64,000 nt of DNA from Vicinamibacteria bacterium (GCA_963668695.2 CAXXLQ010000004.1:3264001-3328000), one strand, 5' to 3'; shown: positions 1-64,000, counted from the first letter of the stretch. Translations and numbers: made by a program. Notes: generated by a model not told the origin, from the sequence alone.

Positions 1-84
1 GAGGGCCGCGGCCGGTTCATTGCTGCCGGCTTTCAAGGGACGCAGGCGGGGTAACGCTACGCTAGCCACCGGCGCGGGGAACAC

Positions 85-399
85 ATGCCAGAGATCACGC
101 TGCGGGCGAATTTCCACCGGGAGCGCGACCAGTGGATCGGATGGTGTCCTGACCTCGATGTGACCACCCAGGGCGACACGCGACGGGAAGCCGAAGAGAA
201 CTTGCGGGAAGCGGTGAGTCTCTTCCTCGAAACGTGTCAGGAGATGGGGACCTTGGAAGATGTGTTGCGCGAGGCCAAGCTGTTCCCTGGGCTGTTCCCT
301 GGGCTGTTCCCCCTACCCGAGGTGAAAATCTTCCGGATTCCCTCGCCCTTGCTCGTGGAATCCCGGAAGGACTCCCGTGCCTCGGCTCCAACCGCTTAG
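85..399 (+). CDS. hicB: HicB family antitoxin
   Basis: WIGWCPDLDVTTQGDTRREAEENLREAVSLFLE is the HicB N-terminal motif; a hicA-like remnant follows. Confidence 0.85.
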   Translation: MPEITLRANFHRERDQWIGWCPDLDVTTQGDTRREAEENLREAVSLFLETCQEMGTLEDVLREAKLFPGLFPGLFPLPEVKIFRIPSPLLVESRKDSRASAPTA

Positions 400-891
400 T
401 TAGCAGCCTGTGGTGGAACCCGGGTGAGCGCCGAGGCTGGCCAGTTCTCCCGGTGGGGGCGAGGCCCAGTTCTCCCGGTGGGGCCAGTCCTCCCGGTGGG
501 GGCCCGGCTGACAAGGCGCGTGAGGGAGGAGCCCCCACCGGGAGAACTGGCCCGGGTGTATTTCGACCGAAACGCAACGATGAGCGGCGCGCAGCGACGC
601 GGTTCAGCCGGGATGGATCGCCGGCCGAGCCCCCACCGGGAGAACTGGGCCGCGCGGGTTTCACCACAGGCTGCTAGGGTCGAGATCCTCATCAAGGTCT
701 TCGAGGCCGACGGATGAGTGCGGTCCAGACAGAAGGGTTCGCACCTGAGCATGACCAAACCGGGTCACAAGCGTCCGGTAGTCGTCATCACGAGCAAGAA
801 GGAAGCGGAGGTCTGGCTGATCCGGACGAATCTGAGAACGGCCGGAATGAGCCGGGATAGGTACTTCGCGCTTCTGGAACAAGTTCGCTGA
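377..891 (+). pseudogene. hicA: HicA family toxin, disrupted by a MITE and an in-frame stop
   Basis: Joining the MITE flanks gives MPRLQPL-RVEILIKVFEADG*VRSRQKGSHLSMTKPG...LRTAGMSRDRYFALLEQVR, with the HicA RQKGSH motif. TGA at 715-717. Confidence 0.8.
403..674 (+). mobile_element. MITE copy carrying 5 short oligo insertions
   Basis: Terminal inverted repeats GCAGCCTGTGGTG...CACCACAGGCTGC flanked by TA; about 10 related copies in the window. Confidence 0.85.
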
Positions 892-954
892 GGACCGCGT
901 CGCAGCCGACCCGACGAAGGCCGAGCCGCCCGTCGCGCTGGGACAATCGGCCGC

Positions 955-1683
955 ATGAGCCGTCATTCAGTCCGGCGCCATCTGCGCGTCGAGGTCAGCG
1001 CCTACGACGAGGCGATTCGGCGTTTCATCCCGGGGTACGAGGCGATGCTCGACGTCGCCGCCGCCGAGATCGCGCGCGTGGAGCCGCGACGCGTCCTTGA
1101 CCTCGGCGGCGGCACCGGCGCCCTCTCGGAGGCAATCCTCCTCGTGGCGCCGCATGCCGTGGTCGAGTTGATCGACGTGGACCGCGACATGCTGGCGAGG
1201 GCGCGGGAGCGCCTCGCCCGTTTCGGCGCTCGGGCACGCTTTCACGAGGCGTCTTTCGACGATCCCCTTCCGGAGGCCGACGCCGTCGCCGCCTCGCTCG
1301 CACTCCACCACGTCCCCACGATGCACGAGAAGCAGCGGCTCTTCGTTCGGATTCACGACTGCCTCCGCCCGGGCGGCGTCTTCGTGAATGCCGACGCCAC
1401 GATGCCGACGGATCCCGGGCCCCGCCAGGCCACCTGGCGCGCCTGGACCGCCCATCTCGTGTCCTGCGGGATTTCGGAGGAGCGCGCGTACCGGCACTTC
1501 GCCGAATGGCAGGAGGAGGACACCTACTTTCCGCCCGAAGAGGAGGCTGCGGCGATGTGCAGCGCCGGCTTCGAGGTGGCGGCGGTGTGGAGTGAGCGCC
1601 CGATGGTGGTCGCGGTCGGGAGTCGGCCCGTCCAGCGTCCGAGCAACGTCCGCGCCGGCGTCGCTGTCACGAACGCCAGGTAA
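955..1683 (+). CDS. Class I SAM-dependent methyltransferase
   Basis: VLDLGGGTG motif I, SLALHH and LRPGGVFV motifs. Confidence 0.85.
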   Translation: MSRHSVRRHLRVEVSAYDEAIRRFIPGYEAMLDVAAAEIARVEPRRVLDLGGGTGALSEAILLVAPHAVVELIDVDRDMLARARERLARFGARARFHEASFDDPLPEADAVAASLALHHVPTMHEKQRLFVRIHDCLRPGGVFVNADATMPTDPGPRQATWRAWTAHLVSCGISEERAYRHFAEWQEEDTYFPPEEEAAAMCSAGFEVAAVWSERPMVVAVGSRPVQRPSNVRAGVAVTNAR

Positions 1684-1784
1684 CTCCCCACCGCGCAGCC
1701 GGCCAGCGCCAACGCGCTACCGGCAGCAGCCTGGCCGCGTCGCCGCGGGCGAAGGCGTGCTGCGCCCGGAAACCCGCGGCGCGG

Positions 1785-2207
1785 TCAGGGGTTGTCGAGG
1801 TGCCGTACAAAAGCCGCCGGACTGAGGATCGGGATCCCGGCGAACCCGGCCATTGCCAGAAGATCCTGATCGCCGCTCACCAGGACATCCGCCTTTCCCA
1901 TTTGCGCCGTCTCAAGCATTTTGTCGTCGTCGGGGTCGCGGCATCCCATCCGAGACCCCGCGATCCAGATCCATTCCGACACCGCCCGAAGCCGCGCCAG
2001 GAAAGCTGCTCTCATCATCCGGCTTGCGTAAGGATCGAACTTCGCCTTGAGCAAACGGGTCCGAAGTTCGTCAAACGTCTCGTCCGAAAACAACAAGACC
2101 CCGCTCCGGCGAGCGACCGCATCCATTGCGGAACGCGGCGGACCCTGCGGCCAGAGTGCCGCGCCGATCAAACCGTTGGTGTCGAGAACAACCCGCTCAG
2201 CTCTCAT
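1785..2207 (-). CDS. PIN domain toxin
   Basis: VVLDTN...CRDPDDDKML...LVSGDQDLL; overlaps the antitoxin gene. Confidence 0.9.
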   Translation of the reverse strand: MRAERVVLDTNGLIGAALWPQGPPRSAMDAVARRSGVLLFSDETFDELRTRLLKAKFDPYASRMMRAAFLARLRAVSEWIWIAGSRMGCRDPDDDKMLETAQMGKADVLVSGDQDLLAMAGFAGIPILSPAAFVRHLDNP

Positions 2208-2448
2208 CTGCGAGGAGCTCGCTCAAAACGGCCGGCGTAAGCGCGTTGGCGGAGGCTTCCTCGCCGATGGCATCCATCGTCGCTGCAAGACGCTCCCAAG
2301 CGGCGCCGCGAAGGCGCTCGTACTGCTCAATGGACATCACGACGCTGACCCCGCGACCCCTCCGGGTCAGCAGGACGGGCGCCCGTTGGGAAGCATCCAA
2401 CAGGTGTCCGAATCGGTTCTTGGCATCACGAGCCGCGATCTCTTTCAT
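2197..2448 (-). CDS. Phd/YefM antitoxin
   Basis: MKEIAARDAKNRFGHLLD...PVLLTRRGR. Confidence 0.9.
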   Translation of the reverse strand: MKEIAARDAKNRFGHLLDASQRAPVLLTRRGRGVSVVMSIEQYERLRGAAWERLAATMDAIGEEASANALTPAVLSELLADES

Positions 2449-2615
2449 GTGGCCATAATAGCTATTAGAGCCAACTCACTACCAACGAGACCGGCGGTCA
2501 ACGGGAAAGCCACACCGGCCCAGGAAGGCGGCTTCGGGGCATGCTCCGAGTCGTTGAGTTCGGTCGGTGAGTTCAGTCGGGGAGCTTGGTCGAGCCCCGT
2601 GACGCAATCGCCCCC

Positions 2616-3749
2616 TCACCCCCCGAGCATCGTCCGCGCCAGCGTCCCCATCCCGAACCCGAGGTAGTTCCCCACCGCGTAACCGGCGAGCGCGACCGCG
2701 ATCCCGGGGAGCAGCTTGTCGCCGTAGCCGCGGGCCGAGGCGATCGCCACCGCCGAGGCGGCGCCTCCGATGTTCGCCTGGGAGGCCACCACCAGGGTGC
2801 CCGCGTCGAACTTGAGCAACCGCCCGACGCCGAAGATCACGAGCCCGTGGATCGCCACCGTGGTGAGGGCGAACAGGAAAAGCGCCGGCCCCGCGGCAAG
2901 CATCTCGGAGACCAGCGACTGCGCCCCGTTCCCGGCGAGGAACAGGTAGAGGAGCGAGTTGCCGAGCACCGGCGCGCCCCTGAGTTTCCGGACGGGCGCG
3001 GTGTGGCCGAGGACGAGCGCGATGGTGGTCAGCCAAAGGACCGCCGGAATCGCCGGCACCGCCGCTTCGGCGAGCCGCGCGGTCACCATCGCCCCCAGGG
3101 TGATCGCGGCGAGCCCGAAAAAGTCCATCATCCGGAGGCTCTCGCCGCTCTCCTTGAGCCGCTGCTCGAGTGTCAGCGGCGCGTCGCCGGGCCGGACCGG
3201 ATCGAGCTCCTTCCCGCCGTAGAGAAGCGCGGGGACGATGAGGCAGGTCGCGAGCCAGGCGACGGTCACGATCACGTCCGCGGCCACCGCCGCCGACATG
3301 ACGTTCGGGTCGGTGCCGAAGGCGCTCGCGAGCGCGTAGAAGTTGGCTCCGCCGCCGATATAGGTCCCGGTGAACTGACCGGTCAGCTTCCAGGCCTCGC
3401 CGCCCACCGAGCCGGAGAGCAGGAAAAACGCCACCAGCGTTCCCAGCATGGTGCCGAGCGCTCCGAGCCCGAAAGCCCCGAGCATGCTCTTCCCCGCGTC
3501 CCGAATCGTCCGCAGGTCCACGTTCAGCAGGACCAGCACGATCGCGGCGTTCACCCAGATATTGCCGAGCTGGTAGTAGGCCTCCGCGTCTCCGGGGAGG
3601 AGCCCCGAATTCGAGAGCACCATGCCGAAGACGAGGCACATGAGCCCGGCGCTCATGGCCCGGAAGAAGCGGTAGCGCCCTTCGAGCCAGACCGCGAGGA
3701 ACACCGCGGCGGCGAGCGCCAGGAAAATGCCGAAGGGATCCTGGATCAC
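2616..3749 (-). CDS. DUF819-family multi-pass membrane protein
   Basis: Many TM segments; GTYIGGGANF and ASQANIGG motifs. Confidence 0.8.
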   Translation of the reverse strand: MIQDPFGIFLALAAAVFLAVWLEGRYRFFRAMSAGLMCLVFGMVLSNSGLLPGDAEAYYQLGNIWVNAAIVLVLLNVDLRTIRDAGKSMLGAFGLGALGTMLGTLVAFFLLSGSVGGEAWKLTGQFTGTYIGGGANFYALASAFGTDPNVMSAAVAADVIVTVAWLATCLIVPALLYGGKELDPVRPGDAPLTLEQRLKESGESLRMMDFFGLAAITLGAMVTARLAEAAVPAIPAVLWLTTIALVLGHTAPVRKLRGAPVLGNSLLYLFLAGNGAQSLVSEMLAAGPALFLFALTTVAIHGLVIFGVGRLLKFDAGTLVVASQANIGGAASAVAIASARGYGDKLLPGIAVALAGYAVGNYLGFGMGTLARTMLGG

Positions 3750-3808
3750 GGCGGTCAGTTCTCCCGGTGGGGGCCCTTTCCCGCGGTCAGCGCCCGGCTT
3801 TCCCGCTC

Positions 3809-3900
3809 AGCGGACCCAATTCAGCGGACCCAGTTCAGCGGGCCCAATTCAACGGGCCCAATTCAACGGGCCCAATTCAGCGGACCCAAGTTCAGCGGAT
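3809..3900. repeat. 14-bp tandem repeat, about 6 units
   Basis: TTCA(G/A)CGG(A/G)CCCAA units that reiterate the stop-codon end of the FAH gene. Confidence 0.8.
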
Positions 3901-5004
3901 CCATTCCGCCCACTCGCGCACCGGGTTCACGAGCGTCCCGATGCCCTCGGCCCAGCAGGCGGCGGTGTCGCCGGGTTTCATGAAAATGGGTGGAGTCCGG
4001 GCGTAGCCCACCCCGCCCGGGGTCCCGGTGGCGATCACGTCGCCCGGCCGGAGGATTAGGTTGTGGGAGGCGAACTGGATCAGTTCCGGGATCTGGTGCT
4101 CCATCAGGCTGGTGTTGGCGTCTTGCATGATCTCCCCGGAGAGCGTGAAGCGGATGTCCAGGACGTGGGGGTCCGCGACGAACTCGGCCGGAGTGATGAA
4201 GGGGCCGAGGGGAGCGAAGGTCTCGGTGGACTTCCACACCAGCCAGTCGGAGCCGTAGCGGTCGTCCCCCCGTCCCTCACGGTCTCCCACGTCGTTCATC
4301 ATGGTGTAGCCGAAGATGTGGGCGCCGGCGTCCCCGGCCTCCACGTCGCTCGCGGGCTGGCCGATCACCACCGCCAGCTCGCATTCCCAGTCCACCATCT
4401 CCCGCTGGGGCTTCATCAGGATCGGCTCGCCGTGGCCGATGACGATGCTGCCCGGCTTCATGAACAGGTAGGGGTTCTGGCGGCGGTCCCCTTCCTCGCG
4501 CTCCCAGAAATGGTCCATCGAGACCTGGGTCTCGTCGAGCGCCGAGGCGTCCGACATGCCGGCGGGCGCGCCGGTGGTCATCTCCGTTCCGTGCGCCGGG
4601 TAGTTGAGGGCGGTGGCGAGGATGAGCCCGGGGCGCACCGGAGGAAACACATGGAGCCCCTCGAGGTCGTGGAGCCACCGCGGCCGCTCGTCCGCGGGGC
4701 CGTCGAGCAGCGGGACCACCTGGTCCACGATGGCGTGCACCCGGTCCCGCATGCCGATCGCCCAGCGGCCCGCCAGTTCCTTCATGTCCTCGGGCATCGG
4801 GAGCCGCACCCAGAGCCGGTTATGCCGCTCGAGGGAGGCGTTGGCCCCGGCGAGGTCCACCGCGTAGGCGTCGCGGAGGACGATCCCCAGGAAGGACTCT
4901 CCCCGATCTTCGAAGCTTCCGAGCCGGAACGGCTCGACCGAAGCGGCGGCCGGAGCGGCCAGCAGCACGGCGGCGGCGAGCGCAAGGACGGAGCCTCTGA
5001 TCAC
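3892..5004 (-). CDS. Fumarylacetoacetate hydrolase family protein with signal peptide
   Basis: DWECELAVVIG, GYTMMNDV, GDVIATGTPGGVG. Confidence 0.9.
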   Translation of the reverse strand: MIRGSVLALAAAVLLAAPAAASVEPFRLGSFEDRGESFLGIVLRDAYAVDLAGANASLERHNRLWVRLPMPEDMKELAGRWAIGMRDRVHAIVDQVVPLLDGPADERPRWLHDLEGLHVFPPVRPGLILATALNYPAHGTEMTTGAPAGMSDASALDETQVSMDHFWEREEGDRRQNPYLFMKPGSIVIGHGEPILMKPQREMVDWECELAVVIGQPASDVEAGDAGAHIFGYTMMNDVGDREGRGDDRYGSDWLVWKSTETFAPLGPFITPAEFVADPHVLDIRFTLSGEIMQDANTSLMEHQIPELIQFASHNLILRPGDVIATGTPGGVGYARTPPIFMKPGDTAACWAEGIGTLVNPVREWAEWIR

Positions 5005-5081
5005 GGCGCCGGAGTATGCCAGAGGGAACGCCGGCCAGTCCTCCCGGTGGGGGCCTTCGAGCGCGCTCGAACGCCGCGTTA

Positions 5082-5298
5082 ACAGCCCGTAGCGAAACCC
5101 ACGCGGCGTTCGAGCGGCGATGCATCCCGGCTGAACCGCCCCCCCACCGGGAGAACTGGCGCTTTGCGGCGCTCGGCGTTGCGTTTCGGTCGAATTGCAC
5201 TCGGGCCAGTTCTCCCGGTGGGGGCTCCTCCCTCGCGCGCCTTGTCAGCCGGGCGTCTCGCCCGTCTCGGCGCTCACCCGGGTTCCACCACAGGCTGT
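5082..5298 (-). mobile_element. MITE copy
   Basis: Same family as 403-674, in reverse orientation. Confidence 0.8.
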
Positions 5299-5445
5299 CA
5301 AGCAACGACGGTGGCGCCATGCACGAACGAATGCACGAACTTTGGATAGGCTCCGGTGCCGAAACGAAGACAGCTCAGTGGCGGAGTCCATCGAGAGAAG
5401 CGACGGCGCCACGCTGCGGGACGGGACACCAGGAGTTCGGGAGCA

Positions 5446-6687
5446 ATGACGATCGGGACAACCACCCGTGCGGTCGCCGCAGCGGCGGTGTGTACCGCGA
5501 TCCTCTCCGGGTGCGGGGGCGAAGGGAGCAGCCCGCTGTCCGCCTCGATGGATTCGCCGCCTCCCTTGCCGCTCGGCACCGGCGCCGAGATGTGCACGAA
5601 CGGCAGCGCCGGCGACTTCCGTTGTGACGGCATCTCGCTGCACAGCCGGGTGGCGCTCGACGTGATGGGCGGAAGGACCGGCAACGACATCTGGGGCTGG
5701 TCCGATGCGCAGACCGGCCAGGAGGTCGCCCTGATGGGTATGAACAACGGCACTGCCTTCGTCGACGTCTCCGACCCGGAGAATCCGGTCTTCCTCGGGC
5801 GGCTGCCGACCCAGACCGAGGAGTCCTTCTGGCGGGACGTCAAGGTCTATCGGGACCATGCGTACATCGTCGCGGACGACGCCGGCGCCCACGGCATGCA
5901 GGTGTTCGATCTGACGCGCCTGAGGGGGCTGTCGGCGGCCGAGACATTCGACGCCGACGTCGTCTACACCGAATTCGGGAATGCGCACAACCTGGCGATC
6001 AACGAGGAGACGGGCTTCGCCTACGCCATGGGGTCCGATACCTGCGAAAGGGGTCTGCACATCATCGACATCCAAACGCCCGACGATCCGCAATTCCGGG
6101 CCTGTCACGACGCGGCCCCGACGCACGACACCCAGTGCGTCGTCTACCGGGGGCCCGACGCCGAGCATCTCGATCGGGAGATATGCGTCAGCTCCAACGA
6201 AGATCATCTCGAAGTGGTGGACGTCACCGACAAGTCCGCTCCGCTGATCCTGTCCTCAACCACGTATCAGATGTTTGGCTTCGTCCATCAGGGGTGGCTG
6301 ACCGAGGACCACCGGTTCTTCCTCCTGGGGGATGAAGGGGACGAGCTCAGCTTCGGCGTGCGCACGCGCACGCACGTGTTCGACGTATCGGACCTGGATG
6401 CCCCGGTATACCTCTACCCGCACGAATCGGATACCCGCTCGACCGATCACAATCTGTACGTGCTGGGCGACCGCGTGTTCCAGGCCAACTACACCTCGGG
6501 ATTGAGAGTGCTGGAGCTGGGCGATCCGGCAGACCGGGAGTTGCAGGAGATCGCCTTCTTCGACACGTATCCCCAAGGCGACAGCGTCGGGTTCGCCGGC
6601 GCCTGGAGCGTGTATCCGTATCTGCCGTCGGGGACGATCATCGTCAGCGACATCTACAACGGGCTGTTCGTCCTTTCGATGCAGTAG
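5446..6687 (+). CDS. Choice-of-anchor B / LVIVD-repeat lipoprotein
   Basis: Lipobox ILSGC; NDIWGW, WRDVKVY, AHNLAINEETG, GAWSVYPYLPSG. ATG 5446 chosen after an RBS. Confidence 0.8.
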   Translation: MTIGTTTRAVAAAAVCTAILSGCGGEGSSPLSASMDSPPPLPLGTGAEMCTNGSAGDFRCDGISLHSRVALDVMGGRTGNDIWGWSDAQTGQEVALMGMNNGTAFVDVSDPENPVFLGRLPTQTEESFWRDVKVYRDHAYIVADDAGAHGMQVFDLTRLRGLSAAETFDADVVYTEFGNAHNLAINEETGFAYAMGSDTCERGLHIIDIQTPDDPQFRACHDAAPTHDTQCVVYRGPDAEHLDREICVSSNEDHLEVVDVTDKSAPLILSSTTYQMFGFVHQGWLTEDHRFFLLGDEGDELSFGVRTRTHVFDVSDLDAPVYLYPHESDTRSTDHNLYVLGDRVFQANYTSGLRVLELGDPADRELQEIAFFDTYPQGDSVGFAGAWSVYPYLPSGTIIVSDIYNGLFVLSMQ

Positions 6688-6966
6688 GCGCCGAAGCCGC
6701 TACCGGCGACCGAACACTGGCGGGCGCGCTTCCACCCTTCGGCTGGACCGCCGGCGCGGAGGAGAGCAGGATCGCGGCGTATCGACATGAACGCGACGGG
6801 CGGCGGATACGGCCCTCCCGCGGCGCGCCGGCGGGAACGCCGAGCCGGTCCTCGGGCGGGGGGGCCTCCAACTCAGACCGGCATCGCCGCCCGGAGGGCG
6901 ACAAAACCGCCGCCCCCCAATCTCCCCAATCCCCCGAAATCAATCTCCCCGAAAACGCTCCCCGCC

Positions 6967-8673
6967 TCAGGGCCTGAGGTCCAGAACCGGATCTTTCTCG
7001 CCCGTCAGCTCCCAGCGCACCAGGGTGATCGGGAGCACTCCCGCGGCGTAGAAGCGGTCGAAGAAGTCCTTCACGGTAAACGCGTCCCCCTCCATGAGCG
7101 CCACCTCGGCCAGGAGCGCCTCGATCTGGAGCTTGCCGACCACGTAGCTGGTCCCGTAGCCGGGCTGGCGCAGGTAGAGGTGCTGTTCGCCCCGCACCAG
7201 CGCTCCCTCGGTCAACCAGCCGCGCGGCGTCCAGCGCATCGCGTATTCCACCGCATCCTCCATGTCGAAGTCGCCGCCGTGGAGGTGGAGGCCGCTGAGG
7301 GCGCGGGCGGCGCGCTGGGCGAGCAGGATCCAGGTGAGTTCCCGCTCGCGCGGGGCGCCTTCGATCAGGCCCAGATGCATGAACATCTCCTCGACCCCGG
7401 TGGCGAGCCCCTCCGAGCGCACCGCGAAGATGTTGGAGAGCGAGGGCACCGCCCGGATGGGGCTCAGATGGGGCGCGTCCCGCATCGTCGCCAGTTCGAT
7501 CCAGTGGTGCATGTGGGGCCGGAAGGCGTCCGGGCCGCGGTAGTTGACCTCGCTGAAGAAGTTCCTGAGGTCGTCCGGGTTCTCGAGCGGCTGGAAGGTT
7601 CCGTTCACCGCCCGGAGCGCCGGATCCATGAAGTCCTCGATGCTCTGCACCTCCTCCCGCTCCAGAAACGCCAGGTAGTTGTCGACCGATTCGTTGAGGC
7701 GCCGGTCGAACTCCTCCGCCGATGCGATCCGCTCGAGTTCGGGGAGCGCCCGGTTCCGGTTCTCCTCGAGCCGGAGCGAGGAGTGCGAACGGGCCAGTTC
7801 CCGCTCGAGCAGCGTCACCGTCTCCTCCCACGACCAGGGCAGCAGGTGGACGTGGCGCATCAGCCAGGTGTAGTTGTCGGCGCCGACCCCGGAGGGTCCG
7901 GTCTTCCCGTCCGCTTCGGCCTCCAGAAAGGCGCGGAAGTCCTCGCTGGCGGCGTGGGCGGCCGCCACCGCGGCGTCGAGGTCCGCGCTCGTGCCGGCAA
8001 CCCGTTCACCGAAGGCCGTCAGATCGGCCGCCTGGTTCCGGAAGGCGCGGAGTCCCGCCAGCCAGAGATCCCGGGCGTTCGAGGCCGCCAGGTTTTCCTT
8101 CGCCTGCGCCAGGAGGCCGGGGATGGCCCCGATCCGCGCCGCCAGTTCACCGGCGTCGGTCGGGGACAGCGGGTAGTCGTAGGTCCACAGATCGATGAAT
8201 CCGTGGATCACCGCCCCCTCGTGGGCCGGGACGTCGCTCTGGGCGGCGAAGATCGTGACGTAGAAGGCCGGGTCCCGGGCCCACGGCCGCCGAACCCGGT
8301 GATCGAAGTCGAGCCCGTTCATCTCGGCGCGCACCAGCTGCCAGTCGATCTGCTCGGAAACCGGCCAACTCCCGGGAGCGAGGCCGTCCAGGCGGGCGCG
8401 CCAGTCGGGCAGTTCGGCGTGCTGGCGGGCCATGGCCTCCGCGCCGTAATCCGGGACGGCGTCCCGGAACTCGGGCGCTTCGAAGTCCCGCCACTCCCCG
8501 AAGAGGGCGACCAGGTCGGCGTGGGCGCCCGGCTCTGCCGCCGCAGGCGGCGGCTCGGCTCCGCACCCGGCGAGCGTCAGGCCGGCGGTCAGGGCGGCGG
8601 TCAGGGCGGCTCCCGGGGCGAGCAGCGGCAGCGGGGAAGAAAACGTGGATGACGGGGCGTACGGAGCGTTCAT
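6967..8673 (-). CDS. DUF885-family lipoprotein
   Basis: LAGC lipobox; RPWARDPAFY, SEGLAT, YLRQPGYGTSYVVGK. Confidence 0.75.
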   Translation of the reverse strand: MNAPYAPSSTFSSPLPLLAPGAALTAALTAGLTLAGCGAEPPPAAAEPGAHADLVALFGEWRDFEAPEFRDAVPDYGAEAMARQHAELPDWRARLDGLAPGSWPVSEQIDWQLVRAEMNGLDFDHRVRRPWARDPAFYVTIFAAQSDVPAHEGAVIHGFIDLWTYDYPLSPTDAGELAARIGAIPGLLAQAKENLAASNARDLWLAGLRAFRNQAADLTAFGERVAGTSADLDAAVAAAHAASEDFRAFLEAEADGKTGPSGVGADNYTWLMRHVHLLPWSWEETVTLLERELARSHSSLRLEENRNRALPELERIASAEEFDRRLNESVDNYLAFLEREEVQSIEDFMDPALRAVNGTFQPLENPDDLRNFFSEVNYRGPDAFRPHMHHWIELATMRDAPHLSPIRAVPSLSNIFAVRSEGLATGVEEMFMHLGLIEGAPRERELTWILLAQRAARALSGLHLHGGDFDMEDAVEYAMRWTPRGWLTEGALVRGEQHLYLRQPGYGTSYVVGKLQIEALLAEVALMEGDAFTVKDFFDRFYAAGVLPITLVRWELTGEKDPVLDLRP

Positions 8674-8828
8674 GGCGGGCCTCCCACCAGGGTGTGGACA
8701 AGTTGGCGCGAGCGCCGAGGCCCTCACCGGGCGGTTGAACCCGCGATCGTACGCGCCCTTTGGGCCGCCGAAAAATGGCCGCCGGAAAACGGGCGCCGGA
8801 AAACGGGCGCCGGAAAACGGTAGGACGA

Positions 8829-9971
8829 CTACCGGAGCGAGGACAGCAGGCGCAGGAAGCGCTCGATGTCCTCACGGTTGTGGTAGTGCCCGATCGACAC
8901 CCGTACCACGCCGTCTTCCGGGTTCACGCCGAGCGCCTCGAGGGTGGCCGCCGATCCGAGATCTCCGACGCCCACCTGGACTCCGGCGTCCCGGATCGCG
9001 GAACCCAGTTCCCGGGCGCCGCCTCCGTCCACGGTGAAGCTGAAGGTGGGGATCCGGTAGGCCGCCCGCCGCGGGTCGTCCTCGCCGAGCAGCGAAATCC
9101 CCTTGATGCGCGACAGGCCCCGGAGCATGAGACGGCTGAGGATGCGCTCTTCCTGACGAATGCTCTGCATTCCCTTCCGCATCGGTTCCCGCCGTCCATA
9201 GCGCTCGGAGGGAGGGGCCACGAGGGCGTTCGGCGCGTCGCCGAGCCGCTCCGCGTAGGACACCGCCCGCGCCAGCCCCGCCAGGATGTTCGGCGAAACG
9301 GCGCCGTTCGTGGATTCCTCCGCCACCGAACCCAACTCGCGAGCCCAGAGCGTCGCGCCGCGGGCTCCGAACAGTTCGTCGCCGTTCGCGATGACCGCGT
9401 CGCAGCGGAGATTCCGGATGTCGAGCGAACCGTGGGCCACGAAGTGGCTCGCCTCGGTGACGAGCACCGCATCCGTCCCCGCGAGGAGTTGCGTTACCGG
9501 GATGACCTCGTTGAGCGAGCCGGTCACCGGACACGCCTTGGTGAGCAGCACCAGCCGGGTCCGTTCGTCGAGCAGCGCCTCGAGGTCGCGAACCAGAACC
9601 CGCCCGAGGCGGCGCGGCCGCCAGTCGGACACCTCGACGCCGTCCGGGAGCGCGCTTCGCCAGACCGCCCCGCGATCGTCCGGCTCCGAGGCGGAGAGCA
9701 CCACCTTGTCACCCTCCCGCAGTCCGACGCTCGCAACCAGCCGCCGCACCAGCGTCTCGTAGGTCTCTCCGACGGCGATCTGATCTTCCGCCCAGTCCGC
9801 GTTCGAGTTCCAAAACCACGCCAGATCGGACCGCAGGTTCGCTTCCGCCGACGCATCGGCGCCCACCGGCCGCGGCCGCAGGGCGCGAGGCGCACCCATG
9901 GTGTCGAAATCAAGGCGATCGCCCCCGGGCGGGATGAACGATTCGGCGACGACTGAGAGAGGTAGATGCAT
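8829..9971 (-). CDS. Class V aminotransferase / cysteine desulfurase-like protein with degenerate PLP site
   Basis: RIPTFSF and GVVRVSIGHYHNREDIERF C-terminus; the PLP lysine position reads ANGDELFG. Confidence 0.7.
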   Translation of the reverse strand: MHLPLSVVAESFIPPGGDRLDFDTMGAPRALRPRPVGADASAEANLRSDLAWFWNSNADWAEDQIAVGETYETLVRRLVASVGLREGDKVVLSASEPDDRGAVWRSALPDGVEVSDWRPRRLGRVLVRDLEALLDERTRLVLLTKACPVTGSLNEVIPVTQLLAGTDAVLVTEASHFVAHGSLDIRNLRCDAVIANGDELFGARGATLWARELGSVAEESTNGAVSPNILAGLARAVSYAERLGDAPNALVAPPSERYGRREPMRKGMQSIRQEERILSRLMLRGLSRIKGISLLGEDDPRRAAYRIPTFSFTVDGGGARELGSAIRDAGVQVGVGDLGSAATLEALGVNPEDGVVRVSIGHYHNREDIERFLRLLSSLR

Positions 9972-10050
9972 GGGCGGAAACGAGTTCTCCCGGGGACGGA
10001 TGCGGGATCCCGCTTAGGATACGCGCCGAGAGCGATTTACGAGAGATCCG

Positions 10051-10983
10051 ATGCCGCAGTTCCCCGAGTTTCCCGGCGCCCGGGCCGTGCTCTCGGTCCG
10101 GACCGGGAGTCGCGGCGTCGTGCGCGTCACCGGGGGGGACCGGATGGCGTTCCTCACCCGCATCATGTCGGGCCAACTTCCCCCCGCCCCCGGTGCGGCT
10201 CCCACCGCGCTGCTGGGCCCGAAGGGCAACGTCATCGCCGCCGCGGTGGCGACGGTGACCAGCGAAGCCGTGTTCCTCGAGTGCGAAGCGAGCCGGGAAC
10301 ACGCGCTGCTGGTCGCGCTCGACCGGTACCGGATCAGCGACGACGTGGACCTCTCCCTCGCTGACCGCAGCGACTTTGAAATCGTGTGCACCGACGCCGC
10401 CCCGACGCCGGAGAAACCGGATCTCGCCTCGCCGGGATGGGTCCTCGAAACCGCCGTCGGATTCATGCGCCGGGATTTCCGGCCGTGGTCGGCCACCACC
10501 ATCTTTCATCTCGGCATCCGGACCGGGGACCGGGTTCCGTTCCGCGATCTGATGCTCGCCGAGGGGGAGTCGGTTGAGGCGTCGCCGGAAGAGCAGGAAT
10601 ACCTCCGGATCCTCGCCGGCGAGCCGCGCTGGGAGGCCGAGCTCCACGAGCGTTCCCTGCCCCTCCAGAGTGGTCTCTCGGCCCACGTCCGCCTCGGCAG
10701 GGGCTGTTACATCGGCCAGGAGTACGTGGCGCGCCAAGCGCATCGGGGCCGCATCCCGCGGCTCCTCCGCCGCCTGGACTTCGAGGACGGAGGAGTCCCC
10801 GAAACGGATGCGGTGGTCCTCTTCGAGGGGGCTTCCGCGGGTCGGATCAAAAGCGCCGCCGGCCGGCCGGCCGACTGGCGGGGTCCGGCCGGCGTCGCCC
10901 TCGCCGTCGTGTCTGCCAACGTGCCCCCCGGCGCCGCCGTGGAGGTCCTTCGCGGCCTGACCGCCACCATCGCAGAGGTCTAG
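10051..10983 (+). CDS. ygfZ: YgfZ/GcvT-family folate-binding protein
   Basis: VRVTGGDRMAFL N-terminus and RGCYIGQE (KGCYxGQE signature). Confidence 0.8.
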   Translation: MPQFPEFPGARAVLSVRTGSRGVVRVTGGDRMAFLTRIMSGQLPPAPGAAPTALLGPKGNVIAAAVATVTSEAVFLECEASREHALLVALDRYRISDDVDLSLADRSDFEIVCTDAAPTPEKPDLASPGWVLETAVGFMRRDFRPWSATTIFHLGIRTGDRVPFRDLMLAEGESVEASPEEQEYLRILAGEPRWEAELHERSLPLQSGLSAHVRLGRGCYIGQEYVARQAHRGRIPRLLRRLDFEDGGVPETDAVVLFEGASAGRIKSAAGRPADWRGPAGVALAVVSANVPPGAAVEVLRGLTATIAEV

Positions 10984-11219
10984 CTCCGCCAGGGAACGCC
11001 GGTCTTTAGACCGGCACGGCGGCGCGCAGCGCCGCCAAATCGCGTACCGCCCCTCGCCCGGACGACGCGCGACAGCGGGCCCCCACCGGGAGAACTGGCC
11101 TCCGGCCGGCATCGCGCCCCGAGAGGCGGGCGAAACGTTCCGTCAGGCTTGCCCTCGCCCCCTCCAGGAAGGGAGGGGCAGCCCGCGGTCCAGATCGCCG
11201 CCCACTGCGAGGAGAATCA

Positions 11220-12744
11220 GTTAGCGGGAACACCCGTCCATCGGGCGGGGAGCTTCTGGACGAGCTTTTGGCGGGGGAGGACCCGCGTGAGGCGTTTCGG
11301 AGCGGGGAGTTGTTTGCGGATCTCCAGAAGTCCCTGGCGGAGCGGGCGCTGGGCGCGGAGATGGAGGCGCACTTGTCGAGCGAGGAGGAGGCGGGTTCTG
11401 GGAACCACCGGAACGGTCACAACCGGAAGCGGGTTTTGACGGGGACGGGTTCGGTGGAGTTGGCGGTTCCGCGGGACCGAGAGGGCCGCTTCGAGCCGCA
11501 GTTGATCGAGAAGTGGGCACGGCGGCTTCCGGGGTTCGACGAGAAGGTGATTTCGCTGTATGCGCGGGGGATGACGACGCGGGAGATCCGGGCGCAGGTG
11601 GAGGAGTTGTATGGGGTTACGGTGTCTCGGGAGTTGATCTCGAAGGTGACGGACGAGATTCATGAGGAGCTGCGGGAGTGGCGTTCACGGCCGCTGGAGG
11701 CGGTGTATCCGCTGGTGTATTTCGACGCGTTGCGGGTGAAGATCCGCGAGGAGGGGGTGGTTCAGAACAAGGCGGTTCATCTGGCGATCGGGATTACGGC
11801 GCTGGGGCGGAAGGAGATTTTGGGGATGTGGACGGCGGCGAACGAGGGGGCGAAGTTCTGGTTGGGGGTGATGAACGAGTTGAAGGCGCGGGGCGTTCGG
11901 GATGTGTTGATCGCGGTGGTGGACGGGCTGAAGGGGTTCCCGGAGGCGATTGAGGCGGCGTTTCCGGAGGCGATGGTGCAGACGTGCCTGGTGCACCTGA
12001 TCCGGTATTCGCTGGCGCACGCCTCCTGGAAGGAGCGGAAGGAGTTGGCGGGGGCGCTGCGTCCGATCTACCAGGCGGACACGGTGGAGGAAGCGGAGGA
12101 GGCGCTGGACGGGTTCGAGGCGGGTTCCTGGGGTCGGAAGTTCCCGGCGATCGTGCGGAGCTGGCGGCGGAACTGGGCGCAGGTGATCCCGTTCTTCGCG
12201 TTTTCGAAGCCGATCCGGCGGGTGATCTACACGACGAACGCGATCGAGAGCCTGAACAGCACGGTGCGGCGTGCGGTGCGGACGCGGGGCCACTTTCCGA
12301 ACGACCGGGCGGCGGCGAAGCTGATCTACCTGACGCTGCGGAAGATCGAGCGGAAGTGGCAGCGGCCGCAGACGTTCTGGCCGCAGGCGCGCGCCGAGTT
12401 CGCGATCCTGTTCGGCGACCGGTTCCCGGTGGAGGCCTTGTGAGCCCGCCCCGCGCCGCCCCCCACAGAGCGGCCGCCGGCCGGCCTCGCGGCCTCCGGC
12501 TGATTGCCGTAGGCGCCGCCTCGAGCCCGTGGAAAGCGCCGTCCTGGGGAAATCGCGGCGCCCGTGGCGACCGGATCGCGTGGACCGCTTCGTCCGGAGC
12601 GATTCCCCCAGGACTTGGAAAACGCTGGCGCGTTTCCCACTCTTCCCACCGGCTCACCTCGAAGCCGGTCAACCAATCCCGGGAAGCCAAAACCAACGCA
12701 GTTTCCAAAGTCTCCGTCCTACACACGGAATTCCTGACAGTCCC
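11220..12744 (+). mobile_element. IS256 element; only the right inverted repeat is recognisable
   Basis: ACACACGGAATTCCTGACAGTCCC (12721-12744) resembles an IS256 end; no matching left end seen, so the left boundary is approximate. Confidence 0.7.
11268..12443 (+). CDS. IS256 family transposase
   Basis: NHRNG, VPRDREGRFEP, VYFDAL, VVDGLKGF, QTCLVH, YTTNAIES; the start codon is uncertain. Confidence 0.95.
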   Translation: MAGEDPREAFRSGELFADLQKSLAERALGAEMEAHLSSEEEAGSGNHRNGHNRKRVLTGTGSVELAVPRDREGRFEPQLIEKWARRLPGFDEKVISLYARGMTTREIRAQVEELYGVTVSRELISKVTDEIHEELREWRSRPLEAVYPLVYFDALRVKIREEGVVQNKAVHLAIGITALGRKEILGMWTAANEGAKFWLGVMNELKARGVRDVLIAVVDGLKGFPEAIEAAFPEAMVQTCLVHLIRYSLAHASWKERKELAGALRPIYQADTVEEAEEALDGFEAGSWGRKFPAIVRSWRRNWAQVIPFFAFSKPIRRVIYTTNAIESLNSTVRRAVRTRGHFPNDRAAAKLIYLTLRKIERKWQRPQTFWPQARAEFAILFGDRFPVEAL

Positions 12745-12754
12745 CCACCCCCTC

Positions 12755-14099
12755 CAGCGTGGAGTTCCCGCCAGCAGACCCCGCACAGCGTGGAGTTCCA
12801 CCCCTCCAGCGTGGAGTTCCCGCCAGCAGACCCCGCTACAGCGTGGAGTTCCACCTCCTCCAGCGTGGAGTTCCCGCCAGCAGACCCCGCTACAGCGTGG
12901 AGTTCCGCGGCTACAGCGTGGAGTTCCCGCCAGCAGACCCCGCACAGCGTGGAGTTCCGCGCAGCGTGGAGTTCCCGCCAGCAGACCCCGCTTCAGCGTG
13001 GAGTTCGCCAGCAGACCCCGCTACAGCGTGGAGTTCCGCGCCTACAGCGTGGAGTTCCCGCCAGCAGACCCCGCCCAGCGTGGAGTTCCGCGGCCTCAGC
13101 GTGGAGTTCCCGCCAGCAGACCCCGCTACAGCGTGGAGTTCCGCGGCTACAGCGTGGAGTTCCCGCCAACAGACCCCGCTACAGCGTGGAGTTCCCACCA
13201 GCAGACCCCGCCAGCGTGGAGTTCCGCGGCTACAGCGTGGACCCCACAGCGTGGAGTTCCGCGGCTACAGCGTGGAGTTCCCCAGCAGACCCCGCCACAG
13301 CGTGGAGTTCCGCGGCTCCAGCGTGGAGTTCCCGCCAGCAGACCCCGCCACAGCGTGGAGTCCCGCGGCTACAGCGTGGAGTTCCCACCAGCAGACCCCG
13401 CCACAGCGTGGAGTCCCGCGGCTACAGCGTGGAGTTCCCACCAACAGACCCCGCCAGCGTGGAGTCCCGCGGCCACAGCGTGGAGTTCCCACCCAGACCC
13501 CGCTACAGCGTGGAGTTCCGCGGCTACAGCGTGGAGTTCCCGCCAACAGACCCCGCTACAGCGTGGAGTTCCGCGGCTACAGCGTGGAGTTCACGCCAGC
13601 ACCCCGCGGCTACAGCCCGCGGCTACAGCGTGGAGTTCCGCCAGCAGACCAGCGCTACAGCGTGGAGTTCCCGCCAGCAGACCCCGCCACAGCGTGGAGT
13701 TCCGCGGCTACAGCGTGGAGTTCACGCCAACAGACCCCGCCACAGCGTGGAGTCCCGCGGCTACAGCGTGGAGTTCCCGCCAGCAGACCCCGCCACAGCG
13801 TGGAGTTCCGCGGCTACAGCGTGGAGTTCACGCCAGCAGACCCCGCCACAGCGTGGAGTTCCGCGGCTACAGCGTGGAGTTCACGCCAACAGACCCCGCT
13901 ACAGCGTGGAGTTGCCCCCGCCGGACCCCCTCCAGCGTGGAGTTCCGCCGCTACAGCGTGGAGTTCCGCGGCTCCAGCGTGGAGTTCCCGCCAACAGATC
14001 CCGCTACAGCGTGGAGTGCGCGGCTTCAGCGTGGAGTTCCCACCAGCAGACCCGCTACAGCGTGGAGTTCCCCCGCCGGACCCCCTCCAGCGTGGAGTC
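12755..14099. repeat. Composite tandem array of about 50 CAGCGTGGAGTT cores
   Basis: The core alternates with linkers CCCGCCAGCAGACCCCGCTA and CCGCGGCTA, giving a period of about 53 bp. Confidence 0.95.
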
Positions 14100-14169
14100 C
14101 CCGTTAACGCACTCCGCTGGTGCGTTGAGTTCGCCCCGCCGAACGCGCCGAACGGCGGAGCCGTCACGT

Positions 14170-14214
14170 TTGCTTCGATCGGCGCTGTGCACCATAATGG
14201 TGCATCATGGTGCA
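14170..14214 (+). promoter_or_regulatory. Promoter with overlapping operator for the RHH gene
   Basis: TTGCTT-17 bp-CATAAT; palindrome TGCACCAT-A-ATGGTGCA plus a third ATGGTGCA half-site over the ATG. Confidence 0.65.
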
Positions 14215-14443
14215 AACAGGCCGGCCCGCCGGCGAGCAGGCGACACCTCCGCCGGCGCCCAAACCGCGCGTCTCGGTCTCCTTCGAACCGGCGGACTACG
14301 ACGAGCTCGTCAGGATCGCCGCCGAAAAGCGCGTCTCCCTCGCTTGGGTGGTCCGGGACGCGGTAGCGGCCTACATCTTCCGCCGGGGCCCCCTCTTCCG
14401 GCAGCCCCCGCACGCCCGGCCCGCCCGGAGAACCCCGGAATGA
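14207..14443 (+). CDS. CopG/ribbon-helix-helix regulator
   Basis: RVSVSF...YDELVRIAAEKRVSLAWVVRDAVAAY. Confidence 0.85.
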   Translation: MVQTGRPAGEQATPPPAPKPRVSVSFEPADYDELVRIAAEKRVSLAWVVRDAVAAYIFRRGPLFRQPPHARPARRTPE

Positions 14444-14510
14444 GCCTCGCCGCGCCCGCCCGATTCCAGCCTCTCCGGGGTGTCAGGTTCTGGCGTGCCG
14501 GGCCCGGAGA

Positions 14511-15728
14511 ATGGGCCTCATGATCATCACGACCCTTCTTCTCTCGCTGCTCGGGGCCGGCTTGGTCGCCGCGACCTTCTACTTCGTGGGAGTCCGGGCG
14601 GGCGAGCGGCTCGGCCGCGACCAGACCCGCGCGGACCTCGACGCCATCGCCCGCGCCGCCGCCGCCGAAAGCAACCAGCAGGCGCGTGAGGCCTACGAAC
14701 ACGCCACCGGTCAGGCCGTGAAGCAACTGGAGGCCGCCGTCCGCTCCGACCGCGAGCTCGGTCAGGAACAGTTCGCGAAGACGGCGGCCCCGATCCGCGA
14801 GTCGCTCCGCAGCGTGGCGGAACTCGCCCGGGAGCTGGAGAACAAGCGGGCCGCGGATCACGGCGCGTTGCACCAGCTCACCGAGCGCCTGTCCAGCCAG
14901 GTGGAAACCGTCCAGGACAGCAGCCGTTCACTCCGCGACGCGCTGAAGGGGGACCGTCAGGCTCGCGGCCGGTGGGGCGAAATCCAGCTCGAGAACCTCG
15001 TCGAATCGGTCGGGCTCACGCCGCACTGCGATTTCGAAACGCAGACGGGATGGAACGGCTCGCGGCCCGATCTGGTCCTTCGCCTCCCGAACGGATCGTT
15101 CCTCCCGGTGGATTCCAAGGTTCCCCTGGACGACTACCTCGCCGCGACCGAGATGTCCGCGGTAGACGAACAGACCATCGCCCTCCGGAAACACGCGAAG
15201 GCGGTGAAGGCTCACGCCGACGCGCTCGGCAAGCGCGACTACCCGGCGAAGGTCGGGGACGGCCCGCCGTTCACCGTGATGTTCCTGCCCATCGAATCCT
15301 TGCTCTCGGAGGCCATCCGGCACGAACCCGATCTCCTGCAGTTCGCGGCCGATCGCAGAGTGGTGCTCGCCACCCCGCACACGCTCCTCGGCCTGCTCTG
15401 GAGCGTTGCCGCGATGTGGAGGAACGAAACCAGCACCCGGAACGCCGAGGAGATGCGGAAAGCCGGCCTCGAACTCGAAAAGCGTCTCAACATCTTCCTG
15501 GGTCACTTCGCCGACGTCGGGAGTCAGCTCGCCAAGACGACCGCCGTCTACAACGCCGCCGCGGGCTCGGCCGAGTCCCGTCTTACGCCGCACCTCCGGA
15601 AACTCCGCGAACTGGGAGGCCAGCCCGAGGAGACCCCGGAGGACAAGCTGCCGAAGCCCGTGGAGCTGGCGCCCCGCAGGCTCTTCGGGGACCACGTGGA
15701 CGTGGCCACCGGGCGGGAACTGTTGTAG
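14511..15728 (+). CDS. rmuC: DNA recombination protein RmuC
   Basis: N-terminal TM and coiled coil; RGRWGEIQL, RPDLVLRLP, VDSKVP, VMFLPIE, ATPHTL. Confidence 0.9.
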   Translation: MGLMIITTLLLSLLGAGLVAATFYFVGVRAGERLGRDQTRADLDAIARAAAAESNQQAREAYEHATGQAVKQLEAAVRSDRELGQEQFAKTAAPIRESLRSVAELARELENKRAADHGALHQLTERLSSQVETVQDSSRSLRDALKGDRQARGRWGEIQLENLVESVGLTPHCDFETQTGWNGSRPDLVLRLPNGSFLPVDSKVPLDDYLAATEMSAVDEQTIALRKHAKAVKAHADALGKRDYPAKVGDGPPFTVMFLPIESLLSEAIRHEPDLLQFAADRRVVLATPHTLLGLLWSVAAMWRNETSTRNAEEMRKAGLELEKRLNIFLGHFADVGSQLAKTTAVYNAAAGSAESRLTPHLRKLRELGGQPEETPEDKLPKPVELAPRRLFGDHVDVATGRELL

Positions 15729-16109
15729 GGGAGCTGCAGGGATCTGGGTCGAGGAGGCGGCGGGCCGGGACGGTGCGCCGTCGATCTGTTTCGTGGCCCG
15801 CATGTACCACGAAACGCCGCGGGGCTGCCGCGCCCGCACGTAGGAGACCCGCCTGGATTCCCCCTTCCCTCAGGGGTGGCAGGTTCTGGCGCATCCGGCC
15901 GCCATCATGCCCTCATGACGGTCATCGCACTCCTTCTGGCCCTGCTGGCGGCCGCCGTGGTCCCCGGCGGCTTCTACGTGGCGAGCCTGGCTCTCGCTGG
16001 GGGACCGCCGGGCGAAGAACCGGGAGGCGGCCCCTTCCCCGCATGCCGGTGCCTTGCTCCGTGCAGATGTCGGCGGGACGGCTGGAAGCCTGAGATGGCG
16101 CGCTGAGCT

Positions 16110-16775
16110 ATGCGCATCGCTCCCCGGGAAGCTCAGGAGTTGGCGCCTGCGCAACCGAACGTCGAATTTGCGGCCGTGGACGTCGAAACTGCGAATTCCG
16201 ATCCGGCCAGCATCTGTCAAATCGGGATCGCGACGGTGGAATCAGGCCGGATCAGCCACGTGTGGACTCGACTCATTCGACCTCGCGGCCGCTTCGAGCG
16301 CCGCCACGTCGAGATCCACGGGATCACGAGAGATGCGGTGGCGACCGCCCCGGCGTTCGCGGAAATCCACGGCGAGATCGCCCGCCGACTTCCGCGCTTC
16401 GTGGTGACGCATACCCGGTTTGATGTCGCGGCCCTGACCCAGGAATGCCGTCGCGGTCGTTTGCCGGTCTTTGAGCGGGTCTGGCTCGACAGCTCCTTGT
16501 TACCGAACCGGGCGTGGCCGGGGCGTTTCCCGCGCGGCTCGCGCGGTTTGGCTGCAATCGCCGCCCGACTCGGGATCGAGTTTCGGCACCACGACGCCGG
16601 CGAGGACGCCCGGGCGGCGGCCGGGATCACGTTGCTCTCTCTGGCCGCCGGAGGTTTCAGGTTGGAGGATTTGGTTGGGACCAGAGGCCCCCTGCCGGAG
16701 CTGAACGGTCGCACCGGCGGTCGGAGGACCCGCGCCAGCCGCCATCGCCGTATGTGCGGGGAAACCGCCAGCTGA
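16110..16775 (+). CDS. DEDDh (DnaQ-like) 3'-5' exonuclease
   Basis: AVDVETAN, IHGIT, THTRFDV, HHDAGEDA. Confidence 0.9.
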   Translation: MRIAPREAQELAPAQPNVEFAAVDVETANSDPASICQIGIATVESGRISHVWTRLIRPRGRFERRHVEIHGITRDAVATAPAFAEIHGEIARRLPRFVVTHTRFDVAALTQECRRGRLPVFERVWLDSSLLPNRAWPGRFPRGSRGLAAIAARLGIEFRHHDAGEDARAAAGITLLSLAAGGFRLEDLVGTRGPLPELNGRTGGRRTRASRHRRMCGETAS

Positions 16776-16813
16776 CCAACTCCGAAATCCAACTGGCCCG
16801 TCTATCCCCCGCG

Positions 16814-19536
16814 GGTCTATCCCCCGCGGGCGCGGGGGAAACTGGGTCTGCTCTGGCGTCCTACGATCCGAACGAGGTCCATCCCCGCGCGTGCGGGGGA
16901 AACGATTAGAACCCGGTGATGACGGGGCGCCGTCCCGGGTCCATCCCCGCGCGTGCGGGGGAAACGACCTCGCGGCCGGCTACGCGCGCCGGTGCCAAGG
17001 GTCCATCCCCGCGCGTGCGGGGGAAGCGCGCCACCCGTCACTGACGGCACATGGGCACAAGGTCCATCCCCGCGCGTGCGGGGGAAGCTCGTGGTCCCCG
17101 AAGAGCTGACGCACGCCAACGGTCCATCCCCGCGCGTGCGGGGGAAACGCGCTTCCCTTCAACGCGGCATGGGCGGACCGGTCCATCCCCGCGCGTGCGG
17201 GGGAAGCTCTGCTCCCATGCCTCTGAGAGATGCGGGCCGGGGTCCATCCCCGCGCGTGCGGGGGAAGCGGTAGAGCAAGCGTTTCATTCCAGTCCGTTTC
17301 CGGTCCATCCCCGCGCGTGCGGGGGAAGCATCGTCGCGTGGTCCTTGTCGGAGAACGGCTGGGTCCATCCCCGCGCGTGCGGGGGAAGCGGCGACGGCAA
17401 CCTCACCACGACCCGCAAGCAGGGTCCATCCCCGCGCGTGCGGGGGAAGCCAGCCCGACGACCGCCACCAGGTAGAGCAAGCGGGTCCATCCCCGCGCGT
17501 GCGGGGGAAGCTGCGTCAGTTCCGGGCGCGGCGTCAGGCAGTCGGGTCCATCCCCGCGCGTGCGGGGGAAGCATCCCCGCGCTCGCCCAAGAGGCCGAGG
17601 TCCGGGGTCCATCCCCGCGCGTGCGGGGGAAGCATCGTGTGGGAGGTCCACCAGGACAGCGTGAACGGTCCATCCCCGCGCGTGCGGGGGAAGCGGATCG
17701 TCGGTCCCGAACACGCCAGGGGGGACGGGTCCATCCCCGCGCGTGCGGGGGAAACCGCACCCTCCTTCGCAGGTGGTGGAGCGGGTCCATCCCCGCGCGT
17801 GCGGGGGAAGCCGGCGCGTTGCCTCCGACCCTTCATGGACCTCCGGTCCATCCCCGCGCGTGCGGGGGAAGCGCTCCGTTCTTCACGACGCAAATCCCGT
17901 GGCCGGGTCCATCCCCGCGCGTGCGGGGGAAGCGATCCTTGGGTTCGGTGGCCCGAGGTTCGCCCGGGTCCATCCCCGCGCGTGCGGGGGAAGCTCTCGA
18001 AGCAGATCTACAAGAAGATGCCGATGGGGTCCATCCCCGCGCGTGCGGGGGAAGCCGCAACATCTTCGGGCCCGCGGCACCGATGGACGGTCCATCCCCG
18101 CGCGTGCGGGGGAAACGACTCCATGGCGCGGAAGGAAGTTGACGAGGGTCCATCCCCGCGCGTGCGGGGGAAGCGGCTTCTACTTCGCGGCGCCGCACCT
18201 CGGAAAGGGTCCATCCCCGCGCGTGCGGGGGAAGCGCGTTCGCCCGGGCCTTTTCCCCCTCAGTCACCGGTCCATCCCCGCGCGTGCGGGGGAAGCATGG
18301 AGGTATTACGTCAGGAAGAGACAGCGAACGGTCCATCCCCGCGCGTGCGGGGGAAGCACATCAAAGCACTCCAGGCGTGGAAGGTGGACGGGTCCATCCC
18401 CGCGCGTGCGGGGGAAGCCGGGGCTTGGTGGTCATGGTTGTTCCTCCGGGGGGTCCATCCCCGCGCGTGCGGGGGAAGCGCGAACGACGCGGGGACAAGG
18501 GCATGGTTTGCCGGTCCATCCCCGCGCGTGCGGGGGAAGCGTCAGCTCAGTGCCGCTGGCGAGGTGGAGGGAGGGTCCATCCCCGCGCGTGCGGGGGAAG
18601 CTGGGTCAACTCTCGGTAGAACACACGACCGTCGGGTCCATCCCCGCGCGTGCGGGGGAAGCGACCACGCGAGCGTAAGCGGGCCGAGCTTGAACGGTCC
18701 ATCCCCGCGCGTGCGGGGGAAGCCGGTACGACTTCGGGGCGGCCCACACGGGTGGCGGTCCATCCCCGCGCGTGCGGGGGAAGCCAACGTCTCCTGCGTC
18801 CCGGTCGGGCGGTACCGGGTCCATCCCCGCGCGTGCGGGGGAAGCTCCATCGCCCACTGCATGGCGCCCGGCGTGTACGGTCCATCCCCGCGCGTGCGGG
18901 GGAAACCCGCTTCCAGCTCGGTGAGGCTGGCGTGGTGACGGCGGGTCCATCCCCGCGCGTGCGGGGGAAGCGCCAACTCCGCGGACGATGACTACTCGCC
19001 AACGTAGGGTCCATCCCCGCGCGTGCGGGGGAAGCCTCTCGGGCCGTCGGCAAGGAGCGCGGTCAGCGCGGGTCCATCCCCGCGCGTGCGGGGGAAGCTT
19101 CCAGCGGCCCCGGTGTGGCCCGAGCAGGGATGGGTCCATCCCCGCGCGTGCGGGGGAAGCGGCATCGCCTTTGCCGTCCTCGTCTTCCTTGCCGGTCCAT
19201 CCCCGCGCGTGCGGGGGAAGCGGGCTCCTGTTCCAGGTGCGCGCCGACAAGGGAGGTCCATCCCCGCGCGTGCGGGGGAAGCCCGCACCTTGTCGATGGC
19301 CCGCTGGAGCCACGGGGTCCATCCCCGCGCGTGCGGGGGAAAGCGTGTCCGAAAAGCCGGATCGGGGGGGTCCATCCCCGCGCGTGCGGGGGAAACCCAG
19401 CTTGTCCAGCGCCCGTCCCCCGGAGGGTCCATCCCCGCGCGTGCGGGGGAAGCGGAGCGATCGACCGTCGGGGTCCATCCCCGCGCGTGCGGGGGAAAGC
19501 CGTTCTGGGGTCCATCCCCGCGCGTGCGGGGGAAAC
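16814..19536 (-). CRISPR. Type I-E CRISPR array, 45 intact repeats plus 1 degenerate terminal repeat
   Basis: 28-nt repeat G(C/T)TTCCCCCGCACGCGCGGGGATGGACC on the minus strand; mostly 33-nt unique spacers; degenerate copy at 16814-16842. Confidence 0.98.
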
Positions 19537-19610
19537 CCTTATTGTCACCGAAAATTCACAATTCCTTCGTCGTCCTCCGAGAACACCCGCCAGACCTTGA
19601 TGGCCCGCTT
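19537..19610 (-). promoter_or_regulatory. CRISPR leader
   Basis: AT-richer segment between the cas2 stop and the first repeat, at the end opposite the degenerate repeat. Confidence 0.7.
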
Positions 19611-19982
19611 CTAACCAGGGCGAGAGTCCGATTCGTCCGCTGGTCCTTGTCTGGACGCGCCCGCTCCCTCCTTCGACGCCTCCTCCTCGGTCTCTCGGCG
19701 CACCAGGTGGATCCCCTCGTACTCGACCAAGTCCTTGGCCGGCGCTCCCAGCGTGAGAACCTGCTGGCGTTCATCCGTGGAGGGGGCCGCCCAGGTCATT
19801 ACGACAGAACCTTGAGCGTAGTAGGACCACCACACCCTGAGAACCTTCCACACGCGTTCCCTGACCCTGGCCGACATGTCGGGTTGTGTATAGACGCCGG
19901 GCGCCAGCTCCAGCATGCACGACGCCAAAAACCCCCGGAACCGCGCCGGGACATCACGGGTCACCACCACGCACATCGCCAT
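19611..19982 (-). CDS. cas2: Type I-E Cas2
   Basis: VVVTRDVPARFRGFLASCMLELAPGVY...RVRERVW. Confidence 0.92.
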   Translation of the reverse strand: MAMCVVVTRDVPARFRGFLASCMLELAPGVYTQPDMSARVRERVWKVLRVWWSYYAQGSVVMTWAAPSTDERQQVLTLGAPAKDLVEYEGIHLVRRETEEEASKEGAGASRQGPADESDSRPG

Positions 19983-20838
19983 CGAACAACTCCTTGATCC
20001 GGTCAATCATGTGGGAAATCAGCTTACGGCGGCGCATTTCCCGGCCCGTCATCCGCCGGACGACTCGCTCCAACTCGACTCTCCGGTCCCTTTCATGCTC
20101 CTTCACGGCGGCAAACGCCACGGGGAGCGTCACTTCCCCCCGGTACAGGTCGGCGATGTCAAGCACGAAAGAAATCCCGGAATCCTCGTGGATGAAACCC
20201 AGGTGGGGCAGCGCCCCGACGCTGATCACCGCGATCGTCGCGGCGGCCTCCACGGCGGTGGCCGCGTGGTTGATGGCCTGATTCGGAAGATCAGCCCAGT
20301 CGGGAACATCCCGCTTGTAACTGCGGCGATCCCATCGGACTCCGTACTGCCTCGCGATCGTCTGATAGAGCGCGCGCATCCGAGCCCCCTCAATCCCCCG
20401 CAGGGCATTGAGGTCCCGGTGCGGCAGGACTTCGCCGAGCCGCCACGCGTACATCCGCCGCGCCGTATGGATTCGTTGCTCCTCATCCGCCCACAACTGC
20501 ACCTGCCGCCGTGCCATCGCGGACTCATCCGGGCCGATCGGTGGCGCGGTGTAAGCCCGCACTCCGTCCTCGCCAACCGCGATCAGTCCGGTCCCGTGAC
20601 GCGCGCAGAGACGAAGCGCGTCGTGGCTCACCGTAGTCCCGGGCCCGAGGAGCAGCACCGAGACCATCTGAAAAGGAATCGCGTAATCACCGGCCTCCAT
20701 CACCGGGCTTTTCGCCGCTCGGAACCTCAGTGTTCCGGACTCGACCCACAGGTTTCCGCGGGACAGCCACATGAGACCGTGCCGGTCTGCGTGCGGAATC
20801 CGCGCGGTCTCCAGCCCCAGGCGCCCCTTGAGAACCAA
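19954..20838 (-). CDS. cas1: Type I-E Cas1
   Basis: LLGPGTTVSHDAL, LRGIEGARM, LGFIHEDSG, FVLDIADLY. Confidence 0.95.
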   Translation of the reverse strand: MVLKGRLGLETARIPHADRHGLMWLSRGNLWVESGTLRFRAAKSPVMEAGDYAIPFQMVSVLLLGPGTTVSHDALRLCARHGTGLIAVGEDGVRAYTAPPIGPDESAMARRQVQLWADEEQRIHTARRMYAWRLGEVLPHRDLNALRGIEGARMRALYQTIARQYGVRWDRRSYKRDVPDWADLPNQAINHAATAVEAAATIAVISVGALPHLGFIHEDSGISFVLDIADLYRGEVTLPVAFAAVKEHERDRRVELERVVRRMTGREMRRRKLISHMIDRIKELFDGDVRGGDP

Positions 20839-20856
20839 CCGCAGACCCTCCAGCGA

Positions 20857-21723
20857 TCAGGCGGGCCGGAGCAGCACCATCCCGAAGCCGAACCCGCAGT
20901 GCCGACCGACACCCTTGGCCAGGAGTTCCTGCACTCCCTCTCCCGTCACTACCTCCAGTTCGCCGGTAAACCGGACATCAGGCCGCGTGAGCCACTGCGC
21001 GGAGCGCCCGTTCCCGTTGCGCGGCCTGCGAAGCAACCGCACGGAACGAAACGAGCGAACCCGCACCGAACCCTCGACGAGTGTGCATGGCGGCGGTCGG
21101 TCGGGGCCTGAGGCGAAGCGTTCCTTCAGCCAGGCCAAGTACACCTCGTCCCGCTGCGGAAGCGGAGCTCCGCTTTCCTCGGCGCGGGCCGTCGCAAGCT
21201 GGAATGCGTCCACTTCCCGGCCTCGCTCGGAATAGACGACTTGGCGGCGCTCCGGATGCGTGATGTTTGTTGTGAACGGCCGCTTGGCCAGCCGGCGTCG
21301 CACGGGGCATGCCCGCAGCTCGAAACCAAGCCGCAAGCCTCCGGGCCAGTGCGTCGGCAGGCGCTTGGCGCGGAGATCCTCCCAGTCAAAGAGATTCTGG
21401 AATTCGTCCTTCGCAACCTGGGCCAGCGTCGCTAGCCCGTCCCGATCCATGGCCGCATAGCCGAGAACGGGCGTTATGTCGGCGCTGCCGGGTCCGCATG
21501 CTCGGTTCCGCGGCCCGTTCCCGGTGGGTGCAAGCGTGAACGGCCTGGGCGCCTTCTCACCGAAGAGCCCCGCCAAGGCGGCGTGAAGCGCGTATCCGGG
21601 ATCCGGTTCCCGCGGGCGTCCCCGGCCGTCACCGGGAGGAACCCTGAAATACCGGCGCGCCAGGGCCCACTCGGTAAACGCGCGCAGTCGGAGCGGCAAC
21701 CGGATGAGATGAAGATCCGTCAT
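20857..21723 (-). CDS. cas6e: Cas6e
   Basis: C-terminal glycine loop GVGRHCGFGFGM; position in the operon. Confidence 0.9.
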   Translation of the reverse strand: MTDLHLIRLPLRLRAFTEWALARRYFRVPPGDGRGRPREPDPGYALHAALAGLFGEKAPRPFTLAPTGNGPRNRACGPGSADITPVLGYAAMDRDGLATLAQVAKDEFQNLFDWEDLRAKRLPTHWPGGLRLGFELRACPVRRRLAKRPFTTNITHPERRQVVYSERGREVDAFQLATARAEESGAPLPQRDEVYLAWLKERFASGPDRPPPCTLVEGSVRVRSFRSVRLLRRPRNGNGRSAQWLTRPDVRFTGELEVVTGEGVQELLAKGVGRHCGFGFGMVLLRPA

Positions 21724-22499
21724 TGCGCCGGTTCCCCGCGCTCAACCGTTTGAAGCGACAGCATCCCTCGGGCAACCACTCGTTCGCCGCCATGAAGCTG
21801 GTTGCGCCAGTCCCTCCGGTCCACCACGCGGTGCGCGTGCGTCCCACTCGCTTGGGCGGCGTCCTCTCTGGCGATGGGCCACTCGGCTGGAACCCGCTCC
21901 ATCGTCGTGGCACCGAAGGCCGTCCTCCACTGATCCGGAAAAACAATCGGGGCACGAGAAATGGCATCGGTCAGATTCCTGGCGTCCGAAACCAACCCGA
22001 AGACGATCCGGTCGGCCGGGAGACAGTGCTTCCGGCCGAGGAAAAGCGGGCGGAACGGCCGGTCGAGCGCGTCGGCGATCTGTTCGATCTTCGGTTGCGT
22101 CTCGGGCGACGAGAGAGTCATCGCCGCCAGGACTTTCGCATCGGCGCGATACCGGCGGACCCTGATGTGGGTTCCGAACCTGGCCTCGGCGCCGCCAGCG
22201 CGGTGCTCCACATGGCCGCGCGTCGTCCAGCCCGGCTTGGAGAGATGTTCCTGCCCAAGGTCCACCGTCTGGTAGTCCTCCAACTCCTCCCCGTCGCGCA
22301 GCAGCACCGCCGCCAGGGAGATGCGATCCTGGAGCGACTGCAACCGGTCATGTTCGCGATGCGTGTAACCCAGCGCATTTCCCAGCAGACCGGTGATCTG
22401 GCTGACGGTCGGGAATCTGCCGGTGGGCCCGATCTGATCCACCTGCGGACCGCCGAAGCTCATCAGGGGAGCCTGCAGATTGAGGAGAAGAACCTGCAT
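21720..22499 (-). CDS. cas5e: Cas5e
   Basis: LQAPLMSFGG, GLLGNALG, RRYRAD, LFLGRKHCLP. Confidence 0.92.
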   Translation of the reverse strand: MQVLLLNLQAPLMSFGGPQVDQIGPTGRFPTVSQITGLLGNALGYTHREHDRLQSLQDRISLAAVLLRDGEELEDYQTVDLGQEHLSKPGWTTRGHVEHRAGGAEARFGTHIRVRRYRADAKVLAAMTLSSPETQPKIEQIADALDRPFRPLFLGRKHCLPADRIVFGLVSDARNLTDAISRAPIVFPDQWRTAFGATTMERVPAEWPIAREDAAQASGTHAHRVVDRRDWRNQLHGGERVVARGMLSLQTVERGEPAQ

Positions 22500-22503
22500 G
22501 GCG

Positions 22504-23682
22504 TTACGCCTCGATCTGAGCCGCCGCCCAGTCGGCGAGTTCGTCCAGCGTGACCCGCTTCCCCGCGTGATCGGGAACCGGTTCGACCATGCTGGCAATT
22601 CGCCGCTCTTCGTGAACGCCATACATCGCGTCGTAGCGGCGAAGGTAGTCGCCAACCGCCTTGCTCGCCTCGCTCTTCATGTCCTCGTGGCGCTTCGAGA
22701 CGGGCTTCATGAAGGCGTTCGCCAAGGTACGCGGCTGCCGGGCGCCGGCTTCAGCCAACATCACCTCGGCGCAGGCGTAGGGCGCGGTTGCGCCGCGCTT
22801 CGCTCCGGGCGAGACCGTGGCGATCAGATGCGGCAGGCGGCGCAACACGTTCGCCGCCAGTTCGGAGTCGTTCGACAGATTGGAGGTCAACTGGCCGAGG
22901 TCCACGACGACATACGAATAGAAGAGGCCGCTGGTCAGTTCGGTGGTGTTGATGTGCCCCGATCCGAGTTCACCTTCCTCGGTAACGAGGTCGTCGAGCG
23001 CCGAGAAGTAGTCCGGCTCCGACTCCTCCTGGTGGACCGTGAAACTGTGGGAAACATGGACGGCGGCATCCGACCGGGCCAACAGGTCGGAAGTCACCAT
23101 TCGACCGAAGAGCGCCGCGTCGAGACCGGCCCCCTGCGTTAGCGCGGCCAGATTCTTCCGGGTCTCCTTGTTCTTGAAGTACTCCGCCACCGCCTTTGCA
23201 GTGGCCTCGGCGTCGTCCTTTGCGAGCTTGCGGGCGGTCTCGGTGAGGTACGCCAATTCCGGCTCACCGAGGACGATCACCTGATCGGTGCGCAGTTCGT
23301 CCAGCGGTTTTCCGGCCCCCTCGCCGCTTTCCTTCCTGGCCTTGCGCGTCTCCCGCGCCTTGATGCTCTCGCCCAGAACCGCCGAACGGATGGGGGTCAG
23401 GACGTTCACAACCTGTTCCTCCGACATTCCGGCCTCTCGCAGGCGGCCGGCGATCACCTGGCTGAAGAGCCGCCGGGATCGTTTGGATTTCCCGGTGCCG
23501 AGGTCGCTCAGCGACCATTCGCCCGTGGCCTCCCGCCAGTGGCGCTTGAGGCACTGCGAAGAAACGCGGATGCGTTCGCATCCGCCGAACGGCAGACGCT
23601 TGGCGCGCCCGATGTCGTCACGGTTCAACAGCGTCGCGGCGTAGCCGGTCAGCGTGTGGATCTGCAGGAATCTGGGGTTCAT
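22504..23682 (-). CDS. cas7e: Cas7e (Cse4)
   Basis: FLQIHTL, LNRDD, RVSSQCLKRHWR, ALFGRM, DYFSALDDL. Confidence 0.95.
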   Translation of the reverse strand: MNPRFLQIHTLTGYAATLLNRDDIGRAKRLPFGGCERIRVSSQCLKRHWREATGEWSLSDLGTGKSKRSRRLFSQVIAGRLREAGMSEEQVVNVLTPIRSAVLGESIKARETRKARKESGEGAGKPLDELRTDQVIVLGEPELAYLTETARKLAKDDAEATAKAVAEYFKNKETRKNLAALTQGAGLDAALFGRMVTSDLLARSDAAVHVSHSFTVHQEESEPDYFSALDDLVTEEGELGSGHINTTELTSGLFYSYVVVDLGQLTSNLSNDSELAANVLRRLPHLIATVSPGAKRGATAPYACAEVMLAEAGARQPRTLANAFMKPVSKRHEDMKSEASKAVGDYLRRYDAMYGVHEERRIASMVEPVPDHAGKRVTLDELADWAAAQIEA

Positions 23683-23705
23683 GGATATTCCTCCTCGGAA
23701 GAGAA

Positions 23706-24251
23706 TCAGGACTGCACCGCCTGGGCGCGGAAGAAATCGTGAGAGAGAGTGCGGACCGCGCGATCGGGACGCACATCCAGCCCGAGCCAGGGTCGGCCGA
23801 GAAGAAGTTCCGCGACCGGATACAGATTGGCCTTCACATGCTTTCGCGCCAGCCACTCGGCCGCTACCCGGAGTTCCCGCGCCAACTCGCCGTTTTCGGC
23901 GCGAACGAGGCGCACGAAACGAAACTCGGAATAGCCCGCCTTGGCCAGTTCGGACCCGAAAGACCGATCGAAGTCCAGTGGCTTCGGCGCCATCTCGGCC
24001 ATCGCCCGGATGAGCGCGGCCCACGCGGCGTCCACCCGGAGATCCGCGTGGCCCCCGGGTTCCCTCCATTCCTCCGGCACAATGCGCAGGTAGAGCCTCC
24101 AGAAGACCGGAGGGCGGTCGGAAGGCGTCATCCGCCGCAGCTCGGCGAGGGATCCGGTTCCGATCACCTCACCACTCAGCTCATGGGACAGTCGCCCCAG
24201 GACTCGGCCCAGGGTGACGGGTTGTTCGGGGTTTGCACGTTCTTCAGTCAT
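23706..24251 (-). CDS. cse2: Cas11/Cse2 small subunit
   Basis: LAELRR and SEFRFVRL motifs; lies between cas8e and cas7. Confidence 0.85.
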   Translation of the reverse strand: MTEERANPEQPVTLGRVLGRLSHELSGEVIGTGSLAELRRMTPSDRPPVFWRLYLRIVPEEWREPGGHADLRVDAAWAALIRAMAEMAPKPLDFDRSFGSELAKAGYSEFRFVRLVRAENGELARELRVAAEWLARKHVKANLYPVAELLLGRPWLGLDVRPDRAVRTLSHDFFRAQAVQS

Positions 24252-24256
24252 CGGTC

Positions 24257-25804
24257 TCACTTCCGGGAGTCAGCCTCCTCGAAGGCGTCGGGTAGCTGCT
24301 TGCGCAGGCCGCCGAAGAGCACGCTCTCCGAGGCGAACTGCGCCTTCTCGCGGCGGGTGCCGGGAGGGGAGAGGCGGCGCCAGGCATCCTCGGCAAGCCG
24401 AGTCGCGGTTGTCCGGAGAAAGACCTGCCACTTTCGGCGCGCGCATACGAAGTCCTCCGCCGGGGCCGCAAACAGGGAATCGAAGAACTGATCGTCCGTC
24501 TGCCGATCGAACCGCCTGACGACGGGGGCCGCGTCAGCCTTCTTGAAATTCGGGTGTTCGGGCCCCTGCAGATACACGATGATGGCCTGTCGCAACACTT
24601 TCCGCGCGCTGCCGGCGAGCGTGACCATCTCGTCGGAGAGCTTCGCCATCGAAGCCTCGTCGTCGTCGGGATCGGCCCCGACCGAGAGTTGGACCGACGC
24701 CGGGAGGGGAATGACCCGCTCGTGAAACCCCTCGGTCTTTCCCTGCCCCCGGACCAACGCGGCGAAATGGATCTGCGAATCCTCTCCCGATTCGCCAGGA
24801 AGCGCACCGAGGGCAAGGGGCTTTCGGGATTCGCCGCCGCGGAACAGGATCCTCTGGACGAGGCGGTAGTCGAAGCCGCCACCTCCCACCGTGAGGGCGG
24901 TCGGCGGATCCTTTCGGAGATCAAGCGGAATCCACGGGTCGCCCACATTGCCGAAGAATGCTTTGGCGTCGGTTCGCCGCTTTGCGGCGGGACGCACCCG
25001 GGCCTCCAGCGAACCGTGGCCAGCCTCGATCAACCGCACTCGGCGGCAGATTTCGATGAAGTAGGGGTCCAGCTCCGAAAGCGAGAGCATCTCGTCGGTG
25101 TCCCATGCGCGCACCCAGGTCAGCGCCAGACCACCCCGGGCTCGGTACACCTGATCGTCCATGCTCTCCAGCACTCCCTCACGCCGAGCCAGCAGCATCC
25201 GGATCGCCCGAACGACACGCGGCCCCCAACGCGAACTGGGCCGCCGGTCCACGAGCACCCGGCTGGCGAAGCCCCCGTTCATCCGGGCCACGCCGGGCTG
25301 TCCACGACCCGAATAGCCTTGTTGGGTTTGCAGATTGACCAGCGCATACAGCCAGAGATGCGGGCTCCCGCCGATCGCGCGGGACTGTTTGATGTCGTGG
25401 TTCTTGGCGGTCACCAGAAGATCCAGGGCGTCGGGAGTCGCGGCGTACGGCTTGAACTCATCGAGCCGGCAAGTGGGCGCCTGAAGGAGAGCTGGCTTCG
25501 CGGGGTCCTCCACCACCAGGCTCCAGGCCGAATCGCCGGCGTCCGGAGCCAGGTCGGCCAACATCGCGCGCCAGGCGTGGGGGTCCGAGGGAGGCGCCTC
25601 GCGTCCTTGCCGCCGCAGGGCCAACGAGCCGAGTTGCCCGAGGAACTGATACCAGGCGGGCGCCTGGTGCGCCCCCAGACCCGGGAAGGCATCGACCGTG
25701 TCGCCGGCCAGCCGCGCGTACAGCTCCGGCAAAGCGAGACGTTCTGTCCGGGAAGTGTCGCCACCCTGGATCGGAATTACGGCATCAGTCAACAAGTCAT
25801 GCAT
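24257..25804 (-). CDS. cas8e: Cas8e/Cse1 large subunit
   Basis: HDLLTD start, TAKNHDIK, ARMNGG, DPWIP, RGQGKTEGFHER; operon position. Confidence 0.88.
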   Translation of the reverse strand: MHDLLTDAVIPIQGGDTSRTERLALPELYARLAGDTVDAFPGLGAHQAPAWYQFLGQLGSLALRRQGREAPPSDPHAWRAMLADLAPDAGDSAWSLVVEDPAKPALLQAPTCRLDEFKPYAATPDALDLLVTAKNHDIKQSRAIGGSPHLWLYALVNLQTQQGYSGRGQPGVARMNGGFASRVLVDRRPSSRWGPRVVRAIRMLLARREGVLESMDDQVYRARGGLALTWVRAWDTDEMLSLSELDPYFIEICRRVRLIEAGHGSLEARVRPAAKRRTDAKAFFGNVGDPWIPLDLRKDPPTALTVGGGGFDYRLVQRILFRGGESRKPLALGALPGESGEDSQIHFAALVRGQGKTEGFHERVIPLPASVQLSVGADPDDDEASMAKLSDEMVTLAGSARKVLRQAIIVYLQGPEHPNFKKADAAPVVRRFDRQTDDQFFDSLFAAPAEDFVCARRKWQVFLRTTATRLAEDAWRRLSPPGTRREKAQFASESVLFGGLRKQLPDAFEEADSRK

Positions 25805-26051
25805 GCTGTGCCTCCTCAGGGGCGGGGCTTCGGACCGCCCGTCCGAGGGCGGTGGTTTCGAGCATTGTTACCGATACGAGATGATTTGTCAAACTCTGCT
25901 TTTTAGAGATTAGAATCAACACCCGGGCACCGAACAGCCAGTCCCGCGGATCGCAGTCCCAACACCCCGACTGAATCGGGGATACACCTTCTGCTTTCTT
26001 TGAGCGGAAAATTTCCCCGCACCTGCGGGGACTCGCCACGGCGCCACCCGA

Positions 26052-28670
26052 TCAGCTCCCGACCCGGCGCAGCCCGAGCCGGTCGTAGAGGAACGAAAAT
26101 CTCCCGAGGCGGAATCGGATCACCCCGTCCCCGGCCTGGATTTCCGTCGGTTCCGTGTCAGGATCGATCCCCTCCGCCATCCAGCCCGGCACCGCAAGCG
26201 TGCCAACCCGCGTCCCGAACGGGCCGGGGAGCGGCTCCGTCAAGTCGAGCCGCCGGTCCTTCAGGCCGAGTCTCGTCGCCGCCTCGATATCCCGAATCGG
26301 CTGGTTGGCCACCAGCGATTCCTTCCAGCGGATCTTCACCGCGGACGCCGCCGTCCCCTCGGCGGATCTCCCCGCCAGCACCGTTCCGAGATGGGCCTGC
26401 CACGGCCCGCCGAGACGCTGGGCGAATGCCTCCAACCCGGCGCCATGCGTGGCCGCCTCGACCAGTTCCCGATTGTCCTTGGGAACCTGGATCTCCCCGC
26501 GCTCGGCGAGCCAGTCCCGGGTGGCGCGAAGCCCTACGATGTTCTCGTAGATCCGCCCGAGACCCAGCGGGCTTCTTCCACGTCGCCGATTCCCTTCGGA
26601 CCCCAGGAGACCCTCAAGACGGTCCGTCGAGGGAGCGACAACGGTGACAACGGGCTCCTCGTACCCCGGCGGCCGCAGATTGTCGGCGTGGCGGTGCAAG
26701 CGGCCGATGCGCTGCAGCAACACGTCTCCCGGCGCCAGATCGGTTATCAGCCAGTCCGCGCAGATGTCGAGCGACTGCTCCGCCGTCTGGGTGGTGACCG
26801 CGACCACTCCCTCGCGGCGTTTTCCGAGCGCTTCTTCGAGGGCCGCGTCGAGCAGCCTCCGATCCTCCGGCGCGAATCGGCCGTGGTGCGGCGCAACCAC
26901 GCCCTCGCACACGAACAACCTCGCCCCCAGTTCCTCGAGGCGCTCGACCGTGTCCTGGGCATCGTCCACGCGGTTCCGGATGAAGAGGACCACCGCCCCG
27001 GCCTCCGCCGCCTCCCGGATCCGACAGAAGAGATCCTTGGCAACGCTGTCCGGGTCCACCAGTTCGACACGGACCCGCTTGGACCGACCGTCCACTTCGA
27101 GCTCGTGAAGGGATTCCCCGCTCCGGCTCACGGACGGATACGGAAGGCGCGCGGCCTCCGCTACGCCCTGGATTTCACCCATCTCGATCCGCCTCGAAGG
27201 TTGGAGCAGGCGTTCGCGCGCCGAACTTCCGAGGGTCGCCGACATGAGCAGCGCATGGCCTCCGGCGGCGGAATGCTGATCGAGGAGGTTCCGGAGAAGC
27301 GTCGTCATGTAGGCATCCGAGGCGTGCACCTCATCCACCACGAGCAGCAGACGCAGCATGGGTCCGGACCGCATTTGCGCATGCCGCACCCTCAGCCCGC
27401 CGAGCAGGGCCTGGTCAATGGTTCCGATCATGACCGCGCCCGACAGGTAGCGCTTCGCGTTTTCAACCGCCCAACCCCGCTCCCGAACGCGCTCGTCGTC
27501 CCACAGGACCCGCCAGGTTTCCGGAAGGGGCCGGTGGCCTTCCCGATCGTCCACGCGCAGATAGCCGGGCACCGCCAGTCCGACCGGCGGGGCAGCATCG
27601 CCAAGCCAGCCCGCGATCACCTTCTTGATGCGGGTGTGGATCTGGACGGCGGCGGCGCGCGTCGGGAGGGCGAAGTACATCCCGTCCACCTCGCCCTCGC
27701 GGAAGAGCCGGAGGAAGTGGATCAGAGCCGCTTCGGTCTTCCCGGAACCCGTTTCCGCTTCAAGAGCCACGATCTGCCCGGAGCGCGGCAAAGGCTGCTC
27801 AAGGAGGGCGCGCTGCGCGGGACGGGGAGGCCCGAGCTTCGGGAACAGGGTATGAAAGTCCAGCGAGAGCTCCTTGGCCGCCGCCCGTCCAGCCACCGGA
27901 TCCCACCACCTCTTCCCGATGACGTCCCGAGCCGCGGCTCGCGCCGAGGCAATCCGCAATCTTGCTTGGGTCCCGCCCTCGCTCGGGAAAGGGAAGTCGT
28001 CGTGATTCGAACCGAGCCAGTCGGCCAATACCACCAGCCCAGCCAGGGCGTGGAGAAACCGGGAGGCGGTGGGAAGCGGGTCCCCGCCCCGGGAGAAGGC
28101 GTTGGGGAACATCTCCTCGAGGACCGCCACGACCTCGGCGAGCGCCGCGAGAGGTTCATAGCCATTCCGCGACCGCCAATCCGATGCGTTCACCGCCGGC
28201 CGTTCAGTAGGGAGGCTTCCGTGGTGGGCCAGCACCACGTCCCAGACTGCGGCTTCGGCATCGGAGTCGGCGAACCAGGACTTCCAGAGGCCTCGCTTCA
28301 GGGCTCTCCGGACTTCCGTTCGGATTGCCGATGGAGGGGCATCGGACCCCAGAAGCGCCCATGCGGGGGCAATGTGCGACGCCCTGCTTCGATCCCGCAA
28401 ACGGCGCTGAAAGGAGTGAACCGCCTTGCCGAAGTCGTGGAGCCCGGCAAAGAAACTGAAGCGAGCGATGTCGGTCCCGGAAAGCTGGCGGCCGGCGAGC
28501 CGATCCAGCCGGGCGCGGATCGTCGGCAGGGAAAGGATCGCCTCGGCCATGGCGCCCACGTCGACCGAGTGATCGGTGAGGCTCAGGCTGGGCGTCCCGT
28601 CCAGCGACTTGGCCCACGCCGTCCGAGGATCGGGTAACGGGAGTTGGGGCACGGCCGATCGATCCGGCAT
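26052..28670 (-). CDS. cas3: Cas3 HD nuclease-helicase
   Basis: HSVDV, LHDFGK, LADWLGS, ETGSGKTE, DEVH, QRIGRLHRH; ATG 28670 after GGAGG. Confidence 0.96.
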   Translation of the reverse strand: MPDRSAVPQLPLPDPRTAWAKSLDGTPSLSLTDHSVDVGAMAEAILSLPTIRARLDRLAGRQLSGTDIARFSFFAGLHDFGKAVHSFQRRLRDRSRASHIAPAWALLGSDAPPSAIRTEVRRALKRGLWKSWFADSDAEAAVWDVVLAHHGSLPTERPAVNASDWRSRNGYEPLAALAEVVAVLEEMFPNAFSRGGDPLPTASRFLHALAGLVVLADWLGSNHDDFPFPSEGGTQARLRIASARAAARDVIGKRWWDPVAGRAAAKELSLDFHTLFPKLGPPRPAQRALLEQPLPRSGQIVALEAETGSGKTEAALIHFLRLFREGEVDGMYFALPTRAAAVQIHTRIKKVIAGWLGDAAPPVGLAVPGYLRVDDREGHRPLPETWRVLWDDERVRERGWAVENAKRYLSGAVMIGTIDQALLGGLRVRHAQMRSGPMLRLLLVVDEVHASDAYMTTLLRNLLDQHSAAGGHALLMSATLGSSARERLLQPSRRIEMGEIQGVAEAARLPYPSVSRSGESLHELEVDGRSKRVRVELVDPDSVAKDLFCRIREAAEAGAVVLFIRNRVDDAQDTVERLEELGARLFVCEGVVAPHHGRFAPEDRRLLDAALEEALGKRREGVVAVTTQTAEQSLDICADWLITDLAPGDVLLQRIGRLHRHADNLRPPGYEEPVVTVVAPSTDRLEGLLGSEGNRRRGRSPLGLGRIYENIVGLRATRDWLAERGEIQVPKDNRELVEAATHGAGLEAFAQRLGGPWQAHLGTVLAGRSAEGTAASAVKIRWKESLVANQPIRDIEAATRLGLKDRRLDLTEPLPGPFGTRVGTLAVPGWMAEGIDPDTEPTEIQAGDGVIRFRLGRFSFLYDRLGLRRVGS

Positions 28671-29064
28671 TCGGACCTCCTGCGGGACAGAATTCTTGGA
28701 AGTCAGCACCCGGCGTGCGCTGCCCACCGGGTCGCTCGACCTTCCGCTTTTTAGTATCTCGCCTCCATGCGTCAAAAACGGTCACCCCCATGCTCCGGCC
28801 CGTGGATTCGCACCGTGGCTCACCCGCTTCATCCAACCGTGTTTGATCGATCGGATGGGAACTGCGGGCATGACCGCCGGATCCGGTGGCGAGGGCGGTT
28901 TCGCCGCGCGCTGCGCGGCGGCGCCGACCAAGGTCGGCAGTCCCTCCCCCGCCGCTCCAGGTCTGCCCCGCGTTCCAGAACCAGTGCAGCCTGGAGGCCG
29001 GCGGGCCCTCCGAAACGCGCCGCCTGGTTCAGTCGGCGGCGACGCGGTCCGCGCGCTCGAGAAG

Positions 29065-29337
29065 CTACTGATGCAGCCGGTCGAGCCAGCCCGCAAGCGA
29101 CGCGATGCACGCGAGGGCGAATATCGCCCCCAAAGCCCAGCCGGCGTCAGGCCACACGGTGAACGCGGCGAGGGCGCCGACGATGACCTGCAAGACCGCG
29201 CCCCCGATCCAGCGGACGGTCAGGGTAACGAGGAGCAGCAGCGCGAACCACGTTGCCGAACTGCCCCTGCCCTCAACCCAGCCGGGCCAGGAAGACCGCC
29301 TCGTCTTCCGCCGCGGAAGCGGCGTCGAGAACGGCAT
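29065..29337 (-). CDS. Small hypothetical membrane protein
   Basis: Three hydrophobic segments in 90 aa. Confidence 0.5.
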   Translation of the reverse strand: MPFSTPLPRRKTRRSSWPGWVEGRGSSATWFALLLLVTLTVRWIGGAVLQVIVGALAAFTVWPDAGWALGAIFALACIASLAGWLDRLHQ

Positions 29338-29581
29338 CCGGTGATGCCCCGCGCCGCGCGGCGAGCTCCGCCACGACCCCTCCGGAACCGCAATCTCACG
29401 CGTTTCGCCCGCCTCTGGCGGGCGATGCCGGCCCCCGCCGGGAGAACCCTCATGATCGGGTCCTCCTGCACACCCTCGCCCGTCATGAAAAAGACGCGGC
29501 CCTCACCTTGGCATGGCGCAGAGTCATCGCCGCTGGTTTCGCGCTCCCGCGCGATGCCGACCGGAAGTCGGCGGTCCCTTC

Positions 29582-30547
29582 CTACGCCTCGCGGTCCGGG
29601 CAAGCGGCGGGCTCCAGTCGCAACAGGAAATCCGCTTCGTCGTCAGCCGTAAACGCCGCCTCGAGGACGGTCTCGCGCGACGGCTGTAGCAAGGACTCCG
29701 GCTTCGCGGGAAACCCGTCGGACACGACGAGCCCCCGTTGGCGAAGGATGGTGCGGATCACTTCGGCCAACTCCGCCGCGCGGGCCCGGCGCTCCATCCG
29801 GGTCAGGAGCAGCTCATCCTCCGGGACCGTCCCCTCCCGCTCCCCGAGCGCGCGTCCCACCCGCCTCAGATCTTTCTTCGTGTCCTCGGACATCACGGGT
29901 TCGTTCAGCGCCCGGTGGATCTCCTCCGCCCCCCAGCCCGGAAACGCCCGACTCTCCGACGACTCCCGGTAGCGGCCCTCCTCCAGTAAGTGGATCGTCA
30001 GTCCCGGACTGAGGCCCGCCGGCCGGCTCGGCGATGCCATCTTCGGAACCTCCACCCAGACCTCCGGGAAACCCCATTCCGCGTACGCGACCAGCTTCCC
30101 CCGCCGCACGTCCGTCGTGTTGTCCACCTCGAGGACAACGTCCGGATAGGCATCTTCTCCCACGATCAGTTGCGAACCCTCCGGCAGATTCGCGCCTCCC
30201 GGGTGGAGATACACCGTTTCGTCCGCCTGCATCAGATCCGCGAGGGCTCCGTCCGGTTCGCGGATCCGGAAGTCCGTCGAACCCAGGCACTCCACGTCCG
30301 AGCCTCGCGCCTCGACGATCCGCTCGAGGAGCCTCGCCAGCCGGCGAGTGGGCCGCTCGTGCCACCGACTCGCCGGCTCTTGCACCATCCAGGCGGTCCC
30401 GGTGGCGGCGTGCCAGTACTCCAGTTTCCGCCCCTCCCACTCCGGGCCGAAAATCTCGGCCTCGCTCACCCGCACCGGCTCGCAGCCCGTGAACTCCAGC
30501 TCGGCGACCCGCGTCCGCCCCCGCTCCGCGACCGCTGACCCGCGCAT
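29582..30547 (-). CDS. Uma2-family (PD-(D/E)xK) endonuclease-like protein
   Basis: QADETVY, PDVVLEVDNTT, KLVAYAEWGFPEVW. Confidence 0.8.
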   Translation of the reverse strand: MRGSAVAERGRTRVAELEFTGCEPVRVSEAEIFGPEWEGRKLEYWHAATGTAWMVQEPASRWHERPTRRLARLLERIVEARGSDVECLGSTDFRIREPDGALADLMQADETVYLHPGGANLPEGSQLIVGEDAYPDVVLEVDNTTDVRRGKLVAYAEWGFPEVWVEVPKMASPSRPAGLSPGLTIHLLEEGRYRESSESRAFPGWGAEEIHRALNEPVMSEDTKKDLRRVGRALGEREGTVPEDELLLTRMERRARAAELAEVIRTILRQRGLVVSDGFPAKPESLLQPSRETVLEAAFTADDEADFLLRLEPAACPDREA

Positions 30548-30753
30548 GGCCTCGATTCTACGCTGCGGCGGCGCCATCGGAGGGAACGGCGCGCGCTGCG
30601 ATCTTGCTCGCCCGTGGCGGGCGATGCCGCGCCCCCGCCGGGGGATCGGCCGGGGTCGGCGGTCCCTTGCCTGTTCACCATCCGCGCCCCTCGGATTCCC
30701 GTCGCGCCCACCCTTTCTGACACCATAGCCCCCTCTCAACGAAGGAGGCCCTC

Positions 30754-31626
30754 ATGAGACGCATCGGATTGCTCGGACTGGCTCTCGCGCTCTTGCTCCT
30801 CGCGCCCGCGGCCGCCCTCGCCACCTGGTCGGTGATCGCGGTGGACCGGAATTCGGGTCAGGTGATCATCGCCTCGGCCACCTGCGTTCGGCAGTCGCGG
30901 TTTCCTTCCCGGCCGGCGCGGGACCTGATGGACGTCCAGGCGGTGATCGTGCCGGGGGTGGGGGTCGCCGCCTGCCAGGCCGGCGTGGACAACACCCGCG
31001 CCAATCAGATGCTGGTGTACGAGGAAATCCGGAAGGGAACCGAGCCCGGGCGCATCATCGAACTCCTCCGGGAGCAGGAAAACCAGAAGGACGAACCGCA
31101 GATGGAGCGGCGCCAGTTCGGCATCCTCGACCTCCAGGGCCGGAGCGCCGGCTTCAACGGCGAGGGGAACAGCGCGGCTTCCCTCTATGTGTCGGGCCAG
31201 GTCGGCGACGACATCTTCGTCCAGGTGCAGGGGAACATCCTGTTCGACGGCGATGTCGCCGAAGGGGCGGTTCTCGCGTTCATGCGAGCGAAGGGCACCC
31301 TCGCCGACCGGGTGATGGCCGCCATGGAGGGAGCCGACGCGGCGGGCGGCGACAAGCGGTGCACCTGCGAGGAGGAGCCGAAGCCCGCGGCGCCCTGCGA
31401 CGGGAAGACCTCGCACGTCGCCTACATCGCCGTCGCGAACCGGGACGACGCAACCGGCCGGTCGCACAACGACGGCGACTACTACGCCTACCTGAGCGCG
31501 ACGGACGAGGACATCCAGCCGCACGAGAACGCCAACCCGGTGATCACCCTCCGGCTCCGCTACGACGCCTGGAAGGACGCCGGGAGCAAGCGGACGGGCA
31601 TGCCTCCCTCGATGATCCCGGAATGA
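30754..31626 (+). CDS. DUF1028 (Ntn-hydrolase-like) protein
   Basis: Signal peptide then TWSVIAVD; RQFGILD, QGNIL, GGDKR. Confidence 0.85.
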   Translation: MRRIGLLGLALALLLLAPAAALATWSVIAVDRNSGQVIIASATCVRQSRFPSRPARDLMDVQAVIVPGVGVAACQAGVDNTRANQMLVYEEIRKGTEPGRIIELLREQENQKDEPQMERRQFGILDLQGRSAGFNGEGNSAASLYVSGQVGDDIFVQVQGNILFDGDVAEGAVLAFMRAKGTLADRVMAAMEGADAAGGDKRCTCEEEPKPAAPCDGKTSHVAYIAVANRDDATGRSHNDGDYYAYLSATDEDIQPHENANPVITLRLRYDAWKDAGSKRTGMPPSMIPE

Positions 31627-33068
31627 GAGTCCTGCTGTTCGCGGCGTTCGCCGTTTTCGCCGCCCTTCCGGCATCTGCTGAGGAGCAGCCGTCCAAGGCC
31701 GATCCCTCGGCCAACTGGGCTCGTTTTCGCGGTCCCGACGCCAATCCGGTGGGAACCCATCCGAACCTTCCGACCTCGTGGTCCACGACCGAAAACGTGG
31801 AATGGGCGGCCGAGGTCCCTGGGGTGGGCTGGTCATCTCCGATCGTCTGGGGGAACCGGATCTTCCTGACCGCGGCCACCAGTCCCAGCGAAATGAAGGG
31901 CCCTTCGCTCGGCACGGATTTCAGCAACGACTACATCGCCGAACTGCAGGCCCAGGGGTTGCCCCCCGAGGAAGTCAACCGGCGGCTCTACGCCCGTGAC
32001 CGCGAGCTGCCCGAAGAGGTCGAGATCGGCCTCCATCTCTTTTGTCTCGATCTCGAGACCGGGAAAATGCTCTGGGAGCGGGAGCTCTATCGCGGGCATC
32101 CGCTCGGAGGCCGCCACCGGAAGAACAGCTACGCCTCGGAAACGCCGGTGACCGACGGCGAGAACGTCTACGTGTACTTCACCCACCACGGGCTGTTCGC
32201 CTTCGACATGGAGGGGAATCCGGTCTGGGAGACGCCGCTCGCTTCTCATCCCACCGTGCGCGACTTCGGCACCGGAGCTTCCCCCGCGCTTCACGCGGAA
32301 CGGCTCTACGTGCTCAACGACAACGAGGAATCCGGCTTTCTCGCCGCCTTCGACAAGCGCAGCGGCAAGGAGCTCTGGCGCACGCCGCGGGAGATCGCGG
32401 AGCGGAGAAAGACCGGCTGGTCCACTCCCTTCGTGTGGGACAACGAGCTTCGTAGCGAGATCGTGACCGTCGGGCCCGGCATCGTGATCAGCTACGACCT
32501 CGACGGCGATCCGCTCTGGCAGATGGGGCGCACGGCGGGAAACCCGATCCAGAGCCCGTTCGCGTGGGAAGGGCGGCTCTTCGTCTCCGCGGGCTCGGGC
32601 GGCCAGTACCGGCCGCTCGCCGCGATCCGCCCCGGGGGCGCGGGAGATATCACCCCGCCCGAAGGGAGCAACCACAGCGACCACGTGCTCTGGTACGACC
32701 GCCTCGGCGGCGGGACCTATCTGCCAACGCCGGTCATCTACGACGGCGCCCTCTACGTCCTGTATTCGCGCGGCATCTTCGCCCGCTACGACGTGGATAC
32801 CGGAGAGCGCATCTACCGGTCCCGCATCGCGGAGGGGGCGGCGGCGTTCACCACCTCCCCCTGGGCCTACGGCGGATACATCTTCGCGATGGGAGAAGAG
32901 GGCGACACCTTCGTCATCGAAGCGGGCGACGAGTACCGGCTGGTTCGAGTGAACGATCTCGAGGATTGGACGCTGGCGTCCCCGGCCATCGTTGGGGATC
33001 GCTTGCTGATCCGCACCCAGACCCGCCTTTACTCGATCCGCCAGGGCGAAGCGGCGGTAGATCCCTGA
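31623..33068 (+). CDS. PQQ-binding-like beta-propeller protein
   Basis: NWARFRGP, GWSSPIVWG, ASETPVTDG, ASPAI repeats. Confidence 0.85.
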   Translation: MRVLLFAAFAVFAALPASAEEQPSKADPSANWARFRGPDANPVGTHPNLPTSWSTTENVEWAAEVPGVGWSSPIVWGNRIFLTAATSPSEMKGPSLGTDFSNDYIAELQAQGLPPEEVNRRLYARDRELPEEVEIGLHLFCLDLETGKMLWERELYRGHPLGGRHRKNSYASETPVTDGENVYVYFTHHGLFAFDMEGNPVWETPLASHPTVRDFGTGASPALHAERLYVLNDNEESGFLAAFDKRSGKELWRTPREIAERRKTGWSTPFVWDNELRSEIVTVGPGIVISYDLDGDPLWQMGRTAGNPIQSPFAWEGRLFVSAGSGGQYRPLAAIRPGGAGDITPPEGSNHSDHVLWYDRLGGGTYLPTPVIYDGALYVLYSRGIFARYDVDTGERIYRSRIAEGAAAFTTSPWAYGGYIFAMGEEGDTFVIEAGDEYRLVRVNDLEDWTLASPAIVGDRLLIRTQTRLYSIRQGEAAVDP

Positions 33069-33126
33069 CGCGATCCCTGACGCGATCCCTGACGCGATCC
33101 CTGACGCGGCCGGGGCTTCGTCCTTA

Positions 33127-33538
33127 ACAGCCGGTGGTGAAACCCGCGTGAGCGCCGAGGCCGGCCAGTTCTCCCGGTGGGGGCGAGGCCCAGTTCTCCC
33201 GGTGGGGCCAGTCCTCCCGGTGGGGGCCCGGCTGACAAGGCGCGTGAGGGAGGAGCCCCCACCGGGAGAACTGGCCCAGGTGTATTCCGACCGAAACGCA
33301 ACGATGAGCGGCGCGCAGCGACGCGGTTCAGCCGGGATGGATCGCCGGCCGAGCCCCCACCGGGAGAACTGGGCCGCGTGGGTTTCATCACCGGTTGTGG
33401 CCGGGATGGATCGCCGGCCGAGCCCCCACCGGGAGAACTGGGCCGCGCGGGTTTCATCACCGGCTGTTTGGCCGGGATGGATCGCCGGCCGAGCCCCCAC
33501 CGGGAGAACTGGGCCGCGTGGGTTTTGCCACCGGCTGT
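33127..33538 (+). mobile_element. MITE copy with triplicated right end
   Basis: Near-identical to 403-674; the last ~70 bp occur three times. Confidence 0.85.
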
Positions 33539-33620
33539 CAACGCTCGCGGTGTTCCGCCGCGACGCATCCGCTGTTCCGGGTCGTGGACGGCTCAGTCGA
33601 TTGGCGTCGATTAGCAGATG

Positions 33621-33670
33621 GCCGGCCTCATAAGCCGGAGGTCGCGGGTTCGAGTCCCGTCCCCGCCACC
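33621..33670 (+). tRNA. 3' half of a tRNA with CAT anticodon (fragment, att-like)
   Basis: CCGGC-CTCATAA-GCCGG anticodon arm, GCGGG-TTCGAGT-CCCGT T arm and CCCCGCCACC end; no matching 5' acceptor strand. Confidence 0.75.
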
Positions 33671-33900
33671 CGCCCGTGGCACTGGTGGCAGAACATCCCG
33701 CGAGCGGCGCCTTCCCGACACGCTACCCGACTCCCGGTCGTCGATCCTGCGCCCGACCCCAACAATCCGGTGAGAATCCGGTGAGGCGCGTGGTGCGTCC
33801 CAACCATCCCCACCAACCCAAGAAACCGACCAAATCCCCGGGAAGAACCCGGGATCAGCGTCGATCCGGGAGCTGAGACCGGTCCCGAATCAGCCCCGAA

Positions 33901-34200
33901 TCAGCCCTGCTCCGCCCGCCCGGCCTCCTGGGCGAACCACATCGCCGCCTTCTTGAGAATGTCGCGTTCCTCCCGGAGGCGGCGAATTTCCTGTTTCGCC
34001 TCCCGAAGCTCACGGCGCTCGCCCTCGCTCCAGTCTTCGGACGCCCCGTTATCGGTTTCGGAAGCCGTCACCCAGTTCCGGATTGCCTGGGCGCTCGGCT
34101 CGAACTCGCGCGACAGCTCTTCCGGCGTCCGACCCGCCCGTACGAAATCGATCATCTGACGCCGAAACTCTTCCGTATAGCGGCGGGGCCTCTTGGTCAT
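33901..34200 (-). CDS. IS3-family OrfA-like HTH protein without downstream OrfB
   Basis: RRYTEEFRRQM...LSREFEPSAQAIRNWV...RLREERDILKKAA. Confidence 0.85.
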   Translation of the reverse strand: MTKRPRRYTEEFRRQMIDFVRAGRTPEELSREFEPSAQAIRNWVTASETDNGASEDWSEGERRELREAKQEIRRLREERDILKKAAMWFAQEAGRAEQG

Positions 34201-35111
34201 TCTTGCTGCTCTCCTGGATCCGACGCCGCGACGCCGGGGTTTTCGGACGGAAACGAAGTTGCCGTTGCTGATCTCGACCCGGATTTCCGGATCAATTGGA
34301 GTCGCCTGTCCTCTCGCGCTTCCCAGCCGGACGCTCCGGCGCTGGCGCCACCACCCGCCGCCGCCAAGCGGGACGCGCCTCCCAACCCCATGATGATGCT
34401 GGGTGTCCACGACACAACCGGATCGGCAGCCAGATATGGTGCGAGACGGGACTTCATCTTCGTTGGGACATCTTACCCCGTTTTTGTAGCCAGTGAATTT
34501 TCTTGGGCGCCCCGATTTGCCAAACCCACCCACAATGAGCGGCGCGGGTTCGCACCGGGACCAAGGCGGGATACCCCGACTCTCCAGCGCGTCGGCCGTG
34601 GTCCGCGCTGCGGGCGCTCGATCAGCCCGACCGCTTTGGGGTTCCGGGTTTTTTCGCTACGGCCCGCGCTCGAACGCGCGACTCCTCGCGGGAGCGTCCC
34701 TCATCCGGACGGCGACGGCAGAGCTTCCGAAACCGGCCCGTCTCCTCAAACTTCCGGACCGGCGCGCGCCTTTCTTCCGCTTCGCGCCGCAAGTGTGCCG
34801 CACGCGCAGTCCCCCGTTCGCATCCAGAGGGGTCCGGGGCCCGCCGCAACCGCATTCCGGATCCCGACGTGATTTTCTTCGCACATTGGTTCGGGATCGT
34901 GTCATTTATGTAACGGACTTGTGTACACTTTTTGGGCATTCGCGCGACCGCTCTGGTGTCACTTTAGTGATTTGGGGATGGGGTAACTGGAAGCCCGCGC
35001 CGGGACCGTGCCTGAGAAGAAAACGGAAATGCCGCCCGACGGACCTTCGGCCGATCCGCGATCTTCGGCGCGACGGCGGAACCGGGGACCGAAACGCCTT
35101 CCGGGTGCCTG

Positions 35112-35645
35112 ATGGGAGACGCGCTGACTCTGGTGGGAGGCCAAAACGGCGGCGGCACGAGCCGCCTGCACGGTGCTTCCGGGGGTCTCCCGCGACCGGA
35201 GCCGGCAGAAGCATCCGGCGAGGGAAGCGTCTCGACCCCGAGCGAGGTGGCCTCCTCCCTTCCGAGTCCCGACAGCCCCCTCTGCAGCGTCGATCACGAC
35301 GTCATCTATCGGTTCATCGACGCGTACAAGTCCGAGCATCGAATCGCCACGATGGCGCGGATTCTCGGCGTCTCGCGGAGCGGCTTTTACGCTTGGAAGA
35401 CCCGACCGCTGAGCTGCCGGGCCCGGACGGACGAGGTACTCAAGAAGGAAATCCGCAGTGTGCATGCCTGTCACCACGGCACCTACGGCGCTCCCCGAAT
35501 CCACGGCGAGCTGCAACGCCAAGGCTGGAAGGTCAGTCGAAAGCGCGTTGCCCGGCTGATGCGAGAACTCGGCATCGACGGTCTGCCGGGCGGACCACGC
35601 CGGAGCAGAAAGAGGCTGACCCGCGTCGGTTCCCGCGTCGGTTAA
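35112..35645 (+). CDS. IS3 OrfB N-terminal HTH domain without the DDE domain
   Basis: ARILGVSRSGFYAW, TYGAPRIHGEL, RKRVARLMRELG. Confidence 0.75.
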   Translation: MGDALTLVGGQNGGGTSRLHGASGGLPRPEPAEASGEGSVSTPSEVASSLPSPDSPLCSVDHDVIYRFIDAYKSEHRIATMARILGVSRSGFYAWKTRPLSCRARTDEVLKKEIRSVHACHHGTYGAPRIHGELQRQGWKVSRKRVARLMRELGIDGLPGGPRRSRKRLTRVGSRVG

Positions 35646-35861
35646 CAGCCTGTGGTGGAACCCGGGTGAGCGCCGAGAGCGGCCAGTTCTCCCGGTGGGG
35701 GCGAGGCGCCCGCCTGACAAGGCGCGTGAGGGAGGAATACCTGGTGTATTTCGACCGAAACGCAACGCAGAGCGCCGCAAGCGCCAGTTCTCCCGGTGGG
35801 GGGGCGGTTCAGGCGGGATGGATCGCCGCTCGAACGCCGCGTGGGCTTCACCACCGGCTGT
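35645..35861 (+). mobile_element. MITE copy
   Basis: TA-ACAGCC...GGCTGT-TA. Confidence 0.85.
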
Positions 35862-36033
35862 TAAGGCACGCGCCCGCGTGCCCCTGCCCGCCGCAGCCGC
35901 AGACAGAAGGCGAGCAGCCGAAGCAACTCCGCCGACGGGACCGCACACCCCCGCATCCGGATCGGGGCACCCGGGGCGCCCCCGCAAACCGCCCGGGCCG
36001 GTTTGGAGATGCTCCGCGGCTCGCTGCCGCGGT

Positions 36034-38625
36034 TCAGGCGGGGCGCAGTTGCCGGCCGATTCGGGTCCACAGCCAGGGGACGCGCCGAACCGACAGGTCG
36101 AGGAGATAGGCGATCAAGCCCAGCAGCGCGAGGATCGGCCAGAGGGCGCGCGACCGCACCACCCGATCCCCATTCGCCGAAAGTACCTGCGCCGGAGTGG
36201 GACCGACGACGCCGCCCGTCTCCGCGGCCAGCGCCCTGAGGGCGGCGTCGTCCGCCGGCAGGAAGCGGTACTCGTCGGGATAGCTCAGGTGGATGGCCCG
36301 CTCCAGGTCGGCTCCGGCGGCGAGATCGGCCGGAAGGGAATCGCCGACGATGCGGAAGCGCGCCGTATCGCCGGGACTGAGATCGAGAGGCACCTCGGTC
36401 TCGAACCGCCCGGGGCCGGTCTGCCGGATGATGGTGCGGCCCACAAGTCCGCCATACGAAATCTCGAGTTCGGGAACCACGTCTTCGGGATAACTCCCGT
36501 CCTCGCGGATCAGCGACAGGCTCACGACGCCGGCGTTCCCGCGGCGCGACACCTCGAAGTCCAGGTCGGCCCCCTCCCCCCGGCGCATCGCGTCCCGAAC
36601 CACCTGGGCCCAGAACTTGCCGTAGCCGTCCCATTCCACCCAGTTGGCAGCCCAGCGATTCTTGCAGTCGGAAGTGAACATCGAGGCCCGGCCAAGCCCG
36701 TACTGCCAGCGGGCGAGCAGCGGCTCTTCATCGGGGCCTTCAAGAAGCACCTCGGCGGTGTCCTTGGCCATGGTCGCCACGAAGCCCTTCAGTTCGGGCG
36801 CAGTCTCGAAGTCCAGACCCTCGAGGACGCGGGCCATCTGCCGGACCACCGGGCGGAAGGGCTCCTCGACCAGCGTCGCGTCGAGAGCGATCTGGGTCTC
36901 TTCGACGAAGATCTGCTGGACCCGCGCTGCGTCCCGGATGAAGTAGCTGCGTCCGTCGCCCCACTCCGCGATGTCCGAGAGCAGTTCCCGGTCGGCCTCT
37001 TCCCCCACCGCGACCGTGGAGATGGTGATCTCGTCCTCCTTCATTCGGGTCGCCAGTTCCTCGTAGTCGTCGGGATAGGTCTTGCCGTCGGAGAGCAGGA
37101 TCACGTGCTTGACCTTGGAGGGGCTCTCCGTGAGCTGCTCGTAGGCGCGATCGAGCGCGGGGTAGATGTTCGTCTGGGCGCTCGCCTGAATCCGGCTGAT
37201 GCCCTCCTTGATCCACTCGCGGTCGGCCACGAGCTGGAGCGGGATCGTGGTGTAGGGATTCCAGTCGAAGGTCACGACGCCGAAGCGGTGGGTGTCTTCG
37301 AGCAGATCGAGCGCCGCCTTGGTGGCTTCCTTGGCCAGCGCGATCTTCCGCCCGTACATGCTGTAGGACTTGTCGAGCACGATCACCAGCGACAGGTCCT
37401 TCCACTTTTCCTCGATCTGGAAGTCCACCGGCAACGCCTCTTCGAGCACCGATTCCGAATACCCGTCCTCCCCGTAGCTCGACTCGCCGGCGGCGAAGAC
37501 GAGTCCCCCGCCCTCGTCGCGGACGTAGCTGGCGAGCTGCCGCATCACCGGCTCGGGAAGACGGTCGGGCGCCACGTCGCTCAACACGACTACGTCCCAG
37601 GTGTTCAGATCGAGGCGGGGAAGCGCCGACGCCGGCGCCGTGTTCACCGTGACGCCCTGCGATTCCAAGGCGTCCCGGAGGTAGCGGGCGCTCTCCGGTT
37701 GTCCCTCGATATAGAGCACGTTCGCCTCGTCTCCGACCGGCACTTCCACGGCGCGGCGGTTGTTGACCTCAAGCCGGTCCCCGGCCACCTGGATCTCGGC
37801 TTCGAGGACCGTCATCCCCGATTCTTCGATCCGCACCGGAACCGGGACCGTCGAGGCGCCGCGTGGAAGCTCGACCTCGATGGCCGCGAGCGTCTCGCCG
37901 TCGGCCAGGATCCGGATCTCCGCCGGCCCTCCGGCAGCGGAGAACACCTCCACCTCAACCCCCGTCATCTCTCCGGCCCGGACGGCGGGCGGCAGGTGGA
38001 TCGCATTCACGAAACCGCCGCCGTCGCTTCTCACTCCGGACGGCGCGGGGAAGACCCGCACCCCAGCTTCCTTGAGGAACGCCATCGCCGCAGCGGTATC
38101 GCCCTCGGTCTCGCGTCCGTCGCTGAACAGCACCACCCGCTTGAGCCGGTCCGGGGGCAGGCGGGCTGCCGCGTGGCGGAGGGCTGCTTCGATGTTGGTC
38201 CGGCCCTGATCCAAGGCTCCCGGCGGGGGGCGCCCCGCGGCGGCCCCGCTGTCAAAGACCTGAACTTCGAGCAGGGCGTCCGCACTCGGCACCGACACCG
38301 CACGATCCGCGAAGGCCACGAAGTGCGCATCCTCGCTGGCGAGCGCCCGGCTCGCCTCCCGGGCCCAGGCGACCGCCTCCTGCATCGACCCCGACGCCAC
38401 GCTGCGGGACAGATCCACCACGAACGCCACCGCGACGTCCCGCGAACCGGCGCGCACCACCGGACGGCAGAGCGCGAGCAGCAGAAACGCTGCCGCGAGC
38501 AGGCGAAGGACGAGCGAAGCGCGCAGCCTGAGCTTCGGCCAGCGGAGGTTCGACCGCAACGCCACCACCACCATCACGCCGAGGAGCGGCAGCAACAGGA
38601 GCGGCCAGAGGGCTTCAAAAATCAT
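36034..38625 (-). CDS. Membrane protein with two VWA domains and a glutamine amidotransferase-like domain
   Basis: DLSRS and DKSYS MIDAS motifs, LSDG, WQYGLGR; N- and C-terminal TMs. Confidence 0.8.
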   Translation of the reverse strand: MIFEALWPLLLLPLLGVMVVVALRSNLRWPKLRLRASLVLRLLAAAFLLLALCRPVVRAGSRDVAVAFVVDLSRSVASGSMQEAVAWAREASRALASEDAHFVAFADRAVSVPSADALLEVQVFDSGAAAGRPPPGALDQGRTNIEAALRHAAARLPPDRLKRVVLFSDGRETEGDTAAAMAFLKEAGVRVFPAPSGVRSDGGGFVNAIHLPPAVRAGEMTGVEVEVFSAAGGPAEIRILADGETLAAIEVELPRGASTVPVPVRIEESGMTVLEAEIQVAGDRLEVNNRRAVEVPVGDEANVLYIEGQPESARYLRDALESQGVTVNTAPASALPRLDLNTWDVVVLSDVAPDRLPEPVMRQLASYVRDEGGGLVFAAGESSYGEDGYSESVLEEALPVDFQIEEKWKDLSLVIVLDKSYSMYGRKIALAKEATKAALDLLEDTHRFGVVTFDWNPYTTIPLQLVADREWIKEGISRIQASAQTNIYPALDRAYEQLTESPSKVKHVILLSDGKTYPDDYEELATRMKEDEITISTVAVGEEADRELLSDIAEWGDGRSYFIRDAARVQQIFVEETQIALDATLVEEPFRPVVRQMARVLEGLDFETAPELKGFVATMAKDTAEVLLEGPDEEPLLARWQYGLGRASMFTSDCKNRWAANWVEWDGYGKFWAQVVRDAMRRGEGADLDFEVSRRGNAGVVSLSLIREDGSYPEDVVPELEISYGGLVGRTIIRQTGPGRFETEVPLDLSPGDTARFRIVGDSLPADLAAGADLERAIHLSYPDEYRFLPADDAALRALAAETGGVVGPTPAQVLSANGDRVVRSRALWPILALLGLIAYLLDLSVRRVPWLWTRIGRQLRPA

Positions 38626-38863
38626 GAATTGCAGGCGCGGAATGCGGAATTCTATGCGCGCGGGCCGAACGAGCGCTTCCCCCTGCATCCCAAGCGGCCG
38701 CAACCGACTCCCAGCCGGACACCCGCGGCCCGGCATGACGCCGGGAGCCCGAATGGACTACGGTTGCTTTCCCGTGCCATTTCTTCAAGTCTGTGAGCGC
38801 TTGCGACTAATTTCGGCGACCCGGCCCGCCCCACGCCCGCCCGCCAATTCAAGGAGTCCCGCC

Positions 38864-40961
38864 ATGCCTCGTTCGTCCATCACCCTCCGCCGGCTTCGCC
38901 GCGCTGCCCTCGGGGCCGCCGCGCTTTCCGGCCTCGCCATCGGCGCGGCTTCCGCCCGGCAGGGGACAAGCCGCCTCCATCGTCATCGAACCCGCGTCCC
39001 TGAATCTTGAGGTGGGGGAGACGGCGCAGGTAACCGCCACCGTGATGGACGCCGCCGGCAACCCGGTTCCGGATGCGCAGGTCGTCTTTTTCTCGGGAAA
39101 CCGGCTCGCGCTCACCGTGACCCCGGGGGGGCACGTCTCGGCGAATCGTCCCGGCGAGCACCAGGTCACCGCGCTGCTCCCGGATCAGGCGTTCGACGGC
39201 AACTGGGACTACTACAGCTCGCGCGATCCGGGGCTCCGCGCCTCCATCCGGGTGAGCGTGGCGGTTCCCGGGTTGGCCGGCATCTTCTTTGAAGACGCGC
39301 CGCCGCGCGTGTGGGAGGGCACCGGCGTGCGGTTCCGGCTCGCGGGTCGCGACGCGGCGGGGGAGGTTCGTCGCGGAATCGAGGCGGGCTACGCCACGAG
39401 CGACGCCAGCGTCGCCGTGGTGGACGAACTCGGGATGGTGTCCTTCCTGACCACGGGGTCGGTCCAGGTCGCCGCCATGCATGGTGAAATGACGATCTAC
39501 CACGAGGTCCAGGTCCTGCCCAACCCGACCGCCCGGGTGGTCCTGGAAGCTCCGGACCGAACCGAGGTGCGTACCGGGGACGTGATCGCCTTCCGCGCCG
39601 AGGCGCAGGACACAAGCGGGGCGGCGCTCCCCGACCTGCCGATCCGCTTCGCACTGGAGGCGCGTCCGGACGCCCACCGGCCCGAATCGCTCGGCGCCGG
39701 CGCGTCGGCGCAGATCACCGCGGACGGCCGCTTCGTGGCCGAACAGCCCGGCGTGTACACGGTGATCGCCATGAGCGGCGACCGGGTGGCGCGGCAGACG
39801 GTCCGGACCGTCCCCCGCAACGTGCAGCAGGACATCGAGTTCCTGGGCCACGCCCGCGTCTCCGACCGGGTGACCGGGGACCTCTGGGTCTGGGAGGGCG
39901 TGGACGGGCGCGACTACGCGGTCCACGGCACCTGGAACGCCGAGGGGCACGCCTACTTCTACGACGTGACCGATCCCCGGAACATGGAGCTCATCGACAC
40001 CGTGCAGGTGGACGCCCGCACCGTCAACGACGTGAAGGTGTCCGAGGACGGAACGCTTTGCGTCATCAGCCGGGAGGGCGCCTCGAACCGCCGGAACGGG
40101 ATCGTGATGCTCGATTGCACGAACCCGCGCGAGGTCGAGATCCTGAGTTCCTTCGACCAGGGCCTCACCGGCGGCGTCCACAACGTGTTCCTCGACCAGA
40201 ACCATGTCTATGCCGTGAACAACGGCCGCCGCTGGGACGTGGTGAACGTCGAGGATCCCCGCAATCCCTTCCGCGTCTCGCGCTTCGAGACCCAGAGTCC
40301 CGGCCGGTCGGTGCACGACGTCTGGATCCGTGACGGCATCGCCTACCAGGCGGGGCGAACCGACGGTCTGATCATGGTGGACGTAGGGGGAGGCGGCCTC
40401 GGCGGCAGCCCCAACACGCCGGTCGAGATGGGGCGCTTCTCCCAGATCACCGGCTGGAACCACGCGGTGTGGCCCTTCCGCAGCCCCTCGACCGGGAAGC
40501 TCTACGTCATCGGCGGCGACGAGGCGTTCTACCTGAACCCGCGCCGTCCGGAAGCGGGGGGCATCCTCTGGGAAGAGGAGATTCCGTCGCGCGCCAAGGG
40601 CTGGCTGCACTTCGTGGACTTCACCGACCCAAGCAACCCCGAGGAGGTCGCGCGCTTCGAGCTCGCCGACTCCGGTCCGCATAACCTCTGGATCGACTGG
40701 GAGGAGGAGATCATGTACGTCGGCTACTACGACGCCGGCCTCCGTGTGGTCGACGTCTCCGGCGACCTGCTCGGCGACCTCTACCGGCAGGGACGGCAGA
40801 TCGCCCGCTTCTTCCCCGAGGACAACGAGGGCTTCCTCGCCAACGCCGCCTTCACCTGGGGCCCGCAGCCGCACAAGGGGACGATCTTCCTGGCCGACTT
40901 CAACAGCGGTCTGTGGGCCGTCCGGCTGAAGGACGTGGACTCGGACGCCGGCGGTAACTGA
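38864..40961 (+). CDS. Ig-like plus LVIVD-repeat secreted protein, frameshifted near 38950-38968
   Basis: RBS and signal peptide from 38864; the body continues in the +1 frame with DLWVWEG, VNDVKVS, GVHNVF. Confidence 0.7.
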
Positions 40962-40969
40962 GAAGCAGC

Positions 40970-41161
40970 ATGCCCATGGACGAAACCGCGCGCGGCCTCG
41001 GAGGCTTCCTCGCCCGCCGGCTCCAGACGCTCCGGTTCCTGGTCAACACTTTCCGCTTCATCTTCCTGTTTCTCACCAAGGCGCGCGAGGTCCGGCGCCG
41101 CTACGCCGAGGCCGAACGGCGCGGAGAGAAGATCTGGCTTGATCATGGTCCGTTCCGCTAA
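40970..41161 (+). CDS. Small hypothetical protein
   Basis: 63-aa ORF directly after the previous stop, co-oriented with the Fe-S gene. Confidence 0.6.
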   Translation: MPMDETARGLGGFLARRLQTLRFLVNTFRFIFLFLTKAREVRRRYAEAERRGEKIWLDHGPFR

Positions 41162-41325
41162 CAGTCTGTGGATAAAGTGACGTGTGCGCCGAGGCTGGCT
41201 AGGCGCCCGAGGGAGGAATACCTGGTGTATTTCGACCGAAGCGCAACGACGAGCGCCTCGAAGAGGCGCGGTTCAGCCGGGATGCATCGCCAGTTGAACG
41301 CCGCGTGACTTTGTTCACAGGCTGT
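41161..41325 (+). mobile_element. MITE copy (variant ends)
   Basis: ACAGTCTGTGGATAAAGT...ACTTTGTTCACAGGCTGT with the shared internal core. Confidence 0.75.
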
Positions 41326-41357
41326 TCGAGGCTCCGAAGAGGGGGGCGCCCACTGAA

Positions 41358-42344
41358 ATGAAAGCCGCCAAGTGGAAGCTCCAGGAAGTTCCCCCCGCCA
41401 AGTACGCCTTCGGCTACCAGGTTCCCCCGCGCTCGGGGAACGAGATCAACGGCCACGGGGAACGCGCGCGGCGCCGCGCCACCCAGGTGTTCCATAACGC
41501 CGACGGGACCAAGCCGATCGCCTGGCAGGGGCTCGACGACTTCTTCATGTGCGTGAACCCGTGGCAGGTCGTCCGGCACCGGCTCATCAACAAATTCGAG
41601 CTGCGAAAGGAACGGGGACCGGTGGCCCGCCGGGTCGTGGACGAGGGTCCCGACAGGAACGCCGCGTTCGTGAAGGCCGCCGCCACGGAAGCCGGCGCGA
41701 CCCTCGTCGGAATCACCGAAGTGCAGGAGAACGACGTCTTTGAGGGCCACCGGGCGCCGCACCGCTACGCCATCTGCCTGGGTTTCCCGATGCAGCGGGA
41801 GGAGATGGCCTACGCCGCGCGCCCCCGGGGGGCCGCCGAAGTGATGCGGGCATATCGCCAGATCGCCCTCATCGCGATGAGCCTCGGGAAAACGATCCGG
41901 GGCCGGGGTTTCCCCGCCAAGGCCTACGGGGACGCGAACGCCACCGACATCCTGCACATCCCGCTTGCGGTCCGCGCCGGACTCGGCCAGCTCGGCAAAC
42001 ACGGCTCCTTGATCAGTCGCGAACACGGCTCCAACTTCCGGCTCGCCGCGGTGCTCACGGACATGCCGCTCGCGTCGGACGAACCGCGCGACATCGGGGT
42101 GGACGACGTGTGCACGCGCTGCCGCCGCTGCGTGATCGACTGTCCTCCCGACGCGATCCACGAGGAAAAGCAGTGGGTGCGGGGAGAACAGCGCTGGTAC
42201 GTAGACTTCGACAAGTGCGTCCCCTACTTCACGAAGACCTTCGGCTGCGGCATCTGCATCGAGGTCTGCCCCTGGTCGGAACCGGGACGGGGCGAGAAAC
42301 TCAGCGAGCTGATGCTGGCGAAACGGGAGCGGGCGCAGCCCTAG
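41358..42344 (+). CDS. Reductive dehalogenase/QueG-like 2x[4Fe-4S] protein
   Basis: AVRAGLGQLGKHG, RLAAVLTD, CTRCRRCVIDCP, CGICIEVCPW. Confidence 0.8.
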   Translation: MKAAKWKLQEVPPAKYAFGYQVPPRSGNEINGHGERARRRATQVFHNADGTKPIAWQGLDDFFMCVNPWQVVRHRLINKFELRKERGPVARRVVDEGPDRNAAFVKAAATEAGATLVGITEVQENDVFEGHRAPHRYAICLGFPMQREEMAYAARPRGAAEVMRAYRQIALIAMSLGKTIRGRGFPAKAYGDANATDILHIPLAVRAGLGQLGKHGSLISREHGSNFRLAAVLTDMPLASDEPRDIGVDDVCTRCRRCVIDCPPDAIHEEKQWVRGEQRWYVDFDKCVPYFTKTFGCGICIEVCPWSEPGRGEKLSELMLAKRERAQP

Positions 42345-42524
42345 CAGCCGGTGGCGAAACCCAGGTGGCGTTCGAGCGGCGATCCATCCCGGCTGAACCG
42401 CGCCGCTATGCGGCGCTCTGCGTTGCGTTTCGGTCGAAATACACCAGGTATTCCTCCCTCACGCGCCTTGTCAGCCAGGCGCCTCGCCGCTCTCGGCGCT
42501 CGCCCGGGTTCCACCACCGGTTGC
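42344..42524 (-). mobile_element. MITE copy without oligo insertions (181 bp reference form); a partial copy follows to about 42645
   Basis: TA-flanked with both TIRs present; lacks CAGTTCTCCCGGTGGGG. Confidence 0.85.
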
Positions 42525-42701
42525 TAGCAGCCGGTGGCGAAACCCACGCGGCCCGGTTCTCCCGGTGGGGGCTCGGCCGGCAATCCATCCAGGCTGAACC
42601 GCGTCGCTTCGCGGCGCTCGTCGTTTCGTTTCGGTCGATACCTGGGGGCTGTTTTTCCGGACGGTGCGGCCCCATCCATCCACTCCCGAGGAGAAGGAAC
42701 C

Positions 42702-44294
42702 ATGCAGAACATGTGCGCGAATAACCCCGTCGCTGGCCGGAAACTCCGGCGGTCGACTCCTCTGGCGTTAGCCATCACCGCGGTTCTCTCCGCCTGCGGC
42801 CCGCCGCCGGCCGCTGACCTCACCCCCCTCCGCTTCGCCGTTGCGCGTTTCCAGCACGAGACCTGCACCTTCTGCCCCGGCGGCGACACCGAGATCGAGG
42901 ACTGGCTCCGCTACCGCGAGCCCGTTTCGGGCGACGCGCTGCTCGGTGCCGGCAACTACGTCGGCGGCTTTGTCCAGCGGGCCCGCGAGCTCGGCGATGT
43001 GGAACTCGTGCCCCTGACCTCGCCGGTAGGAGTGTTCGGCGGCTCGTCGCGCAGTTGGAACACGAAGGAGACCTTCGACCACTTCCTGGGCGTCATGCTC
43101 GCCGAACTCGAGGAACAACTGCCGGTGGACGGGGTCTATCTCGCACTGCACGGGGCGATGGCCGTGAGGGACGTCCCGCGGCCCGAAGCCGAGATCGCGC
43201 GCCGCTTCCGTGAACTCGTCGGCCCGGACGTTCCCATTGCCGGCACCTTCGACCTGCACGGTAACGAGGACGCCGAATTCCTCGAGCACGCCGACTTCGC
43301 CTTCGTTACCAAGCGTTTTCCCCACTACGACGCCACCATTCAGGGCGAACGCGCGGCCCGCGCCCTGCGGCTCGTCGCGCGGGGCGAATACGAGCCCACG
43401 AGTGCCACCCGAAAGCCCGGGATCATCACCGCCACCGTACTCCAGTGGACCGGCCAGTCCCCCTCGGTGGACATCATGGAGCGGGCGCGGCGCTGGGAGG
43501 CCCGCGAGGACGACGCCTACGTGAGCGTCTTCTACGGCTATCCCTGGTCGGATGTCCCCGACGTGGGCGCCACCATCCACGTCATGACCAACGGCGACCA
43601 GGAACTCGCGGACCGGATCGCCGATGACATGGACGACTTCATGTGGCGGGTCCGCGAGGACTTCGCGCTCGGCAGTTACCCCGTACCCGAGGAGGCCGCG
43701 CGGATCGTCGCGGCAGCCATCGCCCGCGGCGAGACGCCCGTCGCGGTCGGCGACCACAGCGACCGCCCCGGCGACGCGACGCACATTCTGAACGCCTTCG
43801 AAGCGGCGGGCATCGGCAAGACCCTCTACGGCACGATCAGTTCGCCCGCCACTCTGGAGCGCCTCGCGGCGGCGGACGCCCAGCCCGGCGACCCCTTCGA
43901 CCAGGAAATCGGCGGCTTCACCCCCTCCGGCGGGTCGCCCCGGCGCATCACCGGCACGCTCGAGTACTTCGGAGAAGGCTTCGGTTACGACGCCATCGCC
44001 GCCGCCTCCTTCGGCGACGGCAACCTCGTCGTCCTCGTTCCCGCCTATGAGCAGGTGCTCTACCCGGAGGCGTTCCGCATCGGGACGATCAACCCCGATG
44101 ACTACGAGGTCTTCGTGGTCAAGTCACGGGTGCACTTCCGGCGCGGCTTCGACGAAACCGGCTACGCGCGCACCATCCTGGTCGTGGAAGCACCCGAGCC
44201 CTTCGTGGGGACGACCTTCCTCGACGCGCTCCCGTACGAGAATGTGGATCTCGGTGAGCTGTACCCCTACGGGGTGCCGGAGAAGCGGCGCTGA
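42702..44294 (+). CDS. M81 / MlrC-family metallopeptidase
   Basis: HETCTF, LALHGAM, DLHGN, PHYD, VVKSRVHFR. Confidence 0.88.
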   Translation: MQNMCANNPVAGRKLRRSTPLALAITAVLSACGPPPAADLTPLRFAVARFQHETCTFCPGGDTEIEDWLRYREPVSGDALLGAGNYVGGFVQRARELGDVELVPLTSPVGVFGGSSRSWNTKETFDHFLGVMLAELEEQLPVDGVYLALHGAMAVRDVPRPEAEIARRFRELVGPDVPIAGTFDLHGNEDAEFLEHADFAFVTKRFPHYDATIQGERAARALRLVARGEYEPTSATRKPGIITATVLQWTGQSPSVDIMERARRWEAREDDAYVSVFYGYPWSDVPDVGATIHVMTNGDQELADRIADDMDDFMWRVREDFALGSYPVPEEAARIVAAAIARGETPVAVGDHSDRPGDATHILNAFEAAGIGKTLYGTISSPATLERLAAADAQPGDPFDQEIGGFTPSGGSPRRITGTLEYFGEGFGYDAIAAASFGDGNLVVLVPAYEQVLYPEAFRIGTINPDDYEVFVVKSRVHFRRGFDETGYARTILVVEAPEPFVGTTFLDALPYENVDLGELYPYGVPEKRR

Positions 44295-44362
44295 GCTGGA
44301 GGTGGAAACAGGGGCGAAGACTCACCGCGCCGATTGTGGGGAGATCCGGTTGCCCACTGCCC

Positions 44363-44545
44363 GCGGTGGGACCCGGGTGAGCGCCGAGGCCGGCCGGTTC
44401 GCCCGGTAGGGTAAGGCGCCCGGCTGACAAGGCGCGTGAGGGAGGAGCCCCCACCGGGAGAACTGGCCCGGGTGTATTCCGACCGAAACGCAGCGATGAG
44501 CGGCGCGAGACGGAGTGGTTCAGCCGTGATGGATCGCCGGCCGGA
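44363..44545 (+). mobile_element. MITE copy with degraded ends
   Basis: Shared internal core; TIRs lost. Confidence 0.65.
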
Positions 44546-44571
44546 CACCGCGTGCCACCCTGGCCCGCGCG

Positions 44572-45306
44572 TCAGTCCGATCCTCGGTTGCTCGGCACCC
44601 CGAGCGCCGGCTTCGGTTTGCCGCTCCAGGGACTCGGGACGGTTGCGGTTGGAGCCGGTGCGGCCGCCACGTCCGGGTTCCAGTCCAGCATGAAATCGGC
44701 GTGTGCCCTGAGTTCTCGGCGGATCCCCTCGAACCCGAGCGTGCAAAGCCCGACCCGCAGACCCTCACGCCGAGCAAATCGCATCGCAGGGACCATGTCG
44801 GCATCACCGGTCACGAGCACAACGGTGTCGACCAAACGCTTTAGGGCCAACGCGGCGATATCAAGACCGATTCGCATGTCCACACCTTTTTGCACCAAGT
44901 CCGGCACAAAGTCCGATGCGGAGAGCATCCTGCGTGGCTCTCTTCTCAGGGAACGTCCGGCGCTCTCTCCCACGCGCCAGCCCCGAAAAGCCAGTTCCCC
45001 ACGCCGAACGGCGAAATCCTCCGCTTCCTCAAGCCCCTCAACCAGGCGCGCACCGTAACGAGCCGTCTTGGTGTCGGCGAACCGGATCTCCTTGGCGTCG
45101 AGAGGCCGGATTTCTGAGCCACGGTAGGGATCCGCGTTGTAGAAGAAGATGCGGTACAGGTCCGCACCAGAGAGGGAATCCAGCAGGAACGCCGCCAAGC
45201 TCTGTACATCGCCCACCGCGGGGAAACGGCGGTTCTCTTTCTCGAAGCGCTTGATCACGTATCCACCATCCATCAGGAGCGCCGTCCTTCCACAAGACCG
45301 GTTCAC
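44572..45306 (-). CDS. NYN (LabA/DUF88) domain protein
   Basis: MDGGY, QKGVDMRIGLD, VTGDADMVPAMRFARREG, HADF. Confidence 0.9.
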   Translation of the reverse strand: MNRSCGRTALLMDGGYVIKRFEKENRRFPAVGDVQSLAAFLLDSLSGADLYRIFFYNADPYRGSEIRPLDAKEIRFADTKTARYGARLVEGLEEAEDFAVRRGELAFRGWRVGESAGRSLRREPRRMLSASDFVPDLVQKGVDMRIGLDIAALALKRLVDTVVLVTGDADMVPAMRFARREGLRVGLCTLGFEGIRRELRAHADFMLDWNPDVAAAPAPTATVPSPWSGKPKPALGVPSNRGSD

Positions 45307-45563
45307 AACCGCACACCCTCACTCATGTTGACGCCTGACCACGTGTGAGTCACAACCGCAGTCATGACCCAGCTTCCATCAGCGACGCAGCCAGGCGCCG
45401 TTTTTGTCGCTTACCGGAAGCCTAACAACCCGGCGTGCATCCGGCCATCGTGAGGCAGAGCATCGGTGGACGCGCGCCTTTGCCGCACTGCCAAAGGGTG
45501 ACCTCCTCATGCGCTACCCAGGCCCACGTCAACCTCTGGATACCGCCTGCGAACGGCGCGCTT

Positions 45564-46232
45564 CTAAGGAAGCACCACGGGCCCCAGGAAGCCGGCCCAG
45601 AGGACCACACCCATCCCCATTCCGAGCACCACGGCCGTTACCGCGACCCACCGGTTCTCCCGAGGGAAGTACTTCCAGAGGAAGATGCCGGCTCCCACCA
45701 GCGAAACGACTCCGGGCAGCGCCCAAACGGCCAGGGGAATCCCGGTGATCCGCTCCAACCAGCATTCGTCACATCCGGCTTCGATCCTGGCTCCGAAAAT
45801 CGGAAACACGAGAACACCCAGAGCGGCGGTAATACGAAAGTTGGACAAGTACCCCATGGCCACCAACACCGGGTGCGCCTTCCACTTCGCGCACAAAAAG
45901 CAACAGGCCAAGACGACCACGTAGGTAGCCACCAGCCCCATCGCGAACATCGTCGTCACCCCCCACACGGGAGCGACCTCCGCGGCGGCGGCGAAGTCCC
46001 CCTCCAAGACTGCGCGACCGAAATCGTCGCTTCCGCTGAAGCTCGCCGAGCCGTAGCGCAGGACGGCGCCCGGGAAGCCCAGTCCCCAAAAGACCAGGAA
46101 ATGACCGAGTTCGTGCAGGAGCACCGTGGGCGGTGCGGAAACGACTCCCCAGAACCACCAGCGCAAGGCGACCCGTTTCCGCGAAGCGCGTGCGGGTTGG
46201 GCGCTGTCGGAGATCGAACCGTCGACTGTCAT
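45564..46232 (-). CDS. Membrane protein with HExxH motif
   Basis: LLHELGH within a multi-TM protein. Confidence 0.65.
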   Translation of the reverse strand: MTVDGSISDSAQPARASRKRVALRWWFWGVVSAPPTVLLHELGHFLVFWGLGFPGAVLRYGSASFSGSDDFGRAVLEGDFAAAAEVAPVWGVTTMFAMGLVATYVVVLACCFLCAKWKAHPVLVAMGYLSNFRITAALGVLVFPIFGARIEAGCDECWLERITGIPLAVWALPGVVSLVGAGIFLWKYFPRENRWVAVTAVVLGMGMGVVLWAGFLGPVVLP

Positions 46233-46287
46233 GGAGTACCTCGCTCGAACCGGAGATCGAGCAAGCCGCTACGGCCTGGCCCCGCCC

Positions 46288-46392
46288 CGCCTGACCGCCC
46301 GCCTGACCGCCCGCCTGACCGCCCGTCTGATCGCCCGCCTGATCGCCCGTCTGATCGCCCGTCTGATCGCCCGTCTGATCGCCCGTCTGACC
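46288..46392. repeat. 12-bp tandem repeat, about 8-9 units
   Basis: CG(C/T)CTGA(C/T)CGCC units. Confidence 0.9.
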
Positions 46393-46434
46393 GGCTGTAG
46401 CGCCGCGGGAATTCCCGCATCCGGTCGTTCAAGC

Positions 46435-47422
46435 CTACGGAAGGAGCAAGGGGCCCAGGAAGCTGGCGTAGAAAGCCAACCCCATCGCGATGCCGAGGCA
46501 CATCGCCCCCACGGCGACCCGGCGATGGTCGCGCGGGAAGTACCTCCACAGCCAGATGGCGGCTCCCACCAGGGAAATGACGCCCGGTAGTGCGAGAACG
46601 GCCAGGGGGATCCCCGTAATCCTCTCCAGCCAGCATTCGTCACAGACGGCATTCACCCGGGCCCCGCCGAGGGTAAGCACGACAGCGATCAGGGCAGCGA
46701 AGATACGAAGGTTGGACAGATAACCCATGGCCACGAGCAACGGGTGTGCTTTCCACTTCGCACATAGATAGCAACAGGCGAAAACGACGGCATACGTCGC
46801 GACCAGTCCCATGGAGAGAGCCGTCGCCACCCCCCACACCGGAGCGATCTCCGCCGCCGCCGCCAGGTCGCCCTTCATCACCGCGTTGAAGAAACCGCCG
46901 CTCCCGCTAACAGCCGGTGGTGGAACCCGGGTGAGCGCCGAGAGCGGCCAGTTCTCCCGGTGGGGGGGCGGTTCAGCCGGGATGCATCGCCGCTCGAACG
47001 CCGCCGGGGTTTCACGACAGGCTGTTAACAGCCTGTGGTGGAACCCGGGTGAGCGCCGAGAGCGGCGAGGCCCAGTTCTCCCGGTGGGGGTCCGGCTGAC
47101 AAGGCGCGTGAGGGAGGAATACCTGGTGTATTTCGACCGAAACGCAACGATGAGCGGCGCGAAGCGACGCGGTTCAGCCGGGATGCATCGCCGCTCGAAC
47201 GCCGCCTGGGTTTCACCACAGGCTGTTAAAGCCCGCCGAGCCGTAGTGGAGCGCCGCGCCAGGAAGACCCAGAGACCAGAAGACCAGGAAATGACCCAAC
47301 TCGTGCAAGAGCGCCGCGGGCGGCGTGGACAGGACGCCCCAAAACCACCAGCGCAGCGCAACCTGCTTCCATGATGCGGCTCCGAGCGGGGAGCTTTCGA
47401 CGATCGTGCTGTCGGTGGCCAT
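46435..47422 (-). pseudogene. Paralog of 45564-46232 interrupted by two tandem MITEs
   Basis: Removing the insert and one TA restores YGSAGFSGSGGF, matching YGSASFSGSDDF in the paralog. Confidence 0.85.
46910..47226 (+). mobile_element. Two tandem MITEs (46910-47025 internally deleted; 47028-47226)
   Basis: TA-MITE-TA-MITE-TA arrangement. Confidence 0.9.
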
Positions 47423-47455
47423 GGAACTCCCTCCCCCGGGAATCCCGGCGGCGGC

Positions 47456-48688
47456 CTACTCCGGCTCCCTCAGCCGGTTGTACTTCCGGAGGATCTCACG
47501 GAGCCGGTCGTGCGGTAACCCGTAGATTTTTCGGCCGTTCACCCCGACGATGTCGCGTCCCGCAACCAACGCATTGATGATGGCCTCTTCGGTGGCCTGC
47601 ACCACCCCCTCGAAGAGGGGATTGATGTTGTTGTTGGCGAGGTTCTCGAGCGGAGCGATGCCACTCTCGTTGTGCGCGGCCTCCTGGTTCGCGGTGGAGA
47701 AGGCGACGAAGATGTCTCCGGAGCCGTTCGAAGAAATGCTGCCGACCCGGCCGAGGGCGAGCGAGGTCCGGCGGATGAAGCGGTTGAGCTGGTGCGGCAG
47801 CAGCGGCGCGTCGGTCGCCGCGACGATGATGATCGAGCCATCGCGGCCCTCGGCGTCGTCCCCGGCCGCTTCGTCGTCATCACGGGGGGCGTCGAACGGC
47901 CCGCGCTCCGGCGTCAGATCCGGGATCTCCCGTCCCACCGGCACCCCGGCGATGGTCATGAGGTTCCGGCTGCCGAAATTGGACTGCACGAGCACACCGA
48001 CCACGTACTCGTTCCCTCCCGCCTCAACGATCCGGGAAGCGGTGCCGATCCCGGCCTTGAAGCCGAACGTGCGCATCCCGGTCCCGCCTCCCACCGAGCC
48101 TTCCGCGACCGGGCCGCCCCGCGCCGAGTCGAGCGCGGCGAAGACGTGCTCCTGCCGGACGTGAAAGCCGTTGATGTCGTTCAGGAAACCGTCCCAGGTC
48201 TCGGCAACCACCGGCAGGCTCCAGTCCGGCGCGTCGAGGTTCTGCTGCGCCCAGGCGATGGTGGCCTCATGCACGGCGCCCACGCTGTGCGTGTTCGTGA
48301 TCATCACCGCGCCCTCGAGAATGCCCCGGTCGCGCATCCAGGTGGTGCCCGTCATTTCGCCGTTTCCGTTCAAGGTGAACCAGGCGGCGAAGACCCGCCC
48401 GCGGCTCGCGCGGCCGCGCGGCAGCACCGCCGTCACGCCGGTGCGAACCGGGCCCTCGCCCACCACGAGTTCCCCTTCCCCGCGGATGATCGTGTGGTGT
48501 CCCACCTCGATCCCGGCCACGTCGGTGATGGCGTTCAGCGGACCCGGCGTGCCCTCGAACGGCACTCCGAGATCGCGGGCCCGGGGCGAATCCTGGCCGG
48601 ACGCGGCAGCCGCCCACCCCAGCAGCCCTACGGCAACGGCGGCAAGAGCGGCGATGAGTCGCTGCGAAGCGTTTCTGCGGGTGTTCAT
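47456..48688 (-). CDS. DmpA/P1 (S58) family aminopeptidase
   Basis: NAITDV, RTGVT, NGNGEMTG, PVVAETWDG, EGSVGGGTGM, GSIII. Confidence 0.9.
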   Translation of the reverse strand: MNTRRNASQRLIAALAAVAVGLLGWAAAASGQDSPRARDLGVPFEGTPGPLNAITDVAGIEVGHHTIIRGEGELVVGEGPVRTGVTAVLPRGRASRGRVFAAWFTLNGNGEMTGTTWMRDRGILEGAVMITNTHSVGAVHEATIAWAQQNLDAPDWSLPVVAETWDGFLNDINGFHVRQEHVFAALDSARGGPVAEGSVGGGTGMRTFGFKAGIGTASRIVEAGGNEYVVGVLVQSNFGSRNLMTIAGVPVGREIPDLTPERGPFDAPRDDDEAAGDDAEGRDGSIIIVAATDAPLLPHQLNRFIRRTSLALGRVGSISSNGSGDIFVAFSTANQEAAHNESGIAPLENLANNNINPLFEGVVQATEEAIINALVAGRDIVGVNGRKIYGLPHDRLREILRKYNRLREPE

Positions 48689-49797
48689 GAGGACGTCTCC
48701 TTCGACTCGGGAAGCTTGTCAAACAACGAACGGGGTGCGCCCGGCGCCCGCGGCGGACGGAAGAGATCCATTCGGAACGGCGGATGTTGCCGGTCGTACC
48801 CGAGCCGCCGGGAAGCCACCCGGAACCGGTTGGCCAGCAACTCCGCATAGGGTCCCTGTCCCCGCATCCGCTCGCCGAACTTCGCCTCGTAGAGCTCTCC
48901 GCCACGCGTATCCCGGATCAGGCTTTCGACGTGGGCCGCGCGGGTCGGAACGTGCGTCTCCAGCCACTCCGAGAAGAGCTCCTTGAGTGAGTGCGGCAGC
49001 CGGACCAGGATGAACCCGGCCGAACTCGCACCCGCCTCCGCCGCGGCCTCCAGGATGGCCTCGAGTTCGGAGTCGTTGAGCGCCGGAATCATCGGCGACG
49101 CGAGCACCCCCACCGGGACCCCCGCCTCCCGGAGCGCGGCGATGGTGCCCAGCCGCCGCGCGGGAGCCGCCGCGCGGGGTTCCATGGCCCTCGCGAGGTC
49201 GCGCCGGAGAGTGGTCACCGAGACCATCACCCGCGCGAGCCCGTCGCCGGCCATCTCGGCGATGATGTCGAGGTCCCGCAGGATCAGCGCCGACTTCGTG
49301 ACGATGCCGGTGGGGTGGCGCGCCTCGCGGAGCACCTCGAGGATCTGCCGGGTGATGCGGAGGTCACGCTCGACCGGCTGATATGGATCGGTGTTCGAGC
49401 CGAGCGCCAGCGGACCGACCCGGTAGCCGGGCTTCCTGAGTTCGCGGCGCAGCAGGTTGGCGGCCTCCGGCTTGGCCACGATCTTGGTTTCGAAGTCGAG
49501 GCCGGACGAGAACCCCAGGTACTCGTGGCTCGGCCGCGCGAAGCAGTAGATGCAGCCGTGCTCGCAGCCCCGATAGGGGTTGATGGACCGGTCGAACGGG
49601 ATGTCCGGCGAGTCGTTCCGGGCGATGATCGTCTTCGTCCGGTCGATGATGACTTCCGTCGGAACGCGCTCGGGCGGGGGATCGCGCGAATCCCACCCGT
49701 CGTCGAACGCCTCCTCGCGAAACCGCTCGAAGCGCCCGGCGGGGTTGGACAGCGCCCCCCGGCCCCGGAGGGGCTTCCCCCGGCCTCCGGGATCCAC
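48685..49797 (-). CDS. PA0069/Rv2578c-family radical SAM protein
   Basis: SINPYRGCEHGCIYCFARP, NTDPYQP. Confidence 0.9.
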   Translation of the reverse strand: MDPGGRGKPLRGRGALSNPAGRFERFREEAFDDGWDSRDPPPERVPTEVIIDRTKTIIARNDSPDIPFDRSINPYRGCEHGCIYCFARPSHEYLGFSSGLDFETKIVAKPEAANLLRRELRKPGYRVGPLALGSNTDPYQPVERDLRITRQILEVLREARHPTGIVTKSALILRDLDIIAEMAGDGLARVMVSVTTLRRDLARAMEPRAAAPARRLGTIAALREAGVPVGVLASPMIPALNDSELEAILEAAAEAGASSAGFILVRLPHSLKELFSEWLETHVPTRAAHVESLIRDTRGGELYEAKFGERMRGQGPYAELLANRFRVASRRLGYDRQHPPFRMDLFRPPRAPGAPRSLFDKLPESKETSS

Positions 49798-49809
49798 GGC
49801 CTTGCCTTA

Positions 49810-50098
49810 GCAGCCTGTGGACAAAGTGACGCGGCGTTCCCGAGCCAGAAGGGATGGGGGTCGGGTGACCCCGCCCCCCGTCCCTTCCGCTCCGGGGTCT
49901 CCGCGGTGCTGGCGCCCCGCTCCGGAAGCGACCGGCGATGCATCCCCGCTGAGCCGCGCCGCTTCGCGGCGCTCATCGTTGCGCTTCGGTCGAAATACAC
50001 TCGGGCCAGTTCTCCCGGTGGGGGCTCCTCCCTCGCGCGCCTTGTCAGCCGGGCGCCTCACCGGTCTCGGCGCTCTCGTCACCTTGTCCACAGGCTGC
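49810..50098 (-). mobile_element. MITE copy (variant ends) with an extra ~95-bp insert
   Basis: GCAGCCTGTGGACAA...TTGTCCACAGGCTGC termini. Confidence 0.8.
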
Positions 50099-50108
50099 CG
50101 AACCGGAG

Positions 50109-51039
50109 CTAGCCCGGCAGGAGGGCGTCGAGCAGCCCTGCGAGGGCGGCCTCGATCTCCCCGGCGTCACCTGAGGTACGGACCAACTGCCCGCCGCTGA
50201 TTTCGGCCAGGTGGGTCAGCACCCAGAAGGGATCCACATTCCGGAGACCGCGCAGGTCGCGTCCGGAATCCTGCAGATTGCGGCCCTCGAACACGATCTG
50301 GTTCGCCAGATCGTCGGCGCCGATGCTCCCGTAGGTCCCGCCGACCCTGCCCGATCTGCTCATCGTCGGGGGGGCGGTTACCGCGAGTACGATGGGAGGC
50401 ACCGCTCCCGCGGCGAAGAGCGGCCACGCATCGCGGGCCCAACTGGCTCCGTCCACTCCGTCCGTGAAAACAACCACAACCGGACGCCCCGGGGAATCCG
50501 CGACGAGCCCGAACGCAAGGGTGAGCGCGTTGTTGAGCGCCGCCGGACCGCCGCTGCGGAGCTCCTCGGCCGCAGCCGCCGCATCGGCACAGGTCCCGTC
50601 CCAGCCGGCGTGAAGCTCCACCGAGCGGGTGAACCCGAGGAGCGCGCAGCGATCCTCCGCGTCGAGCGAAGCGAAGAGGGCGCGGAGCCCGGCGACGGCG
50701 GCCTGCAGCCGCGCTCCGGAAACGCTGGAACTCAGGTCGAACACGACGACCAGCGACAGGGGTTCCTCCCCGGTCCACACCGGCCGGGGCAGGTCGTCTC
50801 CCCGGCGCCGCAGCAGTTCCAGACCCGCGCCTCCGACCCCGGGAGCCGCCCCCGCGCGAGGATGGGCCTGGGCCGCAACCGCGGCGACCGACTTCGCAAC
50901 TGGCGCCGCAACTGGCGCCGCAACTGGCGCCGCAACTGGGCTCCGCGTGTTTTCCCCGGTGGCGGAGTCGGCAACTCCGCCTGCAAGGAAGGAGACCCGT
51001 GAGCAGGATCGTCAGCGCAACGCCCGGGAACGCTCTCAT
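50109..51039 (-). CDS. VWA domain protein, frameshifted near 50995
   Basis: FDLSSSV and FTDGVD; the signal peptide from ATG 51039 is in a different frame. Confidence 0.65.
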
Positions 51040-52037
51040 TCTCCGCCTCCGCCCACCGCGGGCTCCCGCACCTCGTCCTTCATCGCCTGGAACATCTCGG
51101 GGTATTCCAGTGCCGGGCCGAGCCAGTACCGCCATTCCGGCTCCCAGCCCGCGGGCGCCCGTTCCAGCAGGGTTCGCGCAGCCTGGGCCGCACCCTTCGG
51201 GTCCCCCAAGCTGAGCCTTGCCGCCACCAGTCCGGCGACGGCCGCGGGAGATAGCCGGGCTCGACGGACCGCCTCGGCGAATGCGGCTTCGGCGGCTTCG
51301 AAATCGCCGGCCGAAAGCGCCGCCTCCCCCCGGAGCATCAGGGACGCGAGGCGCGGAGACCCTCCCAGGCGCACCCCTTCGAGCCGATCGAGTTCGGCGA
51401 CAGCGTCCTCGGCCAGGCCGTAGTCGAGCAGCACCCCCGCGAGCTGCACTCGAAGCGCGGCCTCATCCGGAGTCTCCTCGAGGAGACGGGTGAGCAACTG
51501 ATGGGCTCGGGCCAGATACGCGGGTTCTTCACGCTGTCGGCCGAACATCCACAGTGTCGAAGCGAAGGCGGCGCGCAACGCACGGTCATCCGGAAGGTCT
51601 TCGAGCGCCGTCTCGAAGGCTGTCACCGCGGGGCCGACCGCAAGCTGCACCTGGTAGGAATAGCAAAGCGCCAGCCACCACCGGCGCGTCCAGTCGGTGC
51701 GCTCCTCCAGGTCCGGAATCGCCTTCAGCAGATTCCGCGCCATCTGCAGATGGGTCTCGGATTGCCCCTGGCCGACCGCCTCCGTATGGAGGAGAGCCGC
51801 AGTCTTGAGTTCCAAAACTGTAGGCCCCGACGCGATGAAGTCGCGGACCACCCGCTCGACGGAATCCGGAGCGAAACCGGCGAGCACCCGGCCCGAACTG
51901 ATGAAGAGTCCGCCGCGCACCTCGTTCAGCAGTCCCTGGTAGGCGTCGCTGTCGATCCGGCCCTGCGCCGGGGAGGGACTGGAGGAACCGACGATTGCCG
52001 CCAGCGCAAAAGCAACGGTTACAGACAACGAACGCAT
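51036..52037 (-). CDS. TPR-like secreted protein
   Basis: Signal peptide and helical repeats (GDFEAAEAAFAEAVRR). Confidence 0.7.
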   Translation of the reverse strand: MRSLSVTVAFALAAIVGSSSPSPAQGRIDSDAYQGLLNEVRGGLFISSGRVLAGFAPDSVERVVRDFIASGPTVLELKTAALLHTEAVGQGQSETHLQMARNLLKAIPDLEERTDWTRRWWLALCYSYQVQLAVGPAVTAFETALEDLPDDRALRAAFASTLWMFGRQREEPAYLARAHQLLTRLLEETPDEAALRVQLAGVLLDYGLAEDAVAELDRLEGVRLGGSPRLASLMLRGEAALSAGDFEAAEAAFAEAVRRARLSPAAVAGLVAARLSLGDPKGAAQAARTLLERAPAGWEPEWRYWLGPALEYPEMFQAMKDEVREPAVGGGGE

Positions 52038-52173
52038 CCAGATCTACGACCCGGAATGTAGCAGGATACGTGCCGCGGCGCCGCCTGGCGGGCAGCTTGC
52101 CGGCGGCGGCGTGCCCGTATCGAAGCGGGCGATGTAACGTAAAAAAGAACCCGCCGCATCCAAGGAACGCCCC

Positions 52174-53424
52174 GTGTCAGCGACTCCCCTCCCCCACCCC
52201 ACGCCTCGCGACCCGGTCGTGACCGGAATGGGACTGCTTTCCCAGGTCGGAACCGGAATCTCCGAACATCGGGACGCCCTCAAGCCCGGGACTCAGGTCC
52301 CCTTCTCGGTCTACGAACCAGGCGTGACCTGCCAGACCGGCTGCCAACTGGTGGGCGCCTACCGGGAACCGCTCACCCCCGGCGACCTCGGGCTCGAGCG
52401 CTCGGAAGCGCGCTTCATGGGCCGCATGTCGCTGCTCGCGGTGCGCGCCGCGCGGCTCGCGCTCGAACAGTCGGGACTTCCGACCCGGGATCTGGCGGTG
52501 GTGGTCGGAACCGGCACCGGCGAGATCGCGACGCACCGTGAAATGGTGCGCCGGGTCGACCGCGGCGGGCGCGTCCGGGTCCTGCCGACCACCATCCCGC
52601 GCATCATGGCCTCTACGGTTTCGGCCAACCTGGCCACGTTGCTGAAAACGCGGGGCCCTTCGCTGTCGGTGACCGCGGCCTGTGCCGGAGGCGCTTACAA
52701 CCTCGCCATCGCCGCCTCCTGGATCCGGGAAGGCGTCGTGGACCACGCCCTCGCGGGCGGAGTCGAGGCGGAGGACGTGCACTTCCATCTCGGGTTCGAC
52801 TCCATGCGCGCCTACACCCGGGTGGACAACCACCGCCCGGAGTGGGCTTCGAGACCCTACGCCGCCGATCGCGCCGGTTTCATCTTCGGCGAGGGCGCCG
52901 GCATCCTGGCCCTCGAGTCACGAGAATCCGCCGAGCGGCGCGGCGCGGAAATCCTCGGCTCCCTCCGCGGGTTCGGAATGTCCTCCGACGGGAGCGGAGA
53001 GATGGTGGCCCCGGACAGCGAGGGAGCGGAACTCGCCATTCGACGGGCGCTCCGCCACAGCGGCGTGCCCCGGGAGGCGATCGGCTATATCAACACCCAC
53101 GCCACTTCGACCCCCCTCGGCGACATCTCCGAGGTCCGGGCGATTCGCCGCGTCTTCGACGACGCCCTCGTCCCCTACGGTTCGACGAAGGGGTACACCG
53201 GCCACACGGTGTCCGCCGCCGGCGCGCTGGAGGCCGCCTTCACTCTCCTGATGCTCCGGGAGGGCTGGCTCTCCCCCTCGCTGAACGCGGAACCGCTCGA
53301 TCCCGAACTGGAGAACTACCCTCCCGTGCTCCGCCCCACCGGCACCGACGCCGAATGGGCCCTCTCGAACTCCTTCGGCTTCGGCGGCACGAACATCGCG
53401 CTCGTCCTCCGCCGCGAACGCTGA
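52174..53424 (+). CDS. Beta-ketoacyl-ACP synthase (FabB/FabF family)
   Basis: TAACAG, INTHATST, KGYTGH, NSFGFGGTN. Confidence 0.92.
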   Translation: MSATPLPHPTPRDPVVTGMGLLSQVGTGISEHRDALKPGTQVPFSVYEPGVTCQTGCQLVGAYREPLTPGDLGLERSEARFMGRMSLLAVRAARLALEQSGLPTRDLAVVVGTGTGEIATHREMVRRVDRGGRVRVLPTTIPRIMASTVSANLATLLKTRGPSLSVTAACAGGAYNLAIAASWIREGVVDHALAGGVEAEDVHFHLGFDSMRAYTRVDNHRPEWASRPYAADRAGFIFGEGAGILALESRESAERRGAEILGSLRGFGMSSDGSGEMVAPDSEGAELAIRRALRHSGVPREAIGYINTHATSTPLGDISEVRAIRRVFDDALVPYGSTKGYTGHTVSAAGALEAAFTLLMLREGWLSPSLNAEPLDPELENYPPVLRPTGTDAEWALSNSFGFGGTNIALVLRRER

Positions 53425-53914
53425 GGCCGAGCGGTCCGGAAGGGGGGCGCCTGACCGGAACGACGACCGACCGTTAGTTCTTTTGGTGGGCCCGCCCCCC
53501 TTCCGAACCGCCCGGCGCTTCGCGCCGGCAATCGAAACTCCCTTGCGCGCCTTCGGCGCGCGGCGGCGAGTTCCGATTGGTCGTTACCTTTTTGTGAAAG
53601 GGGGGCAGTAGCCCCCCTTTCACACTTTCCCCCCGGTCACGCGGGCAGCGAACGGGGTTCGCTGCCATTGTTTTTGCGGGCTCGGCAGTACGCCACCGCG
53701 CTTCAAGCGCGGGGACGGCTTGGAGCGCCGACCTCTGGGCAGTTCTCCCGGTGGGGCCCGGCACGCGCGGGAGCGCTAAACCAGCGCCGATGACGCTGCG
53801 TTCGGCCAACGGACGTGCCGCACGCTCTCCTGATCCCGGATGGCGCGACCGCTCGCCCCACCCCCCCAGGGCGATACCGTATTCCCCATGCCCTCACCCC
53901 AGCAAGAGAAACCC

Positions 53915-54310
53915 ATGCGCGTCGATCTCGAATGGAACGGAGCAACCGGTTACCACCTGACCACCCCCTCCGGGGCCTCGCTCACTCTCGATAGCGACGC
54001 GCAGGACGGGGCCTCTCCCATGCAGGCCCTGCTCGCCGCGGTGGCCGGCTGCATGGCGATCGACGTGGTGCACATCCTGAAGCGAATGCGCCGCGCTCCG
54101 GAACGGCTCTCGGCCCGCGTCTCGGGAGAGCGCGCCGACGACCATCCGCGCCGTTTCGTCCGGATACGGCTGGAGTTCACCGCCTCGGGCGGCGCCGTGG
54201 TCCAGGACCGCCTTGAGCAATCCGTCGAACTCTCCTTCGCGAAGTACTGCAGCGTCCTCCACAGCCTCGCGAAGGACACCGAAACCTCCTGGTCCGCCCG
54301 CATCGAATAG
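53915..54310 (+). CDS. OsmC family protein
   Basis: SPMQALLAAVAGC...KYCSV. Confidence 0.9.
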   Translation: MRVDLEWNGATGYHLTTPSGASLTLDSDAQDGASPMQALLAAVAGCMAIDVVHILKRMRRAPERLSARVSGERADDHPRRFVRIRLEFTASGGAVVQDRLEQSVELSFAKYCSVLHSLAKDTETSWSARIE

Positions 54311-54349
54311 CGGGACGGTGCACGCCCGCCGGCGCTTGACCGACCGTGC

Positions 54350-55501
54350 TCAGTGGGCTTCGATCGGAGAGAGGCCGTGCGGCCGCTCTCCCAACCGAAG
54401 CAATGGGTCGCGGATCTTCGAACTGTCCGTAGCGAGGTCTACCGTGATGAACCGGAACCGGCATCCCTGGATGATTGCCGCCTCGTCGACGTTCTCTCCA
54501 ATGGCAGGGTGTAGCAGGACCGCTTCCGTAGTCCACACACCGGGATCTTCAAGGCAGAGTTGGGAAAAGACGTACGCATAGATTTGGTAGAGATAACCGC
54601 TCCTCAAGGTGTCCTGTCCGAACTGACCCTGCGTGAGGATTCCAGTGAACTTCGTGTCGACAACGATCCTGCGATGGTCGGTGGCTTGTTCCAGAGTGAT
54701 GTCCGTCTGCATTCCAGGCAGGATCGACGTTGCACGAGGCGTGGCTTCCTCAACCTGCCAGCCGAGCCTACGGCTGCCTACCCTCCATCCCACTGGCTCG
54801 AGCGTGACTTCGTAGAACCCCCTAACGGCATGCTCGAAGAGGCGGCGGACCCATATATCTTCTCTTTCGGCCAACGGAAGGCGCTCCGTTCCGGGCGACT
54901 CCATGGGCAGGGTGAGATCCAGGGCCAGGGTCGCCGCGGAGACCATGTGGCGGTCCTCGGTCTCATGGCGGCCGATTGTGTCGGTGCTCATTTCTCGCCT
55001 GGTTGGTGCCTTTCCGGAAACCCCCAACGCCCGCATCGCGCCGGCCGCACGCCGACACCGGGTGCCGAGTTCGGGCTTCGTGACGAGGCCCGCAATTCGT
55101 TCGCAGGCAGCCCGAATAAAGCGGTTCCTTGGCGTGTCCATTGCCAGTTCCTCGAATCGGCAGGCAACGAGTCCCCGACTCAGCAGCTGGTGCCGTTCGG
55201 TCTCAAGCATGTCGATGCGGCCCCGAACCCGAGGAAGTGCCGCAGCGCGCCGCCGGTACCCGCTACTCAGGAGACGCCGGAGTCTCCTCTCCACAGCGTA
55301 GGCAAGTAGCTCCGCGACCAGGTCGGGTAGATTGTCAGGCGCGTCCTCGACAGCCGCATTGATGGCGCCCCGGTGACGCCATAGATCGGACGCGTAAAAC
55401 ATCAAGAGCCACAGATTTCGGACCGGCACGCGTCCTACGAAACCCGGCGTCGAAGCCTTCGTCCTCGCTTCGACAGATACCGAAGGGACTTCCACTACCA
55501 A
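54350..55501 (-). CDS. mcrC: McrC-like restriction subunit
   Basis: PVRNLWLLMFYA, LFEHAV, MQTDI, VVDTKF, LYQIYAY. Confidence 0.9.
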   Translation of the reverse strand: MVVEVPSVSVEARTKASTPGFVGRVPVRNLWLLMFYASDLWRHRGAINAAVEDAPDNLPDLVAELLAYAVERRLRRLLSSGYRRRAAALPRVRGRIDMLETERHQLLSRGLVACRFEELAMDTPRNRFIRAACERIAGLVTKPELGTRCRRAAGAMRALGVSGKAPTRREMSTDTIGRHETEDRHMVSAATLALDLTLPMESPGTERLPLAEREDIWVRRLFEHAVRGFYEVTLEPVGWRVGSRRLGWQVEEATPRATSILPGMQTDITLEQATDHRRIVVDTKFTGILTQGQFGQDTLRSGYLYQIYAYVFSQLCLEDPGVWTTEAVLLHPAIGENVDEAAIIQGCRFRFITVDLATDSSKIRDPLLRLGERPHGLSPIEAH

Positions 55502-56913
55502 CCCTTGACCAGTTCGAGTGTGGCGTCGTCCGCCTTCTTCGGATCATCGAACCAGTATTCCTGGAGCAGCGGCCCGATCTCAGTTTCGACGACATCGCGG
55601 AACCACTCCCTTGTAGCTCCGGTTGCAAGCGGCTCTGCCGGTGTGATGAAGCTGTGACCGACGCAGAAGTGACGGCCGAGATTCCGGTCTGTTCGAATCT
55701 GATCGTTCAGGTGTTGAACTCGCGTGGCGATATCGTCGGCAAGAGCGCCGTCGACCCCTCGTTCTTTCACGACCCAGTCCTTCCAGCGAGTGCCGATCTG
55801 AGGTTCCAGCGTCGCAAACGCGAACCGACGCCGCAGCGCAAAGTCCACCATCGCTAACGACCGGTCGGCCAAGTTCATCGTGCCAATCACATGTAGGTTG
55901 TCCGGCAGATAGACGGCTCGATCACCCCTTTCGTCCGCGTACGGAAGTTCAATCGCCTCCTCTGGCGTCCTCTTGTCGGTCTCAAGCAGCGTCAATAACT
56001 CCCCGAAAATCTGCGTTGGGTTGCCTCGATTGATCTCCTCGATAACGACCACAAACTGGGACTCCTGCGTATCCTGAGCCTCTCGCACGGCTGTCAGGAA
56101 CACCCCATCTACAGCCTTGAGAATGCCATCCCCTCCGGGGCGAAAACCGCGCACAAAATCCTCGTAGGAAAGGCTCGGGTGGAACTGGACCGTGCGGACT
56201 TTCTCGGGATCCTTCTTTCCGATCAGGGCGAACGCCAGTCGTTTGGCCAACCAAGTCTTGCCGGTGCCGGGAGGACCCTGGAGGATCAGGTTCTTCTTGG
56301 CTCTTAGGCGCCCGAGCAAACGTTGCAGATCCTCTTCGGCGAGAAAACACCCGTCATCGAGAATGTTCCCAATGGAGTACTCGGTGCGGTCCGGAGTGCC
56401 CTTCCGAGGATAGAGGTCTCTCCAGTAAGGCAAATCCAGGAAGCGTTCAATATCTTGCGGTTTCCCATCGAATGCGAAGGCGATAAGGGACTCCGACAGC
56501 CAACGCTCGTCGGCAGGTCGGTCTTCCGGATTGATCCTCCACAGCGTGGGCTGATAGGTGTAAAAGCGCCATTCGCGCGGCGGATCGAGAACCTGTTCCC
56601 AACTGACGTACACCTGTTGCCCATTGCCTGGATTGTGGGTGATTGTTCCGGTCGCTTTGATCCGCATCATGGAGACCCGCCGACCTCCTGTATCAAACGG
56701 ATGACCCTCCCTTCGCGTAAACACCGCCTTGATGGCAATGCGATCGCCCGCACGCATTCGGCGCACGTTCGTCCGAATGCCGAGCTTGTCTTTGCGGAAT
56801 CCGTGCTCCCAGATTCCCTCCGCCAGGAACCGCTGCGTCTGATCTTCTACTCCTCGCCAACTGGCGCCGACAAACCAAACCGGACGCGATCCCGAACCGT
56901 TCTCATCTCCCAT
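55495..56913 (-). CDS. mcrB: McrB-like AAA+ GTPase
   Basis: GPPGTGKT, QFHPSLSYEDFV, EEINRGN, MNLADRS, ALRRRF. Confidence 0.92.
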   Translation of the reverse strand: MGDENGSGSRPVWFVGASWRGVEDQTQRFLAEGIWEHGFRKDKLGIRTNVRRMRAGDRIAIKAVFTRREGHPFDTGGRRVSMMRIKATGTITHNPGNGQQVYVSWEQVLDPPREWRFYTYQPTLWRINPEDRPADERWLSESLIAFAFDGKPQDIERFLDLPYWRDLYPRKGTPDRTEYSIGNILDDGCFLAEEDLQRLLGRLRAKKNLILQGPPGTGKTWLAKRLAFALIGKKDPEKVRTVQFHPSLSYEDFVRGFRPGGDGILKAVDGVFLTAVREAQDTQESQFVVVIEEINRGNPTQIFGELLTLLETDKRTPEEAIELPYADERGDRAVYLPDNLHVIGTMNLADRSLAMVDFALRRRFAFATLEPQIGTRWKDWVVKERGVDGALADDIATRVQHLNDQIRTDRNLGRHFCVGHSFITPAEPLATGATREWFRDVVETEIGPLLQEYWFDDPKKADDATLELVKGW

Positions 56914-57176
56914 TTACTTTCTCCTTTCGTCACAGGATTCCCGGGACTACGTCCGGCATAGTCAGAAACCCGTTTTCTCTGACGATTTTCCCACGAGATC
57001 AGCTCCGCCGAGCAGACGTACGGGTCGCTGCTCAGGAACTGATCCGCGCGCTTAAGGGCCGCAACCCTGCGAGTCACACGGATGTCTCAACGACGCGATT
57101 CGCCGTCCTCGCGGGCCTGAAGGCCGGCGGGCCCTCTCCTCCTACGCCCGTAAACGATGCGGCGCGGACTCCGAGC

Positions 57177-59604
57177 CTACAGCGACCGGAGGGCCGCCCA
57201 CGAATCGCCGCGCAGCGTCCGGAACCCGGCGGCCGCCGAAGCGATCAGCATGATGAGCAGCAGCAGCGCCGCCGGCCCCAGGTAGAACAGCGGATCCCCG
57301 GTCTCGATCCAGGGCACGCGGGCCGCCACCGCCCGCGACACGAACCAGCCGAGCAGCGTCCCGAGCGACACGCCGGCCGCCGCCGCCAGCGCCGTGGAAC
57401 GAAACGCCCCCCACACCAGCAGGTCCGGGTCGGCGCCGAGCGCCATCCGCACCGCCGTCGCGTGGGCTTCCCGGACCACGAAGTCGGCGATGTGGCCGAT
57501 GCCCCCGACCACCGCCAGCAGCAGCCCGGCGACGGCGAAGATCCCGAGCGCGACCGCCGCCAGCAGCGGAGCGCCGAGTTGACGGATCCGGCGCTCCCGT
57601 ACCGACGTCGTCCCGGTCGCGCGCATCGAAGCGTCCACCTCGGACGGAAGACGGCTGAGCGCCGCCACCTGCCCGGCCGTCGGGCCCTCCCGGAACCGGG
57701 CCACCACCTCGACCTTGTGGTGACTGCCCCCATGCGGAGGGACCGCGAACGGGACGTACGCCGTGGGATAGAACGAAGTGTCCGGGAAGACGCGCAGGTC
57801 CGGCGCGACGCCAACCACCCGCGCCTCCGCGAATCCCAACAGCATCGTCTTTCCCACCACCGGTGCGGGGAGCTCCGAAGCCCGCGCGTAGGACTGGTCC
57901 AGAACCGCGACGCTCTCCGCTCCGGGCCCATCCGCTTCCCCGATGCCCCGGCCGGCAACGAGAGGAATTCCGAGCACCCCGAGCAGTCCCGGACTGACCG
58001 ATCGCGTCGCCCGTCCAGAGTCCGGATCCCGGGGCTGGCCGGGCCCGGCGCCGGTGAAGGTCACCATCCCCCCCGGCTCGTCCGGCAGCGCGTCGGTGTA
58101 GCCGGCGGCGGCGACCGCCGGGATCGCCTCGATCCGTTCGACCAGCCGGTCGAGCAGGACCACCTGCTCGCTGTGCGGCAGCGACGCCCCCCCGGAATGA
58201 CCGCCGAAAGTCCACCGTGAGCTGGGCTAGCCCCCGGTCCGCATAGCCGCCCCGGCCGGCGAAGAGCCGCCAGGCGCTCCCCCCCAGCACGGCGGTGGCT
58301 ACCAGGATCACGGTCGCCGCCGCCACTCCGAACGCCAGGGTGGGCGGGACCGTACGCATCCGGTGCGGGAGGGCGAAGCGCGCCATCCCCACCGCCTGTC
58401 GCCGCGTCCGCAGGGTGTCGAGCAGCGGCGCGGCCTCGGCCAGCGCAACGGCGAGCAAGGCGACGATGAACGCCCCTCCGGCGGCGCCCCAGCCGGCGGT
58501 CCAGCCCTCGGCGAACGGGAGTTCCGCCCCGTACCGGCGAAAGAGCGGCAGGGCCAACGCCGCCAGCAGCGCGCTGCCCGCGGTCACCGCCGCCGCCAGC
58601 AGGCTCACCCGGAAGACCGCCGCCAGGAATTCATCCCGGACGGAACCGCCGAGCGCCCTCCGGATCGCGGCGGCGCGGCGTCCCGCGACGGAGCGCGCGA
58701 GTCGCAGCCCGGAGACGCTGACCGCGGCGGCCAGCACCAGCAGGAGCGCCCCGGCGCGCAGGATCTCGAGCACGGGGCGCACCGAGGCCGTCAGCGCCTC
58801 GGACAGCGGGATCGCCTGGACCCGTTCTTCCTCCTGCCGGAATCCGGCTTCGCTGAGCAAGGCGGAGGCTTCGGCGGCGGCCGCCGCGGGCGAGACGCCC
58901 GGCCGGAGCCGTGCGAACGCATTTGAAGAACGCGACGATCCTCCCGGTGCGGCGCCCACCTGGCGGCGCCGGGCGGGCAGCCACGCTTCGCCCCGCAGCA
59001 GCGGGGTGACGAAGCCTTCCGGCATCACCCCGATGATCCGCGTGGGTTCGCCGTTCAACACGATCTCGCTGGCGACCGCGTCGGGCGAGCCGCCGAAGGC
59101 CGTCCTCCAGAGTCCGTGGCTCAGCAGGGCGACCGCTTGGCCCCGATCGAGCGTCCCCGGCGAGAACGAAGGGTTCGCAGCCGGCCCCTCGTGGTCTTCG
59201 GGAAGAAACGGCCTTCCCAGCAGCGGGGACACTCCGAGAACCTCAAGGAACCCCGGCTCCAGCGCCTCCACCCACAGCGAGCGTGCGGCCGGGTCTCCCA
59301 AGGTCATCGAAGCCCCCCACAGGTGTCCCACCCAGACGAAGGAATCCGCCCGTTCCCGCAGCAGGGCCGCTTCTCGATCGCTGAGGAAGCGCCCGAAGGG
59401 GGTTGCGGACTCCCCGCCGTTGAGGGCCACCAGTTCCTCGGGAGCGCGGTAGGGAAGCCCGACGCCGACCGTGGAATCCCAAACGGCGCCCACCGCGTGC
59501 CACGCCCCGACCGCAAAGACCAGCGCCATGACGACCGCGAGCGTGTTCGCGGGCGCGAAGGCCAGGGAGCGCCAGGCGGCAACGAAGGCGGTTGCGGTTC
59601 GCAC
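57177..59604 (-). CDS. ADOP-type duplicated ABC (MacB/FtsX) permease, frameshifted near 58208
   Basis: LGVSPLLGRPF, IIGVMPEGF, ARLRPGVS, IRRALG and VRMALGA; the two halves are in different frames. Confidence 0.75.
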
Positions 59605-59611
59605 GGGTTCC

Positions 59612-60403
59612 TCAGCGCGGACGCTCGCCGGAGCCCTGGTCCCCGTCCGCCAGCAGGGCCATGATCTCGCCCCCAATTCCCTGCGCCAGCATCGCCGGCG
59701 AGAGGGACCCCGGAGCGAGGTGGGGGTCGGCCCCGGCCGCGAGCAGCGCCCGCGCGGCGGCCAACCGTTCTTCCTCCCGCGCCTCGATCCCGAGAGGATT
59801 CGGAGACCGGCCCACCGACCAGCCGAACAGCAGTGCCAGGAGCGCGGTCTGGTTGTTCGGCTCCGCGTGCGCGTTGGGGTCGGCGCCGGCTTCGAGCAGG
59901 ACCGCGACGGCGTCCGCGCGGCCGAAGATCGCGGCCCGGTTCAACGGCGTGTTTCCCACCCGATCCACCGCCTCGACATTGGCTCCGGCGGCGAGCAGCA
60001 CCTCCAGCACGGCAACGGAACCGTTCGCCGCGGCGTGGTGCAGCGCGACGTACCCCCCGCTCTCGGCGTCGGCCGGAACGCCGTCGGCGAGCAGCTCGCG
60101 CACCAGGGCGGCATCACCCTCCCTCGCCGCCGCGACCAGCCGCCCGGCCGGGCTGTCGTCCGGCGGGTCCGCCAGAGCCCCGTTCGCCCCCGCGGCGCCC
60201 CCGGCCGGCGTTCCCGGCGCCGCGCGCACCACGACGCCGGGTTGCGCGGGGGCGGCGCCCGGCGCGTCGTCCGGCGCGTCGGCGACCAGGCTTTCGGCCC
60301 CGCCCGAGGACGGGGGCGACACCGTCCCGAGCCGGATGGCCGCGAACACCACCACGACGAGCAGGATCGCGAGTGCGGTGACGAATACGGTTCGAGGGCG
60401 CAC
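59612..60403 (-). CDS. Membrane-anchored ankyrin repeat protein
   Basis: ALHHAA, GNTPLNRAA, AGADPN; GTG start after GAGGAG. Confidence 0.85.
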   Translation of the reverse strand: MRPRTVFVTALAILLVVVVFAAIRLGTVSPPSSGGAESLVADAPDDAPGAAPAQPGVVVRAAPGTPAGGAAGANGALADPPDDSPAGRLVAAAREGDAALVRELLADGVPADAESGGYVALHHAAANGSVAVLEVLLAAGANVEAVDRVGNTPLNRAAIFGRADAVAVLLEAGADPNAHAEPNNQTALLALLFGWSVGRSPNPLGIEAREEERLAAARALLAAGADPHLAPGSLSPAMLAQGIGGEIMALLADGDQGSGERPR

Positions 60404-60413
60404 GGGATCCTCC

Positions 60414-61251
60414 TCAGCGCGGGCCCCGGTCGGGGCCGGCCGGATCCCCAGCGTACAGCCGCCCGATTTCGCCGCCGATGCCCTTCGCCAGTTCAACCGG
60501 CGGCGGGTGATCTCCGGGACCGAAGTGCGGATCGCCCCCGGCCTCGATGAGCGCCCACGCGGCGTTGAACCGTTCCTCTTCCTTTGGCGCGATCCCCGGG
60601 AACCTGCGCGTGAGACTCAGCGTCCAGCCACTCAGGATCGCCATCAGCGGTGTCATGTTATTCGGTGCCGCGTAGGCGTTCGGGTCGGCGCCGGCGCCCA
60701 CCAGAAACGCTACCGCTTCGGCGTTGCCGAGGAACGCAGCCTGGGTGAGTGCGGTGTTGCCGAACTGGTCCAGCGCCTCCAGGTGCGCGCCAGCCGCGAC
60801 CAGGAAGTGGAGCGCCGCAACCGAGCCGCTGCCGGCGGCCCCGTGGATGGCGAAGTACCCCGCGCTCTCGGAGTCCGCCGCTGCCCCCGCGGCAAGCAGC
60901 TCCCGCACGCAATGAGCGTCGCCCGCACGCGCTGCCGCCACCAGCAGCCCCGCCGGACTGGTGTCCTCCGCCGTGTCGGCTACCGGATTCCAACCGGAAA
61001 CCCCCGCCGGCGCGGCCCCGGCGCCCGACCCGGTCCCGGACTCCGCAGTTTCGGAAGTCGGCTCGGCCCCAGGATCCCCCAGGATCCGGCCCAGAATTCG
61101 GCCCAGAATTCGGCAAGGCCGCCGCCTCCTCGACCAGACCCCTGGACGGCGATGGGACCGCCGCGAGCCTGAGGGCGGCGAATACCACCACGAGCGCCAG
61201 CGACAGGAGGACACCTCCGAAAACCGCTCGGCGGCGGGTGAGCTGGGGCAT
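60414..61251 (-). CDS. Paralogous ankyrin repeat protein, frameshifted near 61078
   Basis: The N-terminal TM from ATG 61251 and the ankyrin body are in different frames. Confidence 0.75.
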
Positions 61252-61254
61252 GGC

Positions 61255-62148
61255 TCAGGGCCTGGAGGTGTACCCCTCCCGGGCGCGCACCCGGACCCGG
61301 GGCCGGGTCACCCGGACCTCGATCGGCACGAATCCCTGCCGCCCGGAGCTGGGAGTGAAGGCGAGCACGTAACGCACGCGGAGATCCCGCAGGATCTCCT
61401 CGAAGGCTCCCTGGAGGTCGTCGTCGGACCGAATGGTGACCGTGCGTCCACCGGTCATCCCGACCAGGTCCTCCAGCAGATCGACTCCTTCGCGGTCCGG
61501 ACGGAGGACCCGGGACGGCCGGGGCGCCGGCGCCAGAATCGAATACAGCAGGACATCGGATGCCCGGACGGCGCGGCGGATGTGGGTCTCGCGGGCCCAG
61601 CTCAGGTTGTCGAGGGCGTCGGAGAAGAGGAGCAGCACCGGACGGCCGCTCCCCCGGTGGAGCGCCGCCAGCGAAAGCGCGACCCCGTCCCAGAGCGCCG
61701 TCGCTCCCCCGCCGCCGACCTGGAGGAGTCCTTCGCCCACGTCGGGGCCGCAGGGGCCGAACTCGCGGACCCAGCGCGCGCGGGTGGAGAAGGACACCAC
61801 CGCGCAGTCGTCACGCTCGTCGAGCGCCTCGGCGAACTGCCGCGCCCCGGCCGCGAGGCGGCGCCGGCGCTCGCCGGCGGTGCTGGCGCTCACGTCCATG
61901 GCGAAGAGGACCGCGAGCGTCAGGGAGTCCGGATCCAGCAAACGGAACTTCGTCTCCTCGCCGGCGACCCGCAGCCGGAAGTCCGCTTCCCGAAGGCCGC
62001 GCACCGGACCGTCCCGGCTCACGGAAACATCCACCAGCACGACGCGGGTCTCCACCCGGAATTGCCCAAAGGCCGCGGACCCGGCACCGCACAGGAAGAA
62101 AGAGACGAACAGACAAACCCCGGCGGGTCGGGACAACCGGGCCCCCAC
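61255..62148 (-). CDS. VWA domain protein (acidobacterial type)
   Basis: QFRVETRVVLVDVSV, DVSAST, TALWDG, TGGR, VRAREGY. Confidence 0.8.
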   Translation of the reverse strand: MGARLSRPAGVCLFVSFFLCGAGSAAFGQFRVETRVVLVDVSVSRDGPVRGLREADFRLRVAGEETKFRLLDPDSLTLAVLFAMDVSASTAGERRRRLAAGARQFAEALDERDDCAVVSFSTRARWVREFGPCGPDVGEGLLQVGGGGATALWDGVALSLAALHRGSGRPVLLLFSDALDNLSWARETHIRRAVRASDVLLYSILAPAPRPSRVLRPDREGVDLLEDLVGMTGGRTVTIRSDDDLQGAFEEILRDLRVRYVLAFTPSSGRQGFVPIEVRVTRPRVRVRAREGYTSRP

Positions 62149-62171
62149 CGGACCGTTCCCGCGTCGAACGT

Positions 62172-63281
62172 TCAAACCGCGACCAGCTTCCGGAGCCAGA
62201 ACTGCTCGGGCTCGCGGGGCTGGGCCCAGGTAATCAGGAAATCGGACCAGGGGCGAGTTCCGCCCCGCAGGCGGAGTTGTTCGGTGGCCAGCGCCGCTGC
62301 TTCGTCCCACTGTCCGCGGGCCTCGAGGGCGGCCACCAGCGCCGCTACCACGGCGTGCGAATCCGGGGCCAGGTCGGCCGCTTCGCGGAAGTTCGCGACC
62401 GCCTGCGGCAGCCGATCCCGGGCAAACGAGGTCTCGCCGAGCAGCATCAGGCGCGGCACCCGGAGCAGGGCCGCAGGTTCGTCCCTGACCTCACGGAGCC
62501 GATCGTGCGCCCGCCCCTCCCGGCCCTGCCCGAGCGCCACGAGCGCCAGGCGGAGATTCAGATCGTCCGGGTCGCCCATCGCCCGGGCCACCGTGCGCGA
62601 CGAGTTCAAAGCGATCTCGGGCGTCACGAACTGCCTCGAATCCGCCTCCCGAAACAGCTTCCGGACATCCGGCCAGAGTTCCTTTTCCCGTACGTAGCGG
62701 GCGCGCACCGCCCATACGGCGGCGAGTTGCCAGGCGAGAGGCGGGTCCCGCTGTGGATCGGCTTCTTCCAGGACGCGGCTCGCGGCCCACAGATCCATCC
62801 GCGCCAGCCGGAGCCGGGCCGTCGAGAGCACCAACTCCCTCCACACCAGTTTGCGGAAGTCGGACGCTCCCTCCTCCCCCCAGGCCGTCAGCGCTTCCTC
62901 CCGGAGGTGATCCGGAATGCCGCGAACCCACTCCCGCGGAATCTGATTCACGGGCTCGCGAAACAGCCGGTGATCCGAGTTCGGGGTCCAGCCGAAATGG
63001 GCCACCGCTTCGGAGTGCACGAGCGCCGCGGCCAGCCGCCCCCGGAAGCCCTCGAGTACGTCCGACGGGGGCAGCGTGTCGATGAAACGGCGCTGCGCCT
63101 CCCTGAGTTCCATCACCCCCCGGCTCCCGGCGCGGCGGGCGATCTCGACGAACCGGCCCGCGCGGTAGAAACCGACGAGCTCCCCGTAGCCCTCGGGAGT
63201 GATCTCCTCCACCTCGACCTGGGTGACGCGCGCCGGCGAGAAGAACGCCCGGCGGCTCATCCGGCGCACCAGTGTGGTCAT
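62172..63281 (-). CDS. TPR-like protein
   Basis: Helical repeats; C-terminus resembles 51036-52037. Confidence 0.6.
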   Translation of the reverse strand: MTTLVRRMSRRAFFSPARVTQVEVEEITPEGYGELVGFYRAGRFVEIARRAGSRGVMELREAQRRFIDTLPPSDVLEGFRGRLAAALVHSEAVAHFGWTPNSDHRLFREPVNQIPREWVRGIPDHLREEALTAWGEEGASDFRKLVWRELVLSTARLRLARMDLWAASRVLEEADPQRDPPLAWQLAAVWAVRARYVREKELWPDVRKLFREADSRQFVTPEIALNSSRTVARAMGDPDDLNLRLALVALGQGREGRAHDRLREVRDEPAALLRVPRLMLLGETSFARDRLPQAVANFREAADLAPDSHAVVAALVAALEARGQWDEAAALATEQLRLRGGTRPWSDFLITWAQPREPEQFWLRKLVAV

Positions 63282-63401
63282 GCGTTCCGGGTCCCGAACT
63301 CCATCCGCAAGAGTACCGCGTGCAACCGTTATGCCGTGAGTGAGGTGGCATCACCAGGCAACACCACGCCCACCGAGACCGAAGCGCACACAATTGCACG
63401 G

Positions 63402-64000
63402 ATGCTTCTTCCGACCCGCCGCGAATTCCTGGCCCGCACGGCTCCCGCCGCCGCCCTCTGGCCCGCTCTCCTGCGGGCTCGCACTTCCCAAGCCCTTCCG
63501 GACGGGGTGCAGAGCGAACGCATCGCGAGCCGTATGGAAGCCGTTTCCCGGTTCGGCGCGACCCCGGAAGGGGGTGCCTCCCGCACCGCGGGGAGCGACG
63601 CCGACCTCGCAACCCGGGACCGTTTCAGCAGCTGGCTCCGGGAATCCGGGCTCGAGGTGCGCACCGACCTCGCGGGAAACCTCATCGGCCGCCTGTCCGG
63701 AGCCGATCCCTCGCTGCCTCCCCTCCTCACGGGTTCCCACCTTGATTCCGTCCCGGAAGGCGGAAACTTCGACGGGGTGGTCGGCTCGGTCGGGGCCCTC
63801 GAAGCCGCGACCGCCATCGCCACCTCGGGCGCCCCGCTCCGGCATCCCCTCGAAGTGGCGGTGTTCTTCAACGAAGAAAACGGGAAGACCGGCAGCCGGG
63901 CCCTGGCCGGTGAAGTCACGCCGGAGGAAATGGACCAGCCGGTGTACGGAGGACTCACCCTCGGCGAGGCGCTCGCCCGGGTAGGCGGATCGCCGGAGCG
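63402..64000 (+). CDS. M20 Zn-dependent amidohydrolase (allantoate/N-carbamoyl type) with Tat signal, truncated by the window end
   Basis: TRREFL, DLAGNLIGR, GSHLDSVPEGGNFDGVVG, NEE. Confidence 0.85.
   Translation, partial: MLLPTRREFLARTAPAAALWPALLRARTSQALPDGVQSERIASRMEAVSRFGATPEGGASRTAGSDADLATRDRFSSWLRESGLEVRTDLAGNLIGRLSGADPSLPPLLTGSHLDSVPEGGNFDGVVGSVGALEAATAIATSGAPLRHPLEVAVFFNEENGKTGSRALAGEVTPEEMDQPVYGGLTLGEALARVGGSPE

Follow-up and report, generated by a model that had tools for sequence, protein, structure and literature searches.

A self-contained sequence module of about 20 nt in the mosaic repeats of a marine acidobacterium

How does one fixed sequence of about 20 nt come to occupy many positions of a bacterial genome, in both orientations and at different places inside the same repeat? 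This question is raised by a 64,000-nt stretch of DNA from a marine acidobacterium (hereafter the window), in which the 17-mer CAGTTCTCCCGGTGGGG is matched 25 times on both strands when up to two mismatches are allowed (21 exact matches and four with one mismatch). The original prediction had counted about 25 copies in both orientations; chance would provide 0.02 (100 shuffles, none of which reached 25). The wider census that it had suggested yields 1,317 exact 17-mers and 1,639 copies with at most two mismatches in the whole 4.1-Mb genome, about equally divided between the strands and nearly all intergenic. The oligo is also found in every one of the 15 other congeneric species that were searched, in three further genera and in MAGs of several projects, and its consensus is identical across four genera. 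Given this distribution, an adapter or assembly artefact is rejected.

The unit is C-CAGTTCTCCCGGTGGGG-G(C), about 19-20 nt long and mostly seen as GGC-core-GC, and its edges are nearly constant over 108 flank contexts in the genome as well as in low-copy genomes. Variants exist: a CAGTCC form occurs in the window, and two other species, G010 and G012, carry a form whose G run is longer and which has AC at its 5' edge, in unrelated contexts (MITE, mfd and a coaBC-like gene). The 22-mer has a predicted folding energy of -1.9 kcal/mol on one strand (z +0.63) and -1.4 kcal/mol on the other (z +0.70), values reached or surpassed by 150 and 153 of 200 shuffled sequences, respectively, and no hairpin, imperfect palindrome or terminal repeats were found in the unit. 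Among 1,308 left halves in the genome, 1,228 continue into one of two perfect right halves and the others into one-base-variant right halves; with no half-sites parted by an integrated element, an att-like core of site-specific recombination was rejected. The oligo shows no strand or orientation bias along the chromosome, and a Chi- or KOPS-like polar signal was rejected. Rfam matched only a tRNA in the window (33603-33668) and nothing for the oligo, and a tRNA origin was discarded, the best score among 58 predicted tRNAs being 12/22 in a doubtful 98-nt call. In our literature searches, the exact sequence and the name 'Marinacidobacterium' returned no papers, a search on MITEs, Acidobacteria and sponges gave nothing relevant among the papers listed, and the words 'nested' and 'mosaic' are absent from a 2024 MITE review (PMC10969869).

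By our reading of the sequences, 21 of the 25 window copies lie in MITEs, three in a second repeat and one stands alone. The reference is a TA-flanked, oligo-free 181-bp MITE on the plus strand (42344..42524) with ends GCAGCCGGTGG..., and other MITE loci in the window carry up to seven oligos, at no fewer than five internal positions, just as had been described from the sequence alone. We refer to the recurrent positions as sites A to E. The MITE at 395-680, which runs reversed relative to the clean copy, holds an oligo at site E (442..458, plus), a head-to-tail doublet of 18-nt period at site D whose second unit is the CAGTCC variant (467..501, plus), one at site C in place of the ATACCT of clean copies (533..549, minus) and one at site A (631..647, minus), which pairs with the 442 copy in the predicted fold. 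The locus with seven oligos (33166-33511) combines site E and a site D doublet (three oligos, 33166..33225, plus), site C (33257..33273, minus) and three site A copies in a tandem triplication of about 70 nt of the MITE end (33355..33511, minus). At 35684..35700 (plus, site E), a clean 19-nt insertion lies between GGC repeats: the junction reads GAGAGCGGC-CAGTTCTCCCGGTGGGGGC-GAGGCG, where the clean copy has GAGAGCGGCGAGGCG on its reverse strand. This junction and that at 533 were both quoted correctly in the original prediction. The 35684 site is also filled in the related genome G001, and the site B copy at 35785..35801 (plus) is empty there at the same TA. Site B is further occupied at 5142..5158 (minus), site C at 5207..5223 (plus), 50007..50023 (plus) and, in a decayed MITE, 44449..44465 (minus), and site D by a single oligo at 47073..47089 (plus). 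A CGGTTC... variant occupies site A of a truncated MITE (42554..42570, plus). Finally, a single oligo at 46949..46965 (plus) is flanked on its left as at site E and on its right as at site B; this shortened MITE has the form that recombination between two direct oligo copies would be expected to leave.

Four copies had been singled out as standing alone. Three of these lie in a REP-like double hairpin (family 2), which also holds most of the non-MITE oligos of the genome. The copy at 5036..5052 (plus, CAGTCC variant) takes the place of T in GCCGG-T-CTTC of a family-2 fragment and is filled in the genome under study (G000) and in G004, and empty in G001 and G008; that at 11081..11097 (minus) sits in a variant of the GCCGGAGGC...GCCCGCTGTCGCGCG type; and that at 53740..53756 (plus), also in a family-2 variant, reads GCCGACCTCTGGG-oligo-CCCGGCA, where the G001 orthologue is a plain hairpin, GCCGGTCTCCGACCGGC. 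Only the copy at 3756..3772 (plus) is truly solitary. It lies between two minus-strand genes, encoding FAA hydrolase (3892-5004) and a DUF819 protein (2616-3749), and in the minus-strand reading it brings a GGGAG to about 11 nt ahead of the GTG start at 3749.

Orthologous sites demonstrate that the unit has been gained. The spacer at 3756 contains the oligo in four of 12 species and is empty in the other eight, and the filled allele is bridged by contigs from three DNA studies and one RNA run; the assembled contigs searched break at the MITE, could not show rare alleles and listed no gains or losses. In mfd, G012 carries an in-frame oligo (+18 nt), which is missing from 12 of 14 other species, namely its sister G007 and 11 others, and in G010 the very same position is taken by part of the oligo (+12 nt). 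A tree from 2,682 columns groups G012 with G007 (support 1.0) and places G010 elsewhere. Judged from these alignments, the spot in mfd has been hit twice independently, in frame, in two species. G010 also carries an oligo within a coaBC-like gene; such coding hits are rare. For G001, G004 and G008, hand-checked loci were used to establish orthology, automated matching being confounded by non-orthologous MITE matches.

Each insertion costs the target 0-7 bases, in line with the small losses noted earlier: GT, GC, ATA or T is replaced and 20-21 nt stand in its place. At position 90725, by comparison, 18 nt were cleanly gained or lost without microhomology. The mfd site resembles a MITE flank of the same lineage, with AGGCGCAGC in common and identical CAC...GGCCG beside the oligo, although the apparent homology is short (9 nt plus scattered matches).

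Most copies have a different history. Within the genome, 1,250 of the 1,639 oligos sit at five recurrent sites of the IS630-type 181-bp MITE, which has terminal inverted repeats and a TA target duplication. Site A is oriented like the left MITE end and sites D and E like the right end; B and C are opposite, and inverted oligo pairs spaced 48, 51 and 55 nt correspond to sites C and D. Among 265 MITE copies, 28 of 32 possible presence/absence combinations occur, every pair of sites shows all four gametes, and only 19 of 144 pairs with near-identical backbones have the same oligo pattern. The five sites are found at the same positions in other species (the hot spots are common to G004 and G008), which implies that most copies are inherited, and strain-level gains and losses at these hot spots go with clustered SNPs nearby, resembling conversion tracts. 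Together, the 28 combinations and the SNP clusters point to MITE amplification and exchange between MITE copies. The high copy number is thus largely due to the MITE, in which the oligo hitch-hikes and between whose copies it is shuffled; it does not reflect 1,600 separate insertions. The proposal of independent additions therefore stands in so far as a fixed sequence was added at different sites with empty orthologues, and fails for the majority of copies. Copying between the two arms of the MITE hairpin is not a simple explanation for the pattern, since by our reading an alignment of the arms does not bring A opposite E or B opposite C, but leaves an offset of 12-14 nt.

The oligo is also more uniform than its host, diverging from its consensus by 1.5% compared to 10.2% for the surrounding MITE backbone (~7-fold), which suggests that something recognises the sequence. 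Oppositely oriented oligos of the two MITE arms pair with each other, which makes the predicted MITE hairpin more than twice as stable (from -49.5 kcal/mol without oligos to -110.6 kcal/mol with paired oligos), and oligo-rich MITEs are nearer to the family consensus (rho -0.29, p 2e-6). Given these two features, the module probably travels with, and may even favour, the MITE lineage that is actively amplifying, and its sequence would stay uniform as a result. Selection on each copy is not strong, since one old orthologous copy drifted as fast as its flanks (3/19 positions).

We view the oligo as a sequence module complete in itself, some 19-20 nt long, and not as a transposon in the usual sense. 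Our best reading of its spread, which we hold tentatively and place slightly short of probable, combines short-homology templated copying with hitch-hiking. On rare occasions, an existing copy would serve as donor for replacement-type copying into a new site, by template switching or by gene conversion over very short homology, such that 0-7 target bases leave, the unit enters and the site grows by a net 18-19 nt, or by 12 nt in the case of one truncated copy. The unit would then multiply passively inside the IS630-mobilised MITE and the REP-like double hairpin, and the five-site patterns would be shuffled as the ~670 MITE copies exchange sequence and as 18-nt units duplicate locally in tandem. 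The replaced bases, the likeness of the mfd site to a MITE flank, the SNP clusters, the four gametes and the abutting pairs, which are head-to-tail at 18 nt in 151 of 151 cases (few independent events), support copying and shuffling. Passive multiplication is supported by high copy number tracking IS630 (DDE_3) genes: these are found in G000, G001, G004 and G008, the genomes with 705-1,588 oligos, and, within the genus, otherwise only in two genomes of lower copy number. Writing into new sites does not require the IS630 enzyme, since G010 and G012 have new insertions and no DDE_3 gene was found in either. Against copying by homology speak the clean 18-nt change at 90725, the shortness of the mfd homology and the identical consensus of four genera; moreover, it is not evident why template switching should prefer one sequence or end at almost identical boundaries in ~100 contexts.

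Alternatively, the unit would be a true minimal mobile element, a 19-23 nt sequence that a sequence-specific enzyme (other than RVT_1, Y1-HUH or Prim-Pol) moves or copies to GG(C)-ended sites, with the repeats as favoured landing pads. Constant edges in 108 contexts and in low-copy genomes, the absence of split units, the shared consensus, the low divergence relative to the MITE, the two lineages hit at exactly one place in mfd, the G-run/AC variant in unrelated contexts of G010 and G012 and the clean 18-nt change all fit such an element. However, no candidate enzyme was found, and this holds for three of the kinds that had been put forward: G000, which is 91.7% complete, has no match to RVT_1, Y1_Tnp (HUH/RAYT; PF01797, for which control genomes did match) or Prim-Pol (PF09250). 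In addition, the oligo alone has neither a hairpin nor terminal repeats that an enzyme could grip, its junctions vary (0-7 bases lost, a truncated copy in G010), and with zero exact matches in viral contigs a phage carrier is rejected and neither phage nor plasmid is seen to transport it (window positions 20000-24000 had no match in a plasmid collection). We therefore consider this explanation possible but somewhat unlikely, and its strict form, in which the non-palindromic sequence is itself mobile and is moved in trans by a kind of enzyme not yet linked to transposition, landing at GG(C) sites of hairpin repeats, operon spacers and, in frame, genes, unlikely. Equally doubtful as the broader version is that the oligo is kept as a putative binding site, either for the transposase, at an inner position of the MITE as known from IR/DR elements such as Sleeping Beauty, or for a host protein that it would tag. 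CAG...CCGGTGG, apparently common to the oligo and the MITE end CAGCCGGTGG (a 7-mer match), the end-like orientation of sites A, D and E, the oligo-rich MITEs nearest the consensus and the DDE_3 genes of all four high-copy genomes agree with this idea, and the opposite orientation of sites B and C, the free drift of the old copy and G018, with 265 copies and no DDE_3 match, do not. Nor do the ends of the one IS630 copy examined (C4:667051-668190; GTGTGGTGTCC), which differ from MITE and oligo and also led us to reject the oligo as an IS end; a search for terminal inverted repeats 700-2,500 bp apart gave only neighbouring MITEs around host genes. A binding site would explain uniformity, not arrival at new sites, and could be combined with copying or with a mobile element.

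Far less credible is the capture of a ready-made DNA product, generated by a reverse transcriptase, a primase-polymerase or HUH excision, at hairpin breaks by end joining. The small target deletions, a Ku gene in the genome and the favoured sites in hairpin-forming repeats would suit this scenario, but besides G000, 13 of the 15 other genus genomes lack RVT_1 (two have matches), as do the oligo-bearing genomes of g2, g4 and g5, and a retron- or telomerase-like reverse transcriptase product was rejected given the lack of a match in G000. Random ligation of free oligos was rejected too, given that none of the abutting pairs, few as the independent events behind them are, is head-to-head. Least likely of all is that nothing was ever inserted, with all sites ancestral and later lost, or the 17-mer artefactual. 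The five MITE sites shared between species and the inheritance of most copies are compatible with ancestral sites; the empty mfd and 3756 orthologues, the low divergence of the oligo and its recovery in MAGs and bridging contigs of separate projects are not, and for the solo and coding copies this explanation is already refuted.

Bacterial short interspersed repeats are today explained by palindromic REPs, mobilised by RAYTs, or by MITEs, mobilised by IS transposases. The IS630/Tc1-type host element has inverted ends and TA flanks, whereas the oligo has no inverted ends and is flanked by GGC and GC. The dRS3 repeats and intergenic mosaic elements of Neisseria likewise feature a fixed word of ~20 nt with hundreds of copies that borders or interrupts other repeats. 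The oligo is similarly scattered among other repeat units; in contrast to dRS3, which has short terminal inverted repeats and serves for phage integration, it lacks terminal repeats, and its halves are never split. In enterobacteria, BIME mosaics combine REPs with other modules, and the many combinations of oligos in one repeat family show this mosaic arrangement of the BIME/NIME type. Templated insertions, by quasipalindrome correction in bacteria or polymerase-theta end joining in eukaryotes, also place copied sequence in hairpin-rich surroundings with small target loss and junction microhomology; however, they are one-off products of whatever lies nearby, and the oligo is one sequence with nearly fixed ends in ~100 contexts per genome. 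DNA uptake sequences (DUS/USS) reach comparable numbers (>1,000 copies on both strands, common to a bacterial family), but originate through point mutations and are often found within genes, while the oligo is gained or lost as 18-20 nt, is nearly always intergenic and has no chromosomal orientation bias. According to two reports, REP/REPIN-RAYT elements measure ~20-40 nt, number hundreds to thousands and are mostly intergenic on both strands (PMC3116915, PMC3337134). The oligo is likewise short, abundant, mosaic-forming and long-lived, as are BIMEs, but it is non-palindromic, sits within other repeats and has entered coding sequence; without a hairpin or a Y1/RAYT (PF01797) match, RAYT/REP identity was rejected. 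Rickettsia palindromic elements (~150 bp) are tolerated in frame in unrelated protein genes, as the MITE review describes (PMC10969869), and the oligo in mfd (G012, G010) and the coaBC-like gene (G010) recalls this, albeit as a rare, non-palindromic guest of 19-20 nt.

A sequence with no hairpin or terminal repeats, for which no RT, Y1-HUH or Prim-Pol gene was found, thus occupies ~100 contexts per genome, entered one conserved gene twice at one spot and kept its consensus over several genera. If short-homology copying is true, a plentiful repeat is able to plant itself in unique DNA, genes among it, with no enzyme of its own; if a dedicated enzyme exists, the oligo would represent a new, very small class of mobile DNA, and, if the unit itself is mobile, the smallest known transposable DNA. 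Either way, the oligo accounts for the changeable insides of these MITEs and, among these uncultured Acidobacteria of sea water and sponges, is a marker at the level of strains.

The oligo is a real and unusual repeat and represents a new variant among the short interspersed repeats of bacteria. Its 17-nt core, CAGTTCTCCCGGTGGGG, has 25 matches in the window on both strands at up to two mismatches (21 exact, four with one mismatch), compared with 0.02 in shuffled sequence. This bears out the original count of about 25 copies in both orientations, and the junctions quoted there were correct when the sequence was read again. The wider count suggested at that point yielded 1,317 exact copies, and 1,639 at up to two mismatches, in the source genome (G000; 4.095 Mb, 67.5% G+C, four contigs, C1 to C4); the strands contribute about equally and no orientation bias was found along the chromosome. 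Within this assembly, the window spans C4:3264001-3328000. Each of the other 15 genomes in the genus carries the 17-mer as well, with 10 to 791 copies each at up to one mismatch, as do the further genera g2, g4 (265 and 19 copies) and g5 (71), while the remaining family and order genomes searched gave zero or one match. In a scan of 185,579 species genomes, the matches listed came almost only from Candidatus Marinacidobacterium (class Vicinamibacteria), and viral contigs gave none.

Information content over all copies rises steeply at G-S-C on the 5' side of the core and at G-C on its 3' side. Taking a single copy to stand for each of the 108 different flank contexts of C4 (66 singletons; 22 with at least five copies), we find G at position -3 in 73%, G at -2 in 69%, C at -1 in 84%, G at +1 in 74% and C at +2 in 73%, and composition beyond these positions equals the background. 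In two low-copy relatives, the sole constant edges are C 5' and G 3' of the core. Taken together, edge conservation in these genomes indicates a unit of 19-20 nt with slightly fuzzy edges. Split halves were never found, abutting pairs are head-to-tail with an 18-nt period in 151 of 151 cases, and we found neither a secondary structure of the oligo itself nor a matching Rfam family. A tRNA origin was considered and set aside, as no tRNA match was convincing.

Most copies reside in two other repeats. Loci of a 181-bp, TA-flanked MITE, of which BLAST coverage suggests ~670 copies merged into 554 loci, hold 1,250 of the 1,639. Among 265 simple MITE copies on C4, site A (position ~25, plus orientation) is filled in 84, site B (~58, minus) in 44, site C (~102-108, plus) in 99, site D (~135-137, minus, frequently a doublet) in 74 and site E (~142-147, minus) in 54; 101 are empty at all five. 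Outside MITE loci there are 389 copies, the majority of which lie within family 2, a REP-like double hairpin (TTTCGCGGCC..GGCCGCGATGCCGGTCTGAAGACCGGCGTTCCC) whose ~48-nt unit, GCGGCC..GGCCGC followed by GCCGGTCTNNAGACCGGC, occurs at 5020-5075, 10985-11170 and 53700-53800 and genome-wide. Here, the oligo stands in place of the T in GCCGG-T-CT or, in the opposite orientation, adjoins GCCGGAGG; the plain hairpin is present on C4 128 times under a strict and 262 times under a relaxed pattern. By our own assignment, 21 of the window copies belong to MITEs, three to family 2 and one is solitary. Four copies had been taken to stand alone, yet only that at 3756 does so, those at 5036, 11081 and 53740 being part of family 2.

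Compared with its empty counterpart, a filled allele has had target bases replaced: GT is lost and 20 nt are gained at site A, GC and 20 nt at site D, ATA and 21 nt at site C, and T and 20 nt in family 2. At site E, 19 nt are added cleanly with GGC on either side, and one strain-level difference at site D amounts to 18 nt cleanly gained or lost. The proposal of independent additions with small losses of bases holds for insertions at unique sites (0 to ~7 nt lost) but not for the majority of oligo copies, which are not separate insertions.

The oligo at 3756, between minus-strand genes of the fumarylacetoacetase and DUF819 families, is present in the orthologous spacer of G000 and three relatives (G001, G004 and G008), and eight other species of the genus have a plain spacer of 15-18 nt. 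Read on the minus strand, it displaces a former GGAAAGG motif 20 nt upstream and places GGGAG, a putative ribosome-binding site, ~11 nt ahead of the GTG start. This copy is bridged by contigs of three DNA studies and by one from an RNA library, a source that can contain DNA. In the mfd gene (Pfam CarD_TRCF_RID, UvrB_inter) of G012, an in-frame oligo adds 18 nt (~5 nt lost, 23 nt gained) and the protein there reads GGPPPGELV, whereas its sister G007 and 11 other species have none. At the same spot, G010 carries a truncated oligo, CCAGTTTTCCCGGTGGG, adding 12 nt (~7 nt lost, 19 nt gained). In a tree built from 2,682 gap-free columns, G012 groups with G007 (support 1.0) and G010 falls elsewhere, beside G006 at 0.53; the parsimonious reading is that a single coding site was hit twice independently. 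G010 has a further oligo inside a variable loop of a gene that we read from its translation as coaBC-like. Position 5036 is filled in G000 (CAGTCC variant) and G004 (CAGTTC) and is an empty GCCGG-T-CTTC in G001 and G008, which on the tree (G008,(G004,(G000,G001))), supported at 1.0 throughout, requires two separate gains, or else one gain and a subsequent exact loss.

MITE sites A, C, D and E are likewise filled in G004 and G008 and are therefore older than the species. The positions of the MITEs themselves mostly differ between species (64-80 kb syntenic block). Every pair of sites in G000 shows all four gametes, and 28 of 32 possible combinations are present. Among 144 MITE pairs with backbones differing by at most 2%, some of them from the duplicated ends of C4, only 19 share the same oligo pattern. 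The source assembly mixes haplotypes, which fits its reported contamination of 9.3%: C1, C3 and the first ~148 kb of C4 (1-148000) against its last ~130 kb (3783000-3913787) are near-identical strain variants, mostly at 97.6-99.9% identity, while C2 and C4 share only ~80-92%. These variants served as natural near-isogenic comparisons, and over long aligned segments totalling at least 250 kb, differences affecting oligos were frequent. Site D is altered in three MITEs and site C in two adjacent ones, along with a 15-nt partial deletion; doublet copy number changed twice, and oligo-containing units of 50 and 71 nt changed too. Next to two of the differences, extra SNPs cluster within ~60 nt in near-identical surroundings, and we read these clusters as probable conversion tracts from other MITE copies. 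The oligo at 46949 combines the left flank of site E with the right flank of site B, as would be expected of a remnant of recombination between two direct oligos of one MITE.

On C4, the 19-mer occurs 1,073, 389, 86 and 41 times with zero, one, two and three mismatches, respectively, compared with 0, 0, 0 and 3 for a reversed-pattern control. In the 265 MITEs, oligos with at most four mismatches diverge from consensus by 1.5%, against 10.2% for 91 backbone columns clear of the sites. The more oligos a MITE has, the lower its backbone divergence: 12.7% at zero oligos and 6.8% at four (rho -0.29, p 2e-6), although the oligo-free group may contain older subfamilies. An old orthologous copy common to G010 and G000 shows drift at 3 of 19 positions, the same as its flanks. 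Individual copies are thus under no strong constraint, and the oligo owes its uniformity to recent propagation. A clean MITE has a predicted fold of -49.5 kcal/mol (z -3.6), and the MITE at 393-682, with five oligos, one of -110.6 kcal/mol (z -10.3) in which plus-strand oligos of one arm are predicted to pair with minus-strand oligos of the other. By our own comparison, oligo and MITE end have CAG...CCGGTGG in common, which may be chance.

A DNA product made by a reverse transcriptase or primase-polymerase, as first suggested, or by a Y1-HUH enzyme is unlikely: Pfam searches of G000 (91.7% complete) detected no RVT_1, Prim-Pol or Y1_Tnp, and RVT_1 was also missing from 13 of 15 other genomes of the genus. 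Ku is present in G000. DDE_3 has four matches there, and its carriers within the genus are precisely those four genomes that have 705-1,588 oligos, plus only G002 and G006; G018 (265 copies), G010 and G012 have none. This distribution argues that oligo bursts follow the IS630/MITE system and that new solo insertions can arise without it. The RVT_1 and DDE_3 tallies include an unpublished genome, G033, on which no claim depends.

We tentatively favour templated copying, in which an existing oligo would be the template for replacement-type copying guided by short GC-rich homology; hitch-hiking inside the MITE or the REP-like repeat and shuffling between MITE copies would follow. Variable junctions with replaced target bases, the failure to find an enzyme and the conversion-like SNP clusters beside strain-level changes all point this way, as does mfd: its target has AGGCGCAGC and other matches to a same-lineage MITE flank, and the inserted block CAC-core-GGCCG is identical in that MITE copy. 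However, the unit keeps almost the same boundaries in ~100 contexts, four genera share an identical consensus and edge variants move with the unit into unrelated contexts. These features keep alive the less probable reading that a dedicated enzyme spreads the oligo. A role as a binding site could explain the uniformity and is compatible with either copying or an enzyme. An origin by ancestry alone is refuted for the solo and coding copies.

BIMEs and NIMEs are mosaic intergenic repeats built of modules, and the oligo works most like these; its gene insertions resemble Rickettsia palindromic elements as a review describes them. The oligo itself failed the defining tests for REP/RAYT elements, for MITEs and for RT products, and a literature search with supplementary files outside its scope found no paper with its sequence or the genus name. 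In G000, which carries the REP-like family 2, no RAYT gene was found. The sole IS110-family transposase found there (C4:482100-483700, locus L177) belongs to a single element inserted in family 2, whose left end interrupts the second hairpin where GCCGACCGGAGGTC meets TATACCC, a situation reminiscent of REP-targeting IS110 elements. An IS630-type element at C4:667051-668190 (DDE_3, 465-aa open frame, ends GTGTGGTGTCC) is inserted at TA between two MITEs, and its ends are unlike MITE ends. Mini-MITEs of ~75 nt, two MITE ends joined via a single oligo, occur at C4:668193-668270 and in G010 (locus L026). MITE ends with a site-A oligo also form tandem arrays of ~70-71-nt period (window 33355-33530, C1:82286-82500, C4:304418-304640) whose copy number varies between strain variants, and a tRNA gene (33603-33668) lies directly downstream of a MITE array with seven oligos. 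At the orthologue of 42340, G004 (L045-L046) has a ~2-kb insertion that contains open reading frames, lies precisely at the stop codon and is flanked by a duplicate of the upstream gene's end; two MITEs occupy this place in G000. Short tandem repeats directly follow genes at 33070-33110 (12 nt, GATCCCTGACGC) and at 3800-3900 (~15 nt, GGACCCAATTCAGCG-like), and the copy number of the latter differs between species.
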